Source: a virus. From it: a DNA stretch of 64,000 bases. Where the stretch lies: positions 4,438-68,437 of IMG/VR virus record IMGVR_UViG_3300036715_002236; one strand, written 5' to 3'. The notes beneath the pieces are model-generated. The model made no database searches and was not told the DNA's origin. It was given only the letters and a program-made list of their open reading frames with translations. Made by a program: the position numbers and the translations under genes. Of this stretch, positions 1 through 64,000 are shown piece by piece (within the stretch, counting starts at the first letter, position 1; each line of letters opens with the position of its first letter).

Positions 1-29
1 AAAATTAAAACAATCCACAAAGTAAAACT

Positions 30-269
30 ATGAAATACCGCATCCAAAAAAAAGGAAATTGGTTCATTCCTCAATATAGATACGATTGGTTTCCGTATTG
101 GTCCACCATGCAGAAAATGGTAAAAATTTCCGGTGAAGTGGATTTCATCGATGAAGAATTTCTTGAATTTGATTCAGCTTTTGACCTCATTGAAGATGTT
201 AAGCGGTTCCGTATCGAAGAAAAAATCAAAGCCAAAGTAAAGAAACCCAAAAAAATATACTACCTGTGA
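30..269 (+). CDS. hypothetical phage protein
   Basis: 79-aa ORF overlapping the next ORF (GTGA); no recognisable motif. Confidence 0.6.
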   Translation: MKYRIQKKGNWFIPQYRYDWFPYWSTMQKMVKISGEVDFIDEEFLEFDSAFDLIEDVKRFRIEEKIKAKVKKPKKIYYL

Positions 270-473
270 GCACGCCCAATTATAGAGTAATAGAATCTAA
301 GGTGGTTGGCGTGTGGCATCTGCAAGAACAACATTGTTGGATGTGGGTTAATATAGCCGAAGGCTCGGAAGTAGAAATGATAAATAAAGCATCAGATCTC
401 ACTTATCGTTCCATCTACTTCCAAGCCAAAGAAGACGAGTATCGTCCTGCCATCTAAGGCCCTACAGGGAAGC

Positions 474-710
474 TTATTGCTTCTCTTTCTTGATGCTGCG
501 GCAATACTTGACCGCTACCCAACCTGCTAAAAACGGAATCCATAGAGGCGACGTAATAGCTAAGGTTACACACACGCCTAAAAGAAAGACGCCTGCTATA
601 ATAAGAGCGGCCATAATTGTGCCCATTGTAAATACAATACCCTTCAAGATGAAAGGAGAGGCAATTAGAAGTCCCGCGACGATAAGACAGATTTTGAGAG
701 TTTTATTCAT
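474..710 (-). CDS. small membrane protein
   Basis: Hydrophobic helices (MNKTLKICLIVAGLL...); start taken at the internal ATG. Confidence 0.55.
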   Translation of the reverse strand: MNKTLKICLIVAGLLIASPFILKGIVFTMGTIMAALIIAGVFLLGVCVTLAITSPLWIPFLAGWVAVKYCRSIKKEKQ

Positions 711-850
711 ACCTATAGAACACACCAGACAACGGATAAGTCTCAAAATTTCGCCAATAATAGTTTTTATAGATTGACTATATATATACAATCTGTTCAA
801 ATAGACGTGTTCAGTTAAAAGTCAACCGCTATCCGTTCTTCTATTAACTT

Positions 851-2872
851 TTGAAGGACTTGAGACGCCAGAGACGGGTATTTTGCCCACTACGAACAAA
901 AAAAACATTGAATACACAAAATATCGAGGCACAAACTGTGCCTCAGGCATTCGTGCCAAAATCCGAGGATGCGTATAAAATCGTAATCTCTATTGCTAAA
1001 GAAATCGGCGGAAAGTTAAACTTCATCGACCGGGCGTTTGTAAACAACAGCATTCTTCATGTTCAAATGAGGAAGTTGATTATCCTGAGTGAAAATCAGA
1101 ATTATGTCAGAGATGGAAATCATTTCTGCTCTTTAATTGGGGTTCCGCACTCCCCCAAGGGTAGTGATTTTGCTGTTATCGGTATCGAAGGCGACGCAAA
1201 GTTCCTGCGAGACAAGTCACCGGTTTGTATGGGTGGTGAAGTAAATATCAAAACTGTTGAAGAACAGGGTAAGAGAATACTCATCGCATATCATTCTCGC
1301 AAGGACGCCCACCACATCACTTCGGGAGCCTATCTTACTATCTGGGATAGTGTCAGAGGTTCTTTTGAAGAAGCTCAGAACCTAATCTCTGAGTATAACG
1401 AATGGGTGACTTGTGGCCGTGAAGGAAATCCAGACTTTTCATCTGAGAATTTCTACATCAAGTTGAAAAATCGAAACGACGACCGCTTTTATATCAGAGC
1501 ATCCGTTGTATCAACGCATCAGAAAGTATTTTTCATCAACAACGAGTGTGAAACGCGGACTCCGGAACAAATCAAAATTGACCGTTTCCTCGACGCAGAA
1601 TCCGTCGTGATGCAAATGCACGGAATTAAAATACACAAAGAAATCCGCCTCAGTGATATGATTGAAATGGCCATGAAAATTCCATATTACCAGCGTGAGT
1701 GGTATGACAATGAAAAATTCGCCCTCGCTCTGTTGACGGAGACAATTTTTGCTGGAATTTCGGTTTATCGTGGAATGTTTATGTTTCACTGTGTCTCTGA
1801 AGATGGCAAGGATGTCTTCTATATTGCCGACGGACAACAACGCTGGCGTGCAATTGAACGCTTTTTCGTCAAACGTGATTTACGTTTGAAGGAATGTTTC
1901 GTTCCGTTCAATGGAAAGCTTCTCGATTTTTCCAATATGAACTGGACAGAAATTCTCGAAACCAGCGAGCTCGTTCCGATTGTGAAGGAGTTTGTTGAGT
2001 TTGTAATGAACTCCAAGTTCCTTGTTCGTGAGTATCATAACCACAGCCATCTGTCTATGAGTCTGGAATATCGTATCGCTAACAGCGGTGCACAATTCAA
2101 CCGTCAGGAAACTCGTGCCTGTTTCAACAGTCAATTGGGTATGTTGGTTCAGTTTATGACTCAGAAAGATGTTGAGATTCAGAAACTCAATCCGGCTTAC
2201 AAGGAGCTTATCAAACTCAAGTTGAATAGATTTGATGATACCGTATTGGCCACTAAGAAGGGTGCGTTGAAGGATGTAAATTTGAGTATCAAGAGAATGA
2301 ACATTGATTCAATTCTATCATTTGGTTATAACAGAATGAACAGTTGGGGTCCTGGCTTCAGAGAAAGTGAGGATAAGATGGACGACTTGTATGAGGCATC
2401 CAACGACTTGAACTTGGCGGCGGAAAATTGGAAGTTACTTGAAGAATATCTGTTGCTGATTAATTCAGCAATTGAGTTCTATAATAACAACAAAAGCAAG
2501 AAATATCCCGCATACAAAAAGAAAGACCGTCGCCTTCGTGCCAAGGGTTATGCGATTGCTGATAAGGAGGAATGGGATTTAATCATGTTCCTTATCTTAG
2601 AGCTAAAGCGTCGTCATACGGGAAAGAAACTAACGATTACCGCTGACGTTATCTCCAAAATTGTGAACCATCACTATCCTATGACGGTTCCACCTGAGAA
2701 GGTTGCTGTCGTTAAGGAAGCGGTGGACAGTGAATCGGACTATGGACACACAACCCGTATGGGGCAGAGAGATTACACGGAAATCAAATCCAAGTGGTTT
2801 CCAAGTTGGGAAGACTATCTTCTTGGCTTGGATTTGACCGAACTTGAAAAATTTGGTTTCAAGTTCGTTTAA
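851..2872 (+). CDS. DUF262 (ParB/Srx-like, GmrSD/SspE N-terminal type) domain protein
   Basis: P-YYQRE-W, IADGQQRWRAI and ANSG motifs typical of DUF262; true start may be slightly downstream. Confidence 0.7.
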   Translation: MKDLRRQRRVFCPLRTKKTLNTQNIEAQTVPQAFVPKSEDAYKIVISIAKEIGGKLNFIDRAFVNNSILHVQMRKLIILSENQNYVRDGNHFCSLIGVPHSPKGSDFAVIGIEGDAKFLRDKSPVCMGGEVNIKTVEEQGKRILIAYHSRKDAHHITSGAYLTIWDSVRGSFEEAQNLISEYNEWVTCGREGNPDFSSENFYIKLKNRNDDRFYIRASVVSTHQKVFFINNECETRTPEQIKIDRFLDAESVVMQMHGIKIHKEIRLSDMIEMAMKIPYYQREWYDNEKFALALLTETIFAGISVYRGMFMFHCVSEDGKDVFYIADGQQRWRAIERFFVKRDLRLKECFVPFNGKLLDFSNMNWTEILETSELVPIVKEFVEFVMNSKFLVREYHNHSHLSMSLEYRIANSGAQFNRQETRACFNSQLGMLVQFMTQKDVEIQKLNPAYKELIKLKLNRFDDTVLATKKGALKDVNLSIKRMNIDSILSFGYNRMNSWGPGFRESEDKMDDLYEASNDLNLAAENWKLLEEYLLLINSAIEFYNNNKSKKYPAYKKKDRRLRAKGYAIADKEEWDLIMFLILELKRRHTGKKLTITADVISKIVNHHYPMTVPPEKVAVVKEAVDSESDYGHTTRMGQRDYTEIKSKWFPSWEDYLLGLDLTELEKFGFKFV

Positions 2873-2876
2873 CATC

Positions 2877-2905
2877 AAGGGGAGCCTAATTCGCTCCCCT
2901 TTTTT
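2877..2905 (+). terminator. intrinsic terminator
   Basis: AAGGGGAGC-loop-GCTCCCCTT followed by a T run, right after the stop codon. Confidence 0.85.
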
Positions 2906-3065
2906 CGTGCTATAACAAGCAACCTATTGTCGCTTAAGGTCAAAAAATCGACTTAAGCGATAGTATTTAATCGGTTGGAAGACGCCGAGGATATTATTTC
3001 CTCGGCATATATAAAGTCAATCCTCTCTTGACATTTGCTCACAACCATGATTAACTCCAGCCATT

Positions 3066-3515
3066 ATGAACGTTGTAAATTGCACCACCCGTCTTCCTAA
3101 AACAGCCGGTTCCTATCAAGTCATTGTCAAGATTGTAGGAACAGCTCATAGCCATGAAGGACGTGCCACCGGAGTAACATGGAACGGCACCACATGGGAA
3201 GGAGCAGAACCTAATACCGTTGTTTCGTGGGTAGACCCCGTGGCAGAGGTAATCGCGGTCGTTGTTCCGAAGGTCGCCGGACCCGTCGAAGACCCATTGA
3301 ACCTTTCCGTCATTCTCACCGGTTCCCAAGCCGCCACCCGCATCGGAGTCATTAAGCTCATCCGTGAACTGAACGCTCTCTCCTTGGGTGATGCTAAGAC
3401 ATTCGTGGACAGCGCACCAAAGGTCGTTAAATCCGACCTCTCCGTGTCTGATGCCGCAGCTCTTAAGGCCAAAATTGAGGCAGCTGGTGGAACGGTAGAG
3501 ATAAAGGCTGTATAA
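3066..3515 (+). CDS. rplL: ribosomal protein bL12 (L7/L12) C-terminal-domain protein with atypical N-terminus
   Basis: C-terminus RIGVIKLIRELNALSLGDAKTFVDSAPKVVK...AAALKAKIEAAGGTVEIK matches the bL12 CTD. Confidence 0.85.
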   Translation: MNVVNCTTRLPKTAGSYQVIVKIVGTAHSHEGRATGVTWNGTTWEGAEPNTVVSWVDPVAEVIAVVVPKVAGPVEDPLNLSVILTGSQAATRIGVIKLIRELNALSLGDAKTFVDSAPKVVKSDLSVSDAAALKAKIEAAGGTVEIKAV

Positions 3516-4380
3516 TAGTATGAACGGAATAAGAGACATTCGTTTTTGGAAGGGGATTCTCTTATTTTCCCTTCTCCTCTTTGCAGTCTATTTATCTAAC
3601 AGGTAACCGCTCGTATATACAAAAACTGGATAGTCCAAAATGGGCTACCAGTTTTTTTCTTTTTAGCGATAGAGGGTCGAAAAATCTGTATAGGAAAAAC
3701 GGCTTTTTGAGGATTTCTATAGGATAAGAAAAAGCTCAAATGGAATTAAGTTCAAAAAATTGACATAGTGGATAGGGCTCTTAGTCAAGGGAGGGAATTT
3801 TTAGATATTCGTATATAAGAAAAACTGGGCGGCAAAACCAGGGCAAACAATAAAACATACATCGCGACCCCTCCCCTACCCAGGGGGTCCCCCACTCAGA
3901 AGATGCCACCTAAACCCGGCCTAAACTGCCCCCTAAGTGGGGGTCCAGATGCCCGTCTTTTGAACGGTCCCGGCCCTACCCCAGAGGGGGAGGGGTGTTC
4001 GGGTTCCCACCAGTCAACACGGCGACCAGACTCATCCCTTGGAAGCCCGGTCCCTTGAACATCCGTTTCACCTTACTCTGCGCTTCCTTGTCCGTCCGGC
4101 CCTTCGTGGTGTGGCTTGTGAGCATCCACTCTCCTTGGCCGTGGAGCCTTCTCCATATGCCGTAGTAGTTCACAGTTGCGAAGGGGTTGAAAACGTAGGA
4201 GGGTTGTCCGCCGTATAGCGAACGTTGTTGTGAAGAACCTCTTCGACTTCTTTCCATGCACACTTGTTGAACCTATCGCAGTTCACATACACCAACAGCC
4301 CTCCTCTATCCGTGTGGTGGTATACTCAGATGGTTCTTTACTCGTATCATTGCTCCCACGGAAAGGTTGTTGACTCTCTC

Positions 4381-4418
4381 CATGTGGCTTAGAGTGACGA
4401 TGTTTTTATAAATGTCAA
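4381..4418 (-). promoter_or_regulatory. example leaderless sigma70-type promoter
   Basis: TTGACA TTTATAAAAACATCGT CACTCT AAGCCAC ATG. Confidence 0.8.
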
Positions 4419-4424
4419 CCACTA

Positions 4425-4871
4425 TCAGACTCGGGCGTGAAGGTAGGTGCCATTATACTGAGTTGAGGGACATTTGAAATAAAGCTCCGTGGCGTTCTTG
4501 AGTTCGTCCGCGTATCCGTCAGAAACCCGAAACAACGCTGACCGCTTGTTTCCGCCGACCTGCACCACATACTTGTTTTGAATCAATAGTAGAGCGAAAT
4601 GATGCTTCAGATTTTTGGTCACATAATCGCTGTTATCGATTTGGTTGGAGTCAATCAGCCACTGATTGAAGATTTCAAACATCTTAAATGGGACTTTCTT
4701 GAACTTCGTCAGCACATCGTTGATGACCTTATAGTTTTCAGGAGTCCGAATGAGTTCAGAGCCGACTCCGCGTTCAGCATCTTTGACACGAATTTCGGTG
4801 AGTTCACGATCAAGTCGTTCAACGAGACTGATAAGTTGTAAGTTGGTGAGGCTGTGAAGTTTCAAGTTCAT
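4425..4871 (-). CDS. hypothetical protein (start corrected to promoter-proximal ATG)
   Basis: ATG lies 6 nt after the -10 box; the upstream LDIYK extension is the promoter translated. Confidence 0.65.
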   Translation of the reverse strand: MNLKLHSLTNLQLISLVERLDRELTEIRVKDAERGVGSELIRTPENYKVINDVLTKFKKVPFKMFEIFNQWLIDSNQIDNSDYVTKNLKHHFALLLIQNKYVVQVGGNKRSALFRVSDGYADELKNATELYFKCPSTQYNGTYLHARV

Positions 4872-4908
4872 AGGAACAGATTGATGAGGGCTTTTATAAA
4901 TGTCAAGC

Positions 4909-5133
4909 TTAACCGGCGTGGAATGAGGAAAGAATGACACCGGCCTTCGTGCCGCCAGCGGCGTCGCCGATGAACGTTACGGTCACGTGCTCAGGAGAAG
5001 CCCATGCACAGGAAACGTCTCTGATGGTAGGAGAAATCAAACGAGCAGCCTTGGCGGACTTGGCGGCGACCACACACGCGCTGTAGGTGTCATAGCCGGA
5101 GTTCTTGTCTTGGGAGAGGAGATAAAGCTTCAT
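4909..5133 (-). CDS. hypothetical phage protein
   Basis: 74-aa ORF ending next to the following promoter. Confidence 0.6.
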   Translation of the reverse strand: MKLYLLSQDKNSGYDTYSACVVAAKSAKAARLISPTIRDVSCAWASPEHVTVTFIGDAAGGTKAGVILSSFHAG

Positions 5134-5154
5134 GGAGTAAGAGTGGCAACTTTG

Positions 5155-5430
5155 TTATAAAAGGTCAAGGACTTTCTTAGCCTTAGCGAGACGAACTCCT
5201 TGGTATTTGGCGACACTGGCTTCCTGCTTGGTTCCGATGGCGTTATAGGTTATCATCGTAGCGTAAAAGAAATCGTGAGCCGCCATATACAGTTTCTTAA
5301 TGTCTTCCGGCTTGACTTTGTTTTTTCTGGCAATAGTCTTGCGGGCCATAACCTTGTCATCGTGCGGCAATGCCGTGATAAGGGTTATGATGTTCTTCTT
5401 TGGGATATTACAGACGAAGAAGCGTTCCAT
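5155..5430 (-). CDS. hypothetical protein
   Basis: ORF following 5432..5713 in the same cassette. Confidence 0.55.
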   Translation of the reverse strand: MERFFVCNIPKKNIITLITALPHDDKVMARKTIARKNKVKPEDIKKLYMAAHDFFYATMITYNAIGTKQEASVAKYQGVRLAKAKKVLDLL

Positions 5431-5431
5431 G

Positions 5432-5713
5432 TTAATTAAAAACTGAGAGCGTGCCTTCATCCTTAAGGTCTTGCAGTTCGCTCTTGGTATAATCGAACGC
5501 AGGGCTTTTGTAACCGTTGATAGCTTCGGCGTTCACTTGGAAACTCCGTTCTCCGGTCTCCCCCGTGGCGCTGCTGTTGATGACAGGATAAGATTCGAAA
5601 CTGGTGACTTTGTAATAAATGTCGCCGTGGATAACGTGGGCATCCTTCATTTTCAGGATGGTGCCAAGGCGAATCATTTCACCGTGCTCAAGATAACCAA
5701 CGTCGTTCTTCAT
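5432..5713 (-). CDS. hypothetical protein
   Basis: Leaderless ATG after the promoter at 5733-5748. Confidence 0.65.
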   Translation of the reverse strand: MKNDVGYLEHGEMIRLGTILKMKDAHVIHGDIYYKVTSFESYPVINSSATGETGERSFQVNAEAINGYKSPAFDYTKSELQDLKDEGTLSVFN

Positions 5714-5744
5714 ATTGCTGAGAGTGATGATGTTTTTATAAATG

Positions 5745-6113
5745 TCAAGACTTCTGCTTGTCTTTCTTTGCCTTGTTCAGAGCCTCACGAGCGGATTTGA
5801 TGGTTCGTTCAGCAGCCTCAAGGAAATCCTCAGCAATCTCAGGACGCTGCATCATTGCCTTGAAGTCGTCGTTGTAGGGGTTCAGATTAACGACGGTGTT
5901 GCCGTAATGAACGAACACAGTGAAGTCGTCAGCGTGACGGGAGGGTTCTACGCTGATATAATTGCAGTAGCCGTTGAAGGGAACGTCCACTTGGACTCGC
6001 TTCCAATTAGCGTCAGCGATACCTGCGAGGATAGCCTTGCCGAACTGCTCAGGATTCTTTTCGAAATCGCCTTGAGCGTCGTTATGGAGAATGACAGTGG
6101 TGAGAAAGCCCAT
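5745..6113 (-). CDS. hypothetical protein
   Basis: Leaderless ATG at 6113; stop TGA lies inside the next TTGACA box. Confidence 0.7.
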   Translation of the reverse strand: MGFLTTVILHNDAQGDFEKNPEQFGKAILAGIADANWKRVQVDVPFNGYCNYISVEPSRHADDFTVFVHYGNTVVNLNPYNDDFKAMMQRPEIAEDFLEAAERTIKSAREALNKAKKDKQKS

Positions 6114-6673
6114 GTGAGTTAGAGTGAGAGTTATTTTATAAAAGTCAAACCTTAAGTGAAGCGTGTAGCCATGCTTCTTTCGGATTGGAGCCCCACGCCA
6201 AGTGGCTCGTGCTCTTTGGCGTGCGGCGAATGTAAACAATCCACCCACAGAGGCGCTTACTGACCGCCTTCGGATACTTCTTAAGAACCTTTTGTTTAGC
6301 GGTCATGTAGAAGCCTCCGATTAATAACCGCGCCGCGCGGCGAAGAAAATGCGGCCGGTATCGTGGTTTGTGATGGAATTGGGGTTCGATTTAAAACCAG
6401 CAGCGGTGAGTTCGAGATCAATCTTGTCGAACACGCCTCGGGTGGTGGTATCAGGGCTGCCGCCCATGACACCGGTGAGAGTGAGGAGGGCAACGGCGTC
6501 CTTTTCGGTAAGGTCCAACGTCAAACGGACGACGGGGACGGGCTTGGATTCAACGAGGCGAATGGCCTTAACTTTGGATGTGCTCATATTTTAAAGGGAG
6601 AGATTGAGAAGGAGGGAAAACAACCCTATGGCGAGCCATAGGGCGATACCCTTGAGAATGATGTAGAGGTTTT

Positions 6674-6868
6674 TCATGCGACCTTTGCGGCGTCAACGGC
6701 CGACCAATAGGCCCGATAAGCAACCATGGCGTCGAGATATTCGGGGGAACGAGGCGTGTGGCCGTTCTTCTTGAGACTCTTACGGAGAATGGCGTTCTTC
6801 TCATTCATGGTAGCGAACAGTGCGGCGAGCTCAGGCGTGGAGACGTTGTAACCGGTGTTGATGTTCAT
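6674..6868 (-). CDS. hypothetical protein
   Basis: Leaderless ATG after promoter. Confidence 0.6.
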   Translation of the reverse strand: MNINTGYNVSTPELAALFATMNEKNAILRKSLKKNGHTPRSPEYLDAMVAYRAYWSAVDAAKVA

Positions 6869-7491
6869 GTGATAGACAGTGAGACTTATTTTATAAAAGT
6901 CAAGAATATCTTGAACCAATCATAACCCAAGTGAACCACAGAGGATGCTTGTCGTCGGCTGGGTTGTTCTTCGGGTGGCCGCGATATCCGAGAGGATTGT
7001 TCAGATACCGTGCATACTGATGCTTTAAACAAGCTGGGTTCAGTTTCGCACGTTCTCCGTCGGGGTTGTTAGCCATGCAGGCCTTATACCACCCCCAACC
7101 CTCAGTCTTGTATTCATCTTCCATGTCAGCGGCCATTGCGTGCCCGTGCCGTTATAATCACACCGTCAGCCTTAGTGATGGTTGGGCCAGTGAAAATACA
7201 TTTCCCCTTAGCATTCTTCAAGAGCCCCTTGAGAGTGACTTTGTATTTGTTGGACACGAGTTTAGAGCTTCTTCCAACGTTTGATGTAGCTCGAGCGGCC
7301 GGTGCAGGTGCCATCGGCGTGACAGATAACATGACCGGTCCAAGGGAACCAATAAACGTGAGCCACGTTCTGGCCGGACGCGTCCTTCCGCATCGTGGTT
7401 TTGTAAGTCTCCCCCTCAAAGTCTTGGAGGCAGATGACGGTCGCGCCCGTGAGAAGAGCGAAGATGGACTTGATTGGGTCGGTGAGATATT

Positions 7492-7704
7492 TCATGTGTT
7501 GGAAAGTTTGTAAGAGGGAGGGTTGAATGCGCCGATGAAAACGGTTTCGACCTTGTTGCTCGTATAGAGATTCATCAGAGCCTCAAACGTGTCGCCCTCA
7601 CTCAGACCTGCCCCTTCCGAAATCTCTTGAAGGGTGTAGGACTCATCCGGCGTCAGATTGTGAAGGCCGATGAGCGTGGCGTGAACGAGTGTGCTTGGTT
7701 CCAT
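7492..7704 (-). CDS. possible winged-helix protein
   Basis: YTLQEISEGAGLSEGDTFEALMNL...V pattern is wHTH-like; leaderless start. Confidence 0.5.
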   Translation of the reverse strand: MEPSTLVHATLIGLHNLTPDESYTLQEISEGAGLSEGDTFEALMNLYTSNKVETVFIGAFNPPSYKLSNT

Positions 7705-8157
7705 GTGGCTCAGAGTGACAGAGTTTTTATAAAAGTCAAGATTAGATTAAAGACTTCTTGATGTAACCCTGCCGGGCCATCCGCTTCACTTCCTTTTGAT
7801 GACCATCAGCGTGTCCTCATAGTCGATGCCGCCACCGAGAGTGAGAAGCTCGTCTTTTCTGTTTCGGATAGAGTATTGCAAGCCCTTACGGCCTTGGTAT
7901 TGAGCCCATATCTTGATGATGGTGGGCTCGTTCATAGATACGTGAGAGCCCAAACGAGCCCATAGTGGAGAGTGTAGGTCACGCAGCCGGTCAAGGCGAT
8001 GAACTGCCACGGCTTGAACTTCCGGCCATCATCCGACTGAGCGTAAATGATGAGGACACCCGCGATGAGGCTGATGAGCCACATGAGGAACGCCTGGCCG
8101 AGGTCACTGTTGAACCAAAAATCCTCAGCCGGCGTGTAGACGACAACGCGGTTCATT

Positions 8158-8448
8158 TTAGTTAGAAACGGAAACGGTTCCGGCGAAGAGGCTGATGGAC
8201 GAACTCTCATCGAAGTAGAGATTGTTGAGCGGCCAGTTGTCGAGCGGAACATCCGAGGTCGGTCTTTTGGTCAGCTGCTTTACGATAAGCGGACAGAAGG
8301 CGAGGTCGTTGCCGCCGGGAGCAGTTTCCTGAACGACCACACCAACCATGCTGACATCTTTGGTGACGACGTTGAGAACCATGCCGAGCTTAAGCTTGGA
8401 CTTGGTGAGGGTGGCCGGGGCGGAAACAGTATCGATAGTTGCTTTCAT
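8158..8448 (-). CDS. hypothetical protein
   Basis: Leaderless ATG; C-terminal LFAGTVSVSN resembles LFDGSITLSNE of 24338..24610. Confidence 0.6.
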   Translation of the reverse strand: MKATIDTVSAPATLTKSKLKLGMVLNVVTKDVSMVGVVVQETAPGGNDLAFCPLIVKQLTKRPTSDVPLDNWPLNNLYFDESSSISLFAGTVSVSN

Positions 8449-9036
8449 GTTGATTAGAGTGAAGTGGTTTTTATAAAAGTCAAGCGTTGTGTGGGAACAT
8501 ACGACGGATTTTTTCATTCTGCTTCTCGTCCACCATCTTGTAATAGGCTCCCTTGCCCATCCACGCGAAGGTGTAGCCCCGGCGGACGACTTCTGCGTTC
8601 TGAACGACTACATAGCCCCACTCGCGCCAGAGAGCCTTGACTCCGGTGAAGATAAGGAGGCCGGTTCCGACCAAAAGAACCAAGAGAGCCGCGAGGGGCG
8701 TGATGGCAATCAGTGTCGCTCGGCGCCCGAAGGTGTTCTCGATGTTGGCAATATTACGGTTTTTCATAAGATGTTAGTTGGTGTAAACGACCGGAGCTTC
8801 GATGTTGGCCTTATGCCACGCGTCAGCCCATGCGGTGATTACTTCGAGACCACCTTCACCGATGTTGAACCCTCTGATGTGCTGCATCAGATTAGGGTCA
8901 AGCGCAGGGATAGCCATCTTACCATCCTCAAAGGCCTTCTTACCAAGTTCGGCGGCGGCCTTGCAACGTTCGGTAATAAGTGTTTCGTTTCTCATGTGAC
9001 TGACAGTGATACTTATTTTATAAATGTCAAGACCGA

Positions 9037-9471
9037 TTAACGTAGGAGGGTCACTTTGCCCGTCTTGATGTTCACGGTAGCGAACGCCCGTTCGCCACGA
9101 AAATTGACCGGAATAACCTTAATCGGGTCGTCAAAGCAAAGAGCGTCACCACGAGTAATCATGTAACTGTGTTTGACCTTAACAACCCGATGGAGATAAA
9201 CCTGTTCGTAGTTGGTGACTGCGATGATGTCGCCCGTCTTAACCTCATCCCACGTGCATTTTTCCATGAGGACGATTGAATCCTCGTCGATAGTCGGAGC
9301 CATCGAACCAGTCTCAGCGATGGCCCGCATCTCCAAAGCACCTTTGTGAGAAGCTTTGGCCGTTTCAACAGAGCGGAGAGCAGCGTTGGACAGATTGACA
9401 ACCTCGAAGTCCGTCGCAGTGGCTGCGGCGGACAGAAGGACGGTGAGGAGGAGATACTTGATGAACTTCAT
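9037..9471 (-). CDS. S24/S26-family (signal peptidase I-like) peptidase
   Basis: TGSMAPTI, GDII, LHRV, ITRGDA motifs (Ser-His type); N-terminal signal-like segment. Confidence 0.8.
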   Translation of the reverse strand: MKFIKYLLLTVLLSAAATATDFEVVNLSNAALRSVETAKASHKGALEMRAIAETGSMAPTIDEDSIVLMEKCTWDEVKTGDIIAVTNYEQVYLHRVVKVKHSYMITRGDALCFDDPIKVIPVNFRGERAFATVNIKTGKVTLLR

Positions 9472-9547
9472 TCCTCTACAATGACGACATTATTATAAAT
9501 GTCAATATAATAAATGTTTGAGTCTTACGTCTGATACTTATTGGTGT

Positions 9548-10261
9548 ATGAAACAAACAGGTATTTACGGACTACAAAACAAATTCAATGGAAAGTGGTA
9601 TGTTGGGCAAAGTGTTGATATTGAAGGTAGATGGAGAGAATACAAATCGATACGTTGTAGGAGTCAACCCAAGCTCTACAACGCTCTACTAAAACATGGA
9701 TATGAAGGCTTTGAAAGAGTTCTTCTCGAAGAATGCACACTTGAACAGTTACCAGAACGTGAGGAATACTGGGTGAAGGAAAAGAATAGTGTCAAGAACG
9801 GCTACAACTGTAAGTCTGGAGGATTCAAGGGCGGCAAACATTCCGATGAGACTAAGGAAAAACTAAGACTTTCCAAACTCGGTAAGCCAAATAGTCCTGA
9901 ATGTATTGCCAAACAAAAATTATACAGAGCAACCGATGAGACAAAAGAGAAAATATCGAAATCATTGCTGGGAAATCAATTCCGTAAAGGAATACCGAGC
10001 ACCGATAGAGAGAAGGAGAGGTTGAGCAAGTTCTTTTCCGAAATACCAAGAACAGATGAATGGCGGGCAAACATCGCAAAATCAGCTACTTGGGTTGGGA
10101 AAGTGTCAGCTGAGGCTAGAAAGCGTGGTGACGATAAGAGAAGAGGTGTTCCACGCCCAATCGAAATGGTTGCTAGAATGAGCGCCACAAAAACAGGAAC
10201 CAAAAGGAAATATCTTCCAGATGGCTCTTTTGTCATGGTGAAACCTCAAGCGCTCCAATAA
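9548..10261 (+). CDS. GIY-YIG homing endonuclease with NUMOD3-like repeats
   Basis: GIYGLQN...WYVGQS, RW-Y, GYN, HSDETKEKLR repeats. Confidence 0.9.
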   Translation: MKQTGIYGLQNKFNGKWYVGQSVDIEGRWREYKSIRCRSQPKLYNALLKHGYEGFERVLLEECTLEQLPEREEYWVKEKNSVKNGYNCKSGGFKGGKHSDETKEKLRLSKLGKPNSPECIAKQKLYRATDETKEKISKSLLGNQFRKGIPSTDREKERLSKFFSEIPRTDEWRANIAKSATWVGKVSAEARKRGDDKRRGVPRPIEMVARMSATKTGTKRKYLPDGSFVMVKPQALQ

Positions 10262-10671
10262 GTTTCTGATGTGGGATCGCATGACCTCGGAGTGCCGATG
10301 GGGACAAGGATGGTCTTGTTGGGGTGGTAGTTTCCGGGCATCGTGCCACGGTGACAGGGAACACCCTCGTCGTTGAGCTCCAGCTTGTCCGACACGGCGA
10401 ACTTGTCCATCACAAGGGCGTTGACCGTCTTGGAGCGGTGGAGGATGCCGTTCTTCTCAAGATACGTGCGAAGGACGGTGGAGGAGTTCATCACTTTGGG
10501 CTTGGCGGCCCAACGGACGTGCTTGGAGTGAAGGAGAGCCTCAGCCTCATACTCATTGAAGCCCATCTTGTCGAGCAACGCGACCACGGTGCGCCATGAA
10601 TTGTAGAGCTTTGCGGCGGCACAGTCACTCGTGCCGTTGACCATATTCTTGACGTTGAAGTTGTTGTTCAT
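10246..10671 (-). CDS. hypothetical protein
   Basis: Leaderless ATG; C-terminal CDPTSETYWS. Confidence 0.65.
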   Translation of the reverse strand: MNNNFNVKNMVNGTSDCAAAKLYNSWRTVVALLDKMGFNEYEAEALLHSKHVRWAAKPKVMNSSTVLRTYLEKNGILHRSKTVNALVMDKFAVSDKLELNDEGVPCHRGTMPGNYHPNKTILVPIGTPRSCDPTSETYWSA

Positions 10672-11173
10672 GGGTATGACTATGGCAGTTATTTTATAAA
10701 TGTCAAGGCTTCTTCCTAAAAAGAAACTCATGCAAACTCATATCGTGGATATATTCGAGACACTTATCAAGCTGGTCTGCCGTCATGTGAGCCATGAGGT
10801 GCCAAATCATCCGCCCACTGATAACAGCGGTCAGAACGGCGAACATCAGCAAGACGCTGAGAGTGATGACGATGAGGAAGATAATTGGTGTCATTCGAGG
10901 GATTTCCAGATTCGGGTGAGAATGGGAAGGATAAGCTTTTCGAAACCAAACGTGATGGGCGTCATAATCAGACCCACGAACAGACCAGCAATCCAAATTA
11001 TTGGGCCGCTGAGGAACACAACCAAACAGGCTTGTTTAAAAGAGTGCTGACGGAACGGATTGTAGCCTAAGCCACTATAGGAGTTGTCGATGAACAGAAT
11101 GGCAATCATCCCGAGGACGCCCCAAACGAATCCCACTAAGAGGATGATGGTTGAAATTGGTGTTTGCATGTGA

Positions 11174-11302
11174 TTAGTCGGTGATACGGTTGTTCCGGCG
11201 GTAGGAGCCCGGCCCCTTCTTCGTCCGATGGATTTGATGGCCCATCTTAGCGCCAGAGGTGAAGATTGAGCGAAGCTTCTTTTTAGTCGTCGTGTGTTTC
11301 AT
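11174..11302 (-). CDS. ArfA-like basic peptide (42 aa)
   Basis: MKHTTTKKKLRSIFTSGAKMGHQIHRTKKGPGSYRRNNRITD; KKGxGSYxR resembles the ArfA KKGKGSYxR motif; has its own promoter. Confidence 0.5.
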   Translation of the reverse strand: MKHTTTKKKLRSIFTSGAKMGHQIHRTKKGPGSYRRNNRITD

Positions 11303-11339
11303 GGGTCTGACAGTGAGACTTTTTTTATAAATGTCAAGC

Positions 11340-11804
11340 TTAGTAGTCATAACGTTGGGAGAAATCTTCAAGACTGCTAACATCGTTGTTTCGGTAAAGA
11401 TAAATACCGAGGCAGGTCGAATGACCAACAGCTTTGTTCTCCCATCCATTTGACCTTACCGCTTGAGCGTCATTCTCTTTAATTTTCTTGAGAATGGCTT
11501 TAATCGTGGCACCGGTGTCGATGAGGTCATCGAGGATGATGTAGTTGCCTTGGAAAGCCATTCCAGACTCAACATCATTGTCGGAATGAGAACCGTCTTT
11601 CTTGCGAACCACGCAGAGATTCTTGTTCAGCTTGAGGGCCAACTGAGCCCCCATGACCATTCCACTGACACCACGGACAGCGATGGTGTCGATGTCCTTT
11701 AGTTTGAAGTGCCTTTTGAGCGTAGCGATGGCCTTGGCGAGAGAGGTCTTGCGGGTCGCCTTGACGAAGATATTCTCGAGGTAGTAAACGCAGGTCGATT
11801 TCAT
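11340..11804 (-). CDS. type I phosphoribosyltransferase
   Basis: PRPP-binding loop YIILDDLIDTGATI; VVRK motif. Confidence 0.85.
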   Translation of the reverse strand: MKSTCVYYLENIFVKATRKTSLAKAIATLKRHFKLKDIDTIAVRGVSGMVMGAQLALKLNKNLCVVRKKDGSHSDNDVESGMAFQGNYIILDDLIDTGATIKAILKKIKENDAQAVRSNGWENKAVGHSTCLGIYLYRNNDVSSLEDFSQRYDY

Positions 11805-12363
11805 ATAGACACCGTATTTATTATTTTATAAATGTCGAGCCTAATCTCAAAGATTGGCCAGAAAGTTGTGCATCTCCAGCTCTTGGCGCTGAATGTCTTT
11901 GAAGATGTTCACAGCACGAGCTGAAATGGTTTCGACGCTCAACGCCTTGAAGTAATTGGCGATAATCATCTTGTTCGTGGAACTAATGTCCGCGCCGACA
12001 TTAATCATATGGATGCACTCCGCCTTGGAGCTCTCGTAGCTATCGTAGTCCAGCTCCATATCCCAAAGAAAGGACTCTTGGAGAGAACCGGGAAGGTCGT
12101 TGAAGGAAGCAGGTTTCATGCTTCCGACAGTGACTAACTTTTTATAAATGTCAAGCCTCAACCTTCGGCCAAGAACTCTTCATAGTCCCGAATAGTCTGT
12201 GCATACTCTTCCTCGTTACGGAACATTGCGTAATACATCCAGAAGAAGGGACAGATGGGAAGAGAAAGAATGACCACGAGACGAGGAATTCGCTTGGTCT
12301 TGGCAGCCACATTGCAACCACGCCCAGCGTTTTCCCAAAAGTTTTGCCAGATGTTTTTGTTCA

Positions 12364-12721
12364 TTAGAAAAGTTTCTTGATTGCGAGACCGGCGAGGACG
12401 AGAAGAAGAATGACACCCAGAACCACACCACCAACCACCAGCGGGCTGTTTGAGCTATTGTCTCCGTAAGTGGTCACACCGTCCACAGGGACGACCTCGG
12501 TGGAAGTAGTTGGTGCCATGACCTGATTAGGCTGAACCATGACCACGTGCGAACTCGGCCGGGTCATTTCCCAGAACATCCACCAATGAACCAAACTCGG
12601 GCCAGAGCTGTAGTGGTGCTGATGGATTTCCACGGTGTGAGGAACGACATGGGGGAGCTGGGTGTGAAGCCGGATGCGGCGCCGGATGACTTGACGGGTG
12701 AGCGGAAGGATGAGCGCTCAT
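12364..12721 (-). CDS. His/Pro-rich membrane-anchored protein, apparently frameshifted at a C5 run
   Basis: MSAHPSAHPSSHPAPHPASHPAP joins VEIHQHHYSS... if one base of the run at 12651-12655 is removed; C-terminal TM helix. Confidence 0.55.
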
Positions 12722-12912
12722 GGGTGACGCTCCGAAAAAGATGCCATCCAATAGGCGAGAACGATACGTGAGTCAGGCCGACTCAGACCGTAGGCGTCTT
12801 GGAGATACGGCGCCGCGCCATACATGTTGGTAACGCCAGAATCACGGAGAGAGTCGAGAAACTTCAGGTGAGAATCTTCAACGATTTCAGGGCGAGGAGT
12901 GGGTGAGGACAT
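12718..12912 (-). CDS. conserved small phage protein
   Basis: LRDSGVTNMYGAAPYL motif; leaderless start. Confidence 0.65.
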   Translation of the reverse strand: MSSPTPRPEIVEDSHLKFLDSLRDSGVTNMYGAAPYLQDAYGLSRPDSRIVLAYWMASFSERHP

Positions 12913-13465
12913 GAGATTAGAGTGATAAAGTTTTTATAAATGTCAAGACTTCCATTCAACTTCCATACCGTCGTTGATTTCAGCAACGCAGATGTCAATG
13001 TCGATGTCATCTAAGTCCACGATACCGTAGTGCTTAGCGTGGTCACGAACAATCTTGTAGGCCTTGTCACGGTTGCCATCGGTCTGACGCCAAAGGGCTT
13101 CGACCACATCGATGCTACCGCTGTTGAAGGTGTGAAACTTGAGCTGTTCAATCTTGTCCATATTTGGAGAGTGAGACTTATTTTATAAAAGTCAAGAACT
13201 AATCGGTCGAATGACGATTCCCTCATGGGCGGGAAGGTTGGTCATGTGCTCAAAGATTTCCATCGGCGTCCACGGCGCTCTGAACCACGAACCTCCCTTG
13301 TGGGTCCGTTTGAAGTAAAACACCACAGAATCCTTGACGTGCTGTGCTCCGTGGAACGTCCAAGCCTCAAGTATCGGCCCATGACTCGGAGAGTCGGGAG
13401 GACAGAAGGCGAGCGCGGGGAGGGTATCCCCGAACTCACAGTCACGATAGTTCAAGCGTTCCATC

Positions 13466-13807
13466 TTAGTGAGTGTGTGAGACTTCAGCGGGCTTACCAT
13501 CCCAAAGGAAGGCCCCAGCGTAGGAGGAGACGCGAACGTAGTAGCCCTCGCCCATGTGGTCAGGACGGAAACCCTTCACGATGTCACGGCCCGCGTTGCT
13601 GTTGAGGTCGGGAACAGCCTTACCGTAAAGGCTAATCTTTTCATCAGGCGTTTCGATGTTCCGAAGCTCACGGAGAGTCACACGAGCCGCGGAAACCTTG
13701 GTGACAAGGTAGAACGTGGCGTTGGTCTGGTCATAGCCCCACGAGGAGTGGAGAACATCACCGACCTTGGGGAGACGAAGAGCAACAGCAGGATTGATTA
13801 GGTTCAT
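13466..13807 (-). CDS. conserved hypothetical phage protein
   Basis: SSWGYDQTN..FY motif; leaderless start. Confidence 0.7.
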   Translation of the reverse strand: MNLINPAVALRLPKVGDVLHSSWGYDQTNATFYLVTKVSAARVTLRELRNIETPDEKISLYGKAVPDLNSNAGRDIVKGFRPDHMGEGYYVRVSSYAGAFLWDGKPAEVSHTH

Positions 13808-14384
13808 GTGAATTACAGTGACGACTTTTTTATAAATGTCGAGCTAATTCTTACGGTAAGAGAAGTTGAAGAAGGCAGGCTAGAGAAAGCCCACCTGTGA
13901 GAACACCCATCACAACCAGCATCTTGGCCGTCTGGGGCTTGTCCCGAGAATGGTCGGCCATGATGAACTGGGTGAGGGACATGGCACCGCCCAAGGCGAA
14001 CGTCATGCCATAGACAAGTTGGACGGCGGGTTCCATGAGATTACGTCTCCCGAATAGACTCAGCGAAGGAGAGCGGGAAACTGAGAGAGTGGCCCACGGT
14101 GAAAACACCGCGAGGCTTCACTTCAAAGAGGCCGACCTTGTAGGAGCCGTCGATGAAATTGACGAACACGTTCTTGCCATCAAGAAGTTCGACATCATCA
14201 TAGGTGAGCTCCTTAGCACGGGGAGCGGGAACCGTGTCCTCAGTGAGAACGGTGCCGATTTCAGGAACTTCGTCAGGAACGATATTGAGCGGATTCATTT
14301 GGATATGGTGGTTGATGATTTTATAAATGTCAATAATAAAGCGAATGTTCTCAGTTTTATGTTCTCAGTGATATACTTATAGAC

Positions 14385-14528
14385 ATGGGAAGAAAGAAGC
14401 TATATCATACAAAGGAAGAACAAGATGAACGAACAAGGCGCAACTCAAAAAGATACTATAAAAACCATAGAGATGTTATTTGCACAAAGCGCATGTTGCG
14501 GTATCTACGGATTAAGAAACAAGCTTAA
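14385..14528 (+). CDS. small basic ORF overlapping GIY-YIG gene (copy 1, 47 aa)
   Basis: MGRKKLYHTKEEQDERTRRNSKRYYKNHRDVICTKRMLRYLRIKKQA; paralogues at 21514, 33301, 35755. Confidence 0.8.
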   Translation: MGRKKLYHTKEEQDERTRRNSKRYYKNHRDVICTKRMLRYLRIKKQA

Positions 14529-15124
14529 CGGGAAATGGTATGTTGGACAGAGTTTGGATATTCGTGCCAGGTTGATGCTATATCGTCGGGGGCGCTTGTC
14601 GAAGACAACCAAAACTCTATGCCGCGATAGCGAAGTATGGATTTGATGGCTTCGAAACGCACTTGTTGGAACAGTGTGCGGCAACCACCCTAAATGAGCG
14701 TGAAATACATTGGGTGAGCTTTTATAATTCGGCTGAGAAAGGATATAATCTTACAGAAGGTGGGAACAACGGAACACCAAGCGAAGAGACGCGCCTAAAG
14801 TTATCAAAGTCTCATATGGGACAGAGCAGACCTTGTTCAGAAAAAACAAAAGAGATAATGCGTAAGCGTATGACTGGAAGGACGATACTTCCAGAGTGGC
14901 GTGAAAAACTCAGATTAGCCAATATAGGAAAGAAGCACAGTGAAGAAACCAAAAAAACAATGAGCCTGTCACAAAAAGGAAATCGTGGAAGTTCTGGAAA
15001 ACATTGGATAACGAACGGACAAACATCCCGCCAGATAGATGTAAATATCATACCTGACGGGTGGAGAAAAGGACGTTTAATCCAAAAAGTTGCTGTAAGC
15101 GTCGGAATCCAAGCTCAAAACTAA
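14425..15124 (+). pseudogene. GIY-YIG homing endonuclease split by a frameshift
   Basis: GIYGLRN...WYVGQS in the first ORF; removing one G at 14588-14592 restores RRGACRRQPKLYAAIAKYGFDGF in frame with 14663..15124. Confidence 0.8.
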
Positions 15125-15415
15125 CATTCTGGTTCTATCATACGTTTGAATGCTGACCTTCGTGCCCTTGTAGTTCATCGAGCCGGAGAAGTCGTAGGTG
15201 GCGTAGGTCTTGTAAGTCCACTTGATGAGAGCGGAGAGGAAAGGGTTGAGGAGCTCCGTGTAGCCCGTAACCGGATTCTCGGTCAGAACGAGCTCACCTT
15301 CGGGAAGGAAGATGCCCATCGCGTCGAGCTTGGCGACGAGGTTGAGGTCGGGCTTGCGAAGGGCCTTGCCGTTGACCGTGTTGTTCGTATTGGTGAGATA
15401 TGAGGTAAGGTTCAT
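15077..15415 (-). CDS. hypothetical protein
   Basis: Leaderless ATG after promoter. Confidence 0.65.
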   Translation of the reverse strand: MNLTSYLTNTNNTVNGKALRKPDLNLVAKLDAMGIFLPEGELVLTENPVTGYTELLNPFLSALIKWTYKTYATYDFSGSMNYKGTKVSIQTYDRTRMLVLSLDSDAYSNFLD

Positions 15416-15719
15416 GTGGATTACAGTGACGGTATTTTTATAAATGTCAAGCTAATGTTATCGTCGTCCACGCCGGCCACTTTTTGATGAGGGTAGCTTG
15501 AACTTTCTTGAGATCTTTCAATGGAATAGTAAAGCGAGAGAAGTTCCGACGTTTCTCTCCGAGAATCTCTACAAGCACCAGATCCTCATCATACCAACGC
15601 TCAGCGTTGGACCAACGAATCACTTTTAGTTTTTGTCCATTACATGTAATCGTCATAAAGGTATCAACATCAACATTTATAAAATGTCAATTAAATTGGC
15701 GTTTTAGATTGGTTGGTTG

Positions 15720-16586
15720 TTACATATCAAAGCGGGGCACAAAACCCGTTGACATGTCCTTAATACGTTTTGTGACGTATTCATCGAATGGCAACAGCAA
15801 AGCTTCTGCGTCTTGGTGATAAAACGACGTTCTTGTTTTAGCGCCAATGTGCTTCGACATGATAAGAGACAAAGCATCTCCCGTTAGAGCACCTGACCGC
15901 ATGAAGGGATTTGCCCAAAAATATAGCCACTCAAAACTTGCGAGGGCAGAAAACCGTGTAAACTGGTCGTTGTTGGCATCCCAAGCGATGTTCCAGAACG
16001 TGGTAGCCTCAGCCCGAATCTGGCTAATCCACCGACTACGAGGATGTTCAAAAAGCCACAGAAAGTCACCGTTGGTATCGGTGCCATACTGAATCCGACG
16101 ACATTGGAACGTTCCACCCGTGCGTGCTGTGAAAAGAGGCTGGTATTCGTGAGAAACCACACACATATCCTCAAACCGCTTGACATCGACGGGAAGGCTC
16201 GGGAATGGAGCGTAATCGGTATCCCAGACACGACTACTATAAACGTTTGAGTCTTCCTTGGCGTAGTTCATCGTCCAATCGTAAAAACGTTGAGTCCGAG
16301 GAACCAAAGGAGTAGCAAAGGAGTAGCAGGGAGAATTACCTAGTCCAGCGAAACGCTCCTTCCACAGTTCCTTCCCACCTTCCGTAACCTGCTTGGCGAA
16401 GAACGTGTTATACTTCTGAGCGAGTCCTAGCCGCATCCGGAACAGACCGAATGCCAGCTGATTGAGTTCGTTCGGGTTGTGTAACTCCGTTTCGTTCACC
16501 CACTTACCAAACATTTCTTGGAACTCCGCGCCCATCGCGTCGTATGGAGGTTCTGCGATAACGTGGCGGAAGTCGATGGGATTCAT
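15720..16586 (-). CDS. Fido-fold (Fic/Doc/AvrB-like) protein
   Basis: FEWLYFWANPFMRSGALTG is a degenerate Fic motif; DAEALLLPFDEYV resembles the AvrB-family C-terminus. Confidence 0.6.
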   Translation of the reverse strand: MNPIDFRHVIAEPPYDAMGAEFQEMFGKWVNETELHNPNELNQLAFGLFRMRLGLAQKYNTFFAKQVTEGGKELWKERFAGLGNSPCYSFATPLVPRTQRFYDWTMNYAKEDSNVYSSRVWDTDYAPFPSLPVDVKRFEDMCVVSHEYQPLFTARTGGTFQCRRIQYGTDTNGDFLWLFEHPRSRWISQIRAEATTFWNIAWDANNDQFTRFSALASFEWLYFWANPFMRSGALTGDALSLIMSKHIGAKTRTSFYHQDAEALLLPFDEYVTKRIKDMSTGFVPRFDM

Positions 16587-17299
16587 GTCGCCAACGGTGA
16601 CAAACTTTTTATAAATGTCAAGCCGTAACGAGCTCAGGCGTGGGTTTCTTTATCTCAACTACAGCAGGAACTCGCTCATAGAGCTTCTGAGAAGCGCCAC
16701 GAGTCTTGCCGTCATGCTTTGTCTCGGAGTTGAGACGAAGTTCGTTTGCCTTTACCATTTTCTTAAGGCGCATGTAAATGGTAATGTAAAGAACACCTGG
16801 GTTCTTTGCCATCGCATCTTGAACCGTGAAGCGCACCTTGGAGGGCAGCTTCATCAGAAAATTATACTTGGCGCGGGGTTTTTTATTCATATAGAAAGAT
16901 TACGTTGGGTCTTCTCCGGTCAAAACCTTGAGGAGAGACATGTGGGATTTGCCAACTTGTGCGAGCCTTTCGCACGTTGAAATGAGCGCCGCTGAGATTT
17001 CTTTAATGGTGGAATTGAGCGCCTCAATCTGCTTGGCTTGAGCCAGCTGAACTTCGTTCAGACGGTTTACTTCCGTCTGATACTTCATTAGAACTTCGAT
17101 GGTTTCATTCATGGTGTAGCGGAGACAAACTTGGGCGCAGGTTGGAGTTGGTCTTGGCGGAACCATCTCGCGGAGATGATACCGACAAAACGAACGCTTG
17201 CTACCGCGTTATCGGTAGATGTGTAGGTGGATACGATTACTCCGGTCAGCCCGTGAGCGTCTGAACTAGGGTCATTGATTTGAACAGAGTCTTTGGGTT

Positions 17300-17545
17300 T
17301 CATGTTTTAAAACGGTCGTAGTTTTTCTCCAAGGCTTCCTTGGCATCGAAGAGGCCAAGGCCGGTGAGATCCCTATAGCGCTTGATGGCCTGGATGCGGT
17401 CGCCGTCAGCGTAGATTTTTGCGATAACAGGGGGAACGGTAGGGAGGTCGCTGGCGGCCGGATCGAACTCAACTGATGTCACGAGAGGCAGAAGTTTCTG
17501 CACAAGTGCCAGCAATTCGGCGTTGGATGTAATGGTAAGTTTCAT
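17300..17545 (-). CDS. small bL12-CTD-like protein
   Basis: RIQAIKRYRDLTGLGLFDAKEALE. Confidence 0.7.
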   Translation of the reverse strand: MKLTITSNAELLALVQKLLPLVTSVEFDPAASDLPTVPPVIAKIYADGDRIQAIKRYRDLTGLGLFDAKEALEKNYDRFKT

Positions 17546-17657
17546 ACGATGACGGTAACAGTTAAATTATAAAAGTCAAGAAGGAATCGAAACGAACTTA
17601 TCATTAATTCAAATCTTACTCACCTTGTCCGGCGGATTTCGGTGGCTTCGTTGAATA

Positions 17658-18083
17658 TCATGTGAGTAGGAAAGTAAGGCCCTTAGCGTATTTCTTGACT
17701 TGGTTCTTTGAAGGTTCGTCGGAAAGGTTCACCAGCATGTCCTTGATTTTAACAGCCGTAGCCAAAACGTTGGGTTTGACCCGAATCAGATAGTCCTCAT
17801 AGGACTCGCCCTCAATCTTAGTCATGGAAACCACGGCGGTAATGACTTCCTCAGAAAAACCGAACATGCGAAGCAGTTCGACGGTGGCAACCGTGTCTTC
17901 GAGAATGTCATGGAGTAGAGCCACCTGCTTCTCCAAGGGATTCTTGAATAGAGCAGCAACGGCGCGGGAATGGGTGATATACGGAGTGACCTTATCGTTC
18001 CGCGTCTGGCCAAAGTGGAAGTGCTCCGCAACTGCGTCAGCGCGGTCTACCAAGTTGGGTTGATTGAATAGGTGGTCTAACAT
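17658..18083 (-). CDS. HD-domain hydrolase, SpoT/Mesh1-like (small alarmone hydrolase-like)
   Basis: H-GQ-R, PYITH, ALLHDILEDT, VKIKD..N motifs. Confidence 0.8.
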   Translation of the reverse strand: MLDHLFNQPNLVDRADAVAEHFHFGQTRNDKVTPYITHSRAVAALFKNPLEKQVALLHDILEDTVATVELLRMFGFSEEVITAVVSMTKIEGESYEDYLIRVKPNVLATAVKIKDMLVNLSDEPSKNQVKKYAKGLTFLLT

Positions 18084-18717
18084 AAAAAAAGTGTGGATGA
18101 TTATTTTATAAATGTCAATACAGTTCGACAATATTTTTCTTAGAGGGCCGATATTTCTGTTTACTGAAGTATTTCAGTGAATCGGGATTATCGATGGGGG
18201 AGGCTCCACGTGGACCCTTCAGGTTGTAATAGAGAGGGTCAGCGTCCTTCGCGAAGAGCAGAAAGTCGCCGCTGTGGGCCCATTTTGAAACGAGATTGAA
18301 TACTCCACCGAGCTTTTTAGCGTCGGCGTAGGTGAGGTCGGTTTTTCTGGATTTAATCATGGTAGTTTATGCGGATGCGATAAGGCGAATGAGGCCGGAA
18401 ATACCCAAGCCAGCGGCTAGGCCTCCGAGCATACCGATGTAAATCGGTCGAATGTGTTCGATGCCGGCTCCAAGTGCCATACCAACACACATGGTAAAAA
18501 GAATGACATGGAGAAATACAGGGAAGTATCGGGAGTTCATAGAGATTTTACGTTTTCTGCGTTGAAGTCGTAGCCGTTGCCGGCGAGGTCAACCACCGTG
18601 TAAACGATGGGGCGACCAACACCTGCGTTGATTTGGAGAATTGTTCCGCCGTAACAGAGACAACTGTTGGGGAAGGTGGCAATCACCCTGTCGCCTATCT
18701 TGATAGGTTCCATGTTC

Positions 18718-18930
18718 TTAAACTTCCTTGAACAGTTCGTCCCACACTTCCGGCGGCGTGCCGGTCATCAGGAACTCACGCTCATCAGCGGTGAGGTAGG
18801 GGAAGGCCCTCTGAATGAGGGCCCCGTTCTCTCGCGCGAGATTGCCGATGAGGAGAAGCTCCGGTGTGAGCTTCGGCATGTCCATCGTGTAAGTCTTGCC
18901 GTCGAGCTGACAGCGCTTGGTAATCTTCAT
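18718..18930 (-). CDS. conserved small phage protein
   Basis: LIQRAFPYLTADEREFLMTG...WDELF; leaderless start. Confidence 0.65.
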   Translation of the reverse strand: MKITKRCQLDGKTYTMDMPKLTPELLLIGNLARENGALIQRAFPYLTADEREFLMTGTPPEVWDELFKEV

Positions 18931-19166
18931 GGTTAGATACTGTGTGAGATTTTTATAAATGTCAAGACTTGACCAGCTTTTTCTGCCAGATACGGATGTA
19001 ATCAGAATCGTAACCGACATTGACAAGACGACGCTTTTCTGCTCTCGCTTCCTTGAGAGTTAGAGAGCTGGTATGAAGTTTCCAACCCTCGTTCCCAACG
19101 TCCGTCCAATAGATTTCAACAGTGTAGTTCGTCATGTGGGTCACAGTGAAGACTATTTTATAAAAG

Positions 19167-19691
19167 TCAAGCCAAGACCGGCCCCAACCAACTGGCTAGC
19201 CAATAACTCCACTTGTGCTTGAAACGATTTCGGCGGAGATAGTTGTAAGTCTTGGCCATCTTATCCCGAAGGTCGTAGAGTCGCTTGTCCTCAAGCGTGT
19301 AAGTGTTCCCGCGCTTGGTGTTGCACGGAGAGCAGAGAGGTCGCATATTCCACACGTTGTTCTTGCCACCCTTGGAGGCCGGCAGGATGTGGTCTCGGTT
19401 CATCAGAACGTATCCACCGTCGTGCTCGGCATAGAGGTCAAGATGAAGTCCGCCCTTCTGTTCAGAACCGTGGCCCACCTTGTCTTGGGTGAGGATAATC
19501 TTGGTGCCCTCAAGACCACAGAAGACACACTTGCAACCGTGCAGGCCGAACACCTTCATGCGGGTGATGGAATACTTCCGGCCCTCATGCACCAACGTTC
19601 TGCTGTTATCATTGGTCATGGCCCGATGGATAACCTCGTTGACCGGAAGCTCTCCAAGAATCTTGGAGCCGGGATTATGTTTAATCTTCAT
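19167..19691 (-). CDS. HNH endonuclease
   Basis: CVFCG ... DHILPASKGGKNNVWNMRPLCSPCNTKRG. Confidence 0.88.
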   Translation of the reverse strand: MKIKHNPGSKILGELPVNEVIHRAMTNDNSRTLVHEGRKYSITRMKVFGLHGCKCVFCGLEGTKIILTQDKVGHGSEQKGGLHLDLYAEHDGGYVLMNRDHILPASKGGKNNVWNMRPLCSPCNTKRGNTYTLEDKRLYDLRDKMAKTYNYLRRNRFKHKWSYWLASWLGPVLA

Positions 19692-19722
19692 GTGAATTAC
19701 GGTGAGATATTTTTTATAAATG

Positions 19723-20130
19723 TCAAGAAACCTTTTCAACTTTCCAAACATTGACGACCTTAGTAGCCATGTTCGTATTCACAAGGTCATAGACCTCGCC
19801 ATCCTTCACGACAAGCACGTGGCCGTTGACGTGAACCAAATAGGTTCCAACGGAGAACTTGCTCAGAATATACATGAGGGTGCACCCTTCGATGGGAACC
19901 AGAATGAACCGATGACCGAACATGGTTCTCTGACGACCGAGCAGAGCGCCCGTATCAACCCCACGATTTCCTCGAATCTCCGGACGATACAGCTTGGGCT
20001 GTTCACGAACAAGAAGGTATTCCACGTCCTGATAAGAAACCCCGGTGACGAAGCAGATGGAGGTCGGAACACAAGTGCCCCGAATTCCGCGGGGAGCCAA
20101 GTTCTGAATCTTCAGTTGGTTAATAGTCAT
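19723..20130 (-). CDS. papain/C39-like phage protein (related to 45282..45764)
   Basis: TCVPTSI...G-Y; YLVHVNGHVLVVKDGEVYD gives Cys...His...Asp spacing. Confidence 0.5.
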   Translation of the reverse strand: MTINQLKIQNLAPRGIRGTCVPTSICFVTGVSYQDVEYLLVREQPKLYRPEIRGNRGVDTGALLGRQRTMFGHRFILVPIEGCTLMYILSKFSVGTYLVHVNGHVLVVKDGEVYDLVNTNMATKVVNVWKVEKVS

Positions 20131-20173
20131 ACGACCAACAGTGTATTATATTTTATAAATGTCGAGCTTAAAT

Positions 20174-20235
20174 TGGTGGATGGTATCGGATTCGAACCGA
20201 TGACGAAGCGCTCTACCAGACTGAGCTAACCACCC
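20174..20235 (-). ncRNA. anticodon-less tRNA-like RNA (62 nt) with G3:U70, A73 and encoded CCA
   Basis: GGGTGGT TA GCTC AGTCTGGTA GAGC GCTTCGTC ATCGG TTCGAAT CCGAT ACCATCC A CCA. Confidence 0.85.
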
Positions 20236-20727
20236 GAAAGTTTTAGGAGCACATACAAGTGCCCCAATCTTGACAACAGCTACTAGACCACATTCTGCAA
20301 CCTTCGCAATAGGTCATTGTGCCGAAGCAAAAAGGACACTCACTGCCACCAGAACTTTTACGTTGTTGGTGCCGGCGTGCGCGCTCAATACGACGATTCT
20401 GGCCACTGGTGAGTGGGCGAACCCCCTCCTTGACATTGTGACACGTAGGCTTCACAGGAATGACACGAGTTCAGCAAACGTGGAGAAATGGGTGTATTCG
20501 TCTTTATACTCCTGCGCATCATTGTTCCAAATGCGCTGACGGAGGATGACGGCGGAATCGAAAGCGTCACGGGTAACCGCCTCCTCACAATCGCCGGAAT
20601 CACAGAAGTATTCCTTTGAGGCGGGGTAATACGTGAAGCCAAAGTTGTTCAGAACCTTGACCTCTTCAGCGGTGAATGACGTTTCCATGTAGGTGACAGT
20701 GAATACATTTTTATAAAAGTCAACAGC

Positions 20728-20761
20728 AAAAAAAAGGCGAGCCTTTCGACTCGCCTTCTTA
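20728..20761 (-). terminator. intrinsic terminator
   Basis: AAGGCGAG-loop-CTCGCCTT with a T run on the minus strand, downstream of 20786..21427. Confidence 0.85.
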
Positions 20762-20785
20762 GGATGAAACCAACACTTACCTAAA

Positions 20786-21427
20786 TTAAACAGCAGCCTT
20801 CTCAGCCTCCAGCTCCTCCTTGGAGAACGGGGTGATGGCCTTCGTCACCGTGGTCTGCTTCTTCGTTTTCTTGGGGTCGAGGTAATCCTCGGGCCCGTGC
20901 TTCCGCTTGAAGCCACACTTGTCATAGATAGCGCATCCGTGGCACATATCATTGAGGAACCGATTGGGGTAGTGGCAGGTATCGTCGGAAGCGTAATCAA
21001 TGATGCCCGGCTGACCGCTACCGAAGTAGTTAGGGTCATTCGTCCAAGGATAGACCTTCTTTACAACTTCCTCCTCCTTGCCGTTCACCAGCTCCACGAC
21101 CTTCTCGACCTTGACGGCGACCAGCTTCTGCTTCTTGACCTTCTTGGGGAGCTTCTCCTTGGAAATCTTCGGAGCAATCTTGGGCAACTTACCCTTGTTG
21201 TTCTTCACGAGCTCCACAATCTGCTCCTTGGTGAAGCCGGCGTCGAGATACTTCTTAGCCTCCCGCGAAGTGTATTCCTTAATCATCCGCTCTTCTGACC
21301 CACCAAACTTTTTGGCGAGCGTCTTGGCGAAGTATTCTTGGTTTGCGAACGATTTGATGCCCGAGATTGCACATACCGGAAATATGTATTTTCCGTTTGG
21401 ACTACGTTCAAATGCTGTGAGTTTCAT
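20786..21427 (-). CDS. Lys-rich protein with Cys cluster
   Basis: CAISG and CHYP...MCHGCAIYDKC; own promoter and terminator. Confidence 0.75.
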   Translation of the reverse strand: MKLTAFERSPNGKYIFPVCAISGIKSFANQEYFAKTLAKKFGGSEERMIKEYTSREAKKYLDAGFTKEQIVELVKNNKGKLPKIAPKISKEKLPKKVKKQKLVAVKVEKVVELVNGKEEEVVKKVYPWTNDPNYFGSGQPGIIDYASDDTCHYPNRFLNDMCHGCAIYDKCGFKRKHGPEDYLDPKKTKKQTTVTKAITPFSKEELEAEKAAV

Positions 21428-21513
21428 GTATCCAAGGTGATTGTTTTTTTATAAATAGTCAATAAAAATCGATTATTCCCACGTTTTATGTTCTCATCTT
21501 TATATTTATAGAC

Positions 21514-21663
21514 ATGGGAAGAAAAAAACTACATCGAACAAAGGAAGAACTTAATGAACAAATTAGGCAACGATCCAACAGATACTATAAACGAAACAGA
21601 ACAGAAATCTGCAAAAAACGCATGTTGCGGTATTTACGGACTACAGAACAAGCTGAAGCCTGA
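21514..21663 (+). CDS. small basic ORF overlapping GIY-YIG gene (copy 2, 49 aa)
   Basis: MGRKKLHRTKEELNEQIRQRSNRYYKRNRTEICKKRMLRYLRTTEQAEA. Confidence 0.8.
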   Translation: MGRKKLHRTKEELNEQIRQRSNRYYKRNRTEICKKRMLRYLRTTEQAEA

Positions 21664-22354
21664 TAAATGGTATGTCGGACAAAGTTTAAACATCAATGCT
21701 AGATTGAACAAAGCTTATAGGCACGGCCATTGTCAAAAACAACCAAAGATATACAACGCTTTAAAGAAATATGGCTATGACGGTTTTGAAAAAGTTATAT
21801 TAGAAATATGTTTGAGAACTCAACTGGAAGAAAGAGAAATTTTCTGGATAAAAGACAAGAACTCAGTCGAACTTGGATACAACGTATTGTGGGGAGGTAG
21901 GGCTTGTAGTGAAGAAACTATTCAAAAACTTCGTAACTCTTTGAAGGGAAAATTTGTTGGAAAAGATAGGTGGTGGGCATATGGAAGGCAGAGGTCAGAA
22001 GAAACTAAAAGAAGAATTGGACTAGCAAACAAAGGAAAGAAACATACACAATCGTCTAAACAAAAGCTCAGAATAGCTCACACCGGCAAACATCTATCGG
22101 AAGAACATAGGAAAAATCTACGACTGTCTCAGTTGGGCAAAAAACATTCGTTGGAAAGAATAGAAAATATACGAAACTCTCTAACTGGAAAGACTGGAAG
22201 AATAACGTCTGACAAAACCAAGCAGAAAATACGTGATAAACTTAAAGGCAGGGTTATGTCTGAGGAACATAAGGCCAAACTCAGAAAACCTCACAAAGTA
22301 AAGAGAATCCACACAATAATGAGTAATGTCGGCCAAGTCGTAAACAATCCGTAA
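21554..22354 (+). CDS. GIY-YIG homing endonuclease with NUMOD3 repeats
   Basis: GIYGLQN...WYVGQS; GYN; SEETKRRIG and GKKH repeats. Confidence 0.9.
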   Translation: MNKLGNDPTDTINETEQKSAKNACCGIYGLQNKLKPDKWYVGQSLNINARLNKAYRHGHCQKQPKIYNALKKYGYDGFEKVILEICLRTQLEEREIFWIKDKNSVELGYNVLWGGRACSEETIQKLRNSLKGKFVGKDRWWAYGRQRSEETKRRIGLANKGKKHTQSSKQKLRIAHTGKHLSEEHRKNLRLSQLGKKHSLERIENIRNSLTGKTGRITSDKTKQKIRDKLKGRVMSEEHKAKLRKPHKVKRIHTIMSNVGQVVNNP

Positions 22355-22991
22355 AGGCTAAATAAATCTCTTGTTTTCATGTGGCTTACAGTGACAGGTA
22401 TTTTATAAATGTCAAGAGCTACCGTTGACCCCAGCTATTATGCTGAGTCACAAAGATGTCGCCGGCCTGAGTCACGTAGAAGATGCCTGGCCACTTCTCA
22501 TTGAACTCACAGAGGCTGCCGTCCCAGAACCAACGTGGCGGCTTGCCTGCTTCCTGCTCTTCATCAGAGCAAGCGATGTAGTCGAGCTTGTCCTTCAACT
22601 TCGGAGGCAAGCTGCCGTGGTAGAGATAAATCCAGCGGTGAGGGTGTGAGGACATGTTAGGGATTGTGCATCTGATTGAGTTCAGCGATGCTGAACTGCG
22701 GGTCCTTATCACCCTCCTTGTGCATGAAATGGTCTTGGGTGGAGAGAGTCTCGAGGGCGATGACGAGGTCATCACCCGTGAAGCGTTCGGCCAGATAGTC
22801 GCTGGCCTCGACAAAGTCTTTCTTCATGGAATTAGGCATCCATCAGACTGCAGATGCCGAGGAAACCAAAGAAGGCGAACCAACCCCAAGTTTCAACCTT
22901 GTAGCCGTGGGTGATGAGCCAACCCGCGCCACCTAAGCAGCCAATGGTGAGGATGGTCTGTGAGACGATTTTAGTCGTGTTCTTCATGGTA

Positions 22992-23321
22992 TTAAGCAGT
23001 GGGAGTGGTGGAGAGGATGTCGGCCGGGCAGGTGACGCGGCCCGTGAAGCGACCAGCCTTGGACTTGTCAACGATAGTGACGACGACCTTGACGGGGTTG
23101 ATTTTCACGACCAGCGCGGCCAGGCCACGAATGTAGCTGGGGTTCGCCGTCTGAACGAAGTAGAGCGTGTCGCCTACCGTGATAGAACGCTTCAGGCGTC
23201 GAGCTTCGATAGCTTTGAGGCCATCGAGACGGAAGTTTAGAGCTTGATTAATGGAAGCAAGGGAAGCATCGAGCTTACCCGAACTAATATCACTGAGGAT
23301 GTCGGTTGAAGTAATGTTCAT
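22992..23321 (-). CDS. hypothetical protein
   Basis: Leaderless ATG after the promoter at 23342-23356. Confidence 0.6.
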   Translation of the reverse strand: MNITSTDILSDISSGKLDASLASINQALNFRLDGLKAIEARRLKRSITVGDTLYFVQTANPSYIRGLAALVVKINPVKVVVTIVDKSKAGRFTGRVTCPADILSTTPTA

Positions 23322-23364
23322 TTGAATAGACTGAAGACTTATTTTATAAATGTCAAGAAAAAGT

Positions 23365-23427
23365 TGGTGAGTGGGACTCGAACCCACAAGTTTTTTCAAA
23401 CTAGCGGCACGTCTACCGGGCTCACTA
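23365..23427 (-). ncRNA. tRNA-like RNA 5 (T-arm, ACCA end, tetraloop hairpin in place of the anticodon arm)
   Basis: GTGAG..GGTAGAC..AGTTT-GAAA-AAACT..GTGGG TTCGAGT CCCAC TCACCA. Confidence 0.6.
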
Positions 23428-23451
23428 TCCAGCTCTATCCACTAAAATAGT

Positions 23452-23578
23452 TGACCGATTGAGGGATTGAACCTTAGAGAGTGCGAGGAGGCTCCCGCCT
23501 TGGCACCAAGCCGCTTTACACTTATGCGGGGAGCAAGTATCTCTCCCACACGCCTACATTTATCTCATTTACCGGCCA
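23452..23578 (-). ncRNA. tRNA-like RNA 4 (acceptor-like stem and T-arm, expanded core)
   Basis: TGGCCGGT pairs with ATCGGTCA; AGG TTCAATC CCT T-arm lies just before the 3' strand. Confidence 0.55.
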
Positions 23579-23585
23579 TAAAGTA

Positions 23586-23662
23586 TCTGCTCCCGAATCG
23601 AACAGTTTTCTGTGTTATACAGCTATAGACCACTACCTCTGGATCCTTGAGGCTTGAGCAAA
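23586..23662 (-). ncRNA. tRNA-like RNA 3
   Basis: TTTGCTC/GAGCAGA closing stem, CCTC-AAGGATCCA-GAGG D-like arm, CTG TTCGATT CGG T-like arm. Confidence 0.5.
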
Positions 23663-23776
23663 AAAATTTTTCGGACTTATACCGCACCCTGACGAACTCC
23701 GGTAAGCCGTTCCTGATTGGCCGTGCTCACCTTGAGAGGTGTTTGCTTCGCGTCAACGAACTTGTTGACGAATGAA

Positions 23777-23890
23777 TCGGTCGTGAGGGGATCGAAACCC
23801 ACTATCGCCGCTAAGCGACACTCCATTCAAAGTAGAGAGAGCATCCTTTATCACTTACCGCGTAGCGGAGTTGTGATACTGCTGACGACC
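23777..23890 (-). ncRNA. tRNA-like RNA 2 (TTG anticodon-like loop, enlarged D-arm, long variable arm)
   Basis: GGTCGT/ACGACC acceptor; AGCA/TGCT D-stem with inserted hairpin; CTCTA CTTTGAA TGGAG; TGTCGCT-TAGC-GGCGATA; GGG TTTCGAT CCC. Confidence 0.65.
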
Positions 23891-23909
23891 AAATTGATGA
23901 TTAGTTCTA

Positions 23910-24086
23910 TGGACGGGGATGGATTCGAGCCACCGACCTCCCCGTGAAAAGGGGCGCTCTGACATCTGCTTCGATTCGCCTTTTGGACTAGAAGTTTGTA
24001 GTCTCGTCTTTCAACGTGGTTACCTGACTAAGCTTTTGGTCCATTCACCACACCTACTGGATTTTGAATCACTGAGCTACCGACGC
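23910..24086 (-). ncRNA. tRNA-like RNA 1 (TTC anticodon-like loop, ~114-nt D-loop)
   Basis: TAGCTCAG ... AGAGC G CCCC TTTTCAC GGGG AGGTC GGTGG CTCGAAT CCATC; acceptor stem pairs poorly. Confidence 0.65.
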
Positions 24087-24104
24087 ACAGAACTTACCAT
24101 TGAC

Positions 24105-24115
24105 TGTTAAAGAAC
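24105..24115 (-). promoter_or_regulatory. boxA-like antitermination element
   Basis: GTTCTTTAACA versus rrn boxA consensus GCTCTTTAACA, just upstream of the tRNA-like RNAs. Confidence 0.55.
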
Positions 24116-24337
24116 TATCCTCAGTTGCTTCCACGCTGAGGAACCGTGGTATTTCATAATGTTCAGTTGACGAGCGGAGTATTTGTATACAGATGGGAGG
24201 CACATCGGCCATCACCCGCAGCGTTTATTTCTCAGCCATCCGAAAGACATCGGAGGTCGATTTCCCGAAGGGTTTCGACTTCATCCAAAGAACAAATCTG
24301 ACGATGACATTTATTTATAAAATGTCAACTAAAAAGA

Positions 24338-24610
24338 TTACTCATTCGAAAGAGTAATCGAACCGTCAAACAGCTCGTGAGAACCGGAACTGATGGCGGG
24401 GAGGAGGAAGACGCTGCCAACCGTGTCGGAACAGCCCACACGATGCAGAACATGCATTGCCTTCTCATGATCCACCTCACAGACCATGCCGATGTAGTAG
24501 CCGATGCCACCAACGGTGCTGGAGTAAGTGAACTTGTAGAGACTGCCAACCTTGAGATCCTTTCGGGTCAGTTTGGCAGCGGGCTTCTTAACAGTATTGA
24601 TAGTAATCAT
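24338..24610 (-). CDS. hypothetical protein
   Basis: Leaderless ATG after promoter. Confidence 0.6.
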   Translation of the reverse strand: MITINTVKKPAAKLTRKDLKVGSLYKFTYSSTVGGIGYYIGMVCEVDHEKAMHVLHRVGCSDTVGSVFLLPAISSGSHELFDGSITLSNE

Positions 24611-24919
24611 TGGAGTAGTATTGTGTTATTTTATAAAATGTCAAGCCACATGTGGGCGGTTCTTTAGGATTTCACGGATGAAGTCAAGCTCGGCACACAT
24701 AGCATCTACAGTGTGCCGCTCGTTCTTAGTGTATTCATATCCACAGGTGCACTCAGGACAACCACAAAGCGTATGACAGGATTGAAAGGCGTGCAGCCGT
24801 GCTCTACGTGAATTGAAATAGCGCAGGAGCCGTGGCGTTGACCACCTGACCAACTGATGCCGTTCCGCACCTTGTGAGGGAGTAATCATGTCACAAATAT
24901 AGATTGTTTTTATAAAATG

Positions 24920-25630
24920 TCAAGCCTTCAATTCAGGCCTTTTCTTTCTCCACTTCTGATAAACGCCTTTCTTTTTTAAGACTCTACGAATGACATAGGC
25001 GCTTACTCCCAATCGCTTTGCCATTCTTTTTGGTCCACACTCTTGATACATTTTCACTATCGCTTCTTCCATTTCAACATTTACTTGCACAAAGATTTTT
25101 CCTGTTGCGGCTGACCTAAGTTTTTCTCTGTGCTCCTCCGAAACTATTCCACTACTTCTGTTTTTTGATAATCCAGTATCCCAGGTTATTTTTCTGCCCG
25201 ACATCTTGTTGCGCATCATCTCTGTGTGCTCAGTCGTCCACATATTTTTTGTCGTTGTTGTTCTCCACCTTCTAAACTCAGGAGACGCAAATGCCTTTTT
25301 CAGTGACACCGATCTATTTTCTAACATTCTTATTCGGTCTTCTGATGGCATGTTAGTTGTGGTATCTCCGCCGGTTCCCCCGAGAGTTATGTTGTATCCA
25401 ACATTCTTATCAGTCGTATTCAGCTCCCTTACCCAGTAAACTTCTCTTTCTGCTAAATGAGTGAGGGAGCTACATTTTTCTATTGTAATCTTCTCAAAGT
25501 TTTCTTTTCCATACTTCTTTACGGCTCTCCGCAAAAGAGTTCCAGATCCAATATAGCTAGGCCTATTACGGGCATCTTTACCAACATAAATCTTTCCATT
25601 TATTTTATTTCTCGTCTTGTATATTATCAT
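24920..25630 (-). CDS. GIY-YIG homing endonuclease (Seg-like)
   Basis: MIIYKTRNKINGKIYVGK...YIGSG..L..A.KKYG.ENF; GYNITLGGTGG. Confidence 0.9.
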   Translation of the reverse strand: MIIYKTRNKINGKIYVGKDARNRPSYIGSGTLLRRAVKKYGKENFEKITIEKCSSLTHLAEREVYWVRELNTTDKNVGYNITLGGTGGDTTTNMPSEDRIRMLENRSVSLKKAFASPEFRRWRTTTTKNMWTTEHTEMMRNKMSGRKITWDTGLSKNRSSGIVSEEHREKLRSAATGKIFVQVNVEMEEAIVKMYQECGPKRMAKRLGVSAYVIRRVLKKKGVYQKWRKKRPELKA

Positions 25631-25672
25631 ACTGGATAAATATACAAGACAAGAACAAATATTGCGCTCACT

Positions 25673-26773
25673 TTACTTTTTTAGCACTTGGTATATCAAC
25701 TTTTTATAATCTTCTTCATTCAACTGCTTTCCATCAAGTAGCTTGAACGCCATGCCAGACCGATTAGTTTGTCCATAAGCCTGCATGATTGCGGCCGCCG
25801 CGTCTCTCCGAGAGACTCGCTTGAGTGGTGATAGTGGGGCAACAAAATTTTTCATATACGAAACAATCTCTTCAACCTCTTTATGAGCATCGCAGATATT
25901 GGAAATCATACCACGCGCCTCATTAGCAATTTCATAATCAAAAGCTTCTTCACAATAAGCGAAGAACTCTTGATAGGCCGGCTTACCAGCGATTAGCCAA
26001 ACATCCAAAACTTTCTCTATATTGGATAGCTCCGACTTCATTCTATGTTTGCACAAATACTCAGCACCCTTGACCTTACGGATGGACTGACCGTTGTTGT
26101 AGTAAACGCACAGGCCCTCCATACCCTTAAACTGCTCTACAGCATTCTTCATTTCTTCAACAGAAGAATATGAGAACGAACGAGGGCGAGGAACACCCCA
26201 TGCCTTGGCCGTAGTGTCCAGCGAAGTCTGTGTGACGTAGCGGTAGTCTGCGTGGTATATAGCCCCGGTAAGATATAGGATGGGTTCAGTTCCGTAGTCT
26301 ATGACAATTTTGTTTAAAGGGGAGCACCACTCATACACCACAGTCATCTCTTCCGACTCTACCCAACTGTTATTAAACGCTTTTGGATATTTCTGTTTGA
26401 GAATCTCAATTTCCCAACCGTTCAACGGTTGGAGAGAAGCGTCCAATGTTCCGCGGGTGCGAACGATGAGATTTCCTTTGTATTTTGATACGAGCAAAGT
26501 CGAACCATCAATCTTTTCCATCAGTTCTGCGTCTTGAAGAGAAGACGGAATTCCGTCGAGGGAAGGCTGCTCGTCCCAGTTGAAAAATTTCTTCCAAGAC
26601 AGAGAAACAGGAAGACCGTCCTTAGTCCATACAGATGAACGAAATATAAGATTTTCAGGAGTATATTTGGAGCCGATAGAAATTGGTTGAACAAGCACAA
26701 ACTCTTCATTCCCAATGAAATGAGAATGTTTCATAAAGCTGTCTTTGTCGATTTTTTCTAAAGAAATTTTCAT
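25673..26773 (-). CDS. RNA ligase (T4 Rnl1-like)
   Basis: KKFFNWDE, EKIDGSTL (KxDG), YEW, EGLCV, KVKGAEYL. Confidence 0.85.
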   Translation of the reverse strand: MKISLEKIDKDSFMKHSHFIGNEEFVLVQPISIGSKYTPENLIFRSSVWTKDGLPVSLSWKKFFNWDEQPSLDGIPSSLQDAELMEKIDGSTLLVSKYKGNLIVRTRGTLDASLQPLNGWEIEILKQKYPKAFNNSWVESEEMTVVYEWCSPLNKIVIDYGTEPILYLTGAIYHADYRYVTQTSLDTTAKAWGVPRPRSFSYSSVEEMKNAVEQFKGMEGLCVYYNNGQSIRKVKGAEYLCKHRMKSELSNIEKVLDVWLIAGKPAYQEFFAYCEEAFDYEIANEARGMISNICDAHKEVEEIVSYMKNFVAPLSPLKRVSRRDAAAAIMQAYGQTNRSGMAFKLLDGKQLNEEDYKKLIYQVLKK

Positions 26774-26900
26774 GTTTTTGAAGTAAAGATGTAGAGTGAG
26801 CTAGATTTTATAAAATGTCAAGTGTGTAATGAAAATTTTACACCACCTACCAACAACAGTTTTTCAGCAGAAGAAATACTTGAAGAACAAGGTAGTCAAC

Positions 26901-26930
26901 AAAAAAGGGACTCCTTTCAGAGTCCCTCTT
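26901..26930 (-). terminator. intrinsic terminator
   Basis: AGGGACTC-loop-GAGTCCCT with a T run on the minus strand. Confidence 0.85.
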
Positions 26931-26954
26931 AAGTCTATGAACAACAACTAGACG

Positions 26955-27608
26955 TTAGAAAACGTTTAGGAAAATAACGATAGAGACAACCACCCACGTT
27001 GCGCAGGTGAGGACAGCCCCACAACACTTAGCCTCAGTCCAACTCCGGTCTTCATTGACAACCTGCCACTTGACAGACTTGTTCCAGAAGTTGCCTTCCT
27101 TGGAAACCATCACCTTACGCGGAAGGAAGTTACGACGATAAAACCAAATACAGAGGACATTCCACGCGAGGAGAATAGGGACACCAACTGCGATGCCGGA
27201 GAACTGCTTCACAAGGTCAACGGCATCCTTGCCCATGACCTTCCACCCAATCACGAACATGGTAAATCGACCAGCATCGGTCTTACTGAACTTATCGATA
27301 CCATCCACGATAGAAACATCCTTACCGAACGTGGCATCCTTCGTCTCATGGAGAACAGCCTTCGCGGCGGAACCCATTGCCGTGCCGACGTTATTACCAA
27401 GGTCAGCCCACTCATTTGCCTTAGCAGCGAGCGTCTTGGGCATCTCCACTGGCGTTACCGGAGCGGGCTTAACCGCATCCTGAACGACATGGATGGTGAC
27501 TTCCTGCGGCTTGGGAGCCGTGGTTTCCTGGCCGTGGCCAAGAACAGCGCCGAACGTGAAGAACACGATGAGCGCGATGAATGCGATAATACGATTGAGG
27601 TTTTTCAT
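26955..27608 (-). CDS. membrane protein
   Basis: N-terminal signal/TM segment and two C-terminal TM segments. Confidence 0.75.
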   Translation of the reverse strand: MKNLNRIIAFIALIVFFTFGAVLGHGQETTAPKPQEVTIHVVQDAVKPAPVTPVEMPKTLAAKANEWADLGNNVGTAMGSAAKAVLHETKDATFGKDVSIVDGIDKFSKTDAGRFTMFVIGWKVMGKDAVDLVKQFSGIAVGVPILLAWNVLCIWFYRRNFLPRKVMVSKEGNFWNKSVKWQVVNEDRSWTEAKCCGAVLTCATWVVVSIVIFLNVF

Positions 27609-27927
27609 GTAGTTGAAGTAAAGATACAGAGTGACCTAAGTTTTATAAAATGTCAAGAAGATGTGGAGAGAAACTGTTTGCGGGTGACCTTGATTACCTA
27701 CCAGCAACACGGTGAGCACATGGTTTGAACTTCACCAACTTTCCACCCTTGCTCATGTAGCCTAAGTCACGGAGGATGAGATTCATAACTGTCAACTCAT
27801 GCATGAACAAAAGACCATCAGCCATACCACTCTGTGCGGCGAGGTAGTTGGGAGACTTAAGAAATACGTTGTAAACGGTTTGGGCGATTTGCTTGTTCGT
27901 GAGAATTCCAATGTTTTTCATAAAAAG

Positions 27928-28004
27928 TGGTGGTGCCACCCGGACTTGAACCGGGAACCAATTGCTTAAAAGGCAACTGCTCTAACCAATTGAGCTATGG
28001 CACC
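27928..28004 (-). tRNA. tRNA-Lys(TTT)
   Basis: GGTGCCA TA GCTC AATTGGTTA GAGC A GTTGC CTTTTAA GCAAT TGGTT CCCGG TTCAAGT CCGGG TGGCACC A CCA. Confidence 0.95.
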
Positions 28005-28796
28005 TAAAGTGTTAAGATGATTTCAGTTTTGCCACCATCTTACGGATTGGAGCGAGGTCGACGAGGACAACACGGAGGGCAATGTCTGGATGACAGGCTT
28101 TGTTGATGATACCCTCGAGAACCTTGATAGTTTCTTGTTTGAGCTTGTCGTCCACAGATGACACCCTACCTAAGAAATATAAAAAGTCAATTACTTTTTC
28201 TTACGCTCTCTGATTTTCGCTTCGAATAACTTTCCCGAGCGAACTGACTGCGTAGGCGTAGGTAGAGGAGCTAACTTTGGGTGCCCCTTCTCAAACTTCT
28301 CGCCGTTGCAGTTGCTAATCTTCATCTCACAAATAGATATGAATTACTTGTGAGAAGTTGTCAAACTATTTTCGAAAATTATCGATTGACGAGCGTGAGT
28401 CCAAGCCGCCCCTTGCCTACGAAACGTCCCTGAGCATCAAACGTGTCACCGTTGATTTCACGTGCAACAAGTCGTTGATTCTCATTGAGAATGGCATAGT
28501 TGTTTTCGCTGTTCTTCTGAACGTAAGCGATAACTTTTCCGGATGGGCCTCTGACGATTTCTACTGACATGATATTTTAGTTGGGTTGATTATTTTTTAC
28601 GAATGAGGTATTTCGCTGAAATCCACTGTTCAATTATTTCAGCCATAGTTTCTCGCTGAATATCGGTCAAGTCTAGTCTACGTTTGTCCGTGGCTCCATC
28701 AAAATCGAGAACAGCTTCAGCATCTTCAATTGCGTCTACAAGATCTTCTATCAATTCTTTATTCATATTTGAAGACTACTGCCTAATTATAAAATG

Positions 28797-29174
28797 TCAA
28801 GACTTATCGGAAATTTTGAATGAGGTGAGAACTTCGATTAGTTCGGCTGAACAGATAGCTGTTTCAGCGAAGTTCAATCCGTTCGAAAAAACAATCGCAG
28901 AAAACTTTTCGCGTAGCTCAGCCTTTTCATCGTAGGATAGCTCGATATTCTTCATCACATTCTTTCGTGAAATCACATCTAAAATTTCTTTACAGTAAAA
29001 TCCTGAATAGTTACTTTCCAAAGAGATTACTTTGGCTTTCCACGCCGACCCCTTAGATCTTAGAGGTGGAAGACTAACGGTGTCGCCTACACTCACGTTA
29101 CGACCTCCATCCAAATAGGTGACGTTCATGCCCATTGGGCTCTCAACAACAACAACGCCGGTGTAATTTCTCAT
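28797..29174 (-). CDS. hypothetical protein
   Basis: Leaderless ATG; stop lies inside the next TTGACA. Confidence 0.6.
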   Translation of the reverse strand: MRNYTGVVVVESPMGMNVTYLDGGRNVSVGDTVSLPPLRSKGSAWKAKVISLESNYSGFYCKEILDVISRKNVMKNIELSYDEKAELREKFSAIVFSNGLNFAETAICSAELIEVLTSFKISDKS

Positions 29175-29211
29175 GCCACCAGACTAGCTAAACTTTTATA
29201 AAATGTCAACG

Positions 29212-29246
29212 AAAAAAGAGAGCCCGATCAAGGAACTCTCTTTTTT
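29212..29246. terminator. bidirectional intrinsic terminator
   Basis: AAAAAAGAGAG...CTCTCTTTTTT. Confidence 0.8.
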
Positions 29247-29323
29247 GACCACGATTGACCAACAATCATCAGTTTAACGTCATCAGGGGACGTAACCGTT
29301 GTTACACGGAAATTGATTCACAG

Positions 29324-29351
29324 AAAAGACGAACCTTGCGGGCTCGTCTTT
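29324..29351 (-). terminator. terminator-like hairpin after the large ncRNA
   Basis: AAAGACGA..GCAA loop..TCGTCTTTT on the minus strand. Confidence 0.65.
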
Positions 29352-29364
29352 AGTTATTAGATTA

Positions 29365-30142
29365 GGTTGGCTTGAGAATACAGCGTTCCTCGATACATCT
29401 TTCATGGGATTATAGATTCCCCATTTTTCCATCATCCTTTCGGACGGTAATGTTCATGGTTGCCTTTTTCGTATCAGGCGATAGACTCTCTCTTAAACTA
29501 CTCGACACCTTTTTCAACTGTCTATGGGAGCTACCCACAAACGAGCCTACTCGTTGTATCAAACCTAAATGACCTTGCGAGCCACCTAAGCTCTCCATTC
29601 CTTTCGGTGGAGACTTTAACCACTTACGTTTAAGAGGATTACAGTGCTTGTGCTTTTAATTTCCATTAATAGTAGAATTGCCTTGCGGCTTCCAAAAACG
29701 ATGTGCTGTAATGATGGCCGGTTTCCCTTTTGGAGAACCCGATACCACCCACCGCCATACCTTTCCCTTGCGAGGACTTGGGCCGTTCTAATCGAATGAG
29801 CAGCTGGTCGTAACCAACGTCACCGACTCTAACTGGATTAACCCACTTGGCTGCAAAACCTCGCAGTATAATCCTTACGCTTCAGCTTACTTCCTCGTCG
29901 GGTGTTGTGCTTTTCTCCAAGATGCCATCTTGATATTTTCCCTCAACCACTTGGTCGTCAGGATTTCGACTAGAGAACTGCTCCGACTTCGGACCTACTC
30001 CTACCTATTAGTAGAAGCGAGAGCCTACGCTTGTATAACTGACCGCGATGCGGCGACAGTGTTTGGAACACCGCCTTTCCCTACCTTTCGATAGACGTAT
30101 CTTTACCAACCCTTGCGAGCTGGAAGGACATCATACTGCCCT
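29365..30142 (-). ncRNA. large structured ncRNA, GOLLD-like (~780 nt)
   Basis: No credible ORF; many GCAA/GAAA tetraloop hairpins and AGTA motifs on the minus strand; 3' GCTGTATTCTCAAG; lies after a tRNA-like gene and a boxA; family assignment from memory only. Confidence 0.65.
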
Positions 30143-30171
30143 TAAATTGTTAAACTGTAAAAGAACTAAAT

Positions 30172-30243
30172 TGGAGCGAATCTACGATTTGATACGTAAC
30201 CTCTCTACGGTTGTAGAGTGTGCTAACATACACCAGCCTTCGC
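30172..30243 (-). ncRNA. degenerate tRNA-like RNA with CCA and a 4-nt anticodon loop
   Basis: GCGAA/TTCGC acceptor, GTGT/GCAC D-stem, CTCTAC-AACC-GTAGAG, TTACG/CGTAG T-stem, T CCA. Confidence 0.6.
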
Positions 30244-30306
30244 GTAACTGACTGAACTTATGACTATGACAGGTAGTTTATAAATGTCAAGCCTTTCGAC
30301 TAACTA

Positions 30307-30480
30307 AATTGAGATTTTCCATTCTATCCCCAGCCAAATATTTGCAAGTGTCTTTTATCTACTTACTTATACTCCATTATCTATCTTCTGCGCGTCATCT
30401 TTTACAACTTCGCACTTGGTTTCAATAGCGGCCGCGACTTCGGAATCGCGTCTGGTTCATCTTAACGGGGAGCTTTTCAA
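30307..30480 (-). ncRNA. putative rod-like structured RNA
   Basis: Own promoter at ~30506-30535, boxA-like GTTCTTTCGACA, long-range TCCCC/GGGGA and CAAGTG/CACTTG pairs, no ORF. Confidence 0.35.
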
Positions 30481-31071
30481 AACTTGAACTGTCGAAAGAA
30501 CACCATCACTCTACACGCTTATATATAACTGTCAAACAAAAAGCGTTAAGCAATCCAAAATTTCCAAACTTTTTTCGGATACTGAGACGTAAGGTTCGCC
30601 ATGAAGGTTTCAACTGCCCACTGTGGAAAGTTGCTGGCGAGGGTGAGTGCCACATTCGATCCGTCGTCAATCGCATCACCCGTTTTGCTATCAAGGATGG
30701 GCTCACGTTTCGTAAGTCGTTGACCCATAAGGGTTACTAGCTTGTTATTCTGTGATTTCGTGGTCATTGGGGGGAAAAAAGATTGCGACGATAATAAAGG
30801 CAAGAAAGAGGAGGGCATACCCTAACATCCAAAGAGCCCACACAAGGGGCCCAGCGAGCAACCGAGAGGACACTACGCCCCATTCCCACCCACATGCCCC
30901 AAGGACAATCCATGCCGACAGTAGGATGTGGAGGAGGGCAATCATTGAAATGGCGGGAAGGAGAAGTCACACAGACCCTCTCCAAAGCCATCGCTCATCT
31001 GCCCACAGAACTCCTCACCAAGTTTTTTGGAAGGAAACTCGACGATGATTTGATATGGTTTGTTCATAAAA

Positions 31072-31539
31072 TTACCAGGCGAACCCACCAAGCCCACCCG
31101 AACGACGGAGCACCGTGGAGGCGCGTCTGGTAGAGATACGGTCACGGATGGTGCCAGCGGAGACGAGCCCCTTGTTGAAAATGTCGATGAACGGTTGGAG
31201 AGCCTTCTGGCGCTTCGTGGTGATGTAGACCGACACCGTGTGGGTGATGTGCGGGCCCTTACCCACCGTCACGATGTTGTGCTCATCCGAGCTATAGGGC
31301 TTCTTGGCCACTTCGATGGCGTAGGTGCGAGCCTCAAAGCCGCTGCCAGCACGAGCAGCGCTGATGGGGAGAGTGGCGATAACCCAGCCCCGATTGGTGA
31401 CATAGTGGAGCGTGAGAACTCCACGATGGTTGCCCTCATAGACAAGCTTGTTCTTGGACTTCCAAGATGGGCTCTTGAGGTCGGACTTGAGAATACCCTT
31501 GGGCAACTCAGGAGACTTAACGGTGGCGGTCTTGTTCAT
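31072..31539 (-). CDS. hypothetical protein
   Basis: Leaderless ATG after promoter. Confidence 0.65.
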   Translation of the reverse strand: MNKTATVKSPELPKGILKSDLKSPSWKSKNKLVYEGNHRGVLTLHYVTNRGWVIATLPISAARAGSGFEARTYAIEVAKKPYSSDEHNIVTVGKGPHITHTVSVYITTKRQKALQPFIDIFNKGLVSAGTIRDRISTRRASTVLRRSGGLGGFAW

Positions 31540-33300
31540 GTGGTTTAGAGTGACGTTGTTTTTATAAATGTCAAGACTCAACGTTGTGAGATTCGACGGG
31601 AAGTAAATAGCCGTCGGTCTCGTTATCGGCGGCGAATTTCCATGCTAACTCCTTATCGAAGAAAATCTTGGCTATGGACATGTTACCGTGAAAAACGACA
31701 TGAACTTTGGTGGTGTCGTTGAAACTGAGAACTTTACTCGGTATTTCGTGCATGGGAACCACAGTTCCTTTACATTTTTCGCATATCATACCGGCACGAC
31801 CTCCGCGGTTCCCTTCTTTGTGTCGAGTTCGATGGTGACATACTCACCATACTCAAACCACTTTTCAGCAACTTCACGAGCCTCATCGGCATCGTCCGGC
31901 TCTAAGAGGCGAAAAGCTTCATCAATAGCGTCGGGGTTTTTAAACGTGATTTGGATTTTCACTTGACATTTCCTCCAAAGACTTTCTTGAGAGCCTCAAT
32001 CGGCCCCCAAGCGGAAAAGGAGTTGTATTTCTGGCTGCCCTTGTAGTCCCACACACCACAACGTTCACCATCAACGGTAAATCCCCAGCTGTTGCTGACC
32101 TTACTGGGGTCATCTTCACAGTTAGCCTTGAAGCCAATCAGCTTGGTGACCTGAGCGACAGTAAGACCTTCAATGGTGGCAGTTCGGCTGTCACCAGCTT
32201 CATCGACGGGAAGAATAATGGGTTTGGACATAAAATTAGAATAAGGATGTTTTATAAAAAGTCAAGCTTTAATTACATTGAGCTATACAGGTTCATCCAC
32301 GCTCTGGCTGTCCGATTGTCGTCAATCATCTGCCAAATCGTGTCTGCATAATACTCATAGTTGTTCTCGGTGAAGACCGTTGGTTCAAAGATATGAACAC
32401 AAAGGTCTGAGGATTCTCCTGTTCCATATTCGCCTCTACCACTGAAAGTCATACCGTCGATTTTTCCTTTGAATACAAACGACACCTCTGCGCAACCATC
32501 TTTGACTTTAAAAGAAAATCCTTTGACTTTAAAAGAGTCTTTCATGTTAGCTGAGTTTGCTGGCGTAAGGGTGATAACGAACGCGAGACTTGAAGTAGTC
32601 CTTGGAGGGGCCTCGAGGAGCCGTGTGCGAAGCCGTCCACAACTGGCCCTGATACTTCATCAGAATGTGGGCAGACTTACCCATGCGGTTCAGAGCCTCG
32701 AGGATGGTGGTCTTGATGACCTCCGACTCCGTGGCGGGGAACTCATGTTTCTCCAAGATGATTTCAGCGGAACCGGTGTTGACCGCGAGCAATTGCACTT
32801 TGTTGTCCATGTAGATTACAGTGAGGATTATTTTATAAATGTCAAGCTTTACCGTGTTAATAGTCCAAAGAATCCACCGTATGAGAGGCTGCGTCAATAA
32901 GCTCAGCATTAGCGCAACCAACGTGCTCCTCCATGTCGAAGAGGGCATTCTCAATCGAGCCCAATTCATATTGAAGGTCATAGGAGTTATCCGTTGCTTC
33001 GTCAAGAAGGTAGCCTACAATCTCCGCGAGAAAATCCCACTCTTCTCCAAGATTAGAAAGATTTCCCTCTTCCTTTTCCAAAGATTCCACAAGGCGATCT
33101 GATTCTCGAAGAAGTTTTTTAACTTCACGCTCTCTCTTGATGAGGGCGGCACGGCTCTGCTTGATTTCGGTGGCACGAAATGCCATCTCTTTAAGAATTT
33201 CTGTTACGTTCATGGGAATAGAATTGATGAGTTTTTATAAAATGTCAATCAAAATAAGTGATTTTCTGATGTTTTATCTTCTGACTCAATACTTATAGTC

Positions 33301-33444
33301 ATGGGAAGAAAGAAATTACATCGAACAAAAGAAGAGAAAAATGAACAACATCGAATCCGTTCCGCTAGATACTATGAGAGAAACAGAGCCAAAGTCTGTG
33401 AAAGAGTCATGCTGCGGTATCTACGGATTAAGAAACAAGCTTAA
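33301..33444 (+). CDS. small basic ORF overlapping GIY-YIG gene (copy 3, 47 aa)
   Basis: MGRKKLHRTKEEKNEQHRIRSARYYERNRAKVCERVMLRYLRIKKQA. Confidence 0.8.
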   Translation: MGRKKLHRTKEEKNEQHRIRSARYYERNRAKVCERVMLRYLRIKKQA

Positions 33445-34279
33445 CGAAAAATGGTATGTTGGGCAGAGCTTGGATATGCACAAGCGTTGGTTGAATGACT
33501 ACAAACGAATGAAGTGTTCTCGCCAACCAAAAATTTACAATGCTCTCAAAAAATATGGCTACGATGGATTTGACAAGGTGATATTGGAGGAATGTCCAAA
33601 CGATATTAATTTTTTGAATCGGAGAGAAATTTTTTGGATAAAATATTACAATTCTATGTTGAACGGATATAATCTTACCGGAGGAGGTGGAGCAAAAGGA
33701 ACATACTCACCTGAATCAATTGAAAAAATGAGAAATGCCCAACTGGGGAAGAATCATACGGAAGAAACAAAAGAAAAAATCAGAAAAATTACCACTGGAA
33801 AAAAACAATCTAACGAAACAATATCGAAGAGAAAGTATTCAAATAAGAATTTCAAACACACTGAGACATCGAAGCGAAAAATGTCCATCTTAGCTACCGG
33901 AAGAAAACATACAGAACAGACGAAGAAAAAATTATCTGAGATGCAAATGGGTCGGATTCGTTCTCCTCGTTCCGAAGAAACAAAGCGAAGAATCAGTGAA
34001 GCAAAATTGGGATGGAATCCTTCAACCGAAACACGAATGAATATGAGTAAGGGTCAAAAAGGAAGAATTTTTTCCGACGAACATCGACGGAAAATATCTC
34101 AGAGTGTAAAAGGAAAAATTATGCCAATTGAGGCGATAGAGAAAATTCGTCAATGGAATCTTGGAAGAAAATGTTCCGAAGAATCAAAAAAGAAAATGAG
34201 TGAGTCCCGAAAAAAATATTTGGAGAGAAAAAAAGGGATAGCGAATTCCACTTCGCCAGAGCCCCTGCTCTCAAAGTAA
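33341..34279 (+). CDS. GIY-YIG homing endonuclease with multiple NUMOD3 repeats
   Basis: GIYGLRN...WYVGQS; GYNLTGGG; HTEETKEKIR-type repeats. Confidence 0.9.
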   Translation: MNNIESVPLDTMRETEPKSVKESCCGIYGLRNKLNEKWYVGQSLDMHKRWLNDYKRMKCSRQPKIYNALKKYGYDGFDKVILEECPNDINFLNRREIFWIKYYNSMLNGYNLTGGGGAKGTYSPESIEKMRNAQLGKNHTEETKEKIRKITTGKKQSNETISKRKYSNKNFKHTETSKRKMSILATGRKHTEQTKKKLSEMQMGRIRSPRSEETKRRISEAKLGWNPSTETRMNMSKGQKGRIFSDEHRRKISQSVKGKIMPIEAIEKIRQWNLGRKCSEESKKKMSESRKKYLERKKGIANSTSPEPLLSK

Positions 34280-35668
34280 TTCCAAATGTTCTGCCAAATC
34301 GCCATCGTTTAAGGTATCAAGACAATTAAGTTTTGCCTGAACGCGACGACAAATATTTTCTTCAATGGTTTTTGCCCCATAGACAATGATTTGATAGGAC
34401 TTGGTAAGACCGTTTAATCGCCAAATTCTTCCCAGAGCCTGACGAAGATTCTGTGCCGACCAGTTCGGGCTGATGATGGAAGCTCGAGCGTGTTTACCGT
34501 TCAAGTCGTGGAGGGAAATGCCCGTGCCACCCGCCGCGATGTTGATAATAAGAATCCGCTTCGTGTCCGCGTTGAAGCCGGTGATGTCCGCCTTACGGTC
34601 AGAATCACGTTGACCACCGACCACGAAACCGATTTCCTCCGCGGGAATTTTCCAAGTGTCAGTGAGACGCTTGAAGATGCCACCAACGGAATCTTCAAAG
34701 TTGACGAAGATGCAAACCGACTTCCCCTCATCGTAAAGCTCACGAGCCTTTTCCGCGAACAGAGGAACCTTGCAAAGTTCGGCGAGACGACGAGCCTTCA
34801 TCATCACCGCGAAGATGTGCTCACTGTAGCCCTTGCTCTTTTCCTCGAGCTGAGCCAGTTCATACTCCATTTCATCGTAGACCGACTGAAGCTTCTTTTG
34901 GTTTGCACCAAGGTCGAAGGCATCCGCGACGATGTGAGACTCAGGGAAGATTTTCCCGAACATGTCAACGGTCATCCGCGACGTGCACTTGGTCGTCTGA
35001 TAAAGATAGTTGTGGAGAGCCATCATCGACTCAGTGGCTTCCTTCGAAATCATGTCCCAGCTCATCAAGCCGAAACGACCAACCCACTTAGCACCGTGGA
35101 TACGGCAAAAATCGTTGAAGTTATAAAGCTTGTGCATGTTCGTCAGATAACCGAACGCCTTCATCTCCAAAGGAGAACAAGCGACGGTTGCAGACGACAC
35201 AAGGACACGATACCCCTGCAACTTGAGAGCGATGAGCATCCACGAATTCGAGGTGTTCGCACCCTTGCACTTGTGGCCCTCATCGACAATGACAAGGGAG
35301 TTTTGGGGAAAGGAAAACACGGGGATTTCCGTAATCGCGTTGACCTTAAGTGTGGACGGGTCCTTCAGCTTCTTCCACTTCATCCAGCGGGTAGAACCGC
35401 GGGAGAGTTTTTCGAAGTTGACGATAGCCTTCGGTTTGAGGTTGAAGAGTTTGACGACGCTCTCCCAAGCTGGAATGACAGCTTTGGGAGAAATAACGAC
35501 CACAGAAACATTCATCTCCCGAGCGATAGCAGAAGCACAATACATCTTACCACATCCGGTTTCGGAAGTGTCTACTGCGAAGCCGTTGATATAAAGGCTA
35601 TCCACCAAGGTCTTAACGTGGAGGATTTGCGGTTCGAGCAAGCCACTCGAGTTGATTGTGTTAGTCAT
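34271..35668 (-). CDS. superfamily 2 (SNF2-like) helicase
   Basis: TGCGK, DEGH, SAT, GGTGISL, QALGRIWR motifs. Confidence 0.9.
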   Translation of the reverse strand: MTNTINSSGLLEPQILHVKTLVDSLYINGFAVDTSETGCGKMYCASAIAREMNVSVVVISPKAVIPAWESVVKLFNLKPKAIVNFEKLSRGSTRWMKWKKLKDPSTLKVNAITEIPVFSFPQNSLVIVDEGHKCKGANTSNSWMLIALKLQGYRVLVSSATVACSPLEMKAFGYLTNMHKLYNFNDFCRIHGAKWVGRFGLMSWDMISKEATESMMALHNYLYQTTKCTSRMTVDMFGKIFPESHIVADAFDLGANQKKLQSVYDEMEYELAQLEEKSKGYSEHIFAVMMKARRLAELCKVPLFAEKARELYDEGKSVCIFVNFEDSVGGIFKRLTDTWKIPAEEIGFVVGGQRDSDRKADITGFNADTKRILIINIAAGGTGISLHDLNGKHARASIISPNWSAQNLRQALGRIWRLNGLTKSYQIIVYGAKTIEENICRRVQAKLNCLDTLNDGDLAEHLELL

Positions 35669-35754
35669 TTAAATGAGGATGAATTGATTTTTATAATAGT
35701 CAATATAAATAGTAAATTTCTCACTTTTATCTTCTCACCGTTATACTTATAGAC

Positions 35755-35901
35755 ATGGGAAGAAAGAAGCTATATCACACAAAGGAAGAACAAGATGCAA
35801 ACATTCGAGCCAAGTCAAAGCGCTACTACGAACGAAACAGAGAAGCTGTCAAAGCCAGAGTCATGTTACGGTATCTACGGACTCAGAAACAACATGGATA
35901 A
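35755..35901 (+). CDS. small basic ORF (copy 4, 48 aa)
   Basis: MGRKKLYHTKEEQDANIRAKSKRYYERNREAVKARVMLRYLRTQKQHG. Confidence 0.8.
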   Translation: MGRKKLYHTKEEQDANIRAKSKRYYERNREAVKARVMLRYLRTQKQHG

Positions 35902-35920
35902 CCTCAGGAACAGAGAATAA
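35795..35920 (+). pseudogene. truncated GIY-YIG remnant
   Basis: +1 frame reads ...ESCYGIYGLRNN then diverges and stops. Confidence 0.7.
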
Positions 35921-36558
35921 AAAGTTGGGAAAACTTCAGAATATTCCAGAAGCGTGGACGCTTTTTGAAAAAAGATAAATACCAACGGTTCACTTCTTGA
36001 GAGTTTGTGCTAACATCTTGGTAGCCATCACCTTGTCTTGGCAGTAAGTGGCGCACTTCATGTGGTTTTGGGCGGAACTTTGGACTCAGCTGAAATCAGC
36101 TCTAAGGAGTTGATTACCAGTTCCATAAAGGTTTTCTTGTCGATGAGGATGTTTACATCCGTGCCGCTACCATTGGCAGCGGCGGTGGCGACCTCGTCAG
36201 CCTCATCATAGGTCTCGAATTCCCCGATATAGACGGGCTTGCAGTTGAAGGTAATTCCGTAGAACTTGGTTTTCATAGTATGGTTGCGATTTTAAGGTTG
36301 TTCCCGTTGATTGGACGGACAAGGTAGGACACGTTGCGGTCACTGTTCCAACCCGTCCACACAAACCGTCTCCCGTCGAACAGAACCACCTTTGCGGTCA
36401 GTTTCTTGACATCATCCCATCCGTTCGGACAGGCAACCTCGAGATACTCGCGGTTGATATCAGGCCGAAGAGAGTGGCGAACAACAAGTTCCTTGGAAAG
36501 AAGAATGGTAGATTTCATGTAGACAACACTGATGAAGTTTTTATAAATGTCAACTAAA

Positions 36559-37143
36559 TTACGGACACCGGTAGACTCGTTCAAGGGTCGTGACTTTGAA
36601 CTTTAACTCATTGCCCACCGGGGCATCTGGGTTAAAACCTCGCGGCTGAACGCGGGTGAAGTTGTTGATAATCTTGAAACGGTTATTTAGGTGCTGAGCT
36701 AGGTGGTAAATATCCAGAGTATTGTCCCCGAAATTAAAACTTGACAAATATAGATTTTCCACACTGGGAGTGTCGATGAACTGTTCCGAAATCTTTTGCT
36801 CAGCCTCCATAACCGCCTCCCCGCGAACCTTCGCCACAGTTTTACCAAACTGATAATCAGCGGAGCTTTTACCCCCTTGGTTGGTTTTTACTTGGAGAAG
36901 AGCCCTGTAATCGGGAAGATGGAAATCAACAACACCGCCCGACTCGTAAAAGGTGGCTCGGACTTCGTAGTGCTTGAACACTTTGTGCATGATACGTTCG
37001 TAGGCGAGGCCGGCGCCGCCGCCGTCCATCTTAAAGTCAGTCGCGGCAATGTAGCTCTCATTGAGACTGTTGAACCGACGAAGGGTTAAATCGTGAGCAC
37101 GCTTAACTACTTCAGCGAAAGGAACGTGATTGGTGTTGGTCAT
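36559..37143 (-). CDS. PD-(D/E)xK-like nuclease
   Basis: GLAYE...VDFHL...LLQVKT. Confidence 0.55.
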   Translation of the reverse strand: MTNTNHVPFAEVVKRAHDLTLRRFNSLNESYIAATDFKMDGGGAGLAYERIMHKVFKHYEVRATFYESGGVVDFHLPDYRALLQVKTNQGGKSSADYQFGKTVAKVRGEAVMEAEQKISEQFIDTPSVENLYLSSFNFGDNTLDIYHLAQHLNNRFKIINNFTRVQPRGFNPDAPVGNELKFKVTTLERVYRCP

Positions 37144-37668
37144 GTGAGTGCCGATAGTGAGACTTAATTTATAAAAGTCAAGAATTACTTCTTGGCCACC
37201 GGCATCTTATTGAGGAGGGCAGCCTTCTGAGCCAGAATGTCAGCAATCTGCGCATCCAGCTTATCGATAGCAGCCTGAAGAACCTCAGACTGAGAAACCA
37301 GTGAGGCGCTGGAACAGAGAGCCACATCCCACTTACAGGTGTGTTCAACGTAGCCGTGAGCCGCATCAATCTCGTAGAGGAGTCCGGCGATAGCGATGAA
37401 TCGCTTCGTTTCCAGATGGATGGGCAGGACGGCACAGTCAGACCCATGAGAGACAGGCATCGTAACCTCCAAGATTGAGCCGTTGTAAGTCGCTACTTGA
37501 CGGACAAAACCCTGATTACCATGTGTGAACTGATTGACCGCAACATCGGCACGATGAAGGCTGTGGGGGAAGTTGAGAAGCCCGAAGTCACGGGCGAGTT
37601 TCAAAACGGTAGTCTGGGAGGCAGAAATAATCTTCATATTGGCGAACGTAGTATGTTTTTATAAAATG

Positions 37669-38364
37669 TCAAGAGGATTTAGGAGTCCACTGCTTGAGGA
37701 GTTGGCGGTTCATACGAAACTGTCCTAAGAGCGTGGGATTGAAGTGAATAAAGCCATCTCGTTTAAGATGAAGCGTAGTTCGGCCCTTTTGAGAAATGGA
37801 AAACTTCATCAAAGTCTTTCCCGTATCAGGGTCATTCAGCTTATTACCGCTCCAGCAAAGGTTGTTGCAGTGTTGGAGGATTTTCCAGAAATTTGCCACA
37901 TAGACTTGAACATAGCGATACGTTTCAATCTCATGTTTAACAACGACTAAGATAGTTGATTCACGCACATCACAGTCCGTATTTTTAGCAACCATGCGAT
38001 AACCATCGATGATTCTGTTTAGGACTTCCGACCCACACTTAGCCTTGGCAAATTCGGAAATCTGAAACCCAGAGCTATCAGCTTTGTCGAGAAAGTATTC
38101 AAGAGGCGTCTCAACAAAGTTGCTGGTGGTCGTGGTCTTGCACTCAATGGGGACACCGGCTCCCCGGTGGAGGATAAAATCCACAACGTTGCCAAACTTA
38201 TTTCCACCACGAGCCACTCCACCATGTTCGCCGAGGCTCTCAGATCCAATAGCTGCACAAACGTCGGATTCAACATTGAACATTTCAAGTTCATTGTTGT
38301 AGGTAGAATAAAGAGCGGCCTTAATCTTGTTAAAGTCGTTGACGGTAATTGACGTTTGATTCAT
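37669..38364 (-). CDS. PD-(D/E)xK restriction-endonuclease-like protein
   Basis: VDFIL....PIECKT; leaderless start. Confidence 0.6.
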   Translation of the reverse strand: MNQTSITVNDFNKIKAALYSTYNNELEMFNVESDVCAAIGSESLGEHGGVARGGNKFGNVVDFILHRGAGVPIECKTTTTSNFVETPLEYFLDKADSSGFQISEFAKAKCGSEVLNRIIDGYRMVAKNTDCDVRESTILVVVKHEIETYRYVQVYVANFWKILQHCNNLCWSGNKLNDPDTGKTLMKFSISQKGRTTLHLKRDGFIHFNPTLLGQFRMNRQLLKQWTPKSS

Positions 38365-39752
38365 GTCGGTGACATTGAGACTTGTTTTATAAATGTCGAG
38401 CTTAATCTTGAATATCGCTGAAGACCTGGTCATCAATACAAAAAGATCCTTCCAAATAGTCTGTATCGGTGGGTAGTGATTCGTTGTCGGCTTGCTTGAT
38501 GGCGTCCTCAAGGGACTCAGCTTCAATGTGCATGACGGCAGTGACTGTCCAGCTGACGGGAATTTTATAGGTTTTCATTTAGAGAAGGCGGTCAGAGAAG
38601 ATGTTGAGAAGGTCGTCCTCATTGTCAACACCGTGGCCGTATAAATCGGTCACGGCATCGTCAATCAGTTTGTCGTTGGCGTCAATCCACTGCTTGTAGA
38701 TAAAGCCTTGGCCATTGAAGTCGAGGCGATACGCATGTTCAGTGGTTACACCGTGAGAAACAATTTCGATGCGGTTCATAAATTACTCCTTGATGAGCGT
38801 GACAGAACCGATTTCCACATAGTCGTCCTCAGTGTCGGTAATTTGAGAATCTTCAAATTCTCCATTGGCGACGATTTCCTTAGCCTCCTCAGCGGTTTCA
38901 GCTTCGACTTCGATATACTGAGTGCGTTCAAATTGTAAAGTAACTTGGAATTTGTTCATAGGGTTATATTGGATGATAGAATATAAAAAGTCCAGCTTAA
39001 TCGTTCAAAATCGTGATGGTAAACTTTCTGTCCTGATCGGTGAAAACTTCCATCTCACCGTCATACCCGTCCTCATCCCAAACCGGAAAGAAGGTCATCA
39101 GCTTTCCCGTCCTTTCTGACTCAACGTTGAATCCCACATCACACGCGTCGTCGTAGACACGGCTGTAGAGCGGGCCAAACTTTCCAGCCAATGCGGTGAA
39201 GTCACTGCGCTCAGCAACACCACAGCCGTTTTCCCAGCTGAACATATCGGAGCTGTAGATGGGAATCTCGAGTTTCATGTTATGCCTTTTGAACGGCGTT
39301 GACCTTCACGATTTCAGAGATAATCTCACGACCATCTCCGTTAACGAAGTCATTTTCACCAAACTGTTCTGCAAGGGCTTGGGTCTCGGCCTCCACTTCA
39401 ATTTCGTGGATGGTTTCAACGTGGATGGTTACAATATACTTTTTCATGTAGTTTTTCATGTAGTTACAGTGATGAAATTTTTATAAATATCAAGTCTTTT
39501 GGACGCCGGCGAGACTGACAGTGACTTTGGTTGCGTTCCACGAACAGAGATAGCCCACGATGTCGCGGGCGGCCCACTTGGCAAAACGCTTGTTGATGGT
39601 GTCAACGAAAACCTGCTTCGGGTCTTCGTCGGAGAAGTAGTAGGTGACTTTCCATGTGCGAACTTGAGGAATCATTTTTGTAGAATGAGACTTATTTTAT
39701 AGATGTCAAGCTTCATTCACGTCGAGTCCGATCAGAAAAAGATCGTTTTCGG

Positions 39753-39781
39753 CTTGACTTTTTATAAAATATGTTTATGCT
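39753..39781 (+). promoter_or_regulatory. rightward copy of the early promoter
   Basis: CTTGACTTTTTATAAAATATGTTTATGCT. Confidence 0.65.
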
Positions 39782-39816
39782 TGCGCTACGGCGAGGCTGC
39801 GCTGGTTTCCAGAAAC

Positions 39817-40452
39817 TTAAGTCCTTGATAACAAAGCTCTTCTGGTTTCAGCAGCAGCCCAATCTTCGGGTGTTGGCCACTCCGGTTCGAGTCCAGCTTC
39901 AATTTCCCACGGTTCCATTTCATTGTCATCTGTTTTATGTATAGGTTTTTGCGACATCCACAATTTCACCGTAGGAGTCAGTAATTTCCAACCCTTTCCA
40001 GATTTTGACTTTTCTAATATTGAGATAGTGTGATAACGTCGGATTTTTTTCTGGGAGGAAAGCTCGTAACATGTTCCTGTGAACAGTTCTCCCGATTTGT
40101 GTATAAACGTGTAAACTCCCAATGGATAATCTTTTTCGTTTTTTGGACAAGGGCAAGAAGCGTCGAATTTGAGATTGTAAACTTTTGATTTTTCAAATTT
40201 TGCAACATCCAGATATTTTTGTTCCACAACCAGCAACTCTACTTCTGTAAGATGTGGAAGTTCCTCAACAACGATAAATTTGAAGCCTGCTTCACCGTGT
40301 AAGTTCCACGCATTCTGTAACTTAGCGTTTCTGTGCTTATTGTTGCGGAGGGTATATCTGTGGCCATATCGCCAACGTTCTTCCATCTGTATAGAGCTAC
40401 CAACATAATATTTTTCACTTTCAATGTGGACAATTTTGTATATTCCTTTCAT
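39817..40452 (-). CDS. GIY-YIG homing endonuclease
   Basis: MKGIYKIV...YYVGSS...H...LRNNKHRNAKLQNAWN..G. Confidence 0.88.
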   Translation of the reverse strand: MKGIYKIVHIESEKYYVGSSIQMEERWRYGHRYTLRNNKHRNAKLQNAWNLHGEAGFKFIVVEELPHLTEVELLVVEQKYLDVAKFEKSKVYNLKFDASCPCPKNEKDYPLGVYTFIHKSGELFTGTCYELSSQKKIRRYHTISILEKSKSGKGWKLLTPTVKLWMSQKPIHKTDDNEMEPWEIEAGLEPEWPTPEDWAAAETRRALLSRT

Positions 40453-40499
40453 GATCATAAATATAAATCAATTTTGATTATCAACGACTTATATGAGTA

Positions 40500-41575
40500 T
40501 TTGTGTGCCTTCAAGTAATTCTTGACATTTTATAAAAAGTCTGAGAGTATGGCGACCTCATCAGTAAGGGAGCGAACCTGAAAGTGATGTGACGGATAAA
40601 ACCGAACGATTGGGGGACCGGCGGCTGCGCAAAGCGCAGGGACATTCCCGTATCAACGAGTTGCACAACACCAGTTTCCCTTATGACCATGCGAATGTAA
40701 AAGAATTCGTCGTCGCCAGGCTCCGACCAGAAAAAATCACCCCTTCATAGCGCCGTAACCCGTTGATGGTCAAAAACATAAAATTGAAAATTTTTATTGA
40801 GAATGAGTCCTAATATCGAAAATTTGTAAAAAATGTAAAAGTTGTAAATGTAAAATTGGTAAAAACCGCATTTATTATAAATCCATAATTATCAACCAGT
40901 TACGTTAAATGACCGAATACCAGTGATTTACATAATTTGTAAAAATCTGGATGGATGAATTTTTATAAATCCTTCCCCCCTCCTTGGACCACCCCGCTCT
41001 GATTTCAAGCTATACTCATATATCTTTGAAGTTGTATCAAGTCCGATATTCCTTCAGTTGTTTAATGTGTCGTTTCGCTTCGCTCAACCGACAAAGCTAA
41101 CCAGGATAGGTAGTAGGTGCCCCGAAAAAAGCGGCGGCTAAAATAATGATTTTTGGTCGGGTCTGTATAAACTACTACAGACCAATTACTTAGCTCATAA
41201 AATAGTTGGTCTACTGAGTCTGCCTATCTCAGTATAGGTCTGTCTGGATTAGGCAGGGTAAAATGGGGCAGGGGGGCACCTAAGCGAGAAGTTTTGTCAA
41301 ACGTAATCTTTCCCACCTCTGGCGCTTATTCCACTCTATACTGAACTCAGAAACGGTAGGCAGGGCACCTAGATCGGTTGGAAGAGTCAATGTAGAATCT
41401 TTCTTCAAAGCTTTCTCAAATAACATCCTGAACTTGCTGTTGTTCTTAACTGGGCCCTAGCAAAACCGCTAACCTAAATTTATTTACAACTATCTTTTCG
41501 GAATAGCATGCAACCTTGGCGTCTCTTCGTCTGGTCCACCTACCTAAAACGTGGCAAATCCAACAGGCGCCAGGT
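40500..41575. other. ~1-kb non-coding region with AT-rich repeats and GGGCACCTA motifs
   Basis: No ORF in the track; TGTAAA repeats ~40824-40855; GGGCACCTA at ~41114 (reverse), ~41274, ~41363. Confidence 0.6.
40521..40552 (+). promoter_or_regulatory. rightward copy of the early promoter
   Basis: CTTGACATTTTATAAAAAGTCTGAGAGTATGG. Confidence 0.55.
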
Positions 41576-42674
41576 CTAATCATCGCTTAAATCGCTGGAC
41601 TCGACGTTCTGAATGATTCTGAGTCGAGCACCATCTTTACTACGACTTCCGTAAACGGGTGACAATAGTTTATATACTCTCAGAGCCTCTTCCCAATCGT
41701 CGTCAAACCATTCCACGGACTCATTGAGAACGATGGGTTTGCCCGGCCCCATATCAACTGGCCATACATGATGAAGCCCAAACATTAGGCGTTCCTCCAG
41801 CATTTTCCAATCCAACCGGCTAACTTGATGGCTCCTAAAATAATAAGCCACATCAGTATTACAACTTCTACCGCAATCATACCGAAGAAGAGTTGAGACT
41901 GACTGTTCTTTGGGACATCCGTGTGAACCGCTGCAGTGACAATGGCACCCATTAAATGTAGTCCACCATAGAAGAGCGCACCAACGAGTCCAAAGGCAAG
42001 AAGACCGAGGAGAGCCTCACCGACACCTAAAGCAATGTTACGAAGAAATCGAAAGAGTTTCATGTATGATAGATGGCTCCGCGTAGAACCCAACCGATAA
42101 GAATTAGAACACCCACCATGTAAACCAAGATGGTATAGCTCATACTTTTCTTACCATACTCTTCATAGAGTAACCCACCTAGCATAGTCCCCAAGAAGAA
42201 GGCTACGCCAAGAGTGAGTGTCAGGGTCGGCGACGAGAAGTCCATTTTTACGAGGTGGCGACCACATCAGCCTCGGCCGGAGCGACCGGAGCCCTGTCAC
42301 GGTTCTTGAACTCAGGCTTCATGGAGTTGAGCCAATATCCCGCGGAATACACGAGAGGCTTGGCAAGTTTCTTCTCCAGCACCTTATGGCTGGTAAGCCG
42401 ATAGAGAGACATGCTCTCAATTAGATTCTTCAACTTGACCCGATAGTGATGACCGTTGAGAATCTTGAACTCAACACCCTCATCAACCGGAATGGCATCC
42501 TTGTTGAGCTTGTGGCGCTTAAGCGCATCCGGCGCAAGAGTGCCCTTAGCGGTGAAATTGTGCCCACGGTCAGCTGTCTTTGTATTACTCATATAGAGAG
42601 ACACTGACAGCTCGTATATAAATAGTCAAGAACTATTTGCCTAAATCAAGGCAGGGCACCTAACTTATTGATAA

Positions 42675-43298
42675 TCAACTATTCAACTGAATAACAATAT
42701 CTTCCATCGCAATAAGACGATTTGCTACTTCTGCCGCACATTTAGGGCTCCTTACATCTAACTCTTGAAAATACAAGGCTGAACCTCCCGCGTTATTCCA
42801 GAGCTCAACATCACGCTTAATGCAACTCACTAAAATATCTTGTCTGCCGTTATTCAATAAAACGAGATTGTCGGTGCTCAAACTCATGGCTAAACGCTCC
42901 ACCCCATACTTACCAAAATTCTTATGAACCCACGCAGCTTTACCCGCCCAACTTCCAGGATCGGCCATATACGCTTTACCCACAAAATGAACATCCCCAG
43001 AACTCAACGCATACGCTTTCTCAAACATCAGCCAACTCCAGTCATACACCGGAACATTCTCCCAGAACTCCCGCCCATGACATATATCAAACAACACCTC
43101 AGGCACAAAATGTTTCTGCAGCATATTCTCCTCAAACAAACCATCATTAGTATAAGGCAATTGCAAATCATCGAGGTATTGCGCAGCCAATGTAGTGAAG
43201 TTTGCTAGAACAGCATCTATAGTGAAAAAGAAACGTGGAGCGGTTTGGGCTGGGCGTGAGAGGGAAGCGGAAGGAAAATAAATGTAGGAAGAAGACAT
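42675..43298 (-). CDS. HAD-family 5'(3')-deoxyribonucleotidase-like protein, degenerate
   Basis: FFFTIDAVLANF, FWENVP, GKAAWV.KNF, WNNAGG; catalytic Asp positions altered. Confidence 0.6.
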   Translation of the reverse strand: MSSSYIYFPSASLSRPAQTAPRFFFTIDAVLANFTTLAAQYLDDLQLPYTNDGLFEENMLQKHFVPEVLFDICHGREFWENVPVYDWSWLMFEKAYALSSGDVHFVGKAYMADPGSWAGKAAWVHKNFGKYGVERLAMSLSTDNLVLLNNGRQDILVSCIKRDVELWNNAGGSALYFQELDVRSPKCAAEVANRLIAMEDIVIQLNS

Positions 43299-43512
43299 TC
43301 GCAATATATAGAAAAAACTGGGCGTTTTAAAACGAAAAAAATTCTGTGGCTGGAGGATTAGCCCTGAGCATCTGCCTTCACACTATTCTTCTATATTATA
43401 TCCCTGTCTTCCCACTTCTCCCCATTTCCCTCCACTTTATCTTTCCTCGGACCTTTAGAGCCTTCCAGATGCCATATGATTACATTCTAGAGACTATTGG
43501 GTATATACAAAG

Positions 43513-43803
43513 TTATAAGTTCATTTGCCTTGCTTTCTTTTCTGTGTCCAATCTCTCTAATTCTTTTTGGGCTTGCTCTCTTGCTATCCAACCATATATA
43601 CAAAGCGGTTGGTCTTTGTTTATGTTAAGATTGACCAAACAGTTACTCGGTTCTTCCCTTAACATGTTCCTTAGTTCTTTCTTTATAGGCGTGCTAGCAT
43701 CCAATGCATCCCAAATGCAATCAAGGAATTGTTTTCCTTTTAGATTGTTCGGGTATCTGCAGATTACTGAGCAATCTTCTGAGCGTATAATAAAGTATCT
43801 CAT
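43513..43803 (-). CDS. paralogous family protein 1
   Basis: MRYFI...VIC...KKELRNMLRE. Confidence 0.7.
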   Translation of the reverse strand: MRYFIIRSEDCSVICRYPNNLKGKQFLDCIWDALDASTPIKKELRNMLREEPSNCLVNLNINKDQPLCIYGWIAREQAQKELERLDTEKKARQMNL

Positions 43804-44087
43804 GCAAGTTGTTTATCTAATTCGGCTATAACAACCTTAGATTCTTCTATAGTCATCCAACCGTGTATAGATAAGTCGGTGAATTTGTTTATGTTCAGAT
43901 TGATTAAGAGTCCTCGCTTATCTTCTCTTAACATAGCTCGTAGTTCTTTTTTTACATCCGTGTCAGCGTTTAGCCTCGACCAAACCCACTGCTTCATTCC
44001 TTCCTGTCCGAAAGTCATTCCTTTTAAATCGAATAGAGATTTGCAGATTACCACACAGTCGATTGAATATGATATAAAGTATCTCAT
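43800..44087 (-). CDS. paralogous family protein 2
   Basis: MRYFI...VIC...KKELRAMLRE. Confidence 0.7.
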   Translation of the reverse strand: MRYFISYSIDCVVICKSLFDLKGMTFGQEGMKQWVWSRLNADTDVKKELRAMLREDKRGLLINLNINKFTDLSIHGWMTIEESKVVIAELDKQLA

Positions 44088-44380
44088 GTATATAACATCC
44101 GTCTTGATAGTTGGTCGGGAGTTTTCCAGCCGTTTACGGATAACTTTCTATCTACTATCTTGTCGGTTGACATTAGGTAGGCACACGCTCTTATTTTTGG
44201 TCTTCTTAACATTTGTTCGCCGACAGTCGTTTCCCTTAACATGGTTCTCAGTTCTTTGCACACAGCATCAAATGCGGGTAATTTATACCACTTTTTTCCC
44301 TGATAGGTGTGTTTGTTCATGTTGATTGTTGACATACATATGATTGTATGGTTATCTGCTATAGCTACGTAGTATCTCAT
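44084..44380 (-). CDS. paralogous family protein 3
   Basis: MRYYV...IIC...CKELRTMLRE. Confidence 0.65.
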   Translation of the reverse strand: MRYYVAIADNHTIICMSTINMNKHTYQGKKWYKLPAFDAVCKELRTMLRETTVGEQMLRRPKIRACAYLMSTDKIVDRKLSVNGWKTPDQLSRRMLYT

Positions 44381-44539
44381 ATATTTTCTCCCATGTAGTA
44401 TGGCGGTTTGGTTACTTCTCTTTCTACGTGTTCGTTAAAGATTCTGACTGTTTCTGCGTGAGCTTCCTCCATCTCTTCTTTCGTGTGATTATAGAATGGG
44501 CTACAATCTTCAACATTGATTGTCCATTCACATTTTAGT

Positions 44540-44923
44540 TTACGTGGTTGGTTCATTGTTTATTTCCATGAAGCTAACGGATTCCGAATAGTAGCCGTTT
44601 GATTCTCCAATCCATTCAATTACAAATGATGAGTAATTAGCCTCAATTCCAAAAATTGTTTTTGTGGCTGACTCTGATGATGGATAACCGCTGACGATAA
44701 GTTCAGTTGCTTTCGTTACTTCGTGGTTTAAGATATACTCTAAATCACCTTTTACGGAATCAATTTTTACTACTTCACAGCAGTCTTGATCGTGATAAAG
44801 AACAAAGTGGCGACCTGATTTGGTCTTGATATTAACAAGTTTGGAGTCTTCTTTAGCTCCGAGAATTTCTGTGATGATTTCGCCTTTTAATACAACGGCG
44901 AAGTTGCTATCTGTGTTTTTCAT
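44540..44923 (-). CDS. conserved phage protein
   Basis: HDQDCCEVV...GESNGYYSE motif. Confidence 0.7.
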   Translation of the reverse strand: MKNTDSNFAVVLKGEIITEILGAKEDSKLVNIKTKSGRHFVLYHDQDCCEVVKIDSVKGDLEYILNHEVTKATELIVSGYPSSESATKTIFGIEANYSSFVIEWIGESNGYYSESVSFMEINNEPTT

Positions 44924-44936
44924 ATGTTTAGTAGTG

Positions 44937-45227
44937 TTATCCCTGAGGAACATCTTCAACGATTATTGTGTTACGATACTTAAAGGCCATACAGACCCAC
45001 GCAATGTTAGCAGTGACCATGCAAACTGCTCCAAAGGTTGACCAAGGTTGTCCTAGCGATGGATAGTAGTAGAGATTCCATATACCCCAAACAGTGTAGA
45101 ATAGGGAAAGAGGCCAGTAAAGGCCCCGCACAGCTTTATCTACGGATAGCTTATAGACATTCATCCATCCTGCCCATGCACCTAAAAGTTCAAAAGAACC
45201 GTTGACTATATCATTTATAGTTTGCAT
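44937..45227 (-). CDS. three-helix membrane protein (PQ-loop-like)
   Basis: Three hydrophobic segments; K.VRGLY linker. Confidence 0.5.
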   Translation of the reverse strand: MQTINDIVNGSFELLGAWAGWMNVYKLSVDKAVRGLYWPLSLFYTVWGIWNLYYYPSLGQPWSTFGAVCMVTANIAWVCMAFKYRNTIIVEDVPQG

Positions 45228-45281
45228 ATTAAAGTGAGTGATAATGTTCCATTGGAAGAAATTTAACTGTCCAGTCTTCGC

Positions 45282-45764
45282 TTAATTTTTACTCTTAGCT
45301 TCAATTTTGGAATACTCAAGAGAAAATTTAAATGGGTTTGGTGTGAATTTCCAAATTCCAAACAAAGGTTCGTTTTGGTCTTTGACTCTCCACATATCAC
45401 GGTGAACTCCATCGATAACAACCCAAGTATGATTGTGGCTTTCCAACAAGTAACGGCCGCGAGGATAGAACTTTGAAAAGTTCATGGGAGTAATCTTTCC
45501 TCGTTTTAAAGAAACACGCTTAAATTTTCCGTTTAAAACCTTTCCTTTCTTTCGTTCAATCCAACGATCTGACCAAAATCCTTCATTTGATTTTCTACCA
45601 GCCTTTCGGAGAATGTCATAAATTTCATCGTATGGCAGACCTGACAGAATAGCGAAAGCTCTCACAGAGCAATCGTTTATTTGATATGGTCGCCTTGAAT
45701 AATTACGTCCGCCGTCATCCAAGACCAAAGGATAGAAGTTTATTCGTGATTTTTCCATTTCCAA
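45282..45764 (-). CDS. papain/C39-like phage protein
   Basis: NDCSVRAFAI...HNHTWVVIDGVHRD. Confidence 0.55.
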   Translation of the reverse strand: MEMEKSRINFYPLVLDDGGRNYSRRPYQINDCSVRAFAILSGLPYDEIYDILRKAGRKSNEGFWSDRWIERKKGKVLNGKFKRVSLKRGKITPMNFSKFYPRGRYLLESHNHTWVVIDGVHRDMWRVKDQNEPLFGIWKFTPNPFKFSLEYSKIEAKSKN

Positions 45765-46412
45765 AATGATAACAGGTCACGGAGTTTCTGCAACCAATTT
45801 CTTTTGTCTCTATAATAAGGCAAAGGAACAGCTTCATCCCAAGAGCCATCGTGAGTTTGGCACAAGTCTGTTGGTGGGGATTTTGTCTCTGGCTTCATCG
45901 AAGCGATGCTAATGCTATGGAAGCTAAAATAAATAGCCCAAGCAATGAAAGAGCCATAATCCAAGAGAATACAGCGATGGAGGCTAATACAAGGAGAAGG
46001 ATGGTTCCATACATGCGAATGGCAAACTTACAGTTGTAGTCAGCATTTTCGACTGAAATCCAATTGACCAAAGTAAGGCCGGCGAAGAAGGTAAAGACGA
46101 GAAGATTGATTAGTTCCATATTATTTTTCTGATTGAGCTTGTTTTATCCAGCGGATATAGTTTTTGTCGTAATCGGAGAGAGGTCGACCTGGCTCAGATT
46201 TTTGTAGAGGGACTGTTCCGAGAATGTGTTCGTATGCTTTCTCAAAGAAGTCGAGATTGGCTTGTTCAACGCTGGAGGTGTCGTGTGGGCACAACTCCGA
46301 CATAACGTGATAGCGAAGTTTCATAAAAGTATCTATCAAATTCTTCTTATTCTTTAGTCTTGTTTCAGCCATTATTCCACAAGACTCTTTTACAAATTGA
46401 CAAATTCCCATA

Positions 46413-46886
46413 TTACTCCTTAAACATTTCCCTAACGGTATTGTGGAAGATTTGAGTCAATTGTTCCGACATAGCAAATCTGTCTTTGTTGAAAGTTACG
46501 GAGGTGCGAATGTTGCCATCCTTATTACGTGCTGTAGCTGCTTTCCAGTCACAGAGCATTTCGAGTAGATCGATGAGGGTCATGTCATTGACTCCATTCG
46601 GCCAATGTTGGGGATGGTGTCGGTTTTTGGCATAGTGGTTATCCGTGGCAGGTTTCACCTTCTCAAGTAAGGAAGCATACTCAGGCGAACCATACTTAGT
46701 TTTAATAAGCTCTGGCCCAAATTCACCAAAGATTTCCGCTTCAGGACTTTCTAACTTACTTTGGTCATGGAGTCTTGCTCGGTTGTCTAATTCTTCTATC
46801 ATTTGATAGAGGTAAGACCTAACTGCGTGGATATGCTTTATGGTTTCAAGCTTTCCAATGATAACTTTGTCGTCTATGGTATTCAT
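46413..46886 (-). CDS. HD-like hydrolase (DUF5662-type)
   Basis: HDQSK, HYAKNRHHPQHW, EMLCDW. Confidence 0.7.
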   Translation of the reverse strand: MNTIDDKVIIGKLETIKHIHAVRSYLYQMIEELDNRARLHDQSKLESPEAEIFGEFGPELIKTKYGSPEYASLLEKVKPATDNHYAKNRHHPQHWPNGVNDMTLIDLLEMLCDWKAATARNKDGNIRTSVTFNKDRFAMSEQLTQIFHNTVREMFKE

Positions 46887-47954
46887 TTTTTAATTGTGAC
46901 CATTGTATAACGTGCATCTTTAACTCGTTCGAAGAACGCGATAATTTTCAACACGAAGATGGCAAGATATGCGTTGATGCGTTTCATGTCTTCTTCAGCC
47001 ATGAGAAGATCGGATTCATACCAACGGAGTTTTACAGTTTCAAATAGTTTCATTTTAGTGGTAGTAGTCTGACGGTGAAAAATGCTCTGGGACCGAACTC
47101 AGTTGGATGCACAATGGAGAAATTACATTCTATAAGTTTTTCTTGGCTCCATCCAGTATGGCTGTTATCAGGAAATTGCCCTAAATTCTTTTCAATGTAA
47201 TATTTACCATCATTGGCGAGAACAAAAAGTTCTTCGTCTCCGAGGCGTTCAAAGTAAGATGGCATGCCGGCGGGATTGTTCATGGTGATATGGTAATTGG
47301 AAATGCACTTGACTGTGGAACCGTTATTGGAATCCAAGGAGAATAGATTATTCCTGGGGTATAAAAGGCCGGATTAATGGAGCCTAACATTTTCCAATTT
47401 GATTTTTTGGATTTTGGTGATTTCTTTTTGGATTTCTTTGGGTATCTCTTCAATAGAAGGGACATAGCTTCTCGAAGAGTAATCTTTTCGTAAACTCCAA
47501 TCAAGTTATCATACCCAATATGGTGAATAATATAAACAAAGGTTTCACATGGCGATGAAACTTTTAAACCATAAGCCAGTGTTGAATTGAAGGATGTCTT
47601 TGATTGGTGTATCATTTTAATCGGATCAAGACTATCGACCTCAATTCTATTGCCATTGTCCCTGCCACCAACTAATAAAACTTTATAAGGAGGATTCAAT
47701 ATACTTCCTCCAACACAGTTCTGCGTTTTTGATTTTTTCTAATGGCTTTTTCTTTTTTCAATTCTCTTTCTTTTTCCTTGAGAGAGGCAAATGTTACATT
47801 GGCATCTTCGTAAGACATCCATTCAGGAGTTCTACGAGCTTCAAGAACTTTTGGCCAAGAAACTAAAGTATAATATCTCTTAGTTAGTGGGATTGGAATA
47901 AACCAAAATCTTTTAACTTTGACGACACAGGCCCGTCCACCTTCTGTTACGAGT

Positions 47955-48584
47955 TTAATTTGGTAGTTCATTTGTAGGTGTTTGTAGTGTTATCCACTTC
48001 CAAAATTTTAGAAGTTTGCTTGCTTTCTTTTTCTCTAAAACGGAAATGTATTTCCGAAGAGAATTGACTTCCGAGGCCCAGTTGGCTCTTTCTTCGTGCC
48101 ACGTAGAAGCTCTAGGATTCATTTCCTCTGGGGGAGAATCCTTTGGAGGATTTCCAATTTTATCTCGCAAAGCGCCGGCGATAGTCATTGCATTATCTGC
48201 AACTTGAGCCGCTTGCTGTTGTCCTTGGAAATACAAAGATTCTCTATTTTTTGATTTCTCTTCTAAATCTTTAACTTCCGATTCAAGAAACTTAACTCTT
48301 GATAAAAGGTATTCTTTTTTGGCGAGTTCATCTTTAAAATTTCTCTGGGATTCTATTCTCTCAGCTCTCAATTTAGCATTACTTTCTTGAATCTCTTTCA
48401 GAAGTTTTTCAGCTGTATTTGCTCGGTCTGTCCTTGCCAAGATGTCTTGTTGTAATTTGTCAATTTCTGCTCCGGCGTAAATGAGACGCATGCCGTGGTC
48501 ATAATGAAGCTGGCGTTCAGCTTCACTCATTCCGTTCATCCTTTTTCTCGCGTCGTTGATAATTTCTTGTGTAGTCTGTTTCAT
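47955..48584 (-). CDS. coiled-coil protein
   Basis: Heptad-rich E/K/Q sequence. Confidence 0.6.
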   Translation of the reverse strand: MKQTTQEIINDARKRMNGMSEAERQLHYDHGMRLIYAGAEIDKLQQDILARTDRANTAEKLLKEIQESNAKLRAERIESQRNFKDELAKKEYLLSRVKFLESEVKDLEEKSKNRESLYFQGQQQAAQVADNAMTIAGALRDKIGNPPKDSPPEEMNPRASTWHEERANWASEVNSLRKYISVLEKKKASKLLKFWKWITLQTPTNELPN

Positions 48585-48816
48585 TTGTATTGAATTATTT
48601 CGGGTTTATCCTTACATCCGCTATAAGTAACAAGACAACGTGAACCATCTTTGTCGATATAAAGACGATTGATTCCCGCCGAACCCTTGGAGTGATTGAT
48701 TTTATTAATTTTGTCGGCGATGGCTTCTCCTTGCCATTCTTTCTTTGGTCTGCCACGTTTAATTTGCATGTAAGAAGTATTATCGATTCCTTCTCTAAAG
48801 TCAATCCCATTTGCGA

Positions 48817-49261
48817 CTAACCTAAGCTGTTATCCATCTTGTAGATACAATAGTCAGAATTTTCAAATACCACTTCAAATGGAAGCACTGTATTTTCTTG
48901 GTATGTTCCTATCGAAGTGAATCCGACATTTTTCACATTTCGCCTAACGGTGAAGAAAGCACATCCGTCAGAAGTTAATAAGTAATTTACACTACCAATT
49001 ACAACCATTTGAGAATGTTTCTCCAAGGTATTTAGAACGTAGTTGCAGATAATCGTGTCGTATTTGCCTGTTGGATGTTGTGGTTTGTAATGAAAATCGT
49101 AACTATCAAAACCGAAGTGATTAGCGTCAAAGCCTCTGCCACACCCATAGTCAAGAGTTCCCCCAAATCAAATTGTTCTGATGAAGATAGCGTGTTGGAG
49201 CAGAAGGTTTATTCCGTCCAATGGCTGTCTTATGACTAGAGAGTTGTGCGGAGGCTATCAC
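48817..49261 (-). pseudogene. class I SAM methyltransferase (phosphorothioation-associated MTase-like), frameshifted
   Basis: SHKTAIGRNKPSAPTRYL then, after a shift at the G5 run 49160-49164, TLDYGCGRGFD...YDTIICNYVLNTLE; mostly missing from the ORF track. Confidence 0.7.
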
Positions 49262-49488
49262 TTTCTCGGACCAATTAATTTGTTATTCATAGATTCTTTC
49301 CCGACGTTCGAGGTAAACTAAATTTGGTTTGGTATTTGTATCTTCTTCACGAGCAATGTGCCATTTGTCACATTCTCTTTTAGAATCATTTGATTTCAAA
49401 AATAAATCGGCATCTCCATAGGTGAATACGCGAGATTCTATGCGACGATACTTCTTAAACACACGAAAATATATTTGGTTAACGATAC

Positions 49489-50124
49489 TCATGCTACCTT
49501 GGCTCCCTTGTAAACTTGCATGTTCCTCAAATCTACATGATATGAGTTATCCTGAAGGTTCATTGTTTTCCTCTGCTTAAGATAAACTCCCATCGTCTGT
49601 GCAGTCCCACCGTCCTTGAGGTATTCCTTGTTTCCGAAAGTAAAAGCGATTGCATGAGTCGAGTTCTTTGCAATTCTACCGTTTCTGTCAAACATACCAC
49701 TACCAGCCACAATATCAGCTCCTGTGTCAATAGCATCACATATCTCAGCAAGAGTATCACGACCTAAAACATCAGAAAATAACTTGTGATAGTAATTACA
49801 GGTTCCGCCCGGATTTGTCTTCCAATCAATATCACCATTATCTTTGAACCTTCTTTCTTCAAGATTAAATTCACATGGAAGATAGAGTCTCAGAGCAGGT
49901 GCATGTCCAGCAAGGAATAAGGCCACAGCCAAATGGTCGGCCCAAGCTGCTCCACCTGAGATAAGCATGTTGTTTCCTCCCTCTTTTTCCGCCACACCCA
50001 AAACAAATCGACGAGCTATGTCGGTCATATGGGAGTAAGATGTCGCAGTCAATCTCTTACCGTCTTCATAACGACCAGCTGTTCCGATGATGGCTATTGT
50101 ATTCAATGTGTTCACGATTTCCAT
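49489..50124 (-). CDS. SLOG-superfamily protein
   Basis: IAIIGTAGR, ISGGAAWADHLA, RN..IA, GGTAQT. Confidence 0.7.
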   Translation of the reverse strand: MEIVNTLNTIAIIGTAGRYEDGKRLTATSYSHMTDIARRFVLGVAEKEGGNNMLISGGAAWADHLAVALFLAGHAPALRLYLPCEFNLEERRFKDNGDIDWKTNPGGTCNYYHKLFSDVLGRDTLAEICDAIDTGADIVAGSGMFDRNGRIAKNSTHAIAFTFGNKEYLKDGGTAQTMGVYLKQRKTMNLQDNSYHVDLRNMQVYKGAKVA

Positions 50125-50663
50125 CCTTCTGTTTGTGGGAGAATCTTTTCAAAAGCAAGTTTTTCCAAGCGAGCACCATTCAAAGCGTTGTGTAATTTTG
50201 CTTCTGGTTCCAATCCACAAGCCATGAGGATTTCATCCAAACTCATAGATTTACCAAACTTTTGATATGCCAAACTATGAAGGTCAACGGCTCGATAGCC
50301 GAATGGCCACATAAAGGATGCTGCTAGGGGAAGGTTACGGTGAATCTCTTGAATGAATGGAATATCAAACGAACCGACTTGTTGACCACCTAAAAGATTA
50401 GGCAAAGCATTTTTTACTTTCCATTCCATGAAACTCAAATAGAGATCAGCCTTAGTCTGTTTCTTTGGGTCAAGACATTGTTCTCTGGTAAAGCCATTAA
50501 TACTTAGTGAAAAATCATCAATGTAATCGTCTGGGTCAAGACGACATTCTCCGTAAAACTCTTGACCTGAGAGAAAGTCTACTGCACCTAAACTAAGAAG
50601 TCCGCTCTTCTTTGGGTCAAGGCCGGATGTTTCGTCATCAATGATAAGAAAGTTATAAATCAT
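50112..50663 (-). CDS. DEDDh 3'-5' exonuclease
   Basis: IDDETSGLD, SFDIPF, VDLHSLA, HNALNGA. Confidence 0.85.
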   Translation of the reverse strand: MIYNFLIIDDETSGLDPKKSGLLSLGAVDFLSGQEFYGECRLDPDDYIDDFSLSINGFTREQCLDPKKQTKADLYLSFMEWKVKNALPNLLGGQQVGSFDIPFIQEIHRNLPLAASFMWPFGYRAVDLHSLAYQKFGKSMSLDEILMACGLEPEAKLHNALNGARLEKLAFEKILPQTEGWKS

Positions 50664-51016
50664 ACTAGAATTGTCTACTAAAATTAGTGTTTTGTCAATT
50701 ACAAATCCAACTTGGTTCTCTCCAAAAATTCCAAACCTAATGGAGTCAGAGGATTAGCGTATGACCATTCAGACAGAACTTTGTGTTCGATGAAGCCCAT
50801 ATCAACAAACTTCTTACACATTGGACTTATTATATCAAGATTGGGTGCTCCGAATGGACCCCAGCCATCACGAGGCATTAATACATAAACCACAATATTA
50901 TCATGGCAACCTTTTAAAAATCCTATCTCTTCATCCGAAACGGAGTATGTTTTTCCAATGGTGATGTAGGTATTTCCACCATAACAACTATCGATGATAA
51001 GTTTGTTTTCCATAAA

Positions 51017-51430
51017 TTATGACGCTTTGTTCATTGGTAGCAAGTCGAAACTGATTAGTTCGTAGTTTCCTATCTTTTTGTTTTCATCAAGAACACCGAA
51101 TCCTCTAGGACGCAGGCCCCAGAGAGGGACTGTTCCTTTATCATTTTCTATTATCTCTGCCAAAACTTCTCCCATAGGTGTTTTGAGTGTTTGTGCCTCT
51201 ATTATTAGGTTATTACCGTCTAGTTTGGCACTGTTAACAATGTGACTGGCTTTACTTAAATCAATCGTTTCAGTTTGATAATGATCGTCACTCCAGATAC
51301 ACCCAATAGAACGCTTTTCATCTATTTGCTTTTGATATTCGAGGAGAGCTTTCTCCACCACTTCACGCGGATAGATGCGACCATTCTTATTGGGTGTATC
51401 TGTGATTAGAGCTATGCCAGAGAATTTCAT
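51017..51430 (-). CDS. T4 gp21-like prohead protease homologue (probably inactive)
   Basis: PNKNGRIYPREV, SHIV, TPMG, RGFG, LISFDL. Confidence 0.75.
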   Translation of the reverse strand: MKFSGIALITDTPNKNGRIYPREVVEKALLEYQKQIDEKRSIGCIWSDDHYQTETIDLSKASHIVNSAKLDGNNLIIEAQTLKTPMGEVLAEIIENDKGTVPLWGLRPRGFGVLDENKKIGNYELISFDLLPMNKAS

Positions 51431-52245
51431 TTCTTGATTCGTTTGTCGTCACGGTTTTCGTTAAGAAAAGTCTTTCTATACTGTTCCCAACCCTTAAAAT
51501 TACCAGACTGGCCAGAGTGCCACTGAGCTTTTGCTACATGTTCAAACGGACTCCAATGACCACTTGCTGCAAGCTGGTCGTGTAGGTCGTAATCCTTCTC
51601 TGGCTTGATTTCTCCGTCAAAAGTGAGGTAGGAGGTTCGGGCACAACGTGCTGTGGCAATTTTGAGGCGTTGTTCATGGGTGATACCATCCGGCATTTTA
51701 TCACCAAATGGGATATGCCATTCTCCTGTAGGAACGACTGTTGGAGTGCTGTTATTATATTTTTCCAGCATCAAATAGGCTAGAGCCTGAAACTCAGGCT
51801 GAGCAGCTTCGTGAGCGCGAAGGGAGAAGAAGTTGCCATACTCTGAGGCAGTGAGGATGACGGTTGTATTCATCCAACTTTCTAAGAGTCTATTGCTCAG
51901 TTGTTTATGAAGACCCAACTTTTCGAGTTTTTCCACGGTTTCAACCGCTCTATCGCGAGCTTCAAACCATATTCTTTTTGCTTCATTTAATTCTTCTCCA
52001 ACCAATTCAATTTTTGCTGACATGCCTGATTGATTTTTTCCCCAAAAAACTGGAACCGCCGGATTATTTTTTACATCGTCAAGCATTTTCTTCATTGGAA
52101 TAGCTCGAGAAGAAGAAGCGTTTCTTGAAAACATTCGGTGTGTATTAACTTCCGCTAAAATAAATCGAGGAAATGTCAATAACCACGTAGTTAATCTGTT
52201 TCCACTTGTGTTTACCGAATCTAAAATAATATCAGCTTTTATCAT
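51427..52245 (-). CDS. thyX: flavin-dependent thymidylate synthase
   Basis: EVNTHRMFSRNASSSRAIP, HKQ..NRLLE, LRAH..AQPE, ARCARTSY, HWSPFEH. Confidence 0.9.
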   Translation of the reverse strand: MIKADIILDSVNTSGNRLTTWLLTFPRFILAEVNTHRMFSRNASSSRAIPMKKMLDDVKNNPAVPVFWGKNQSGMSAKIELVGEELNEAKRIWFEARDRAVETVEKLEKLGLHKQLSNRLLESWMNTTVILTASEYGNFFSLRAHEAAQPEFQALAYLMLEKYNNSTPTVVPTGEWHIPFGDKMPDGITHEQRLKIATARCARTSYLTFDGEIKPEKDYDLHDQLAASGHWSPFEHVAKAQWHSGQSGNFKGWEQYRKTFLNENRDDKRIKK

Positions 52246-53121
52246 ATTGGTGTATTATCCATATTTTTGTTCAAAAGTCAACGTTTTAAGGTTCCAACAC
52301 TCCTTTCTACGTTCAGCCTCAACATATAACCATTCTTGGTTTCTGATATATTCTCTTAGAGCTTCGTGTAGCTCTAGATGTTGCCTGTTATAATTTCCAA
52401 CAACGGCCCAACATTTCTCAATCTCCAAATCATTGTAGAATTGTTCCATGTAGCAACGCCTGTATGTTTCGTTTTCTTTGGTAAGTCTTGCTAGTTCTTT
52501 ATTATATCTTTCTCTTTCAATTTGTCGGCAACGTTCTAATTGGTCAAATGCATCGACCACTTCATTAACGATGTCTCCAGTATTATGAAGTCCTAAAGAA
52601 AACGTAGAGAGTCTTCGGATATAGTTGTCATTCTGATTTTTCCTCTAAACTCCAAGAAATTGCATCGACCATCAAGTGATGACAAATTATAGACTCTTCT
52701 ATAAGTTTTATCATCTTCTCAAGTCTTTTTCGTTTCTCTGGGTCAGTTGTTGCCTCAAGTTTGGTATTGAAATAATTCAAATCTTCGATAGAAAGAGCTT
52801 TATTTTTCTCTTTGTATTTTTTCAGAGATGCTTCATGTTTTTGTCCATTTTCAAAACCAAGATTGTAGAGATTCAGACAACCAATGAAGATAAGAATAAC
52901 TGATGCTATTAGAAGTATCATTCAATTGTCTCACTCGTATTTTATTGTCCATTCACTGTCATTGTAGATATGGTCGAAAAGGGAATCGTCTTCCGACGTT
53001 CCTTCTTTGACCTTGAGTTTTTTACAGAGAGCCGTGTAAAGTTTAACTTCTTTATCTTGGTTAGCTTTCACTAACTTAATAAAGTTGGTCACAGTTTTCT
53101 TGTGCTTTTTATCGAGTATTA

Positions 53122-53814
53122 TCATTTTTTGAGTTTACGCCTCTTAGGTTTTAAAGTCAACGTTTTTTCCTTGATAAGAGCTTCTTCTTTTTTCGTAGAA
53201 GCTATGAGTTCTTTTAACTGTATTTGTAGTTCTTGCATCTCTGTGCACTTCTTATCTGTTCCAAGTCTCCAATCTTCTCCAGCTTCGCTTGTGGAAATCA
53301 AGTCAAACACGTTCTCGCGCTTAACATAATACCTCAATAGGTCTTTTTTCATTTCCCATTCAAACGGAAAGTAAATGTTTGTCGTCCTTCCTTTAAAAGC
53401 GTCAAAGTTACTGGCCAGACCATAAATCCATTGGCGGTAGTGCCAAACATCATCGTGCTTGACCCAGCCGAAGGCGACTTCATCAGTAGGTGAAGTCATT
53501 GTTGCTATATACATCCAAATAGGAGGTTGGGTTAGTCCAAATTCTCCGTTTTTGAATAGTTCTGGCCAAGCAAATTCTCTCGCTCTGTGGATTTTGTCTT
53601 TAAACTCCTTGTGCAAAACATGGAATATTCTAAGTCTGGCCGCTTTCTCCGCGGTAGATTGGTCTTCGTTGTTCGACAGTGAGACGCTTACCGGGTAAAC
53701 TTCTTTACCCTCTTCGAGATATTTGAGAATGACAGCGGTAGAATCAAATCCACCAGACCAAACTACGGTCATGGCTTTTTCGTCAACCTTCGGTAGTGGA
53801 AGTTTTTCGTTCAT
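53122..53814 (-). CDS. QueC-like PP-loop ATPase
   Basis: VVWSGGFDSTAV PP-loop; C-terminal Zn-binding Cys cluster not evident. Confidence 0.7.
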   Translation of the reverse strand: MNEKLPLPKVDEKAMTVVWSGGFDSTAVILKYLEEGKEVYPVSVSLSNNEDQSTAEKAARLRIFHVLHKEFKDKIHRAREFAWPELFKNGEFGLTQPPIWMYIATMTSPTDEVAFGWVKHDDVWHYRQWIYGLASNFDAFKGRTTNIYFPFEWEMKKDLLRYYVKRENVFDLISTSEAGEDWRLGTDKKCTEMQELQIQLKELIASTKKEEALIKEKTLTLKPKRRKLKK

Positions 53815-54416
53815 TGTTTAATTTTGATTAAGTCCACACGGTCACAGTCACTCATACGAGCGCTAAGACCATCACATAGATGAAGAATCCACGCCTCACG
53901 ACTATGTGGAGCCACTGGGGAACCCCATTCACGCTGTCCATGATGGCTTAGAATACAGTGTAGAACATCCTCTTCTATGTCCTTACATAGACCTGTTCTC
54001 TCTACAGCCTTACTCCAAAAGATAGCAGAACGAGAGATGTGGTGGATGGTGCGTTTGTGAAGTGCTGGCCTCCATTCTGTAGTTCCGTTACTGTAGAAAT
54101 GACAAAAATAGTCGTATATCTTACCGATGTCGTGAAATAAAGCGGCAAGAACAAGAACCTTTTGGTTTACTTCTTTATTGCCAAATGCATTTGAGCGATA
54201 CCCATTAATAACACATAGAGAAACAACTTCCATTGTGTGTTGAATGAGTCCTCCATCACCATAATGATGACCTTCGGGAAAAGAACAGGCGCTCCAACTA
54301 CGAAATTCCGGCATCTTCAAAACCTCTTCGGAAATAGCTACGGTATCAGCACCAAGGCCGCTAATGATTTCTCTCAACTCTTTTAGACAATTATCAGACT
54401 GTTGTTGTGTTCTCAT
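53811..54416 (-). CDS. HD-domain protein, YhaM-like 3'-5' exoribonuclease
   Basis: HHYGDGGLIQHT, LFHDIGK, HCILSHHGQREWGSP, ILHLCD. Confidence 0.85.
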   Translation of the reverse strand: MRTQQQSDNCLKELREIISGLGADTVAISEEVLKMPEFRSWSACSFPEGHHYGDGGLIQHTMEVVSLCVINGYRSNAFGNKEVNQKVLVLAALFHDIGKIYDYFCHFYSNGTTEWRPALHKRTIHHISRSAIFWSKAVERTGLCKDIEEDVLHCILSHHGQREWGSPVAPHSREAWILHLCDGLSARMSDCDRVDLIKIKQ

Positions 54417-55106
54417 TCATTCTTTCCTCAATCATTTTTAAATAGGCGTCTGTTCGGGTCTTTCTTTTTTTCTTCCTCTTCTCTCCCCAACTTTTCTCTT
54501 TCTGGGCGTGTAGCTTCCCAATTCTTATCAAACTCTTCATTTGAAAGGTTGATAGCTTTCTCATAGTCTCCGCCAGATGCTTCAGCGTATTCAATCGCCT
54601 GTTTAACTGCGTCAGGTAGACTGTTAAATGGAAATGCTGTAGCATTCATCAAAAAATCACCAATTTTGTCTTCGGTGAGATTAGGGTATGCTGCGAGAAG
54701 TTGTGTCAACGCATTCATGTTGGAAGCCTTCTCTTCCGGCGTAGCTTTACGAACATTTGAATATTCCATTAGTCGATCCTCGCTACGGTATAATAGTCGG
54801 AAACTACCGATTCAGTGTTTCCAGCATTGTGTTTCTTGCAATACTTCTCAGCGTTCTTTCGGTAGGCAAATTCTTTAATCCAAAGAATCTCTGGACCACT
54901 CCATCTGTCGTATGACATAACTGTTACTCTTACTTTCTTTTTCTGTGCTTTCATAACCATTTTTTAGTTTTGTGATCGTTTTATAAAAATCCCATAGAGA
55001 CTTTAGTTCGATTATAGTATCATTCTCTGCAGTAATATTCAACTTCATTCTGATTAAGGTGGGAATAGTCAGTATCCCTAAAATAAATGAGATTGTATTT
55101 GTCATG

Positions 55107-55664
55107 TTAGCTTACCTTTGTGAATTGTGACCAATGATATATGCTTTCAGCAAATTGTTTGGCTGTATATGGAGCAAATGTTCCGCCGTTCTTCTCGAGA
55201 AAGTTTCGAGCCATTGTTAGTGGAGACATTGGTTCGTTGTCCCAAGGACCACACATAAGGGCCACGATTTCCCAATCAAATCTTCCATCACAAGTGCCGT
55301 CGTTTTCTAAAAGAGTATCCCGAGAATACAAAACTATCTTGGCAAAACTCACAGGTAAACGTGTTCCCTTTTTAGCATGAACTTCGATGTATGAGTCTTC
55401 ACCTTCTCTTCGAGATGTAACCTTAGCCCGAAGGTGACTGACGTTGTTTATATTAGCCCAAGGACATCCAAACAACTTTGAGAGATTCTTTTCTTCGATA
55501 GGAACGACAACCACTTGGCTTAAGTCTTTACGACCTGTTCCAGGCGTTCTTTTGTCCCAATGCTTCTTGACGAGCTTGATTAAGGCATCTGGCTTACCGT
55601 TAAAGGTGCTGTGGTTGCCCTTCTCATTCTGTTTAATAGCGAAATTTGACCATCCGATTTTCAT
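55107..55664 (-). CDS. DUF3228-like protein
   Basis: SRREGE, IVLYSR, DWEIVA, EPMSPLTMARN, AESIYHW. Confidence 0.65.
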   Translation of the reverse strand: MKIGWSNFAIKQNEKGNHSTFNGKPDALIKLVKKHWDKRTPGTGRKDLSQVVVVPIEEKNLSKLFGCPWANINNVSHLRAKVTSRREGEDSYIEVHAKKGTRLPVSFAKIVLYSRDTLLENDGTCDGRFDWEIVALMCGPWDNEPMSPLTMARNFLEKNGGTFAPYTAKQFAESIYHWSQFTKVS

Positions 55665-56023
55665 TTTTTTCTCCTTGCTAGATTTAGTGCGGTTCCCGAT
55701 TTTTCTTTACCGGGACGAACCCAGGCAATGTCCATACAACTTGCTTCAGTCATTGCAGTATCTCTTGACTCATCATCAGAGAATCCTCCGATAGTAGGAA
55801 ACTGGCCAGCGTTGTGTCTCGGGGAATTAAACATGTGATACACAACAACATTTTTTCCCGTTAGATAAATTTGTGCAAAAAAGTCAGAACCTTTGAAATC
55901 TCCGACGACAAAGTGAGTGATGCCATCACGGATAGCCGCATCAATCCACGGAACGTAGATTGCAGTAAACTCTCCTTGGGAAAGGTCGCCGTGGCCGGAT
56001 ATAAATGCGGTCTTTGCTTTCAC
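55661..56023 (-). CDS. SLOG-like small protein
   Basis: FISGH, FVVGDFKGSD, RDTAMT, SGTALN. Confidence 0.6.
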   Translation of the reverse strand: MKAKTAFISGHGDLSQGEFTAIYVPWIDAAIRDGITHFVVGDFKGSDFFAQIYLTGKNVVVYHMFNSPRHNAGQFPTIGGFSDDESRDTAMTEASCMDIAWVRPGKEKSGTALNLARRKK

Positions 56024-56474
56024 AATTTTAATGCCTTCCTTTCAGCTTTCGTGAGTTTAGAAAGAGCCGATTCCTTAAGAGAGTTTTTAGCCGACTCTCT
56101 GGCTTTTTTAGACAAAGCAGCTTTTTCATCCTTGATTTTTTGTTTTTCCAAATCTTCTTGGGCTTCTTTCTGTAAGTATTTGTGAATTTCGTTGTCAGTC
56201 ATGTCAAAAAATGACACCGGAAAACAATCCGAATAGCTCACCTTAGCGGATTCACAATTTTTACTGATGTAAATTGGAAAATAACCATCAGCCCCAACTC
56301 TTTGTGGTTTTGGCATAATGTCCCCTTCATAATAATCGAATGCCCACCAGTAGTCCTTACCAAGCTTGAAAAATTTAGCAATAGCTCCAACCACACGAAT
56401 AGTCTGTGTTTCGAGTATACCAGCTTTCTCATTGGAGATAGCCACAGCATCATAGTAGTCTTTTAGTATTTTGT

Positions 56475-56969
56475 TCATGGGATTGGGTCGTAACCTTGTT
56501 TTTGAGCTTCTTCTTTGCAGAGAGTGCGGTTCCACGATGGCTTACCATTTTTTAAACGATAAGTCGTGCCATACTCTCCAGTGACTTCACAGGTATGTGA
56601 AGATTGACTTTCGATTCCGCTTACATAGGAATACCACAGTTTTTGGAAAAAAGGAGGAAGTTTGCTGTTACCCTGCCACGTTAGATGACCAAACTTCTCT
56701 TTACAAATAAAACCATGAATGGACGCATCAATACCTTGAGCACGAAGATGAGTCACGAGCTCGGTGCCAGTTTGAGCCAATTCGGAAATAAGTTTCGACC
56801 AACCTGCTCCATGTTCAAAACCGAAACGGAGATTGACTCGAGCATCATCTGGCAAATCCTTGGTGTAGCAAAGAACGTCGGGGCTCTTCTCCAAGAAAAT
56901 CAGAGGAAATTTGTTGACCAATTCAATCTCCCACGGTTTGAGGTTAGTTTTTTGAAATTGATGGCTCAT
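56475..56969 (-). CDS. conserved phage protein
   Basis: GAGW, KEKFG.L, S.HTCEVTG, W.RTLC motifs. Confidence 0.65.
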   Translation of the reverse strand: MSHQFQKTNLKPWEIELVNKFPLIFLEKSPDVLCYTKDLPDDARVNLRFGFEHGAGWSKLISELAQTGTELVTHLRAQGIDASIHGFICKEKFGHLTWQGNSKLPPFFQKLWYSYVSGIESQSSHTCEVTGEYGTTYRLKNGKPSWNRTLCKEEAQKQGYDPIP

Positions 56970-57934
56970 AGTCGTAGTTTGTAGGCATTTATCAACCGAT
57001 TTTTAATTTCGGTGATTTGTTCTGGATAAAGTTTACGTAGTGGGTCATGGTCGCCGTCGTCTTCGAAGGCGGCATCAACAATGTCCTGAAAATTTTTAAG
57101 AAGTTCATCATCAGTATCGAGTTCTCCCCGACCTCCGCAACAGAAGCAGTATTCTCCATATCCGTCTCCATTACACTTGTAACATGTCTTTGGCATTAGA
57201 TTAGAGAATTTAAGATTTCTTCCTTGGTAAAATACTCCACGTAATTGAGGAGATATGCTTCCAAGAGTCTATTAGGTATTTTCTCATCATTCGAGGAATA
57301 GTCAAACCTATTTTTAACGCATCTAAAATGTGTTGATGTTCTAAGAATTACAAGATTCGCTTGGCACAAATCTTGAGAACGGACTCCGTGAATTTCAAAC
57401 GGAGATGCATCAAGTCTCAAACAATCAATGATTAATAGTTTTTTCATAGTGTCTTTGGGCAACCAATGTTTTCAAAGTAAACGCGATTCGAAGCTTCCTT
57501 TAGCTCCTCCTCTTTTTTTAATTTATCAAGTCGCGGACCTTCAAGATATTTGTCAAACGTTTCTCCCAATAGAATCAGCTCAGCACGTGTGACAGTAGAA
57601 TCCTTTGGGGAAATTTCGGCCACGTTTACCGTTCTGCGTGGAGTAAAACTTCCGCGCCTTACTCCGCCATAATAAAATGAATCTCCAATCCAAACGGACA
57701 GACCCGATGTGTGGGTGTAAGTAGAGCTGTGAGTGTCCGGTTGGCCTGGAATTTGAACCCAAGCCGAATAAACCCAATTTTCTGGAGTTTGTATCATCGA
57801 TTTGACGATGCCCTTGATAAAACAAGAAGGTTCTGGGTCAACGGGCTCTGCAGGAGGGTCTGGCCAAGGTTCTGGTGGAGAAACTGGCGCAGGAATTCTC
57901 TGAGGAGACTTAGAGCTAAATAATTTGAATATGT

Positions 57935-59035
57935 TCATGTGAGTGATTTCCCGAGACGATGGAGAAGTTGAAAAACTTCATAGGTCATAGCCATTTCCGA
58001 AACTTGTGTCCAGATGACGCCGTGGCCATCCTTTAAGATTTTGTCGCCTATGACAACTTTTTTATCGTGATAGGTATATTGAGACTGCAATCGATTGTTT
58101 ACCTGTGTATCACTGTATCCGCGCTTCCTAAGTCTCTTAAGATACTTTTTAGATTCGGGTTCACGAACCAAGATAACGTTGTTGTTACAGAGAAATAACC
58201 AATCGAGTTCCGCTAACAAGGCGCCTTCCAAAAGGACAATACCTTTCTTACCTCTCAGTTCTTCACGTAGAAGAGTGAGAATTGGTTCACGATAAATGGA
58301 GTTCAAAACGTTGAGTTTGTCTTTGTTCCCAAATACAATCTCACCAAGAGCTTTTCGATCTGAGGTGCCGAATTCTCGAAGGATTTCTCCACGAACCTCC
58401 TCAGCGAGAGGAGTTGTCTCCGTTAAGAGACGGTGAGCGAGCAAATCCATGTTGACATGATGTATCGTGCAACCAAATTCATGTTGCATTTCATCAACCA
58501 GATACTTACAGAAGGTAGATTTTCCAGCTCCAATAATTCCAGTCACTCCAACGATGGCCTGACCGAGCTTAGCCTCAACTGCTTCCTTGATATTCAAAGG
58601 AAGATAGTCGTGAACCAAGCCCTGAAATTTGGCCAGCGCCTTGGAGGCAGATGAGCTTACGTGAGATAGTTTTGTGTCAGAGAAAAGAAGAATAGTCTCC
58701 AAATTCCTCTGTTGGGTCAGCGTGATTTCGTTGATGAGCTTCTCATAATCGAAGTCTTGAGCCGTCCGCGCTCCCTTGATAAGATGGGTGTAACCGTTGA
58801 TACGAGCGTAGTCTGCGGTTAGATTGTTAATCTCCACAACCGATACGTTGTGTTTCTTGATGCTTGGAATGGCTTTGATAAGAGCAATACGCTCCTCCAC
58901 GGAAAACATGTATTTCTTGCTTGGGTTATTGCCAATACCAATCGTTACAGTAGGAAACATCGCACAGGCACGGAGGACAATGTTCAAGTGTCCAAGTGTA
59001 AATGGGTCGAAACTACCAACATATAAGGCTTTCAT
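57935..59035 (-). CDS. coaD: bifunctional phosphopantetheine adenylyltransferase / dephospho-CoA kinase
   Basis: YVGSFDPFTLGH...NPSKKYMFSVEER...DFDYE...VSSS (CoaD) fused to VGVTGIIGAGKST...DRKALGEIVF...EGALL (CoaE). Confidence 0.9.
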   Translation of the reverse strand: MKALYVGSFDPFTLGHLNIVLRACAMFPTVTIGIGNNPSKKYMFSVEERIALIKAIPSIKKHNVSVVEINNLTADYARINGYTHLIKGARTAQDFDYEKLINEITLTQQRNLETILLFSDTKLSHVSSSASKALAKFQGLVHDYLPLNIKEAVEAKLGQAIVGVTGIIGAGKSTFCKYLVDEMQHEFGCTIHHVNMDLLAHRLLTETTPLAEEVRGEILREFGTSDRKALGEIVFGNKDKLNVLNSIYREPILTLLREELRGKKGIVLLEGALLAELDWLFLCNNNVILVREPESKKYLKRLRKRGYSDTQVNNRLQSQYTYHDKKVVIGDKILKDGHGVIWTQVSEMAMTYEVFQLLHRLGKSLT

Positions 59036-60433
59036 AGTTCTTTAAGTCTTTCAATTTCTTTCCGGATGTCAAAATGAATAACGGAACCGATTGGACCGCA
59101 TTCGTAATCATTCTCCGTCATCCAGCTAAGGATTTCTTCTAACAATTCAACGGTGGGTTTTACTTGTGCTTTCATTTTGTCGTATTGTTTGAGTTTATTT
59201 TCACCAAATTCAGTGAGGGTTTGGCCATTCTGTTTAAGCTGGCGCAGAGCTTCTTGTTCAGTTTTTATTGGGTTGGAGAGTCTATCGGCTAGATTCATTT
59301 TCCATCCTTTACTACGAAGAAGTTTTCGGTGAGACTATCGGTGTTGATAACCATTCCTTTTTCGAACCAATTCTGGCCTTTTCCAACGTAATATGCCTTA
59401 TCGGTATCGTGTGGAGAGAGAACAAGGTCGATGGCCGGAGAATCCATCGTTCTGCCGTCAAGATAAGCCTGAATAGAGTGGCAGAGTCCTTCCATGCGCC
59501 CGAGTTCTGTTTCGTTACATTGTCCACGCTGTTCCGACCAATACTTACACAGCCAAAGCATGTGTTTTTGGAATCTGATTCGACATTCTTCAGGAGTGTA
59601 TGCTCTTGGGGTATTCATTTTAGTTCCTTGTAGATTTTGTCCAACTTGGAGGAAAGTTTTGTTGAGGTGTTGACCCACTTGATAACGTCGTCAAGCGTAG
59701 CTCCTTTGTTATAAAAGCTGGTTTGAGCCATTTCAACTTCAAGCTTGGTCATACCGTTGACGATTTCGACAATTCGTTCTTTGAGTTCTTTCTTTTTCAT
59801 GGTGCGTAATGAGCTTTCTTAGCAGAGTCAAGCATGTCGTTGTAACTATTGTGTGAGTGTGTAAGAAGTTTCTCAATCAAATCCATTGCCAGACAGAGTT
59901 CATTCTTGGCCTCAGCCTCAGTGAGTTCAGCGACGGTTTTCACCGTTGTTATACAGTTTGGATTGTTAGAATCTTTACGACTGTAAATTGGACTATCTAC
60001 TTGATAATTTTTCCATTTCTTGTTTTTCATATTACAGTCTCCTTAGTTTTTTGAGTGCTCACGATGGCACAAAATTTAAAAGTTTGAGCGAAAAAACACA
60101 CTAATCCTAAAAGGAAGGATGCTGTTTGGTAGCTCATTTCTGGTTTGAATAACCAAGAAAAATCTATGACTTTAGGAAGCATTTTGTTTTTTGATAAACG
60201 AATTGACTGATTTTTTGTCAAGGGCTGGGTTCTTGTCTTCGTCAAACCAGAAATAACCACCAGCAGCGGTTTTGCCAATAGGAGTCTGTTCCAATGGGTC
60301 ATAACCTTTCTCGATGTTAAGTCGAATCTGGTCTACCCAAGGTGTCATATTAATTATGCGGCCGGACTTAGTTAAGATAGCTAAAGATGTATTCATATAT
60401 CAACAGTAGATTATAACAACACAAAAGTCAATA

Positions 60434-60467
60434 TTTTATCACTTTTTATCACTTTTTTATCACTTTT
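60434..60467. repeat. short tandem repeat (TTTTATCACT x3)
   Basis: Seen directly at the 3' end of the 60466 endonuclease gene. Confidence 0.7.
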
Positions 60468-61368
60468 ACTCAAGTCGTTGTAACTCTTTTAGTAATGATT
60501 CTTTCACAGATTCAAAATTGCTATTTATATCAAGTTCCCATAATATAATAACTTTATACCCAAAACTTTCAATCTGCTTTTTTCTGGCTCTGTCAAATAT
60601 TCTAATATCGTGAGCGGTTATTGGTCCCCCGTATTTATAAACCAAATCCGTAGATTTGTATTTTTTTGGATTCGCATGCCAAATGTCTCCGTATATTTCA
60701 ATGACCACTTTCTTTCCATCTACCACAATATCAGGTATCGGAGAGTAGTTGGATTTTGTAAATTTATTAAATTTTTTGAATCTACCATCCATACACTCAC
60801 TGATAAATTCAACTCCGATAGATTTGAGATATTCTTCTACTTTCTTATGTGGTTTGCTTCTTCGTCCACCGTTCGCCTTTTCCCATGCAAAATGTAATGA
60901 ATTTTTAACTCCGTATTTTAATAGGCAGGTCTGTTCAATCTTTAATTGGACCTCTTTAGTTTGAAACACATTATCCACTCCGTATTTTTTCCGAACAGTT
61001 TTGTCTCTTTTATTATAAAATTTAGTTCCTTTGCACATCACATGTGAAACTCCATATCGTTGCATAGCAGTTTGAGAACGTTTATCTTTAACATTCTGTG
61101 TGTTGGCTTGTTCTTTGCACGTCATCGTAGGAATTTCAAATTCTTTGCACAATTCAAATAGATGAATCGGCTGAGTTTGTATTCCCCTTGGCTTAAGAAT
61201 GTTCAAGCAGATGTGATTGATGCTACATCCGTCAGAAATCAGTTCAGATAGAAAATCTTTTGTCAAGATAGTTCTAATATAAGAACGACGTGCATGATTA
61301 TTTGAATGGAGAGCAAGTATATTAGCATCCAACTCCATTTTGTTGAATTTTTCAAGAATATGTCCCAT
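60466..61368 (-). CDS. homing-endonuclease-like protein: KYGV repeats plus PD-(D/E)xK (Vsr/DUF559-like) domain
   Basis: Three [R/K]YGV repeats; PDIVV...IEIYGDIWHAN; GYKVIILWE. Confidence 0.85.
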   Translation of the reverse strand: MGHILEKFNKMELDANILALHSNNHARRSYIRTILTKDFLSELISDGCSINHICLNILKPRGIQTQPIHLFELCKEFEIPTMTCKEQANTQNVKDKRSQTAMQRYGVSHVMCKGTKFYNKRDKTVRKKYGVDNVFQTKEVQLKIEQTCLLKYGVKNSLHFAWEKANGGRRSKPHKKVEEYLKSIGVEFISECMDGRFKKFNKFTKSNYSPIPDIVVDGKKVVIEIYGDIWHANPKKYKSTDLVYKYGGPITAHDIRIFDRARKKQIESFGYKVIILWELDINSNFESVKESLLKELQRLE

Positions 61369-61415
61369 ACAAATAAGTATATGGGACAAAACAAATTCAA
61401 CGGACAATACTAAAA

Positions 61416-62510
61416 TTATTCGTAATTTCTAATCGCCACGATTACACCGAATCGAGGCTTGCCATCCGGTGTCATATTTTGATACCGAACCGTGGCTTTC
61501 TCTCCAATATATTTTTTAGCATTCTTGAGCAAATCAATATAAAAATCTTCATTTCCACGTGCGTTTGCTTCAAATTCAACCCCCGCATCAGTAATAAGTT
61601 GGGCTCGGCCGAACATTCCGGACCGATTTCCCTTTCCTTCCGTGATTCCTAGAATTTTGAATTCTGCATCCACAAATTCTTTTCGTTTAAGCAAAAACTT
61701 GCTACGTTTATTTTGATAAACGTCATCGGTGCGAATCATTTGACCTTCCTGGCCATCGGTGAGATATTCGGCGTATTTGGCGTCCAGTTCCTCTTTATTG
61801 TTTACTAGAGAGGTTGATACAAATACGATGGATTTGTTCTTTGGTAAAATGTTCTTTAGTTCAACCGAGCGCTTGCTGAATACCTCTTCGCTGCTTGGTA
61901 GGTCGTAAACCCAATACTGCAACGTGGCTTCACTTTTATCCAAGTCCTCTTTTGTTGGCTTGGTCTGTTTGGCCAGACTAATAATGCTGTTGAAATCATT
62001 TTTATACTTATCACAGAACAACTCACCGTCAAAAACCAGAGTGTCGTCCTTGTCAAATAGAAACTTTAGAGCAGCGTGAATATGCGGTGCGGACATAATC
62101 TTTTTTCCGGTTCTGCTCCACATACCATCAACTTTACAGATACAGCGCATTCCGTCCAGTTTTGGTTGGGTGTAGACCGGAAACACAAAATCAACCTCTC
62201 CGTATTTCTTCGCCAGCATCGGCTTAACGTAAATCATGCAAGTGTCAATCTTCTTGATGTCAGGCGTGTAGCCCGTCTTCGCCCGCTTGTCCCACTTCGA
62301 TTGTGCTTCGGACAAAGCCTGTTCTGAGGGCGTAGTCTCGTTGGCCCGGCCAACGTTCTTACCTTCACAGGTCGTCCATTCATTTACAACTCGTTTACCA
62401 TCAGTAAGACCTGACGTTACACGATACTGATTCTTATCGATTTCGATGGACCAAGTTTGGGTGGCACCAGTTGAGGTGCGACTGTAGAGGGTGGGAAGCG
62501 TTTTACTCAT
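61416..62510 (-). CDS. lig: ATP-dependent DNA ligase
   Basis: PMLA, QPKLDGMRC, SRTGK, FDGEL, YD, EGQMIR, KRS..LLK.K, C-terminal OB domain. Confidence 0.92.
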   Translation of the reverse strand: MSKTLPTLYSRTSTGATQTWSIEIDKNQYRVTSGLTDGKRVVNEWTTCEGKNVGRANETTPSEQALSEAQSKWDKRAKTGYTPDIKKIDTCMIYVKPMLAKKYGEVDFVFPVYTQPKLDGMRCICKVDGMWSRTGKKIMSAPHIHAALKFLFDKDDTLVFDGELFCDKYKNDFNSIISLAKQTKPTKEDLDKSEATLQYWVYDLPSSEEVFSKRSVELKNILPKNKSIVFVSTSLVNNKEELDAKYAEYLTDGQEGQMIRTDDVYQNKRSKFLLKRKEFVDAEFKILGITEGKGNRSGMFGRAQLITDAGVEFEANARGNEDFYIDLLKNAKKYIGEKATVRYQNMTPDGKPRFGVIVAIRNYE

Positions 62511-62757
62511 AGGAATAGTCTGTATGTTGGTTTATAAAATGTCAATGATTATCTGCCACGCTGAAGCATTTTCCTGCGTTGGTTCAACCAATACTTGTAT
62601 CGGCGTGAGCCTTGACTGTGACGATGCTGATTGGCCAAAAGTCGGTCATACTTGGCACAGTATTTTTCCACCGCGTTCATTGTTTTATTTTACGGAAATG
62701 AGTTTGTTGGTTTATAAAATTTCAAGACGTAATCGACTTGATGTATGCCTGCATGGC

Positions 62758-63036
62758 TCAGTAGCAGTTGGGCCGAATCTTCTTACCACCGAGGGTTGGG
62801 GCGGGGATTTCGCACCACATTTCCTCGCCGCAGTAATGACCATCCACTTTCATTTCAGGGTCTTTGTCGAAAGCCGCTTTCGTGACCTCAAAGGAAAACT
62901 CTTCGTCTTGGGCGTAGAGCTTTTTGGTGCTGTAATCTAGAGTGACGTGCAGCACGGTCGGTGTGTGTTCACCAAAGTTGGTCCACCAGTAGAAGCCAGG
63001 CTTCGTGGGAAGTTTATGAGTGAATTCGTTTTTCAT
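62758..63036 (-). CDS. hypothetical protein
   Basis: KLPTKPGFYWW motif; coupled to 63033..63242. Confidence 0.6.
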   Translation of the reverse strand: MKNEFTHKLPTKPGFYWWTNFGEHTPTVLHVTLDYSTKKLYAQDEEFSFEVTKAAFDKDPEMKVDGHYCGEEMWCEIPAPTLGGKKIRPNCY

Positions 63037-63339
63037 GGAGTTGTAGTAAATGCAATACGATTGATTTCTCGGACACTCTTAAGATAACCACGAGACATGG
63101 CCATACCATGTTCATCGGTTCCCAAATTAGTTGGGTCTTCTTCCATTTTAAGCCCAAGATTTTGCAGGGCAACCCACATGGTCATGTTTTGGGAACCGTC
63201 GAGTTCAACTCCGTTGATTGAGAATTTTGGATAACCTTTCATGGATAGACATTGAGATACTTTTTATAGATAGTCAATATCCATTTCATCTTACTTTTTA
63301 TAAGGTTGACAATCAACGAATTGTGCCTATCATTTTGGT

Positions 63340-63843
63340 GTGAATTTTTCAAATCCATTCGATGCGGTGATACAAGGGCCACCACGCAGAATTTCGGAAC
63401 ATTGGATGACAACTCTTCCGCCTCATGTAGCTTTGAAATACGACGTTCTCAATCCAAATTTCATTCTAGCTACGGAGGCAACAAGCACCAGCTTTCACAA
63501 GCTCTTGGAAAAAACATTTCCGATGATTCAAAGAAGTAGAGCTGATGATTTTCTATTTTCAATTATTACAACACTTAAGAATGAGGCGACATATGTTGGA
63601 ATTTTGAGAAAAGAACCCAAGACCCAAAAAATTGACGGAATTCAATTAGAGGAAGGTCAAATATATGATCCGTGGTATAGACCAATTGGGTTTGACAATT
63701 TATCTAAAGCTGAATCAAGGAATCATTTTTTGGAACTAGGCCTCCGGCCAAATTTATATGAGTTCAAAGTAAAAACAAGTATAGAAGGACAAGAAGTAAT
63801 TCTCTACATGTTCGTTTCACAGGAAGACACGAATCGTCACTGA
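63340..63843 (+). CDS. hypothetical protein
   Basis: 167-aa ORF downstream of TTGACA at 63306, divergent from the minus-strand promoter. Confidence 0.6.
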   Translation: MNFSNPFDAVIQGPPRRISEHWMTTLPPHVALKYDVLNPNFILATEATSTSFHKLLEKTFPMIQRSRADDFLFSIITTLKNEATYVGILRKEPKTQKIDGIQLEEGQIYDPWYRPIGFDNLSKAESRNHFLELGLRPNLYEFKVKTSIEGQEVILYMFVSQEDTNRH

Positions 63844-64000
63844 GAAAGTCGATAATCTACATAGCTGTCGTTGGAGAATTTTAAAAAAACTCCGTCCGCT
63901 GACAGTGTTGTATCATCGACGCGACGAATACTTGTAGCAGAAAGAGTAAACGCTAAAAGAACTTTAGCTGTTCCAACCGAATAGACCGTTATCAAATATG

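What the first reader, a model, noticed from the sequence alone, without database searches (positions are those of the whole stretch)
14340..35920. Recurrent two-gene module: 47-49 aa basic peptide overprinted on the 5' end of GIY-YIG genes
Seen: at 14385, 21514, 33301 and 35755 an ORF absent from the supplied track (MGRKKL[YH]xTKEE...RYY.RN....MLRYLR) starts exactly 40 nt before the ATG of a GIY-YIG ORF and overlaps it by about 105-110 nt in the +1 frame. The codons for MLRYLR also encode the nuclease CGIYG motif. The nuclease ATG follows a purine-rich AAGGAAG-like stretch inside the small ORF. A conserved TTTTAT[G/C]TTCT[C/G]A motif precedes all four. At 35755 the peptide is intact while the nuclease is reduced to a stub. 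Inference: the peptide is a selected autoregulator or inhibitor (operator binder, antitoxin or translational attenuator), or the N-terminus of a frameshift fusion. Its survival after nuclease loss suggests an addiction- or immunity-like logic.
Basis: partly seen in the sequence, partly recalled or inferred. Interest (0 to 1): 0.78.

Follow-up and report, generated by a model that had tools for sequence, protein, structure and literature searches.

The report
Small basic gene fronting phage homing endonucleases
A conserved 47-60 residue, strongly basic protein gene sits with its own promoter-like element at the very front of selfish DNA-cutting genes in many uncultured phages and shares DNA with them in another reading frame; it belongs to no described family, and its job, probably controlling or assisting the nuclease, is still unknown.

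Summary
Four ORFs of 47-49 aa (MGRKKL..TKEE..RYY.RN..MLRYLR) start 40 nt before the ATG of a GIY-YIG ORF lying in the +1 frame.

The small ORF is the frame under selection. In 33 independent pairs from 72 loci, pN/pS is 0.31 in its frame, against 0.85 and 1.20 in the other two. The nuclease's N-terminal extension is therefore the unconstrained, overprinted part.

The family is large: 433 representatives at 50% identity. It has no Pfam, PHROG or PDB match.

In 69 unique viral loci, 62 have a long ORF overlapping in frame +1. These ORFs are GIY-YIG, several HNH types, EndoVII-like nucleases or a DNA methylase.

A promoter-like element (TATAYTTAT) puts the first ATG 4-6 nt downstream, which suggests a nearly leaderless transcript.

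AlphaFold gives one long helix behind a basic tail.

A frameshift fusion, a sequence-independent uORF and a nuclease-specific antitoxin all fit poorly.

My best reading is a separate nucleic-acid-binding accessory protein, probably a controller of nuclease expression. That function is inferred, not shown.

The parts
14345..14380 (+). Promoter-like element of cassette 1. It has a direct repeat ATGTTCTCAGT (14345-14355 and 14359-14369), the core GTTTTATGTTCTCA (14354-14367), and a -10-like TATACTTAT (14372-14380) 4 nt before the ATG.
14385..14528 (+). Small ORF 1: 47 aa, pI 10.6, 17 K+R against 5 D+E.
14425..15124 (+). GIY-YIG/NUMOD3 nuclease gene 1, in frame +1 to the small ORF. It is broken by a frameshift at or next to the G5 run 14588-14592. 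The first part runs 14425-14646; the second part is open from 14576 to 15124.
21483..21509 (+). Promoter-like element of cassette 2: GTTTTATGTTCTCA at 21483-21496 and TATATTTAT at 21501-21509.
   Evidence: The simple sigma-70 scan finds no promoter here.
21514..21663 (+). Small ORF 2: 49 aa. The model shows one helix over residues 10-48 behind a basic coil over residues 1-9.
21554..22354 (+). Intact GIY-YIG + NUMOD3 homing endonuclease gene 2 (266 aa). Its first 23 residues are read from the small ORF's DNA.
33271..33296 (+). Promoter-like element of cassette 3: GTTTTATCTTCTGA at 33271-33284, AATACTTAT at 33288-33296, and a TTCTGA direct repeat.
33301..33444 (+). Small ORF 3: 47 aa.
33341..34279 (+). 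Intact GIY-YIG + NUMOD3 homing endonuclease gene 3 (312 aa).
35724..35750 (+). Promoter-like element of cassette 4: CTTTTATCTTCTCA at 35724-35737, TATACTTAT at 35742-35750, and a TTCTCAC direct repeat.
35755..35901 (+). Small ORF 4: 48 aa, intact.
35795..35920 (+). Nuclease stub of cassette 4 (41 aa). It ends 19 nt after the small ORF's stop codon; the nuclease body is deleted.
9548..10261 (+). Comparison copy: a close GIY-YIG paralogue without the small ORF. It starts MKQTGIYG.

Best explanation
Each of the four sites is a portable 5' cassette: a promoter-like element plus a small gene, with a free-standing homing-endonuclease gene attached.

The small gene encodes a separate protein of 47-60 residues. 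It has net charge of about +10, a basic N-terminal tail (MGRKKL) and one long helix carrying two R-Y-Y/W motifs. It belongs to a large, undescribed family found almost only in uncultured phages.

The nuclease ORF starts on its own ATG near the 5' end of the same transcript. In the window that ATG is at +41; in relatives it lies from -46 to +74. The nuclease frame runs through the small gene in frame +1 as an amino-acid-unconstrained leader until the catalytic core begins at about peptide codon 38-45. Two proteins are therefore made from one short, nearly leaderless mRNA by alternative start choice, not by frameshifting.

Inferred function: the peptide binds nucleic acid, either the A/T-rich cassette promoter or the 5' end of the mRNA, and sets the level or timing of nuclease expression. 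It would act in cis and, because the promoter type is shared by the other homing-endonuclease genes of the genome, also in trans. That would explain why it is kept where its own nuclease has decayed.

Shown: coding status, selection, family breadth, linkage to nuclease genes, fixed frame relation, predicted helix.
Inferred: transcription start, separate translation, nucleic-acid binding, regulatory role.
For: Selection. 72 of 73 unique loci were kept, giving 33 independent nearest pairs. pN/pS is 0.31 in the peptide frame, 0.85 in +1 and 1.20 in +2. Differences by peptide codon position are 310/194/432. The window copies alone give 0.19 and 0.54 against 1.03. Entropy by codon position over codons 1-30 is 0.79/0.59/1.07 in 21 of the 24 sequences.

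ORF integrity. In 67 of 69 unique viral loci the ORF is 45-60 codons. The other two are in-frame fusions.

Breadth. There are 433 representatives with E<=0.001 among 1.84 billion, and 571 clusters of 24-111 aa among 1135 candidates; none of the 120 listed has a Pfam domain.

Linkage. A long ORF overlapping the peptide's end is in frame +1 in 62 of 69 loci and in +2 in 2. Of 48 further ORFs, 25 are GIY-YIG type, 8 are HNH or other endonuclease PHROGs, 3 are EndoVII-like, 2 are weak phrog_314 hits, 3 match PHROGs of unknown function and 7 match nothing. The first 21 proteins included GIY-YIG, NUMOD3, zinc-ribbon, methylase and HNH types.

Separate starts. The +1 frame is closed within the first 40 nt in 12 of 69 loci, and these loci then have an ATG at +32 or +41.

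Promoter-like element. [AT]ATA[CT]TTAT occurs 9 times in the contig. Eight of these are followed by ATG within 4-6 nt, and 7 of those 8 ORFs are homing-endonuclease type. In 50 of 73 loci a -10-like element was found; the next ATG is 4-6 nt away in 34 of them, and it is the peptide's ATG in 18, in frame +1 in 27 and in frame +2 in 5. TTGACG-16-TATATT scores 10 of 12 in L021.

5' end of the RNA. It is unstructured: z-scores are 0.15, -0.81, -0.11 and +2.04, and no pair covaries.

Structure and charge. pLDDT is 94.8, with a helix over residues 10-48. pI is 10.6-11.0.

Autonomy of the domain. It is fused in frame to HNH nucleases (L017, P0044, P0115, P0130) and to fungal proteins.

Survival with nuclease stubs. 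Seen in window copies 4 and 1 and in L011, L037, L076 and L100.
Against: No experiment or RNA data support translation or the transcription start.

The sigma-70 scan finds no promoter at window cassette 2. The window's -35-like bases are poor.

The peptide's start is first on the predicted mRNA in 18 loci, but lies behind the nuclease-frame start in 27. No single attenuation logic therefore fits all loci.

The methylase-linked members (L018, L023) lack the TATAYTTAT element under the regex used. A promoter-specific role therefore cannot be general unless the target there is different.

No known DNA- or RNA-binding family matches.

The nuclease works without the peptide in relatives: 0 of 26 unique GIY-YIG relatives found from the nuclease side carry it, and a paralogue in the window also lacks it.

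Survival beside nuclease stubs is subject to ascertainment bias.
Confidence: 0.45

Rival explanations
1. Accessory cofactor for the DNA transaction rather than a regulator. The peptide would bind DNA, or DNA ends, together with whichever sequence-specific enzyme follows it. It would help target finding, bending, end protection or repair, and so improve homing.
For: The family fronts different DNA-acting enzymes: GIY-YIG, HNH types, EndoVII-like nucleases and a methylase. The same motif is an in-frame, often repeated N-terminal region of phage HNH nucleases, with up to 4 matched stretches in P0103. The peptide is basic and helical.
Against: Close nucleases function without it: 0 of 26 relatives carry it, and the window paralogue at 9548 lacks it. 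It is kept beside nuclease stubs. There is no binding evidence.
Confidence: 0.2
2. A phage-beneficial small protein unrelated to the nuclease, for example host takeover or nucleoid binding. It would be linked to homing endonucleases only because the promoter-plus-small-gene cassette is a convenient, recombinogenic landing pad or expression module.
For: It survives without a nuclease. Several copies per genome are common: four in the window, and several IMG/VR contigs contribute 2 or more loci. Window copies 1 and 4 differ at 1 of the first 43 nt and diverge afterwards, which suggests mosaic exchange.
Against: 62 of 69 loci keep a long overlapping ORF in a fixed frame, and most of these ORFs are nucleases. 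No member was seen embedded in an ordinary operon among the loci inspected.
Confidence: 0.12
3. Inhibitor or antitoxin that binds the nuclease protein and neutralises it, giving an addiction or immunity logic.
For: It is a small gene immediately upstream of, and overlapping, a potentially toxic nuclease gene. It persists after nuclease loss.
Against: The partner is not specific: at least three unrelated nuclease kinds and a methylase follow the same peptide family. The peptide is a very basic single helix with no known antitoxin fold. Nuclease relatives and a window paralogue lack it.
Confidence: 0.08
4. Recoding: the small ORF is the N-terminus of the nuclease, joined by +1 ribosomal frameshifting or by transcriptional slippage in the A-run of codons 3-5.
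For: The frame relation is fixed at +1 in 62 of 69 loci. In the four window copies the +1 frame is open from the peptide's start. In-frame fusions exist in nature: L017, L103 and P0030. Some copies have an A7 run, including window copy 2, L003, L008, L010 and L011.
Against: No shift site is conserved. The A-run is interrupted in window copies 1, 3 and 4. The +1 frame is closed by a stop within the first 40 nt in 12 of 69 loci. Y40 and the M.RY[WL] motif are conserved as peptide residues whatever the other frame encodes. In the window type, a shift before these codons loses conserved peptide residues, and a shift after them loses the GIY motif. The frame bias has a simpler cause: the conserved YY followed by E/D/K/N codons makes TGA or TAA in frame +2. 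This is read from the sequences.
Confidence: 0.05
5. A purely cis-acting upstream ORF. Only the act of translating it matters, by occluding or opening the nuclease start; the peptide itself has no function.
For: The position is 5'-proximal and overlaps the nuclease start. The 5' region is unstructured.
Against: Purifying selection on the amino-acid sequence extends over all 42 codons: pN/pS is 0.20, 0.34 and 0.39 in the three segments. The domain recurs in frame in other proteins. In 27 of 50 loci the nuclease-frame ATG comes first.
Confidence: 0.05

Closest known systems
Controller (C) proteins of restriction-modification systems (recalled, not fetched here)
   Same: Both are small genes directly upstream of, and overlapping, an endonuclease gene on the same transcript. 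The C-protein transcript is described as leaderless, repeats lie just upstream of the promoter, and the protein delays or limits nuclease expression. This is my recollection of C.PvuII-type systems.
   Different: C proteins are dimeric helix-turn-helix proteins of about 80 aa that bind palindromic C-boxes. Here there is no HTH match and the model is a single helix. The repeats are direct, have a period of 15 and differ between loci. The overlap is 104-110 nt or total, not a few bases.
Autorepression and delayed translation of the T4 homing endonuclease I-TevI (recalled; the review PMC2988022 was seen only in the listing)
   Same: A phage homing endonuclease whose expression is limited through its own promoter region and through translational control.
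   Different: In T4 the nuclease itself and an RNA hairpin do the job. Here no conserved RNA structure is found, and a separate conserved small protein is encoded.
N-terminal R-Y-Y..N repeat region of phage HNH endonucleases (P0044, P0103, P0115, P0130, L017)
   Same: They match the peptide profile at E 7e-11 to 4e-7, start with MGRK.. and contain the YY..N[KR] motif. L017 has the N-terminal 25 residues at 64% identity.
   Different: There the motif is in frame with the nuclease and is often repeated. No Pfam family covers it and no solved structure matches P0044. Its function is unknown.
Out-of-frame nested phage gene pairs such as lambda Rz/Rz1 (recalled)
   Same: Two proteins are read from the same DNA in different frames, and both are functional.
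   Different: In the present case only one frame of the shared stretch shows amino-acid constraint. The second frame is a passenger leader to a catalytic core that starts where the overlap ends.
Hypothetical proteins of Agaricomycete fungi (for example KAJ2931251.1 and KAF8131202.1, as named)
   Same: Their first 45 or so residues (MGR[KP][KR]LY.T.EE..A.R..S.RYYERN..I) match the phage profile at E 1e-14 to 1e-6.
   Different: They are 160-650 aa eukaryotic proteins with unrelated C-terminal parts and no Pfam family. Whether the shared part reflects common descent, transfer or convergence is open.

Membership tests
GIY-YIG homing endonuclease (the large ORFs) | GIY-YIG catalytic domain | tested here: met
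   PF01541 scores 24.6, 24.8 and 37.5 bits against a cut-off of 22.6 for the ORFs at 14425, 21554 and 33341. They also match phrog_314, phrog_7168 and phrog_5123.
GIY-YIG homing endonuclease (the large ORFs) | GIY and YIG motifs with the conserved Arg, Glu and Asn (the identity of the catalytic residues is recalled) | tested here: met
   G26 I27 Y28, Y40 G42, R50, E95 and N110 are invariant in 9 sequences. The 41-aa stub at 35795 keeps only the GIY part.
GIY-YIG homing endonuclease (the large ORFs) | Modular DNA-binding tail | tested here: met
   NUMOD3 scores 32.4, 48.6 and 72.3 bits against a cut-off of 20.4.
GIY-YIG homing endonuclease (the large ORFs) | Site-specific cleavage and homing | not testable with these tools
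   No allele lacking the insert was seen in the contigs laid.
R-M controller (C) protein | Helix-turn-helix fold of about 80 aa | tested here: not met
   No Pfam family at E<=1 except two chance-level rows. The model is one helix over residues 10-48.
R-M controller (C) protein | Small gene upstream of and overlapping the nuclease gene | tested here: met
R-M controller (C) protein | Leaderless transcript | tested here: inconclusive
   A -10-like element lies 4-6 nt before the first ATG in 34 of 50 loci, and in 8 of 9 instances in the contig. There are no transcript data.
R-M controller (C) protein | Palindromic operator boxes at the promoter | tested here: not met
   The repeats are direct, with period 15. 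Four loci may have an inverted second copy.
Type II antitoxin | Specific pairing with one toxin family | tested here: not met
   The same peptide family precedes GIY-YIG, HNH types, EndoVII-like nucleases and a methylase.
Type II antitoxin | Known antitoxin DNA-binding fold (RHH, HTH, AbrB) | tested here: not met
Type II antitoxin | Binds and neutralises the toxin | not testable with these tools
   This needs co-expression or pull-down.
Programmed frameshift fusion | Conserved shift site, and an open target frame from that site | tested here: not met
   No site is conserved in the alignments. The +1 frame is closed within the first 40 nt in 12 of 69 loci.
Regulatory upstream ORF / leader peptide | Short ORF 5' of the main ORF on the same mRNA | tested here: met
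   By position only.
Regulatory upstream ORF / leader peptide | Peptide sequence free to vary outside a short arrest motif (recalled as typical) | tested here: not met
   pN/pS is 0.20, 0.34 and 0.39 over codons 1-13, 14-35 and 36-42.

The most novel reading that the evidence does not exclude
The peptide is a new kind of minimal nucleic-acid-binding domain: one basic helix with two R-Y-Y/W motifs and a GRKK tail. It would work as a trans-acting master switch for all homing-endonuclease cassettes of a phage genome. That is a controller-protein-like timing device which selfish nucleases of unrelated catalytic families carry with them, by overprinting their own 5' ends on it. The same domain has been recruited as the N-terminus of nuclear proteins in mushrooms.
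Probability: 0.2. Interest if true: 0.8.

Novelty: new variant of a known kind. Interest (0 to 1): 0.62.

Why it matters
Free-standing homing endonucleases are the main selfish elements of large phages, and how they are kept from harming their carrier is known for only a few T4 genes.

Here, nucleases of several unrelated catalytic families share one conserved small gene and one promoter-like element at their 5' end, with both products apparently read from a nearly leaderless mRNA in a genome that hardly uses Shine-Dalgarno sites.

This matters in four ways:
- It defines a large protein family (433 representatives at 50% identity) that gene callers and the family libraries searched here largely miss or leave unnamed.
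- It is a clean natural case in which the long ORF, not the short one, is the overprinted and unconstrained frame.
- It gives a testable handle on the control of homing-endonuclease expression.
- It shows an unexplained domain link to fungal proteins.

Nothing was found in print in three full-text searches. No member was found in 50,697 GenBank phage records (BLAST's low-complexity filter was on).

Tried and rejected
Complex prediction of peptide with the 266-aa nuclease: no verdict. It is not used as evidence either way.

Sequencing runs: no RNA holder listed.

Laying contigs of four DNA runs on 16401-36400: the joints fall at the repeated TTGACATTTATAAA sites, or reflect cassette 1, which lies outside the stretch, aligning to cassettes 3 and 4. 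No allele lacking an insert was seen, so nothing was learned about the borders of the mobile unit.

RNA-level explanations:
- The consensus fold of six 5' regions gives -1.53 kcal/mol, 7 pairs and none covarying.
- Single folds do not differ from shuffles.
- Rfam finds nothing inside the cassettes.

Ribbon-helix-helix idea: considered because of the K-L-Y-R-T start. Dropped because the model is a single helix.

AT-hook: the nearest named Atlas cluster carries it in 14% of members at score 0.88, which is a lead only. Pfam gives no such hit.

Transcriptional slippage in the A-run: rejected. See the recoding rival.

Library searches for the peptide:
- Pfam: no family.
- PHROGs: no family for 4 peptides.
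- PDB: the best sequence hit has E 1.1.
- BFVD: the best hit is an uncharacterised 56-aa Caudovirales protein at E 0.3.

Host: the species-genome scan found 2 loci, both on short MAG contigs. The helicase has one GenBank-phage hit at 24% identity. The host is therefore not inferred.

The store of earlier findings was not open.

Supplements of papers were not consulted.

Full report
1. WHAT IS THERE

One search lists four + strand ORFs of 47-49 aa, at 14385, 21514, 33301 and 35755. Each begins 40 nt before an ATG in the +1 frame that opens a GIY-YIG ORF. The overlaps are 104-110 nt.

The peptides are 62-64% identical to the first copy, with 23 invariant columns. The DNA around them is 74% identical on average.

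Pfam gives GIY-YIG and NUMOD3 for the large ORFs and nothing for the peptides.

The state of the nucleases differs between copies:
- Copy 4 is a 41-aa stub.
- Copy 1 is split by a frameshift at or next to a G5 run (14588-14592).
- Copies 2 and 3 are intact (266 and 312 aa).

A motif scan of the whole 68,437-nt contig finds no further copy of the peptide. It does find a close GIY-YIG paralogue at 9548 that starts MKQTGIYG and has no small ORF.

The only other match is a two-mismatch hit.

2. WHICH FRAME IS SELECTED

Window copies only:
- The 39 nt that precede the nuclease ATG have pN/pS 0.19 in the peptide frame.
- In the overlap before the GIY motif, the peptide frame has 0.54, the nuclease frame 1.03 and the third frame 0.92.

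Related viral loci. I used 73 unique loci and dropped one, the HNH fusion L017, which is out of register. From these I took 33 independent nearest-neighbour pairs.
- pN/pS is 0.31 in the peptide frame, 0.85 in +1 and 1.20 in +2.
- Differences fall 310/194/432 on peptide codon positions 1, 2 and 3.
- Between nt 41 and 106 the +1 frame has pN/pS 1.07.

The small ORF is therefore a protein-coding gene under purifying selection along all 42 aligned codons. The stretch of the nuclease ORF that overlaps it is not constrained as protein.

The peptide's variable tail after about residue 42 is explained by the other frame. The frequent ending ..NKRNLQDNK is the out-of-frame reading of ..SGIYKI.NK. This is read directly from the sequences.

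3. HOW WIDE THE FAMILY IS

- A profile of 27 peptides finds 433 representatives at E<=0.001, and 42 at E<=1e-10, among 1.84 billion proteins. Most are 44-60 aa.
- The word-indexed search finds 571 clusters of 24-111 aa. None of the 120 listed has a Pfam domain, and the only names are 'hypothetical protein' plus one evidently automatic label.
- PHROGs, the PDB and BFVD give nothing useful.
- No member is found by tblastn in 50,697 GenBank phage records.
- Only two are found in one genome each of 185,579 prokaryotic species, both on short MAG contigs.

The family therefore lives in uncultured phages.

A minority of hits carry the domain in frame at the N-terminus of longer proteins:
- Phage HNH nucleases (L017, P0044, P0115, P0130), sometimes with the R-Y-Y..N motif repeated.
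- One NUMOD3/AP2 protein (P0030).
- A set of hypothetical proteins of Agaricomycete fungi.

Of the 28 longer hits scanned, 26 had no Pfam family at all.

4. GENE NEIGHBOURHOOD

Two scans of IMG/VR gave 104 loci, of which 69 are unique.

- The small ORF is 45-60 codons in 67 of them. Two are in-frame fusions.
- In 62 of 69 a long ORF (120 codons or more) overlaps the end of the small ORF in frame +1. Only two loci have such an ORF in frame +2.
- The overlapping ORFs are mostly homing-endonuclease types. Of 48 scanned against PHROGs, 25 are GIY-YIG type, 8 match HNH or other endonuclease PHROGs, 3 are EndoVII-like, 2 are weak phrog_314 hits, 3 match PHROGs of unknown function and 7 match nothing.
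- The first 21 proteins scanned gave GIY-YIG, NUMOD3, zinc-ribbon proteins, an N6/N4 DNA methylase and HNH.
- From the nuclease side the link is not general. I examined the 35 of 46 loci whose match reached the N-terminus; they reduce to 26 unique GIY-YIG relatives. None has the small ORF, and most start one to four residues before GIY.
- Four viral loci (L011, L037, L076, L100) have an intact small ORF and only a 61-85-aa remnant of the nuclease, like window copy 4. These loci were found with the peptide as bait, so the reverse case could not be seen.

5. START OF THE NUCLEASE ORF, AND WHY THE FRAME IS FIXED

- The first ATG of the +1 frame lies anywhere from -46 to +74 relative to the peptide's ATG.
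- In 12 of 69 loci the +1 frame is closed by a stop within the first 40 nt and then has an ATG at +32 or +41. The nuclease must therefore start on its own codon there.
- No slippery site is conserved, and the A-run of codons 3-5 is interrupted in three of the four window copies.
- Peptide residues M37, R39, Y40 and W/L41 are conserved whether the other frame reads CCGIYG, C.DIGK or something else. In the window type, a fusion could not keep both the complete peptide and the GIY motif.
- The frame bias has a simple cause. The conserved YY followed by E, D, K or N makes TGA or TAA in frame +2, so only +1 can reach the 5' end of the mRNA.

6. THE 5' ELEMENT

- All four window copies, and 50 of 73 loci under my regex, carry a -10-like TATAYTTAT.
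- The next ATG follows after 4-6 nt in 34 of the 50. It is the peptide's ATG in 18, a nuclease-frame ATG in 27 and a +2-frame ATG in 5.
- In the contig the strict motif occurs nine times, and eight of these are followed by ATG within 4-6 nt. The eight are the four cassettes, two minus-strand GIY-YIG genes, a phrog_3339-type homing endonuclease, and one 826-aa ORF of unknown kind.
- In relatives the element reads as a fair sigma-70-type promoter: TTGACG-16-TATATT scores 10 of 12 in L021. At window copy 2 the simple scan finds none.
- The genome rarely has Shine-Dalgarno-like motifs: 4 of 37 long ORFs.
- The first 38 or so nt of the predicted RNA are unpaired, and the 150-nt 5' regions fold no better than shuffles.

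I infer a transcript that starts at, or up to about 3 nt before, the first ATG, with both ORFs initiating close to its 5' end. This is inference; there are no RNA data.

7. THE PROTEIN

- AlphaFold2 with the 27-row alignment gives pLDDT 94.8, a coil for residues 1-9 and one helix for residues 10-48.
- The peptides have pI 10.6-11.0, with 15-17 K+R against 5-6 D+E.
- Conserved positions are the GRKKL tail, T9, E12, E15, several Arg/Lys, Y24-Y25, N/H28, I32, M37, R39, Y40 and W41. This mix of basic and aromatic residues fits nucleic-acid binding.

Binding is inferred from composition only.

8. MOST LIKELY MECHANISM AND RIVALS

I commit to a separate small nucleic-acid-binding protein, made from the same nearly leaderless transcript as the nuclease. 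It would control the nuclease's expression, in the manner of a restriction-modification controller protein or of I-TevI autorepression (both recalled). It would act in trans on the like promoters of the other homing-endonuclease genes.

My odds:
- About 0.9 that it is a real, separately translated, selected gene tied to homing-endonuclease cassettes.
- About 0.4 that its role is regulatory.

The rivals are given with their odds in the Rival explanations section: a cofactor in the DNA transaction, an unrelated phage function, an inhibitor, recoding, and a pure upstream ORF.

Points against my reading:
- The order of the two start codons differs between loci.
- The methylase-linked members lack the element.
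- The nucleases can do without the peptide.

9. COMPARISON AND NOVELTY

It works most like a controller protein, but it fails the defining fold and operator tests of that family. It is not a member of any family I could test.

The kind, a small accessory gene overlapping a selfish nuclease gene, is known. New, as far as three literature searches and four libraries show, are:
- the protein family itself;
- its sharing by unrelated nuclease families;
- the reversed overprinting, in which the long ORF is the unconstrained frame.

Noticed in passing
window 29369-29757 (-) and 27931-28004 (-): A GOLLD RNA (RF02032) scores 161.1 bits against a gathering score of 150, over the full model 1-416. A tRNA lies about 1.4 kb away.
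   Followed up: no
window 4405-39709, minus strand: There are 40 matches to TTGACATTTATAAA with up to 2 mismatches, 39 of them on the minus strand, against 0.94 expected. Each lies about 22 nt before the ATG of a small minus-strand gene. This is presumably the early-promoter class of this phage. The four cassettes are + strand inserts between such genes.
   Followed up: partly
window 14345-14369, 33276-33296 region, 35727-35748 region; L006-L103 upstream regions: In the promoter-like element, a direct repeat of 5-11 nt with period 15 (14 in two window copies) flanks GTTTTAT. It is the same twice within a locus but differs between loci (TGACG, TCACG, TTACG, CTAATG, TCTCAG and others). The mean longest repeat is 6.0 nt in 50 loci, against 3.40 +/- 0.16 in shuffles. 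Unexplained.
   Followed up: partly
P0018, P0052, P0105, P0132, P0144 and similar: Hypothetical proteins of Agaricomycete fungi (Candolleomyces, Coprinellus, Ephemerocybe, Boletus, Hypholoma) begin with a stretch of about 45 residues that matches the phage peptide profile at E 1e-14 to 1e-6. Some contain a second copy of the motif.
   Followed up: partly
window 9548-10261 (+), 19167-19751 (-), 24920-25630 (-), 39820-40458 (-), 60469-61368 (-): Besides the four cassettes, the window holds five more homing-endonuclease-type genes: three GIY-YIG, one HNH and one phrog_3339 type. That makes nine in 64 kb.
   Followed up: partly
whole contig: A Shine-Dalgarno-like motif precedes only 4 of 37 ORFs of 150 aa or more. 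The lineage has no close relative among GenBank phages: only tRNA-sized DNA matches, and one helicase hit at 24% identity.
   Followed up: no
window 14385-14427 against 35755-35797: Cassettes 1 and 4 differ at 1 of the first 43 nt of the small ORF and diverge strongly afterwards. This looks like a mosaic pattern from exchange between cassettes within the genome.
   Followed up: no
L103 (peptide ORF 114 aa), P0006 (116 aa), P0030 (335 aa): These are natural in-frame joins of the peptide to a zinc-ribbon body, to the C-terminal tail of a GIY-YIG nuclease, and to a GIY-less YIG/NUMOD3/AP2 body. They are probably products of deletions or frameshifts in cassettes.
   Followed up: no

Follow-up and report, generated by a model that had tools for sequence, protein, structure and literature searches.

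A candidate stable-RNA operon with a conserved leader and tRNA-derived modules downstream of an RNA ligase gene in a phage genome

Non-coding unit and its genomic setting

The DNA analyzed here (referred to as the window, 64,000 nt) covers positions 4,438 to 68,437 of the IMG/VR virus record IMGVR_UViG_3300036715_002236, a 68-kb contig that represents 48% of the phage genome. On the minus strand between 23340 and 24330, the window contains a non-coding unit of approximately 1 kb without coding signal. The unit begins with a perfect consensus copy of the promoter-like motif TTGACATTTTATAAA (24314..24328, minus strand), of which the window holds 36 copies (0.76 expected). In 35 of 41 motif copies an ATG is found at offset 34-35, whereas the nearest ATG of the copy at 24328-24314 is at offset 44, in agreement with a preliminary description of this DNA that reported a promoter without ATG at the usual place. 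The same description found no credible ORF behind the promoter, and we likewise found none that is conserved; a tblastx comparison with 87 loci returned no match within the stretch. The next promoter motif (23342..23356, minus strand), after which an ATG is present at 23321, marks the end of the non-coding unit. When the stretch was compared with the rest of the window for repeats and antisense matches, only promoter copies and chance 12-14-mers were found.

An Rnl1-type RNA ligase gene (25673-26773; Pfam PF09511, E = 6e-18), also part of the preliminary description, ends 1345 nt upstream. Genes encoding GIY-YIG endonucleases are located on both flanks of the unit (24920-25630 and 21554-22354), and 5 kb upstream a GOLLD RNA gene (29369-29757) is preceded by a leader and boxA of similar type. 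A search using a ligase alignment retrieved 80 viral loci with 44-55% identity, while searches using the ligase alone or the downstream 107-aa ORF alone retrieved no relatives. The closest ligase relatives are encoded in Logan contigs and have 65% (P0002) and 61-63% (P0003 and P0007) identity. In three of these relatives (L003, L035, and L002), tRNA or tRNA-like genes are present 0.9-1.3 kb downstream of rnl1, and the stretch occupies this same tRNA-cluster slot downstream of the ligase gene. The relatives also carry tRNAs with U34 for Lys, Glu, Thr, and Arg, as well as homologs of the GOLLD RNA and tRNA-Lys of the window with 72-77% identity, and in 20 of 60 loci a tmRNA is found close to the ligase gene. 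The stretch itself had no match by blastn among 50,697 phage records. The phage DNA occurs in microbial-mat and sediment habitats, and the sequencing runs listed for it were four DNA runs and no RNA run. Contigs assembled from the four runs were 100% identical to the window where they overlap it, and therefore provided no variants.

Leader RNA and boxA-like sites

The first approximately 190 nt of the unit (24100..24301, minus strand) are predicted to form a structured leader RNA with a multibranch fold and three hairpins, followed by a boxB-like hairpin. A search of metagenome contigs with the promoter and boxA pattern retrieved 70 loci, among which a single contig (L144) matches the stretch, and in the leader only: the two are 86% identical over 212 nt (L144:688-897), and no L144 protein matches the window. 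The same pattern in viral contigs retrieved seven loci, i.e., four chance matches inside genes and three contigs already in the set. RNAalifold of the leader and its L144 homolog predicts 46 base pairs, in which two compensatory and five one-sided changes are found and no pair is broken; the two sequences differ in 9 of 92 paired columns vs. 20 of 93 unpaired columns. L144 retains the boxB-like hairpin (CCUCAG...CUGAGG; 24119..24141, minus strand), in which one change is compensatory and another one-sided. Taken alone, the leader has a fold z-score near 0. Comparison of the sequence with this one homolog shows a predicted conserved multibranch leader, which is a new result of this analysis. 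A covariance model of the leader recovered only its two training sequences from the 76 sources searched, which comprised only part of the ligase loci, and two leader patterns used in viral contigs and one used in genome contigs found no match. Even if the downstream units discussed below were relics, the leader would be a new RNA of approximately 190 nt that moves between otherwise unrelated phages.

It is highly unlikely, in our view, that the leader acts by being translated rather than as RNA, encoding a 19-residue peptide (a translated leader or micro-protein) from the ATG at offset 44 (24284) to a TAA. In the window as in L144, these 19 codons form an open frame with the stop at the same position; however, the chance of such an open frame is about 40%, and the ATG departs from the offset of 34-35 that is fixed in this phage. 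Further, four of the six changed codons are non-synonymous, and a U-A to A-U double change that preserves hairpin P2 alters two codons, which fits a constraint on the RNA.

Two boxA-like sites are located within the leader. The preliminary description reported one, and we found it as AGTTCTTTAACAG at 24116-24104 (24104..24116, minus strand), directly downstream of the boxB-like hairpin; it matches the boxA at seven of nine positions, in addition to the ACA of the rrn spacer as given in PMC2724277. The additional site, TTGTTCTTT (24287..24295, minus strand), lies 33 nt from the start of TTGACA, at the place usually taken by the ATG in other genes of the phage, and is identical to the E. coli rrn boxA, UGCUCUUUA (rrn consensus as given in PMC2724277), at seven of nine positions. 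The site at 24116-24104 is not kept in L144, which counts against reading the stretch as an operon. The site near the promoter has a wider distribution: a promoter with boxA at +33 is present ahead of tRNA-Lys genes in seven metagenome loci and ahead of tRNAs or other RNAs in L084, L003, L002, and L010, with eight such sites in the window and the viral loci together. Like rrn-type boxA elements, both sites are similar to the E. coli sequence and are placed early in a putative stable-RNA transcript, and the one at 24116-24104 follows a hairpin, as such elements often follow boxB. Both sites probably recruit host Nus factors. The arrangement resembles the rrn boxB-boxA antitermination leaders, in which a hairpin and then a U-rich boxA precede stable RNA genes (as described in PMC2724277). 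Unlike these leaders, it is phage-borne, repeated before many separate RNA genes, and placed at a fixed 33 nt from the promoter. Whether or not the units downstream are relics, this fixed promoter-boxA module would mark stable-RNA genes in these phages.

The tRNA-like units and the hairpin unit

The leader is followed by five units (referred to as U1 to U5, all on the minus strand), whose boundaries in the preliminary description agree with sequence features, and a hairpin unit. U1 (23910..24086) has a tRNA-like 5' end consisting of an acceptor strand, UA, a D-stem strand, and AGU, then an insert of approximately 120 nt, and a 3' end consisting of the D-stem 3' strand, a Glu-type anticodon arm (loop UUUUCAC, 4-5 bp stem), AGGUC, and a strict T-arm with C54. 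Its 3' acceptor strand does not match its 5' acceptor strand. In a profile of 41 tRNAs from related loci, the 3'-terminal 55 nt of U1 correspond to positions 16-72 (E = 0.018), and U1 was also aligned to tRNA-Glu genes of the relatives. U2 (23777..23890) consists of a 6-bp closing stem, a G at the discriminator position, a long hairpin in the place of the D-arm, a Gln-type anticodon arm (loop CUUUGAA, 5 bp), a variable-arm hairpin, and a defective T-arm (3 bp, 8-nt loop). The 11-mer at its 5' end, after CAATTT, was found elsewhere only in L144, behind a tRNA-Lys-like gene. A motif common to U2, L144, and the tRNA-Lys of L003 (TAGCGGCG) is too frequent to be informative. Next to U2 is the hairpin unit (23670..23775, minus strand), which lacks tRNA features and ends in a run of seven T.

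U3 (23586..23662) would form a 77-nt mini-cloverleaf with a 7-bp closing stem (one G-U pair), two 4-bp hairpins, and a 3-bp hairpin with the loop TTCGATT; the case for it as a tRNA-like unit is weak. In U4 (23453..23577), a 7/7 closing stem (GGCCGGU/AUCGGUC) is placed beside a 4/5 T-arm (loop TTCAATC), and the two enclose 94 nt. U5 (23364..23445) combines a perfect T-arm, GTGGGTTCGAGTCCCAC, which matches the profile of tRNAs from the loci (E = 0.0009), with an imperfect acceptor for which candidate 5' strands are present at 23427 and 23445. By inspection, the closing stems are paired 7/7 in U4 and U3, 6/7 in U2, 5-6/7 in U5, and 5/7 in U1 (two mismatches). The preliminary description assigned a T-arm and a closing stem to every unit, which was confirmed in part, with strict 5-bp T-arms in U1 and U5, a 4/5 T-arm in U4, and only 3-bp T-like hairpins in U2 and U3; the assignment of U2 and U3 as tRNA mimics rests on inspection.

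None of the five units is a canonical tRNA, defined by a covariance-model score of at least 29 bits or a default ARAGORN call. In default mode, ARAGORN called none of the five and found only the tRNA-Lys at 27928-28004 in the window. At E ≤ 10, with small windows included, Rfam models matched nothing in U1 to U4, and the sole match was between U5 and the tRNA-Sec model (20.6 bits, E = 0.45), which aligns U5 with a 9-bp acceptor (two mismatches) and a 4-bp T-stem. An encoded CCA follows the proposed acceptor in none of the five units, compared to 58 of 61 ARAGORN-called tRNAs in the window and loci. An anticodon arm with a 7-nt loop, U33, and a purine at 37 is recognizable by inspection in U1 and U2, and is absent or doubtful in U3 to U5. 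The view of the units as five tRNA mimics is supported only in part, by the strict T-arms of U1 and U5, the tRNA alignment of U1, and the 7/7 stem of U4, but not by any default ARAGORN call or any score at the Rfam tRNA threshold. Strict T-arms outside ARAGORN calls are rare in the window and loci, numbering 14 in 1.17 Mb, 11 of which are in the 16% that is non-coding, so that two within 0.97 kb are not attributable to chance. Several other scans were discarded. Relaxed ARAGORN calls were at noise level (37 in the window vs. 23-38 in shuffles), as were those of its intron and mitochondrial modes and a call of U2 at the 80% threshold. A scan for 7/7 closures within 260 nt gave 32 non-ARAGORN candidates vs. 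10-20 in shuffles, but a single closure is not rare by chance, and as a count the shell scan was not taken to be above shuffles.

In contrast to the leader, no homologs of U1 to U5 were found by blastn or nhmmer in 80 ligase loci, 70 metagenome loci, and 26 pattern loci, and the units consequently offer neither covariation nor a sign of purifying selection. Searching the leader, all five units, and the hairpin unit against the 80 ligase loci (blastn and nhmmer) gave promoter matches only, and a U2 5' motif pattern gave 19 matches in viral contigs, all in unrelated contexts and none matching a unit by nhmmer.

When folded as tRNA shells, only U4 (-39.1 vs. a minimum free energy of -40.7 kcal/mol) and U3 (-16.0 vs. 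-16.2 kcal/mol) come near their minimum energy, whereas U1, U2, and U5 pay 5.7 to 21 kcal/mol (U1, -23.5 vs. -44.7 kcal/mol; U2, 13 kcal/mol worse than its minimum; U5, 5.7 to 9 kcal/mol). The fold z-score is near 0 for U1, -0.19 for U3, -2.55 for U2, and -2.89 for the hairpin unit (3 of 200 shuffles fold as well). Over the whole region the z-score is only -1.15, and the minimum-energy fold pairs distant parts. This long-range pairing would fit one or two large ornate RNAs of the GOLLD/ROOL class in the approximately 750 nt after the leader, with T-loops as tertiary modules and no array, as would the GOLLD RNA that the phage already has and the proximity of GOLLD and ROOL to tRNA islands in phages (described in bioRxiv 10.1101/2024.12.08.627333). 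We nevertheless consider it quite unlikely, as the whole-region z-score is low, the GOLLD model matches 29369-29757 only, and the stretch is outside GOLLD, ROOL, and all other large-RNA families of Rfam at E ≤ 10. Homologs that could define such a fold were not found among the fetched loci (approximately 170), and the 3' part of U1 is collinear with a tRNA from the D-loop to the acceptor, which points to descent from a tRNA and not to isolated T-loops.

The anticodon arms of U1 and U2 bear on a further alternative, namely that these two are working tRNA-Glu(UUC) and tRNA-Gln(UUG) whose insertions are tolerated, or are cut out and the ends rejoined by Rnl1. Their canonical loops, the U34 tRNAs of the relatives, and the ligase gene 1.3 kb away are compatible with it, and U2 has a G at the discriminator position, as is the rule for tRNA-Gln identity. 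Against it, the acceptor of U1 has two mismatches, U2 has a defective T-arm and lacks the D-loop GG for the elbow, neither encodes CCA, and no tRNA model matched either. Moreover, neither a splicing endonuclease nor Pnkp was present among 30 ORFs scanned with Pfam, on a contig comprising 48% of the genome. We regard working tRNAs as barely plausible.

Interpretation and comparison with known RNA systems

The core of the preliminary description, i.e., one promoter ahead of an untranslated stable-RNA unit with rrn-type boxA signals, tRNA-derived modules, and an Rnl1 ligase gene nearby, was borne out. The stretch looks like a phage stable-RNA operon in which a structured leader is followed by tRNA remnants or remodeled copies. 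Our best explanation, which we would put at an even balance, is an operon whose tRNA-derived RNAs have lost their decoding role, expressed as one untranslated stable-RNA transcription unit. Transcription would start at the consensus phage promoter, and the 5' boxA-like element, together with the second one behind the boxB-like hairpin, may allow the long untranslated transcript to escape Rho termination through host Nus factors. The leader of approximately 190 nt would then be followed by approximately 750 nt of tRNA-derived modules that are not tRNAs any more, in which U1 and U2 appear to retain Glu- and Gln-type anticodon arms, and U3, U4, and U5 an acceptor-like stem stacked on a T-arm. We hypothesize that the shells are cleaved by enzymes of the host that process tRNA ends (RNase P, RNase Z, or RNase E), and that several small RNAs are thereby freed, which may have roles other than decoding, such as that of a decoy or scaffold for tRNA-binding proteins. 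The strict T-arms of U1 and U5, the alignment of U1 to tRNA positions 16-72, and the tRNA-Sec score of U5 support a tRNA ancestry at the sequence level, and the expansion rather than shortening of U1, U2, and U4 would be unusual for neutral decay in a compact phage genome. The claim that each of five discrete mimics displays a payload goes beyond the evidence, since only U4 and U3 fold as shells near the minimum energy. If the units are processed and functional, phage tRNA genes would be the raw material for a family of non-decoding RNAs, transcribed with rRNA-style antitermination beside the genes for an RNA ligase and a GOLLD RNA; this would offer a handle on why large phages keep tRNA islands, and on the partners of GOLLD-type RNAs.

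A serious rival, which we hold to be possible, is a decaying tRNA cluster, in which a functional leader and promoter are followed by tRNA pseudogenes and recombination chimeras (perhaps made by the many homing endonucleases nearby) that are transcribed without a function of their own. The portion of a tRNA that survives differs from unit to unit, with the remainder lost; all five lack CCA, and, unlike GOLLD and tRNA-Lys, the units are conserved in no relative. Canonical tRNAs occupy the same slot in relatives (58-60 bits in L003, 63-75 bits in L035), and the GIY-YIG genes on both flanks are in line with such an origin. The acceptor halves of U1 are mismatched, and the L144 tRNA-Lys-like gene, with a broken acceptor, shares this mismatch and looks like recombination debris; these chimeric halves fit decay as well as design. 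On the other hand, a phage would not usually keep approximately 750 nt of dead DNA after a perfect promoter and boxA, the units exceed tRNA length, the T-arms of U1 and U5 and the 7/7 closing stem of U4 are intact, and U2 and the hairpin unit fold better than shuffles. In addition, L002 and L010 contain further cases of shells whose cores are replaced and whose stems are perfect.

These replaced-core tRNA shells, a new result of this analysis, occur in the relatives behind the same promoter and boxA. The one at L002:12096-12224 (Rfam tRNA, 26.5 bits) and that at L010:14705-14836 fold as shells at the minimum energy, as does a 62-nt anticodon-armless tRNA at 20235-20174 of the window. Extending the operon reading, this group of large phages, which carry GOLLD or tmRNA, may use the acceptor/T-arm shell as a general cassette, although as a joint proposal we find this rather unlikely. 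Behind one promoter and boxA, shells with swapped cores would be strung together with pieces that consist of arms only and carry anticodon loops of the Glu, Gln, and Lys families. RNase P and RNase Z of the host would cut this array apart, and the products may draw off tRNA-cleaving defense nucleases as decoys or else be clients of the GOLLD nanocage and the Rnl1 repair ligase. If true, this would be a phage non-coding RNA system not described so far.

Among known systems, polycistrons of irregular tRNAs (allo-tRNAs), some of them in tRNA clusters of uncultured phages, likewise contain several non-canonical tRNA-like sequences per transcript, and their authors proposed irregular tRNAs as regulatory non-coding RNAs (Mukai et al., 2017; PMC5389517). 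As described there, irregular tRNAs have a full cloverleaf, an anticodon, and an 8/4 or 9/3 acceptor/T branch (12 bp), whereas the units here have 40-120 nt extra in their cores or missing arms, and no encoded CCA. An 8/4 or 9/3 split is present in none of U1 to U4, and for U5 the tRNA-Sec model gives a 9-bp/4-bp arrangement. Bacterial Y RNAs (YrlA; Chen et al., 2014, PMC4201824), found also in phages and linked to RNA-repair loci, are similarly non-coding and contain a tRNA-like module on which RNase P and the CCA-adding enzyme can act. Their topology as described there is the opposite, with the RNA ends forming the Ro-binding stem and the acceptor-like stem being a closed hairpin; the Rfam YrlA model (RF02553) has no match in 23100-24600, and a TROVE/Rsr gene (PF05731) is absent from the contig, which covers 48% of the genome. 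A tmRNA shares with the units an acceptor stem stacked on a T-arm around a long insert that replaces the anticodon arm, but U1 to U5 are far shorter and lack a tag reading frame and a G3:U70 pair with CCA. Neither ARAGORN nor the Rfam tmRNA models (E ≤ 10) found a tmRNA in the stretch.

Viral tRNA operons can also be a source of small non-tRNA RNAs released by tRNA-processing enzymes, as in the phage T4 tRNA cluster with the stable RNAs C and D and the tRNA-miRNA units of herpesvirus MHV68. These operons have no known sequence relation to the stretch. Another parallel is offered by the tRNAs with which phages escape anticodon nucleases (van den Berg et al., 2023; PMC10264068), since U34 tRNA copies occur here too, with a repair-type ligase gene adjoining. 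Lys(UUU) is a real tRNA in this phage, while Glu(UUC) and Gln(UUG) are present only as the anticodon arms of U1 and U2; the tRNAs of that study are reportedly intact and chargeable with changes in the anticodon loop, whereas U1 and U2 have canonical loops and broken bodies. More generally, 14 of the 74 strict T-arms in the window and loci are outside ARAGORN calls, so that roughly one in five T-arm-bearing genes of these loci goes unnoticed by standard tRNA finders.

A non-coding locus in a stable-RNA slot

The source contig of this phage is 68 kb long and judged 48% complete, and no nucleotide relatives of the window were found among 50,697 phage records. Nearly all genes in the window lie on the minus strand, behind a repeated, phage-specific promoter-like motif, TTGACATTT(T)ATAAA(A), which occurs there in 36 copies at two or fewer mismatches, vs. 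0.76 expected. In 35 of 41 motif copies (mostly on the minus strand), an ATG lies 34-35 nt past the T of TTGACA, and a start codon fixed at this distance is too close for a Shine-Dalgarno leader to fit in. Two copies, one preceding a 217-aa ORF (27656) and the other the ligase gene discussed below (26821), have a longer conserved 5' UTR in common, with the ATG at 48. The copy at 24328-24314, described preliminarily as a promoter without the usual ATG and without a credible ORF behind it, is a perfect match to the motif and indeed lacks both, with no credible ORF before the following promoter (23356-23342), which has its ATG at 23321. A tblastx comparison with 87 loci likewise found no conserved reading frame in the stretch (23340-24330, minus strand), which is a real, unusual non-coding locus. 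Four DNA sequencing runs, from metagenomes of microbial mats and sediments, contain it in contigs identical to it; none of the runs listed as containing it was an RNA run.

The Rnl1-type RNA ligase reported upstream also proved real (Pfam PF09511, E 6e-18; PHROG 562, E 6e-36), its gene (rnl1, 25673-26773) ending 1345 nt upstream. A search for its relatives yielded 790 proteins at E<=1e-10, the closest at ~55% identity in JGI/IMG and at 65% in Logan assemblies only; 40 of the 790 formed an alignment (A1), with which 80 viral loci were retrieved. A tmRNA lies upstream of the ligase in 20 of the 60 loci scanned. Its place is taken by GOLLD, a large phage RNA, in the window and in two of the fetched viral loci, L002 (5879-6270) and L003 (7950-8342). 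The GOLLD of the window (29369-30290, minus strand, 2.6 kb upstream of rnl1) comes with a promoter, a leader hairpin, and a boxA-like site of its own; at gathering thresholds, Rfam reported it (29369-29757) and one tRNA-Lys (27931-28004) in the window, and default ARAGORN called the tRNA-Lys alone. GOLLD usually sits near tRNA islands, and phage tRNAs have been suggested as possible contents of its nanocage (bioRxiv 10.1101/2024.12.08.627333). Downstream of the ligase, L003 carries tRNA-Arg, tRNA-Ile, non-coding RNA (380 nt), and tRNA-Lys; a third viral locus, L035, carries tRNA-Thr, tRNA-Glu, and tRNA-Ala together with non-coding RNAs; and L002 carries a promoter, a boxA, and a 129-nt tRNA shell (an acceptor-like stem and T-arm enclosing other RNA). 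The stretch therefore occupies a conserved stable-RNA slot, the content of which differs from phage to phage.

Probable antitermination signals and a leader RNA

Two boxA-like sites were found on the minus strand, AGTTCTTTAACAG behind a hairpin at 24116-24104 and TTGTTCTTT at a distance of exactly 33 nt from the start of the promoter, each identical at 7 of 9 positions to the E. coli rrn boxA (UGCUCUUUA; PMC2724277). The combination of promoter and boxA at +33 occurs at eight sites in the window and viral loci, where it precedes tRNA-Lys or tRNA-Thr genes (L084, L003) and other non-coding RNAs (L002, L010), and in seven metagenome loci a tRNA-Lys gene follows it within 48 nt. A related element behind a hairpin, CAATTT-GTTCTTT, likewise stands ahead of GOLLD in the window (30173) and of non-coding RNAs in L002, L003, and L010. 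From these sequence patterns, we read the promoter and boxA arrangement as a probable mark of stable-RNA genes in this phage group, and infer that Nus factors would bind the boxA-like sites.

A promoter and boxA pattern scan of metagenome contigs gave 70 loci, among which L144 alone matched the stretch, with 85.8% identity over 212 nt from the promoter through a boxB-like hairpin (24329-24119). This leader is a new result of the present analysis, and its one homologue lies in a contig that shares no proteins with the window. RNAalifold predicted 46 pairs for the two sequences, forming an outer helix that includes the promoter-proximal boxA and encloses three hairpins, plus the boxB-like hairpin. 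Two pairs show compensatory changes, five one-sided changes, and none is broken, and there are 9 differences in 92 paired columns vs. 20 in 93 unpaired ones. This is suggestive of a conserved structured RNA, as judged from two sequences and a structure derived from the same two; neither a covariance model run on 76 sources nor three pattern scans found a third member. A smaller share of the probability goes to a leader peptide, as the window and L144 both have an open 19-codon frame that starts with the ATG at offset 44. Chance would often enough produce a frame of this length, however, and the compensatory change in hairpin P2 points to constraint on the RNA.

The homology stops at 24119, beyond which L144 has other non-coding sequence, an ORF, a tRNA-Lys-like gene (L144:1330-1404), and an RNA (L144:1417-1517) within which the contig ends. 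The tRNA-Lys-like gene, 76% identical to the tRNA-Lys of the window and not called by ARAGORN, has a broken acceptor, the 3' strand of which does not pair with the 5' strand. The RNA that follows shares its first 11 nt and the preceding CAATTT with U2, the second of the tRNA-like units in the stretch.

Five units with tRNA features

The preliminary description placed five tRNA-like units in the stretch: U1 (24086-23910), U2 (23890-23777), U3 (23662-23586), U4 (23578-23452), and U5 (23427-23365). Their boundaries each coincide with the feature named for them, and T-arms are present, but five uniform shells proved too tidy a picture. We defined a strict T-arm by 5/5 pairs, at least three G-C pairs, a G53-C61 pair, and a YTCRA loop. 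In 1.17 Mb (the window plus loci), there are 74 such arms, 60 in called tRNAs or tmRNAs and 14 orphans. Sequence free of long ORFs makes up 16% of the total and contains eleven of the orphans; of the remaining three, two are window sites overlapped by spurious ORFs only. Two orphans, those of U1 and U5, lie within 0.97 kb, and these T-arms are not due to chance. A sequence profile built from 41 tRNAs of related loci matched the U5 T-arm (E 0.0009) and aligned the last 55 nt of U1 to tRNA positions 16-72 (E 0.018). By inspection, the 5' part of U1 is also tRNA-like (acceptor, UA, GCUC, AGU), and an insert of ~120 nt separates it from GAGC, a Glu-type anticodon arm (UUUUCAC), AGGUC, and the T-arm; its 5' and 3' acceptor strands do not pair with each other. 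U2 is closed by a 6-bp stem, within which are a Gln-type arm (CUUUGAA), a variable-arm hairpin, and a T-arm that is damaged. The T-arm of U4 has 4/5 pairs.

Default ARAGORN called none of U1-U5 as tRNAs, and Rfam at E<=10, also with U1 scanned in 206 nt and U2-U4 in 461 nt, matched U5 alone (tRNA-Sec model, 20.6 bits, E 0.45). With a relaxed threshold, ARAGORN did call U2 and U5, but these calls were given no weight, as that setting made 37 calls in the window vs. 23-38 in shuffles. Folds with the acceptor and T-arm enforced are near the minimum energy for U3 (-16.0 vs. -16.2 kcal/mol) and U4 (-39.1 vs. -40.7 kcal/mol), and much worse than it for U5 (by 5.7 to 9 kcal/mol), U2 (13), and U1 (21). 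Fold z-scores are -2.55 for U2, -2.89 for the hairpin unit between U2 and U3 (23775-23670), -1.89 for U5, -1.68 for U4, -0.19 for U3, and +0.52 for U1; for the whole stretch, which could with a smaller share of the probability be a single large RNA, the value is -1.15. CCA follows the proposed acceptor in 0/5 units vs. 58/61 called tRNAs (window plus loci). Tool rejection, fold costs, and the lack of CCA together indicate that U1-U5 are not ordinary tRNA genes of these phages. That the tRNA-derived modules cannot be decoding tRNAs is well supported, and working tRNAs bearing inserts likewise receive a smaller share. Equally well supported is the core of our interpretation, a promoter-driven, probably antiterminated stable-RNA unit in a tRNA slot, consisting of the conserved leader RNA and tRNA-derived modules.

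Remodelled shells and a possible role of the modules

Remodelled tRNAs recur in these phages. The shell at L002:12096-12224, directly behind promoter and boxA, encloses 98 nt with a perfectly paired 7-bp acceptor and 5-bp T-arm, matches the tRNA model (26.5 bits, E 0.006), and adopts the shell as its minimum-energy fold; a similar one lies at L010:14705-14836. Another viral locus, L027 (and identically L032), has two CCA-ended tRNA-like units not called by ARAGORN (L027:1212-1287 and 1296-1383), of which one combines an Arg(UCU)-type anticodon arm with a long variable region and lacks a D-arm, and the other has both its D and its anticodon arm replaced and carries a variable hairpin with a GNRA cap. 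In the window itself, a 62-nt tRNA gene lacking the whole anticodon arm (20235-20174, minus strand; Rfam tRNA, 44.3 bits, E 1.3e-8) lies after the stop of an ORF and before the promoter that follows; it was missed by ARAGORN and by the whole-window gathering scan. It consists of acceptor, D-arm, 7-nt linker, and T-arm, with G3:U70, A73, and an encoded CCA, and its minimum-energy fold is this armless cloverleaf. The raw count of 7/7-closed shells shows no excess over shuffles (32 rows vs. 10-20, many of the 32 being duplicates from near-identical loci).

The intact T-arms, the expansion rather than shrinkage of the units, the recurrence of remodelled shells in relatives, and the uniform absence of CCA favor modules that tRNA-end enzymes would excise and that would then function as non-decoding RNAs, a reading to which we give an even chance. 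Plain decay of a tRNA cluster, possible though rather doubtful, would account for the chimeric acceptors, for the different tRNA part kept by each unit, and for their lack of conservation, as no fetched locus contains homologs of U1-U5. Five endonuclease genes within 21 kb, four GIY-YIG (21554-22354, plus strand; 24920-25630, minus; 33341-34279, plus; 39817-40458, minus) and one HNH (19167-19751, minus), are a possible source of chimeric tRNA pieces; two of them flank the RNA region.

The nearest published parallel is the irregular tRNA and allo-tRNA polycistrons, some of which lie in phage tRNA clusters (PMC5389517). Both tmRNA and YrlA likewise combine a tRNA shell with other RNA, but the stretch does not test as a member of either class. 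Further parallels are T4 RNAs C and D and the herpesvirus tRNA-miRNA units. Read by eye, two metagenome loci (L133 and L137) have, directly after promoter and boxA, an element like a bare tRNA minihelix, in which a 5-bp stem surrounds a T-arm-like hairpin, GCAAG-TTCGACA-CTTGC.
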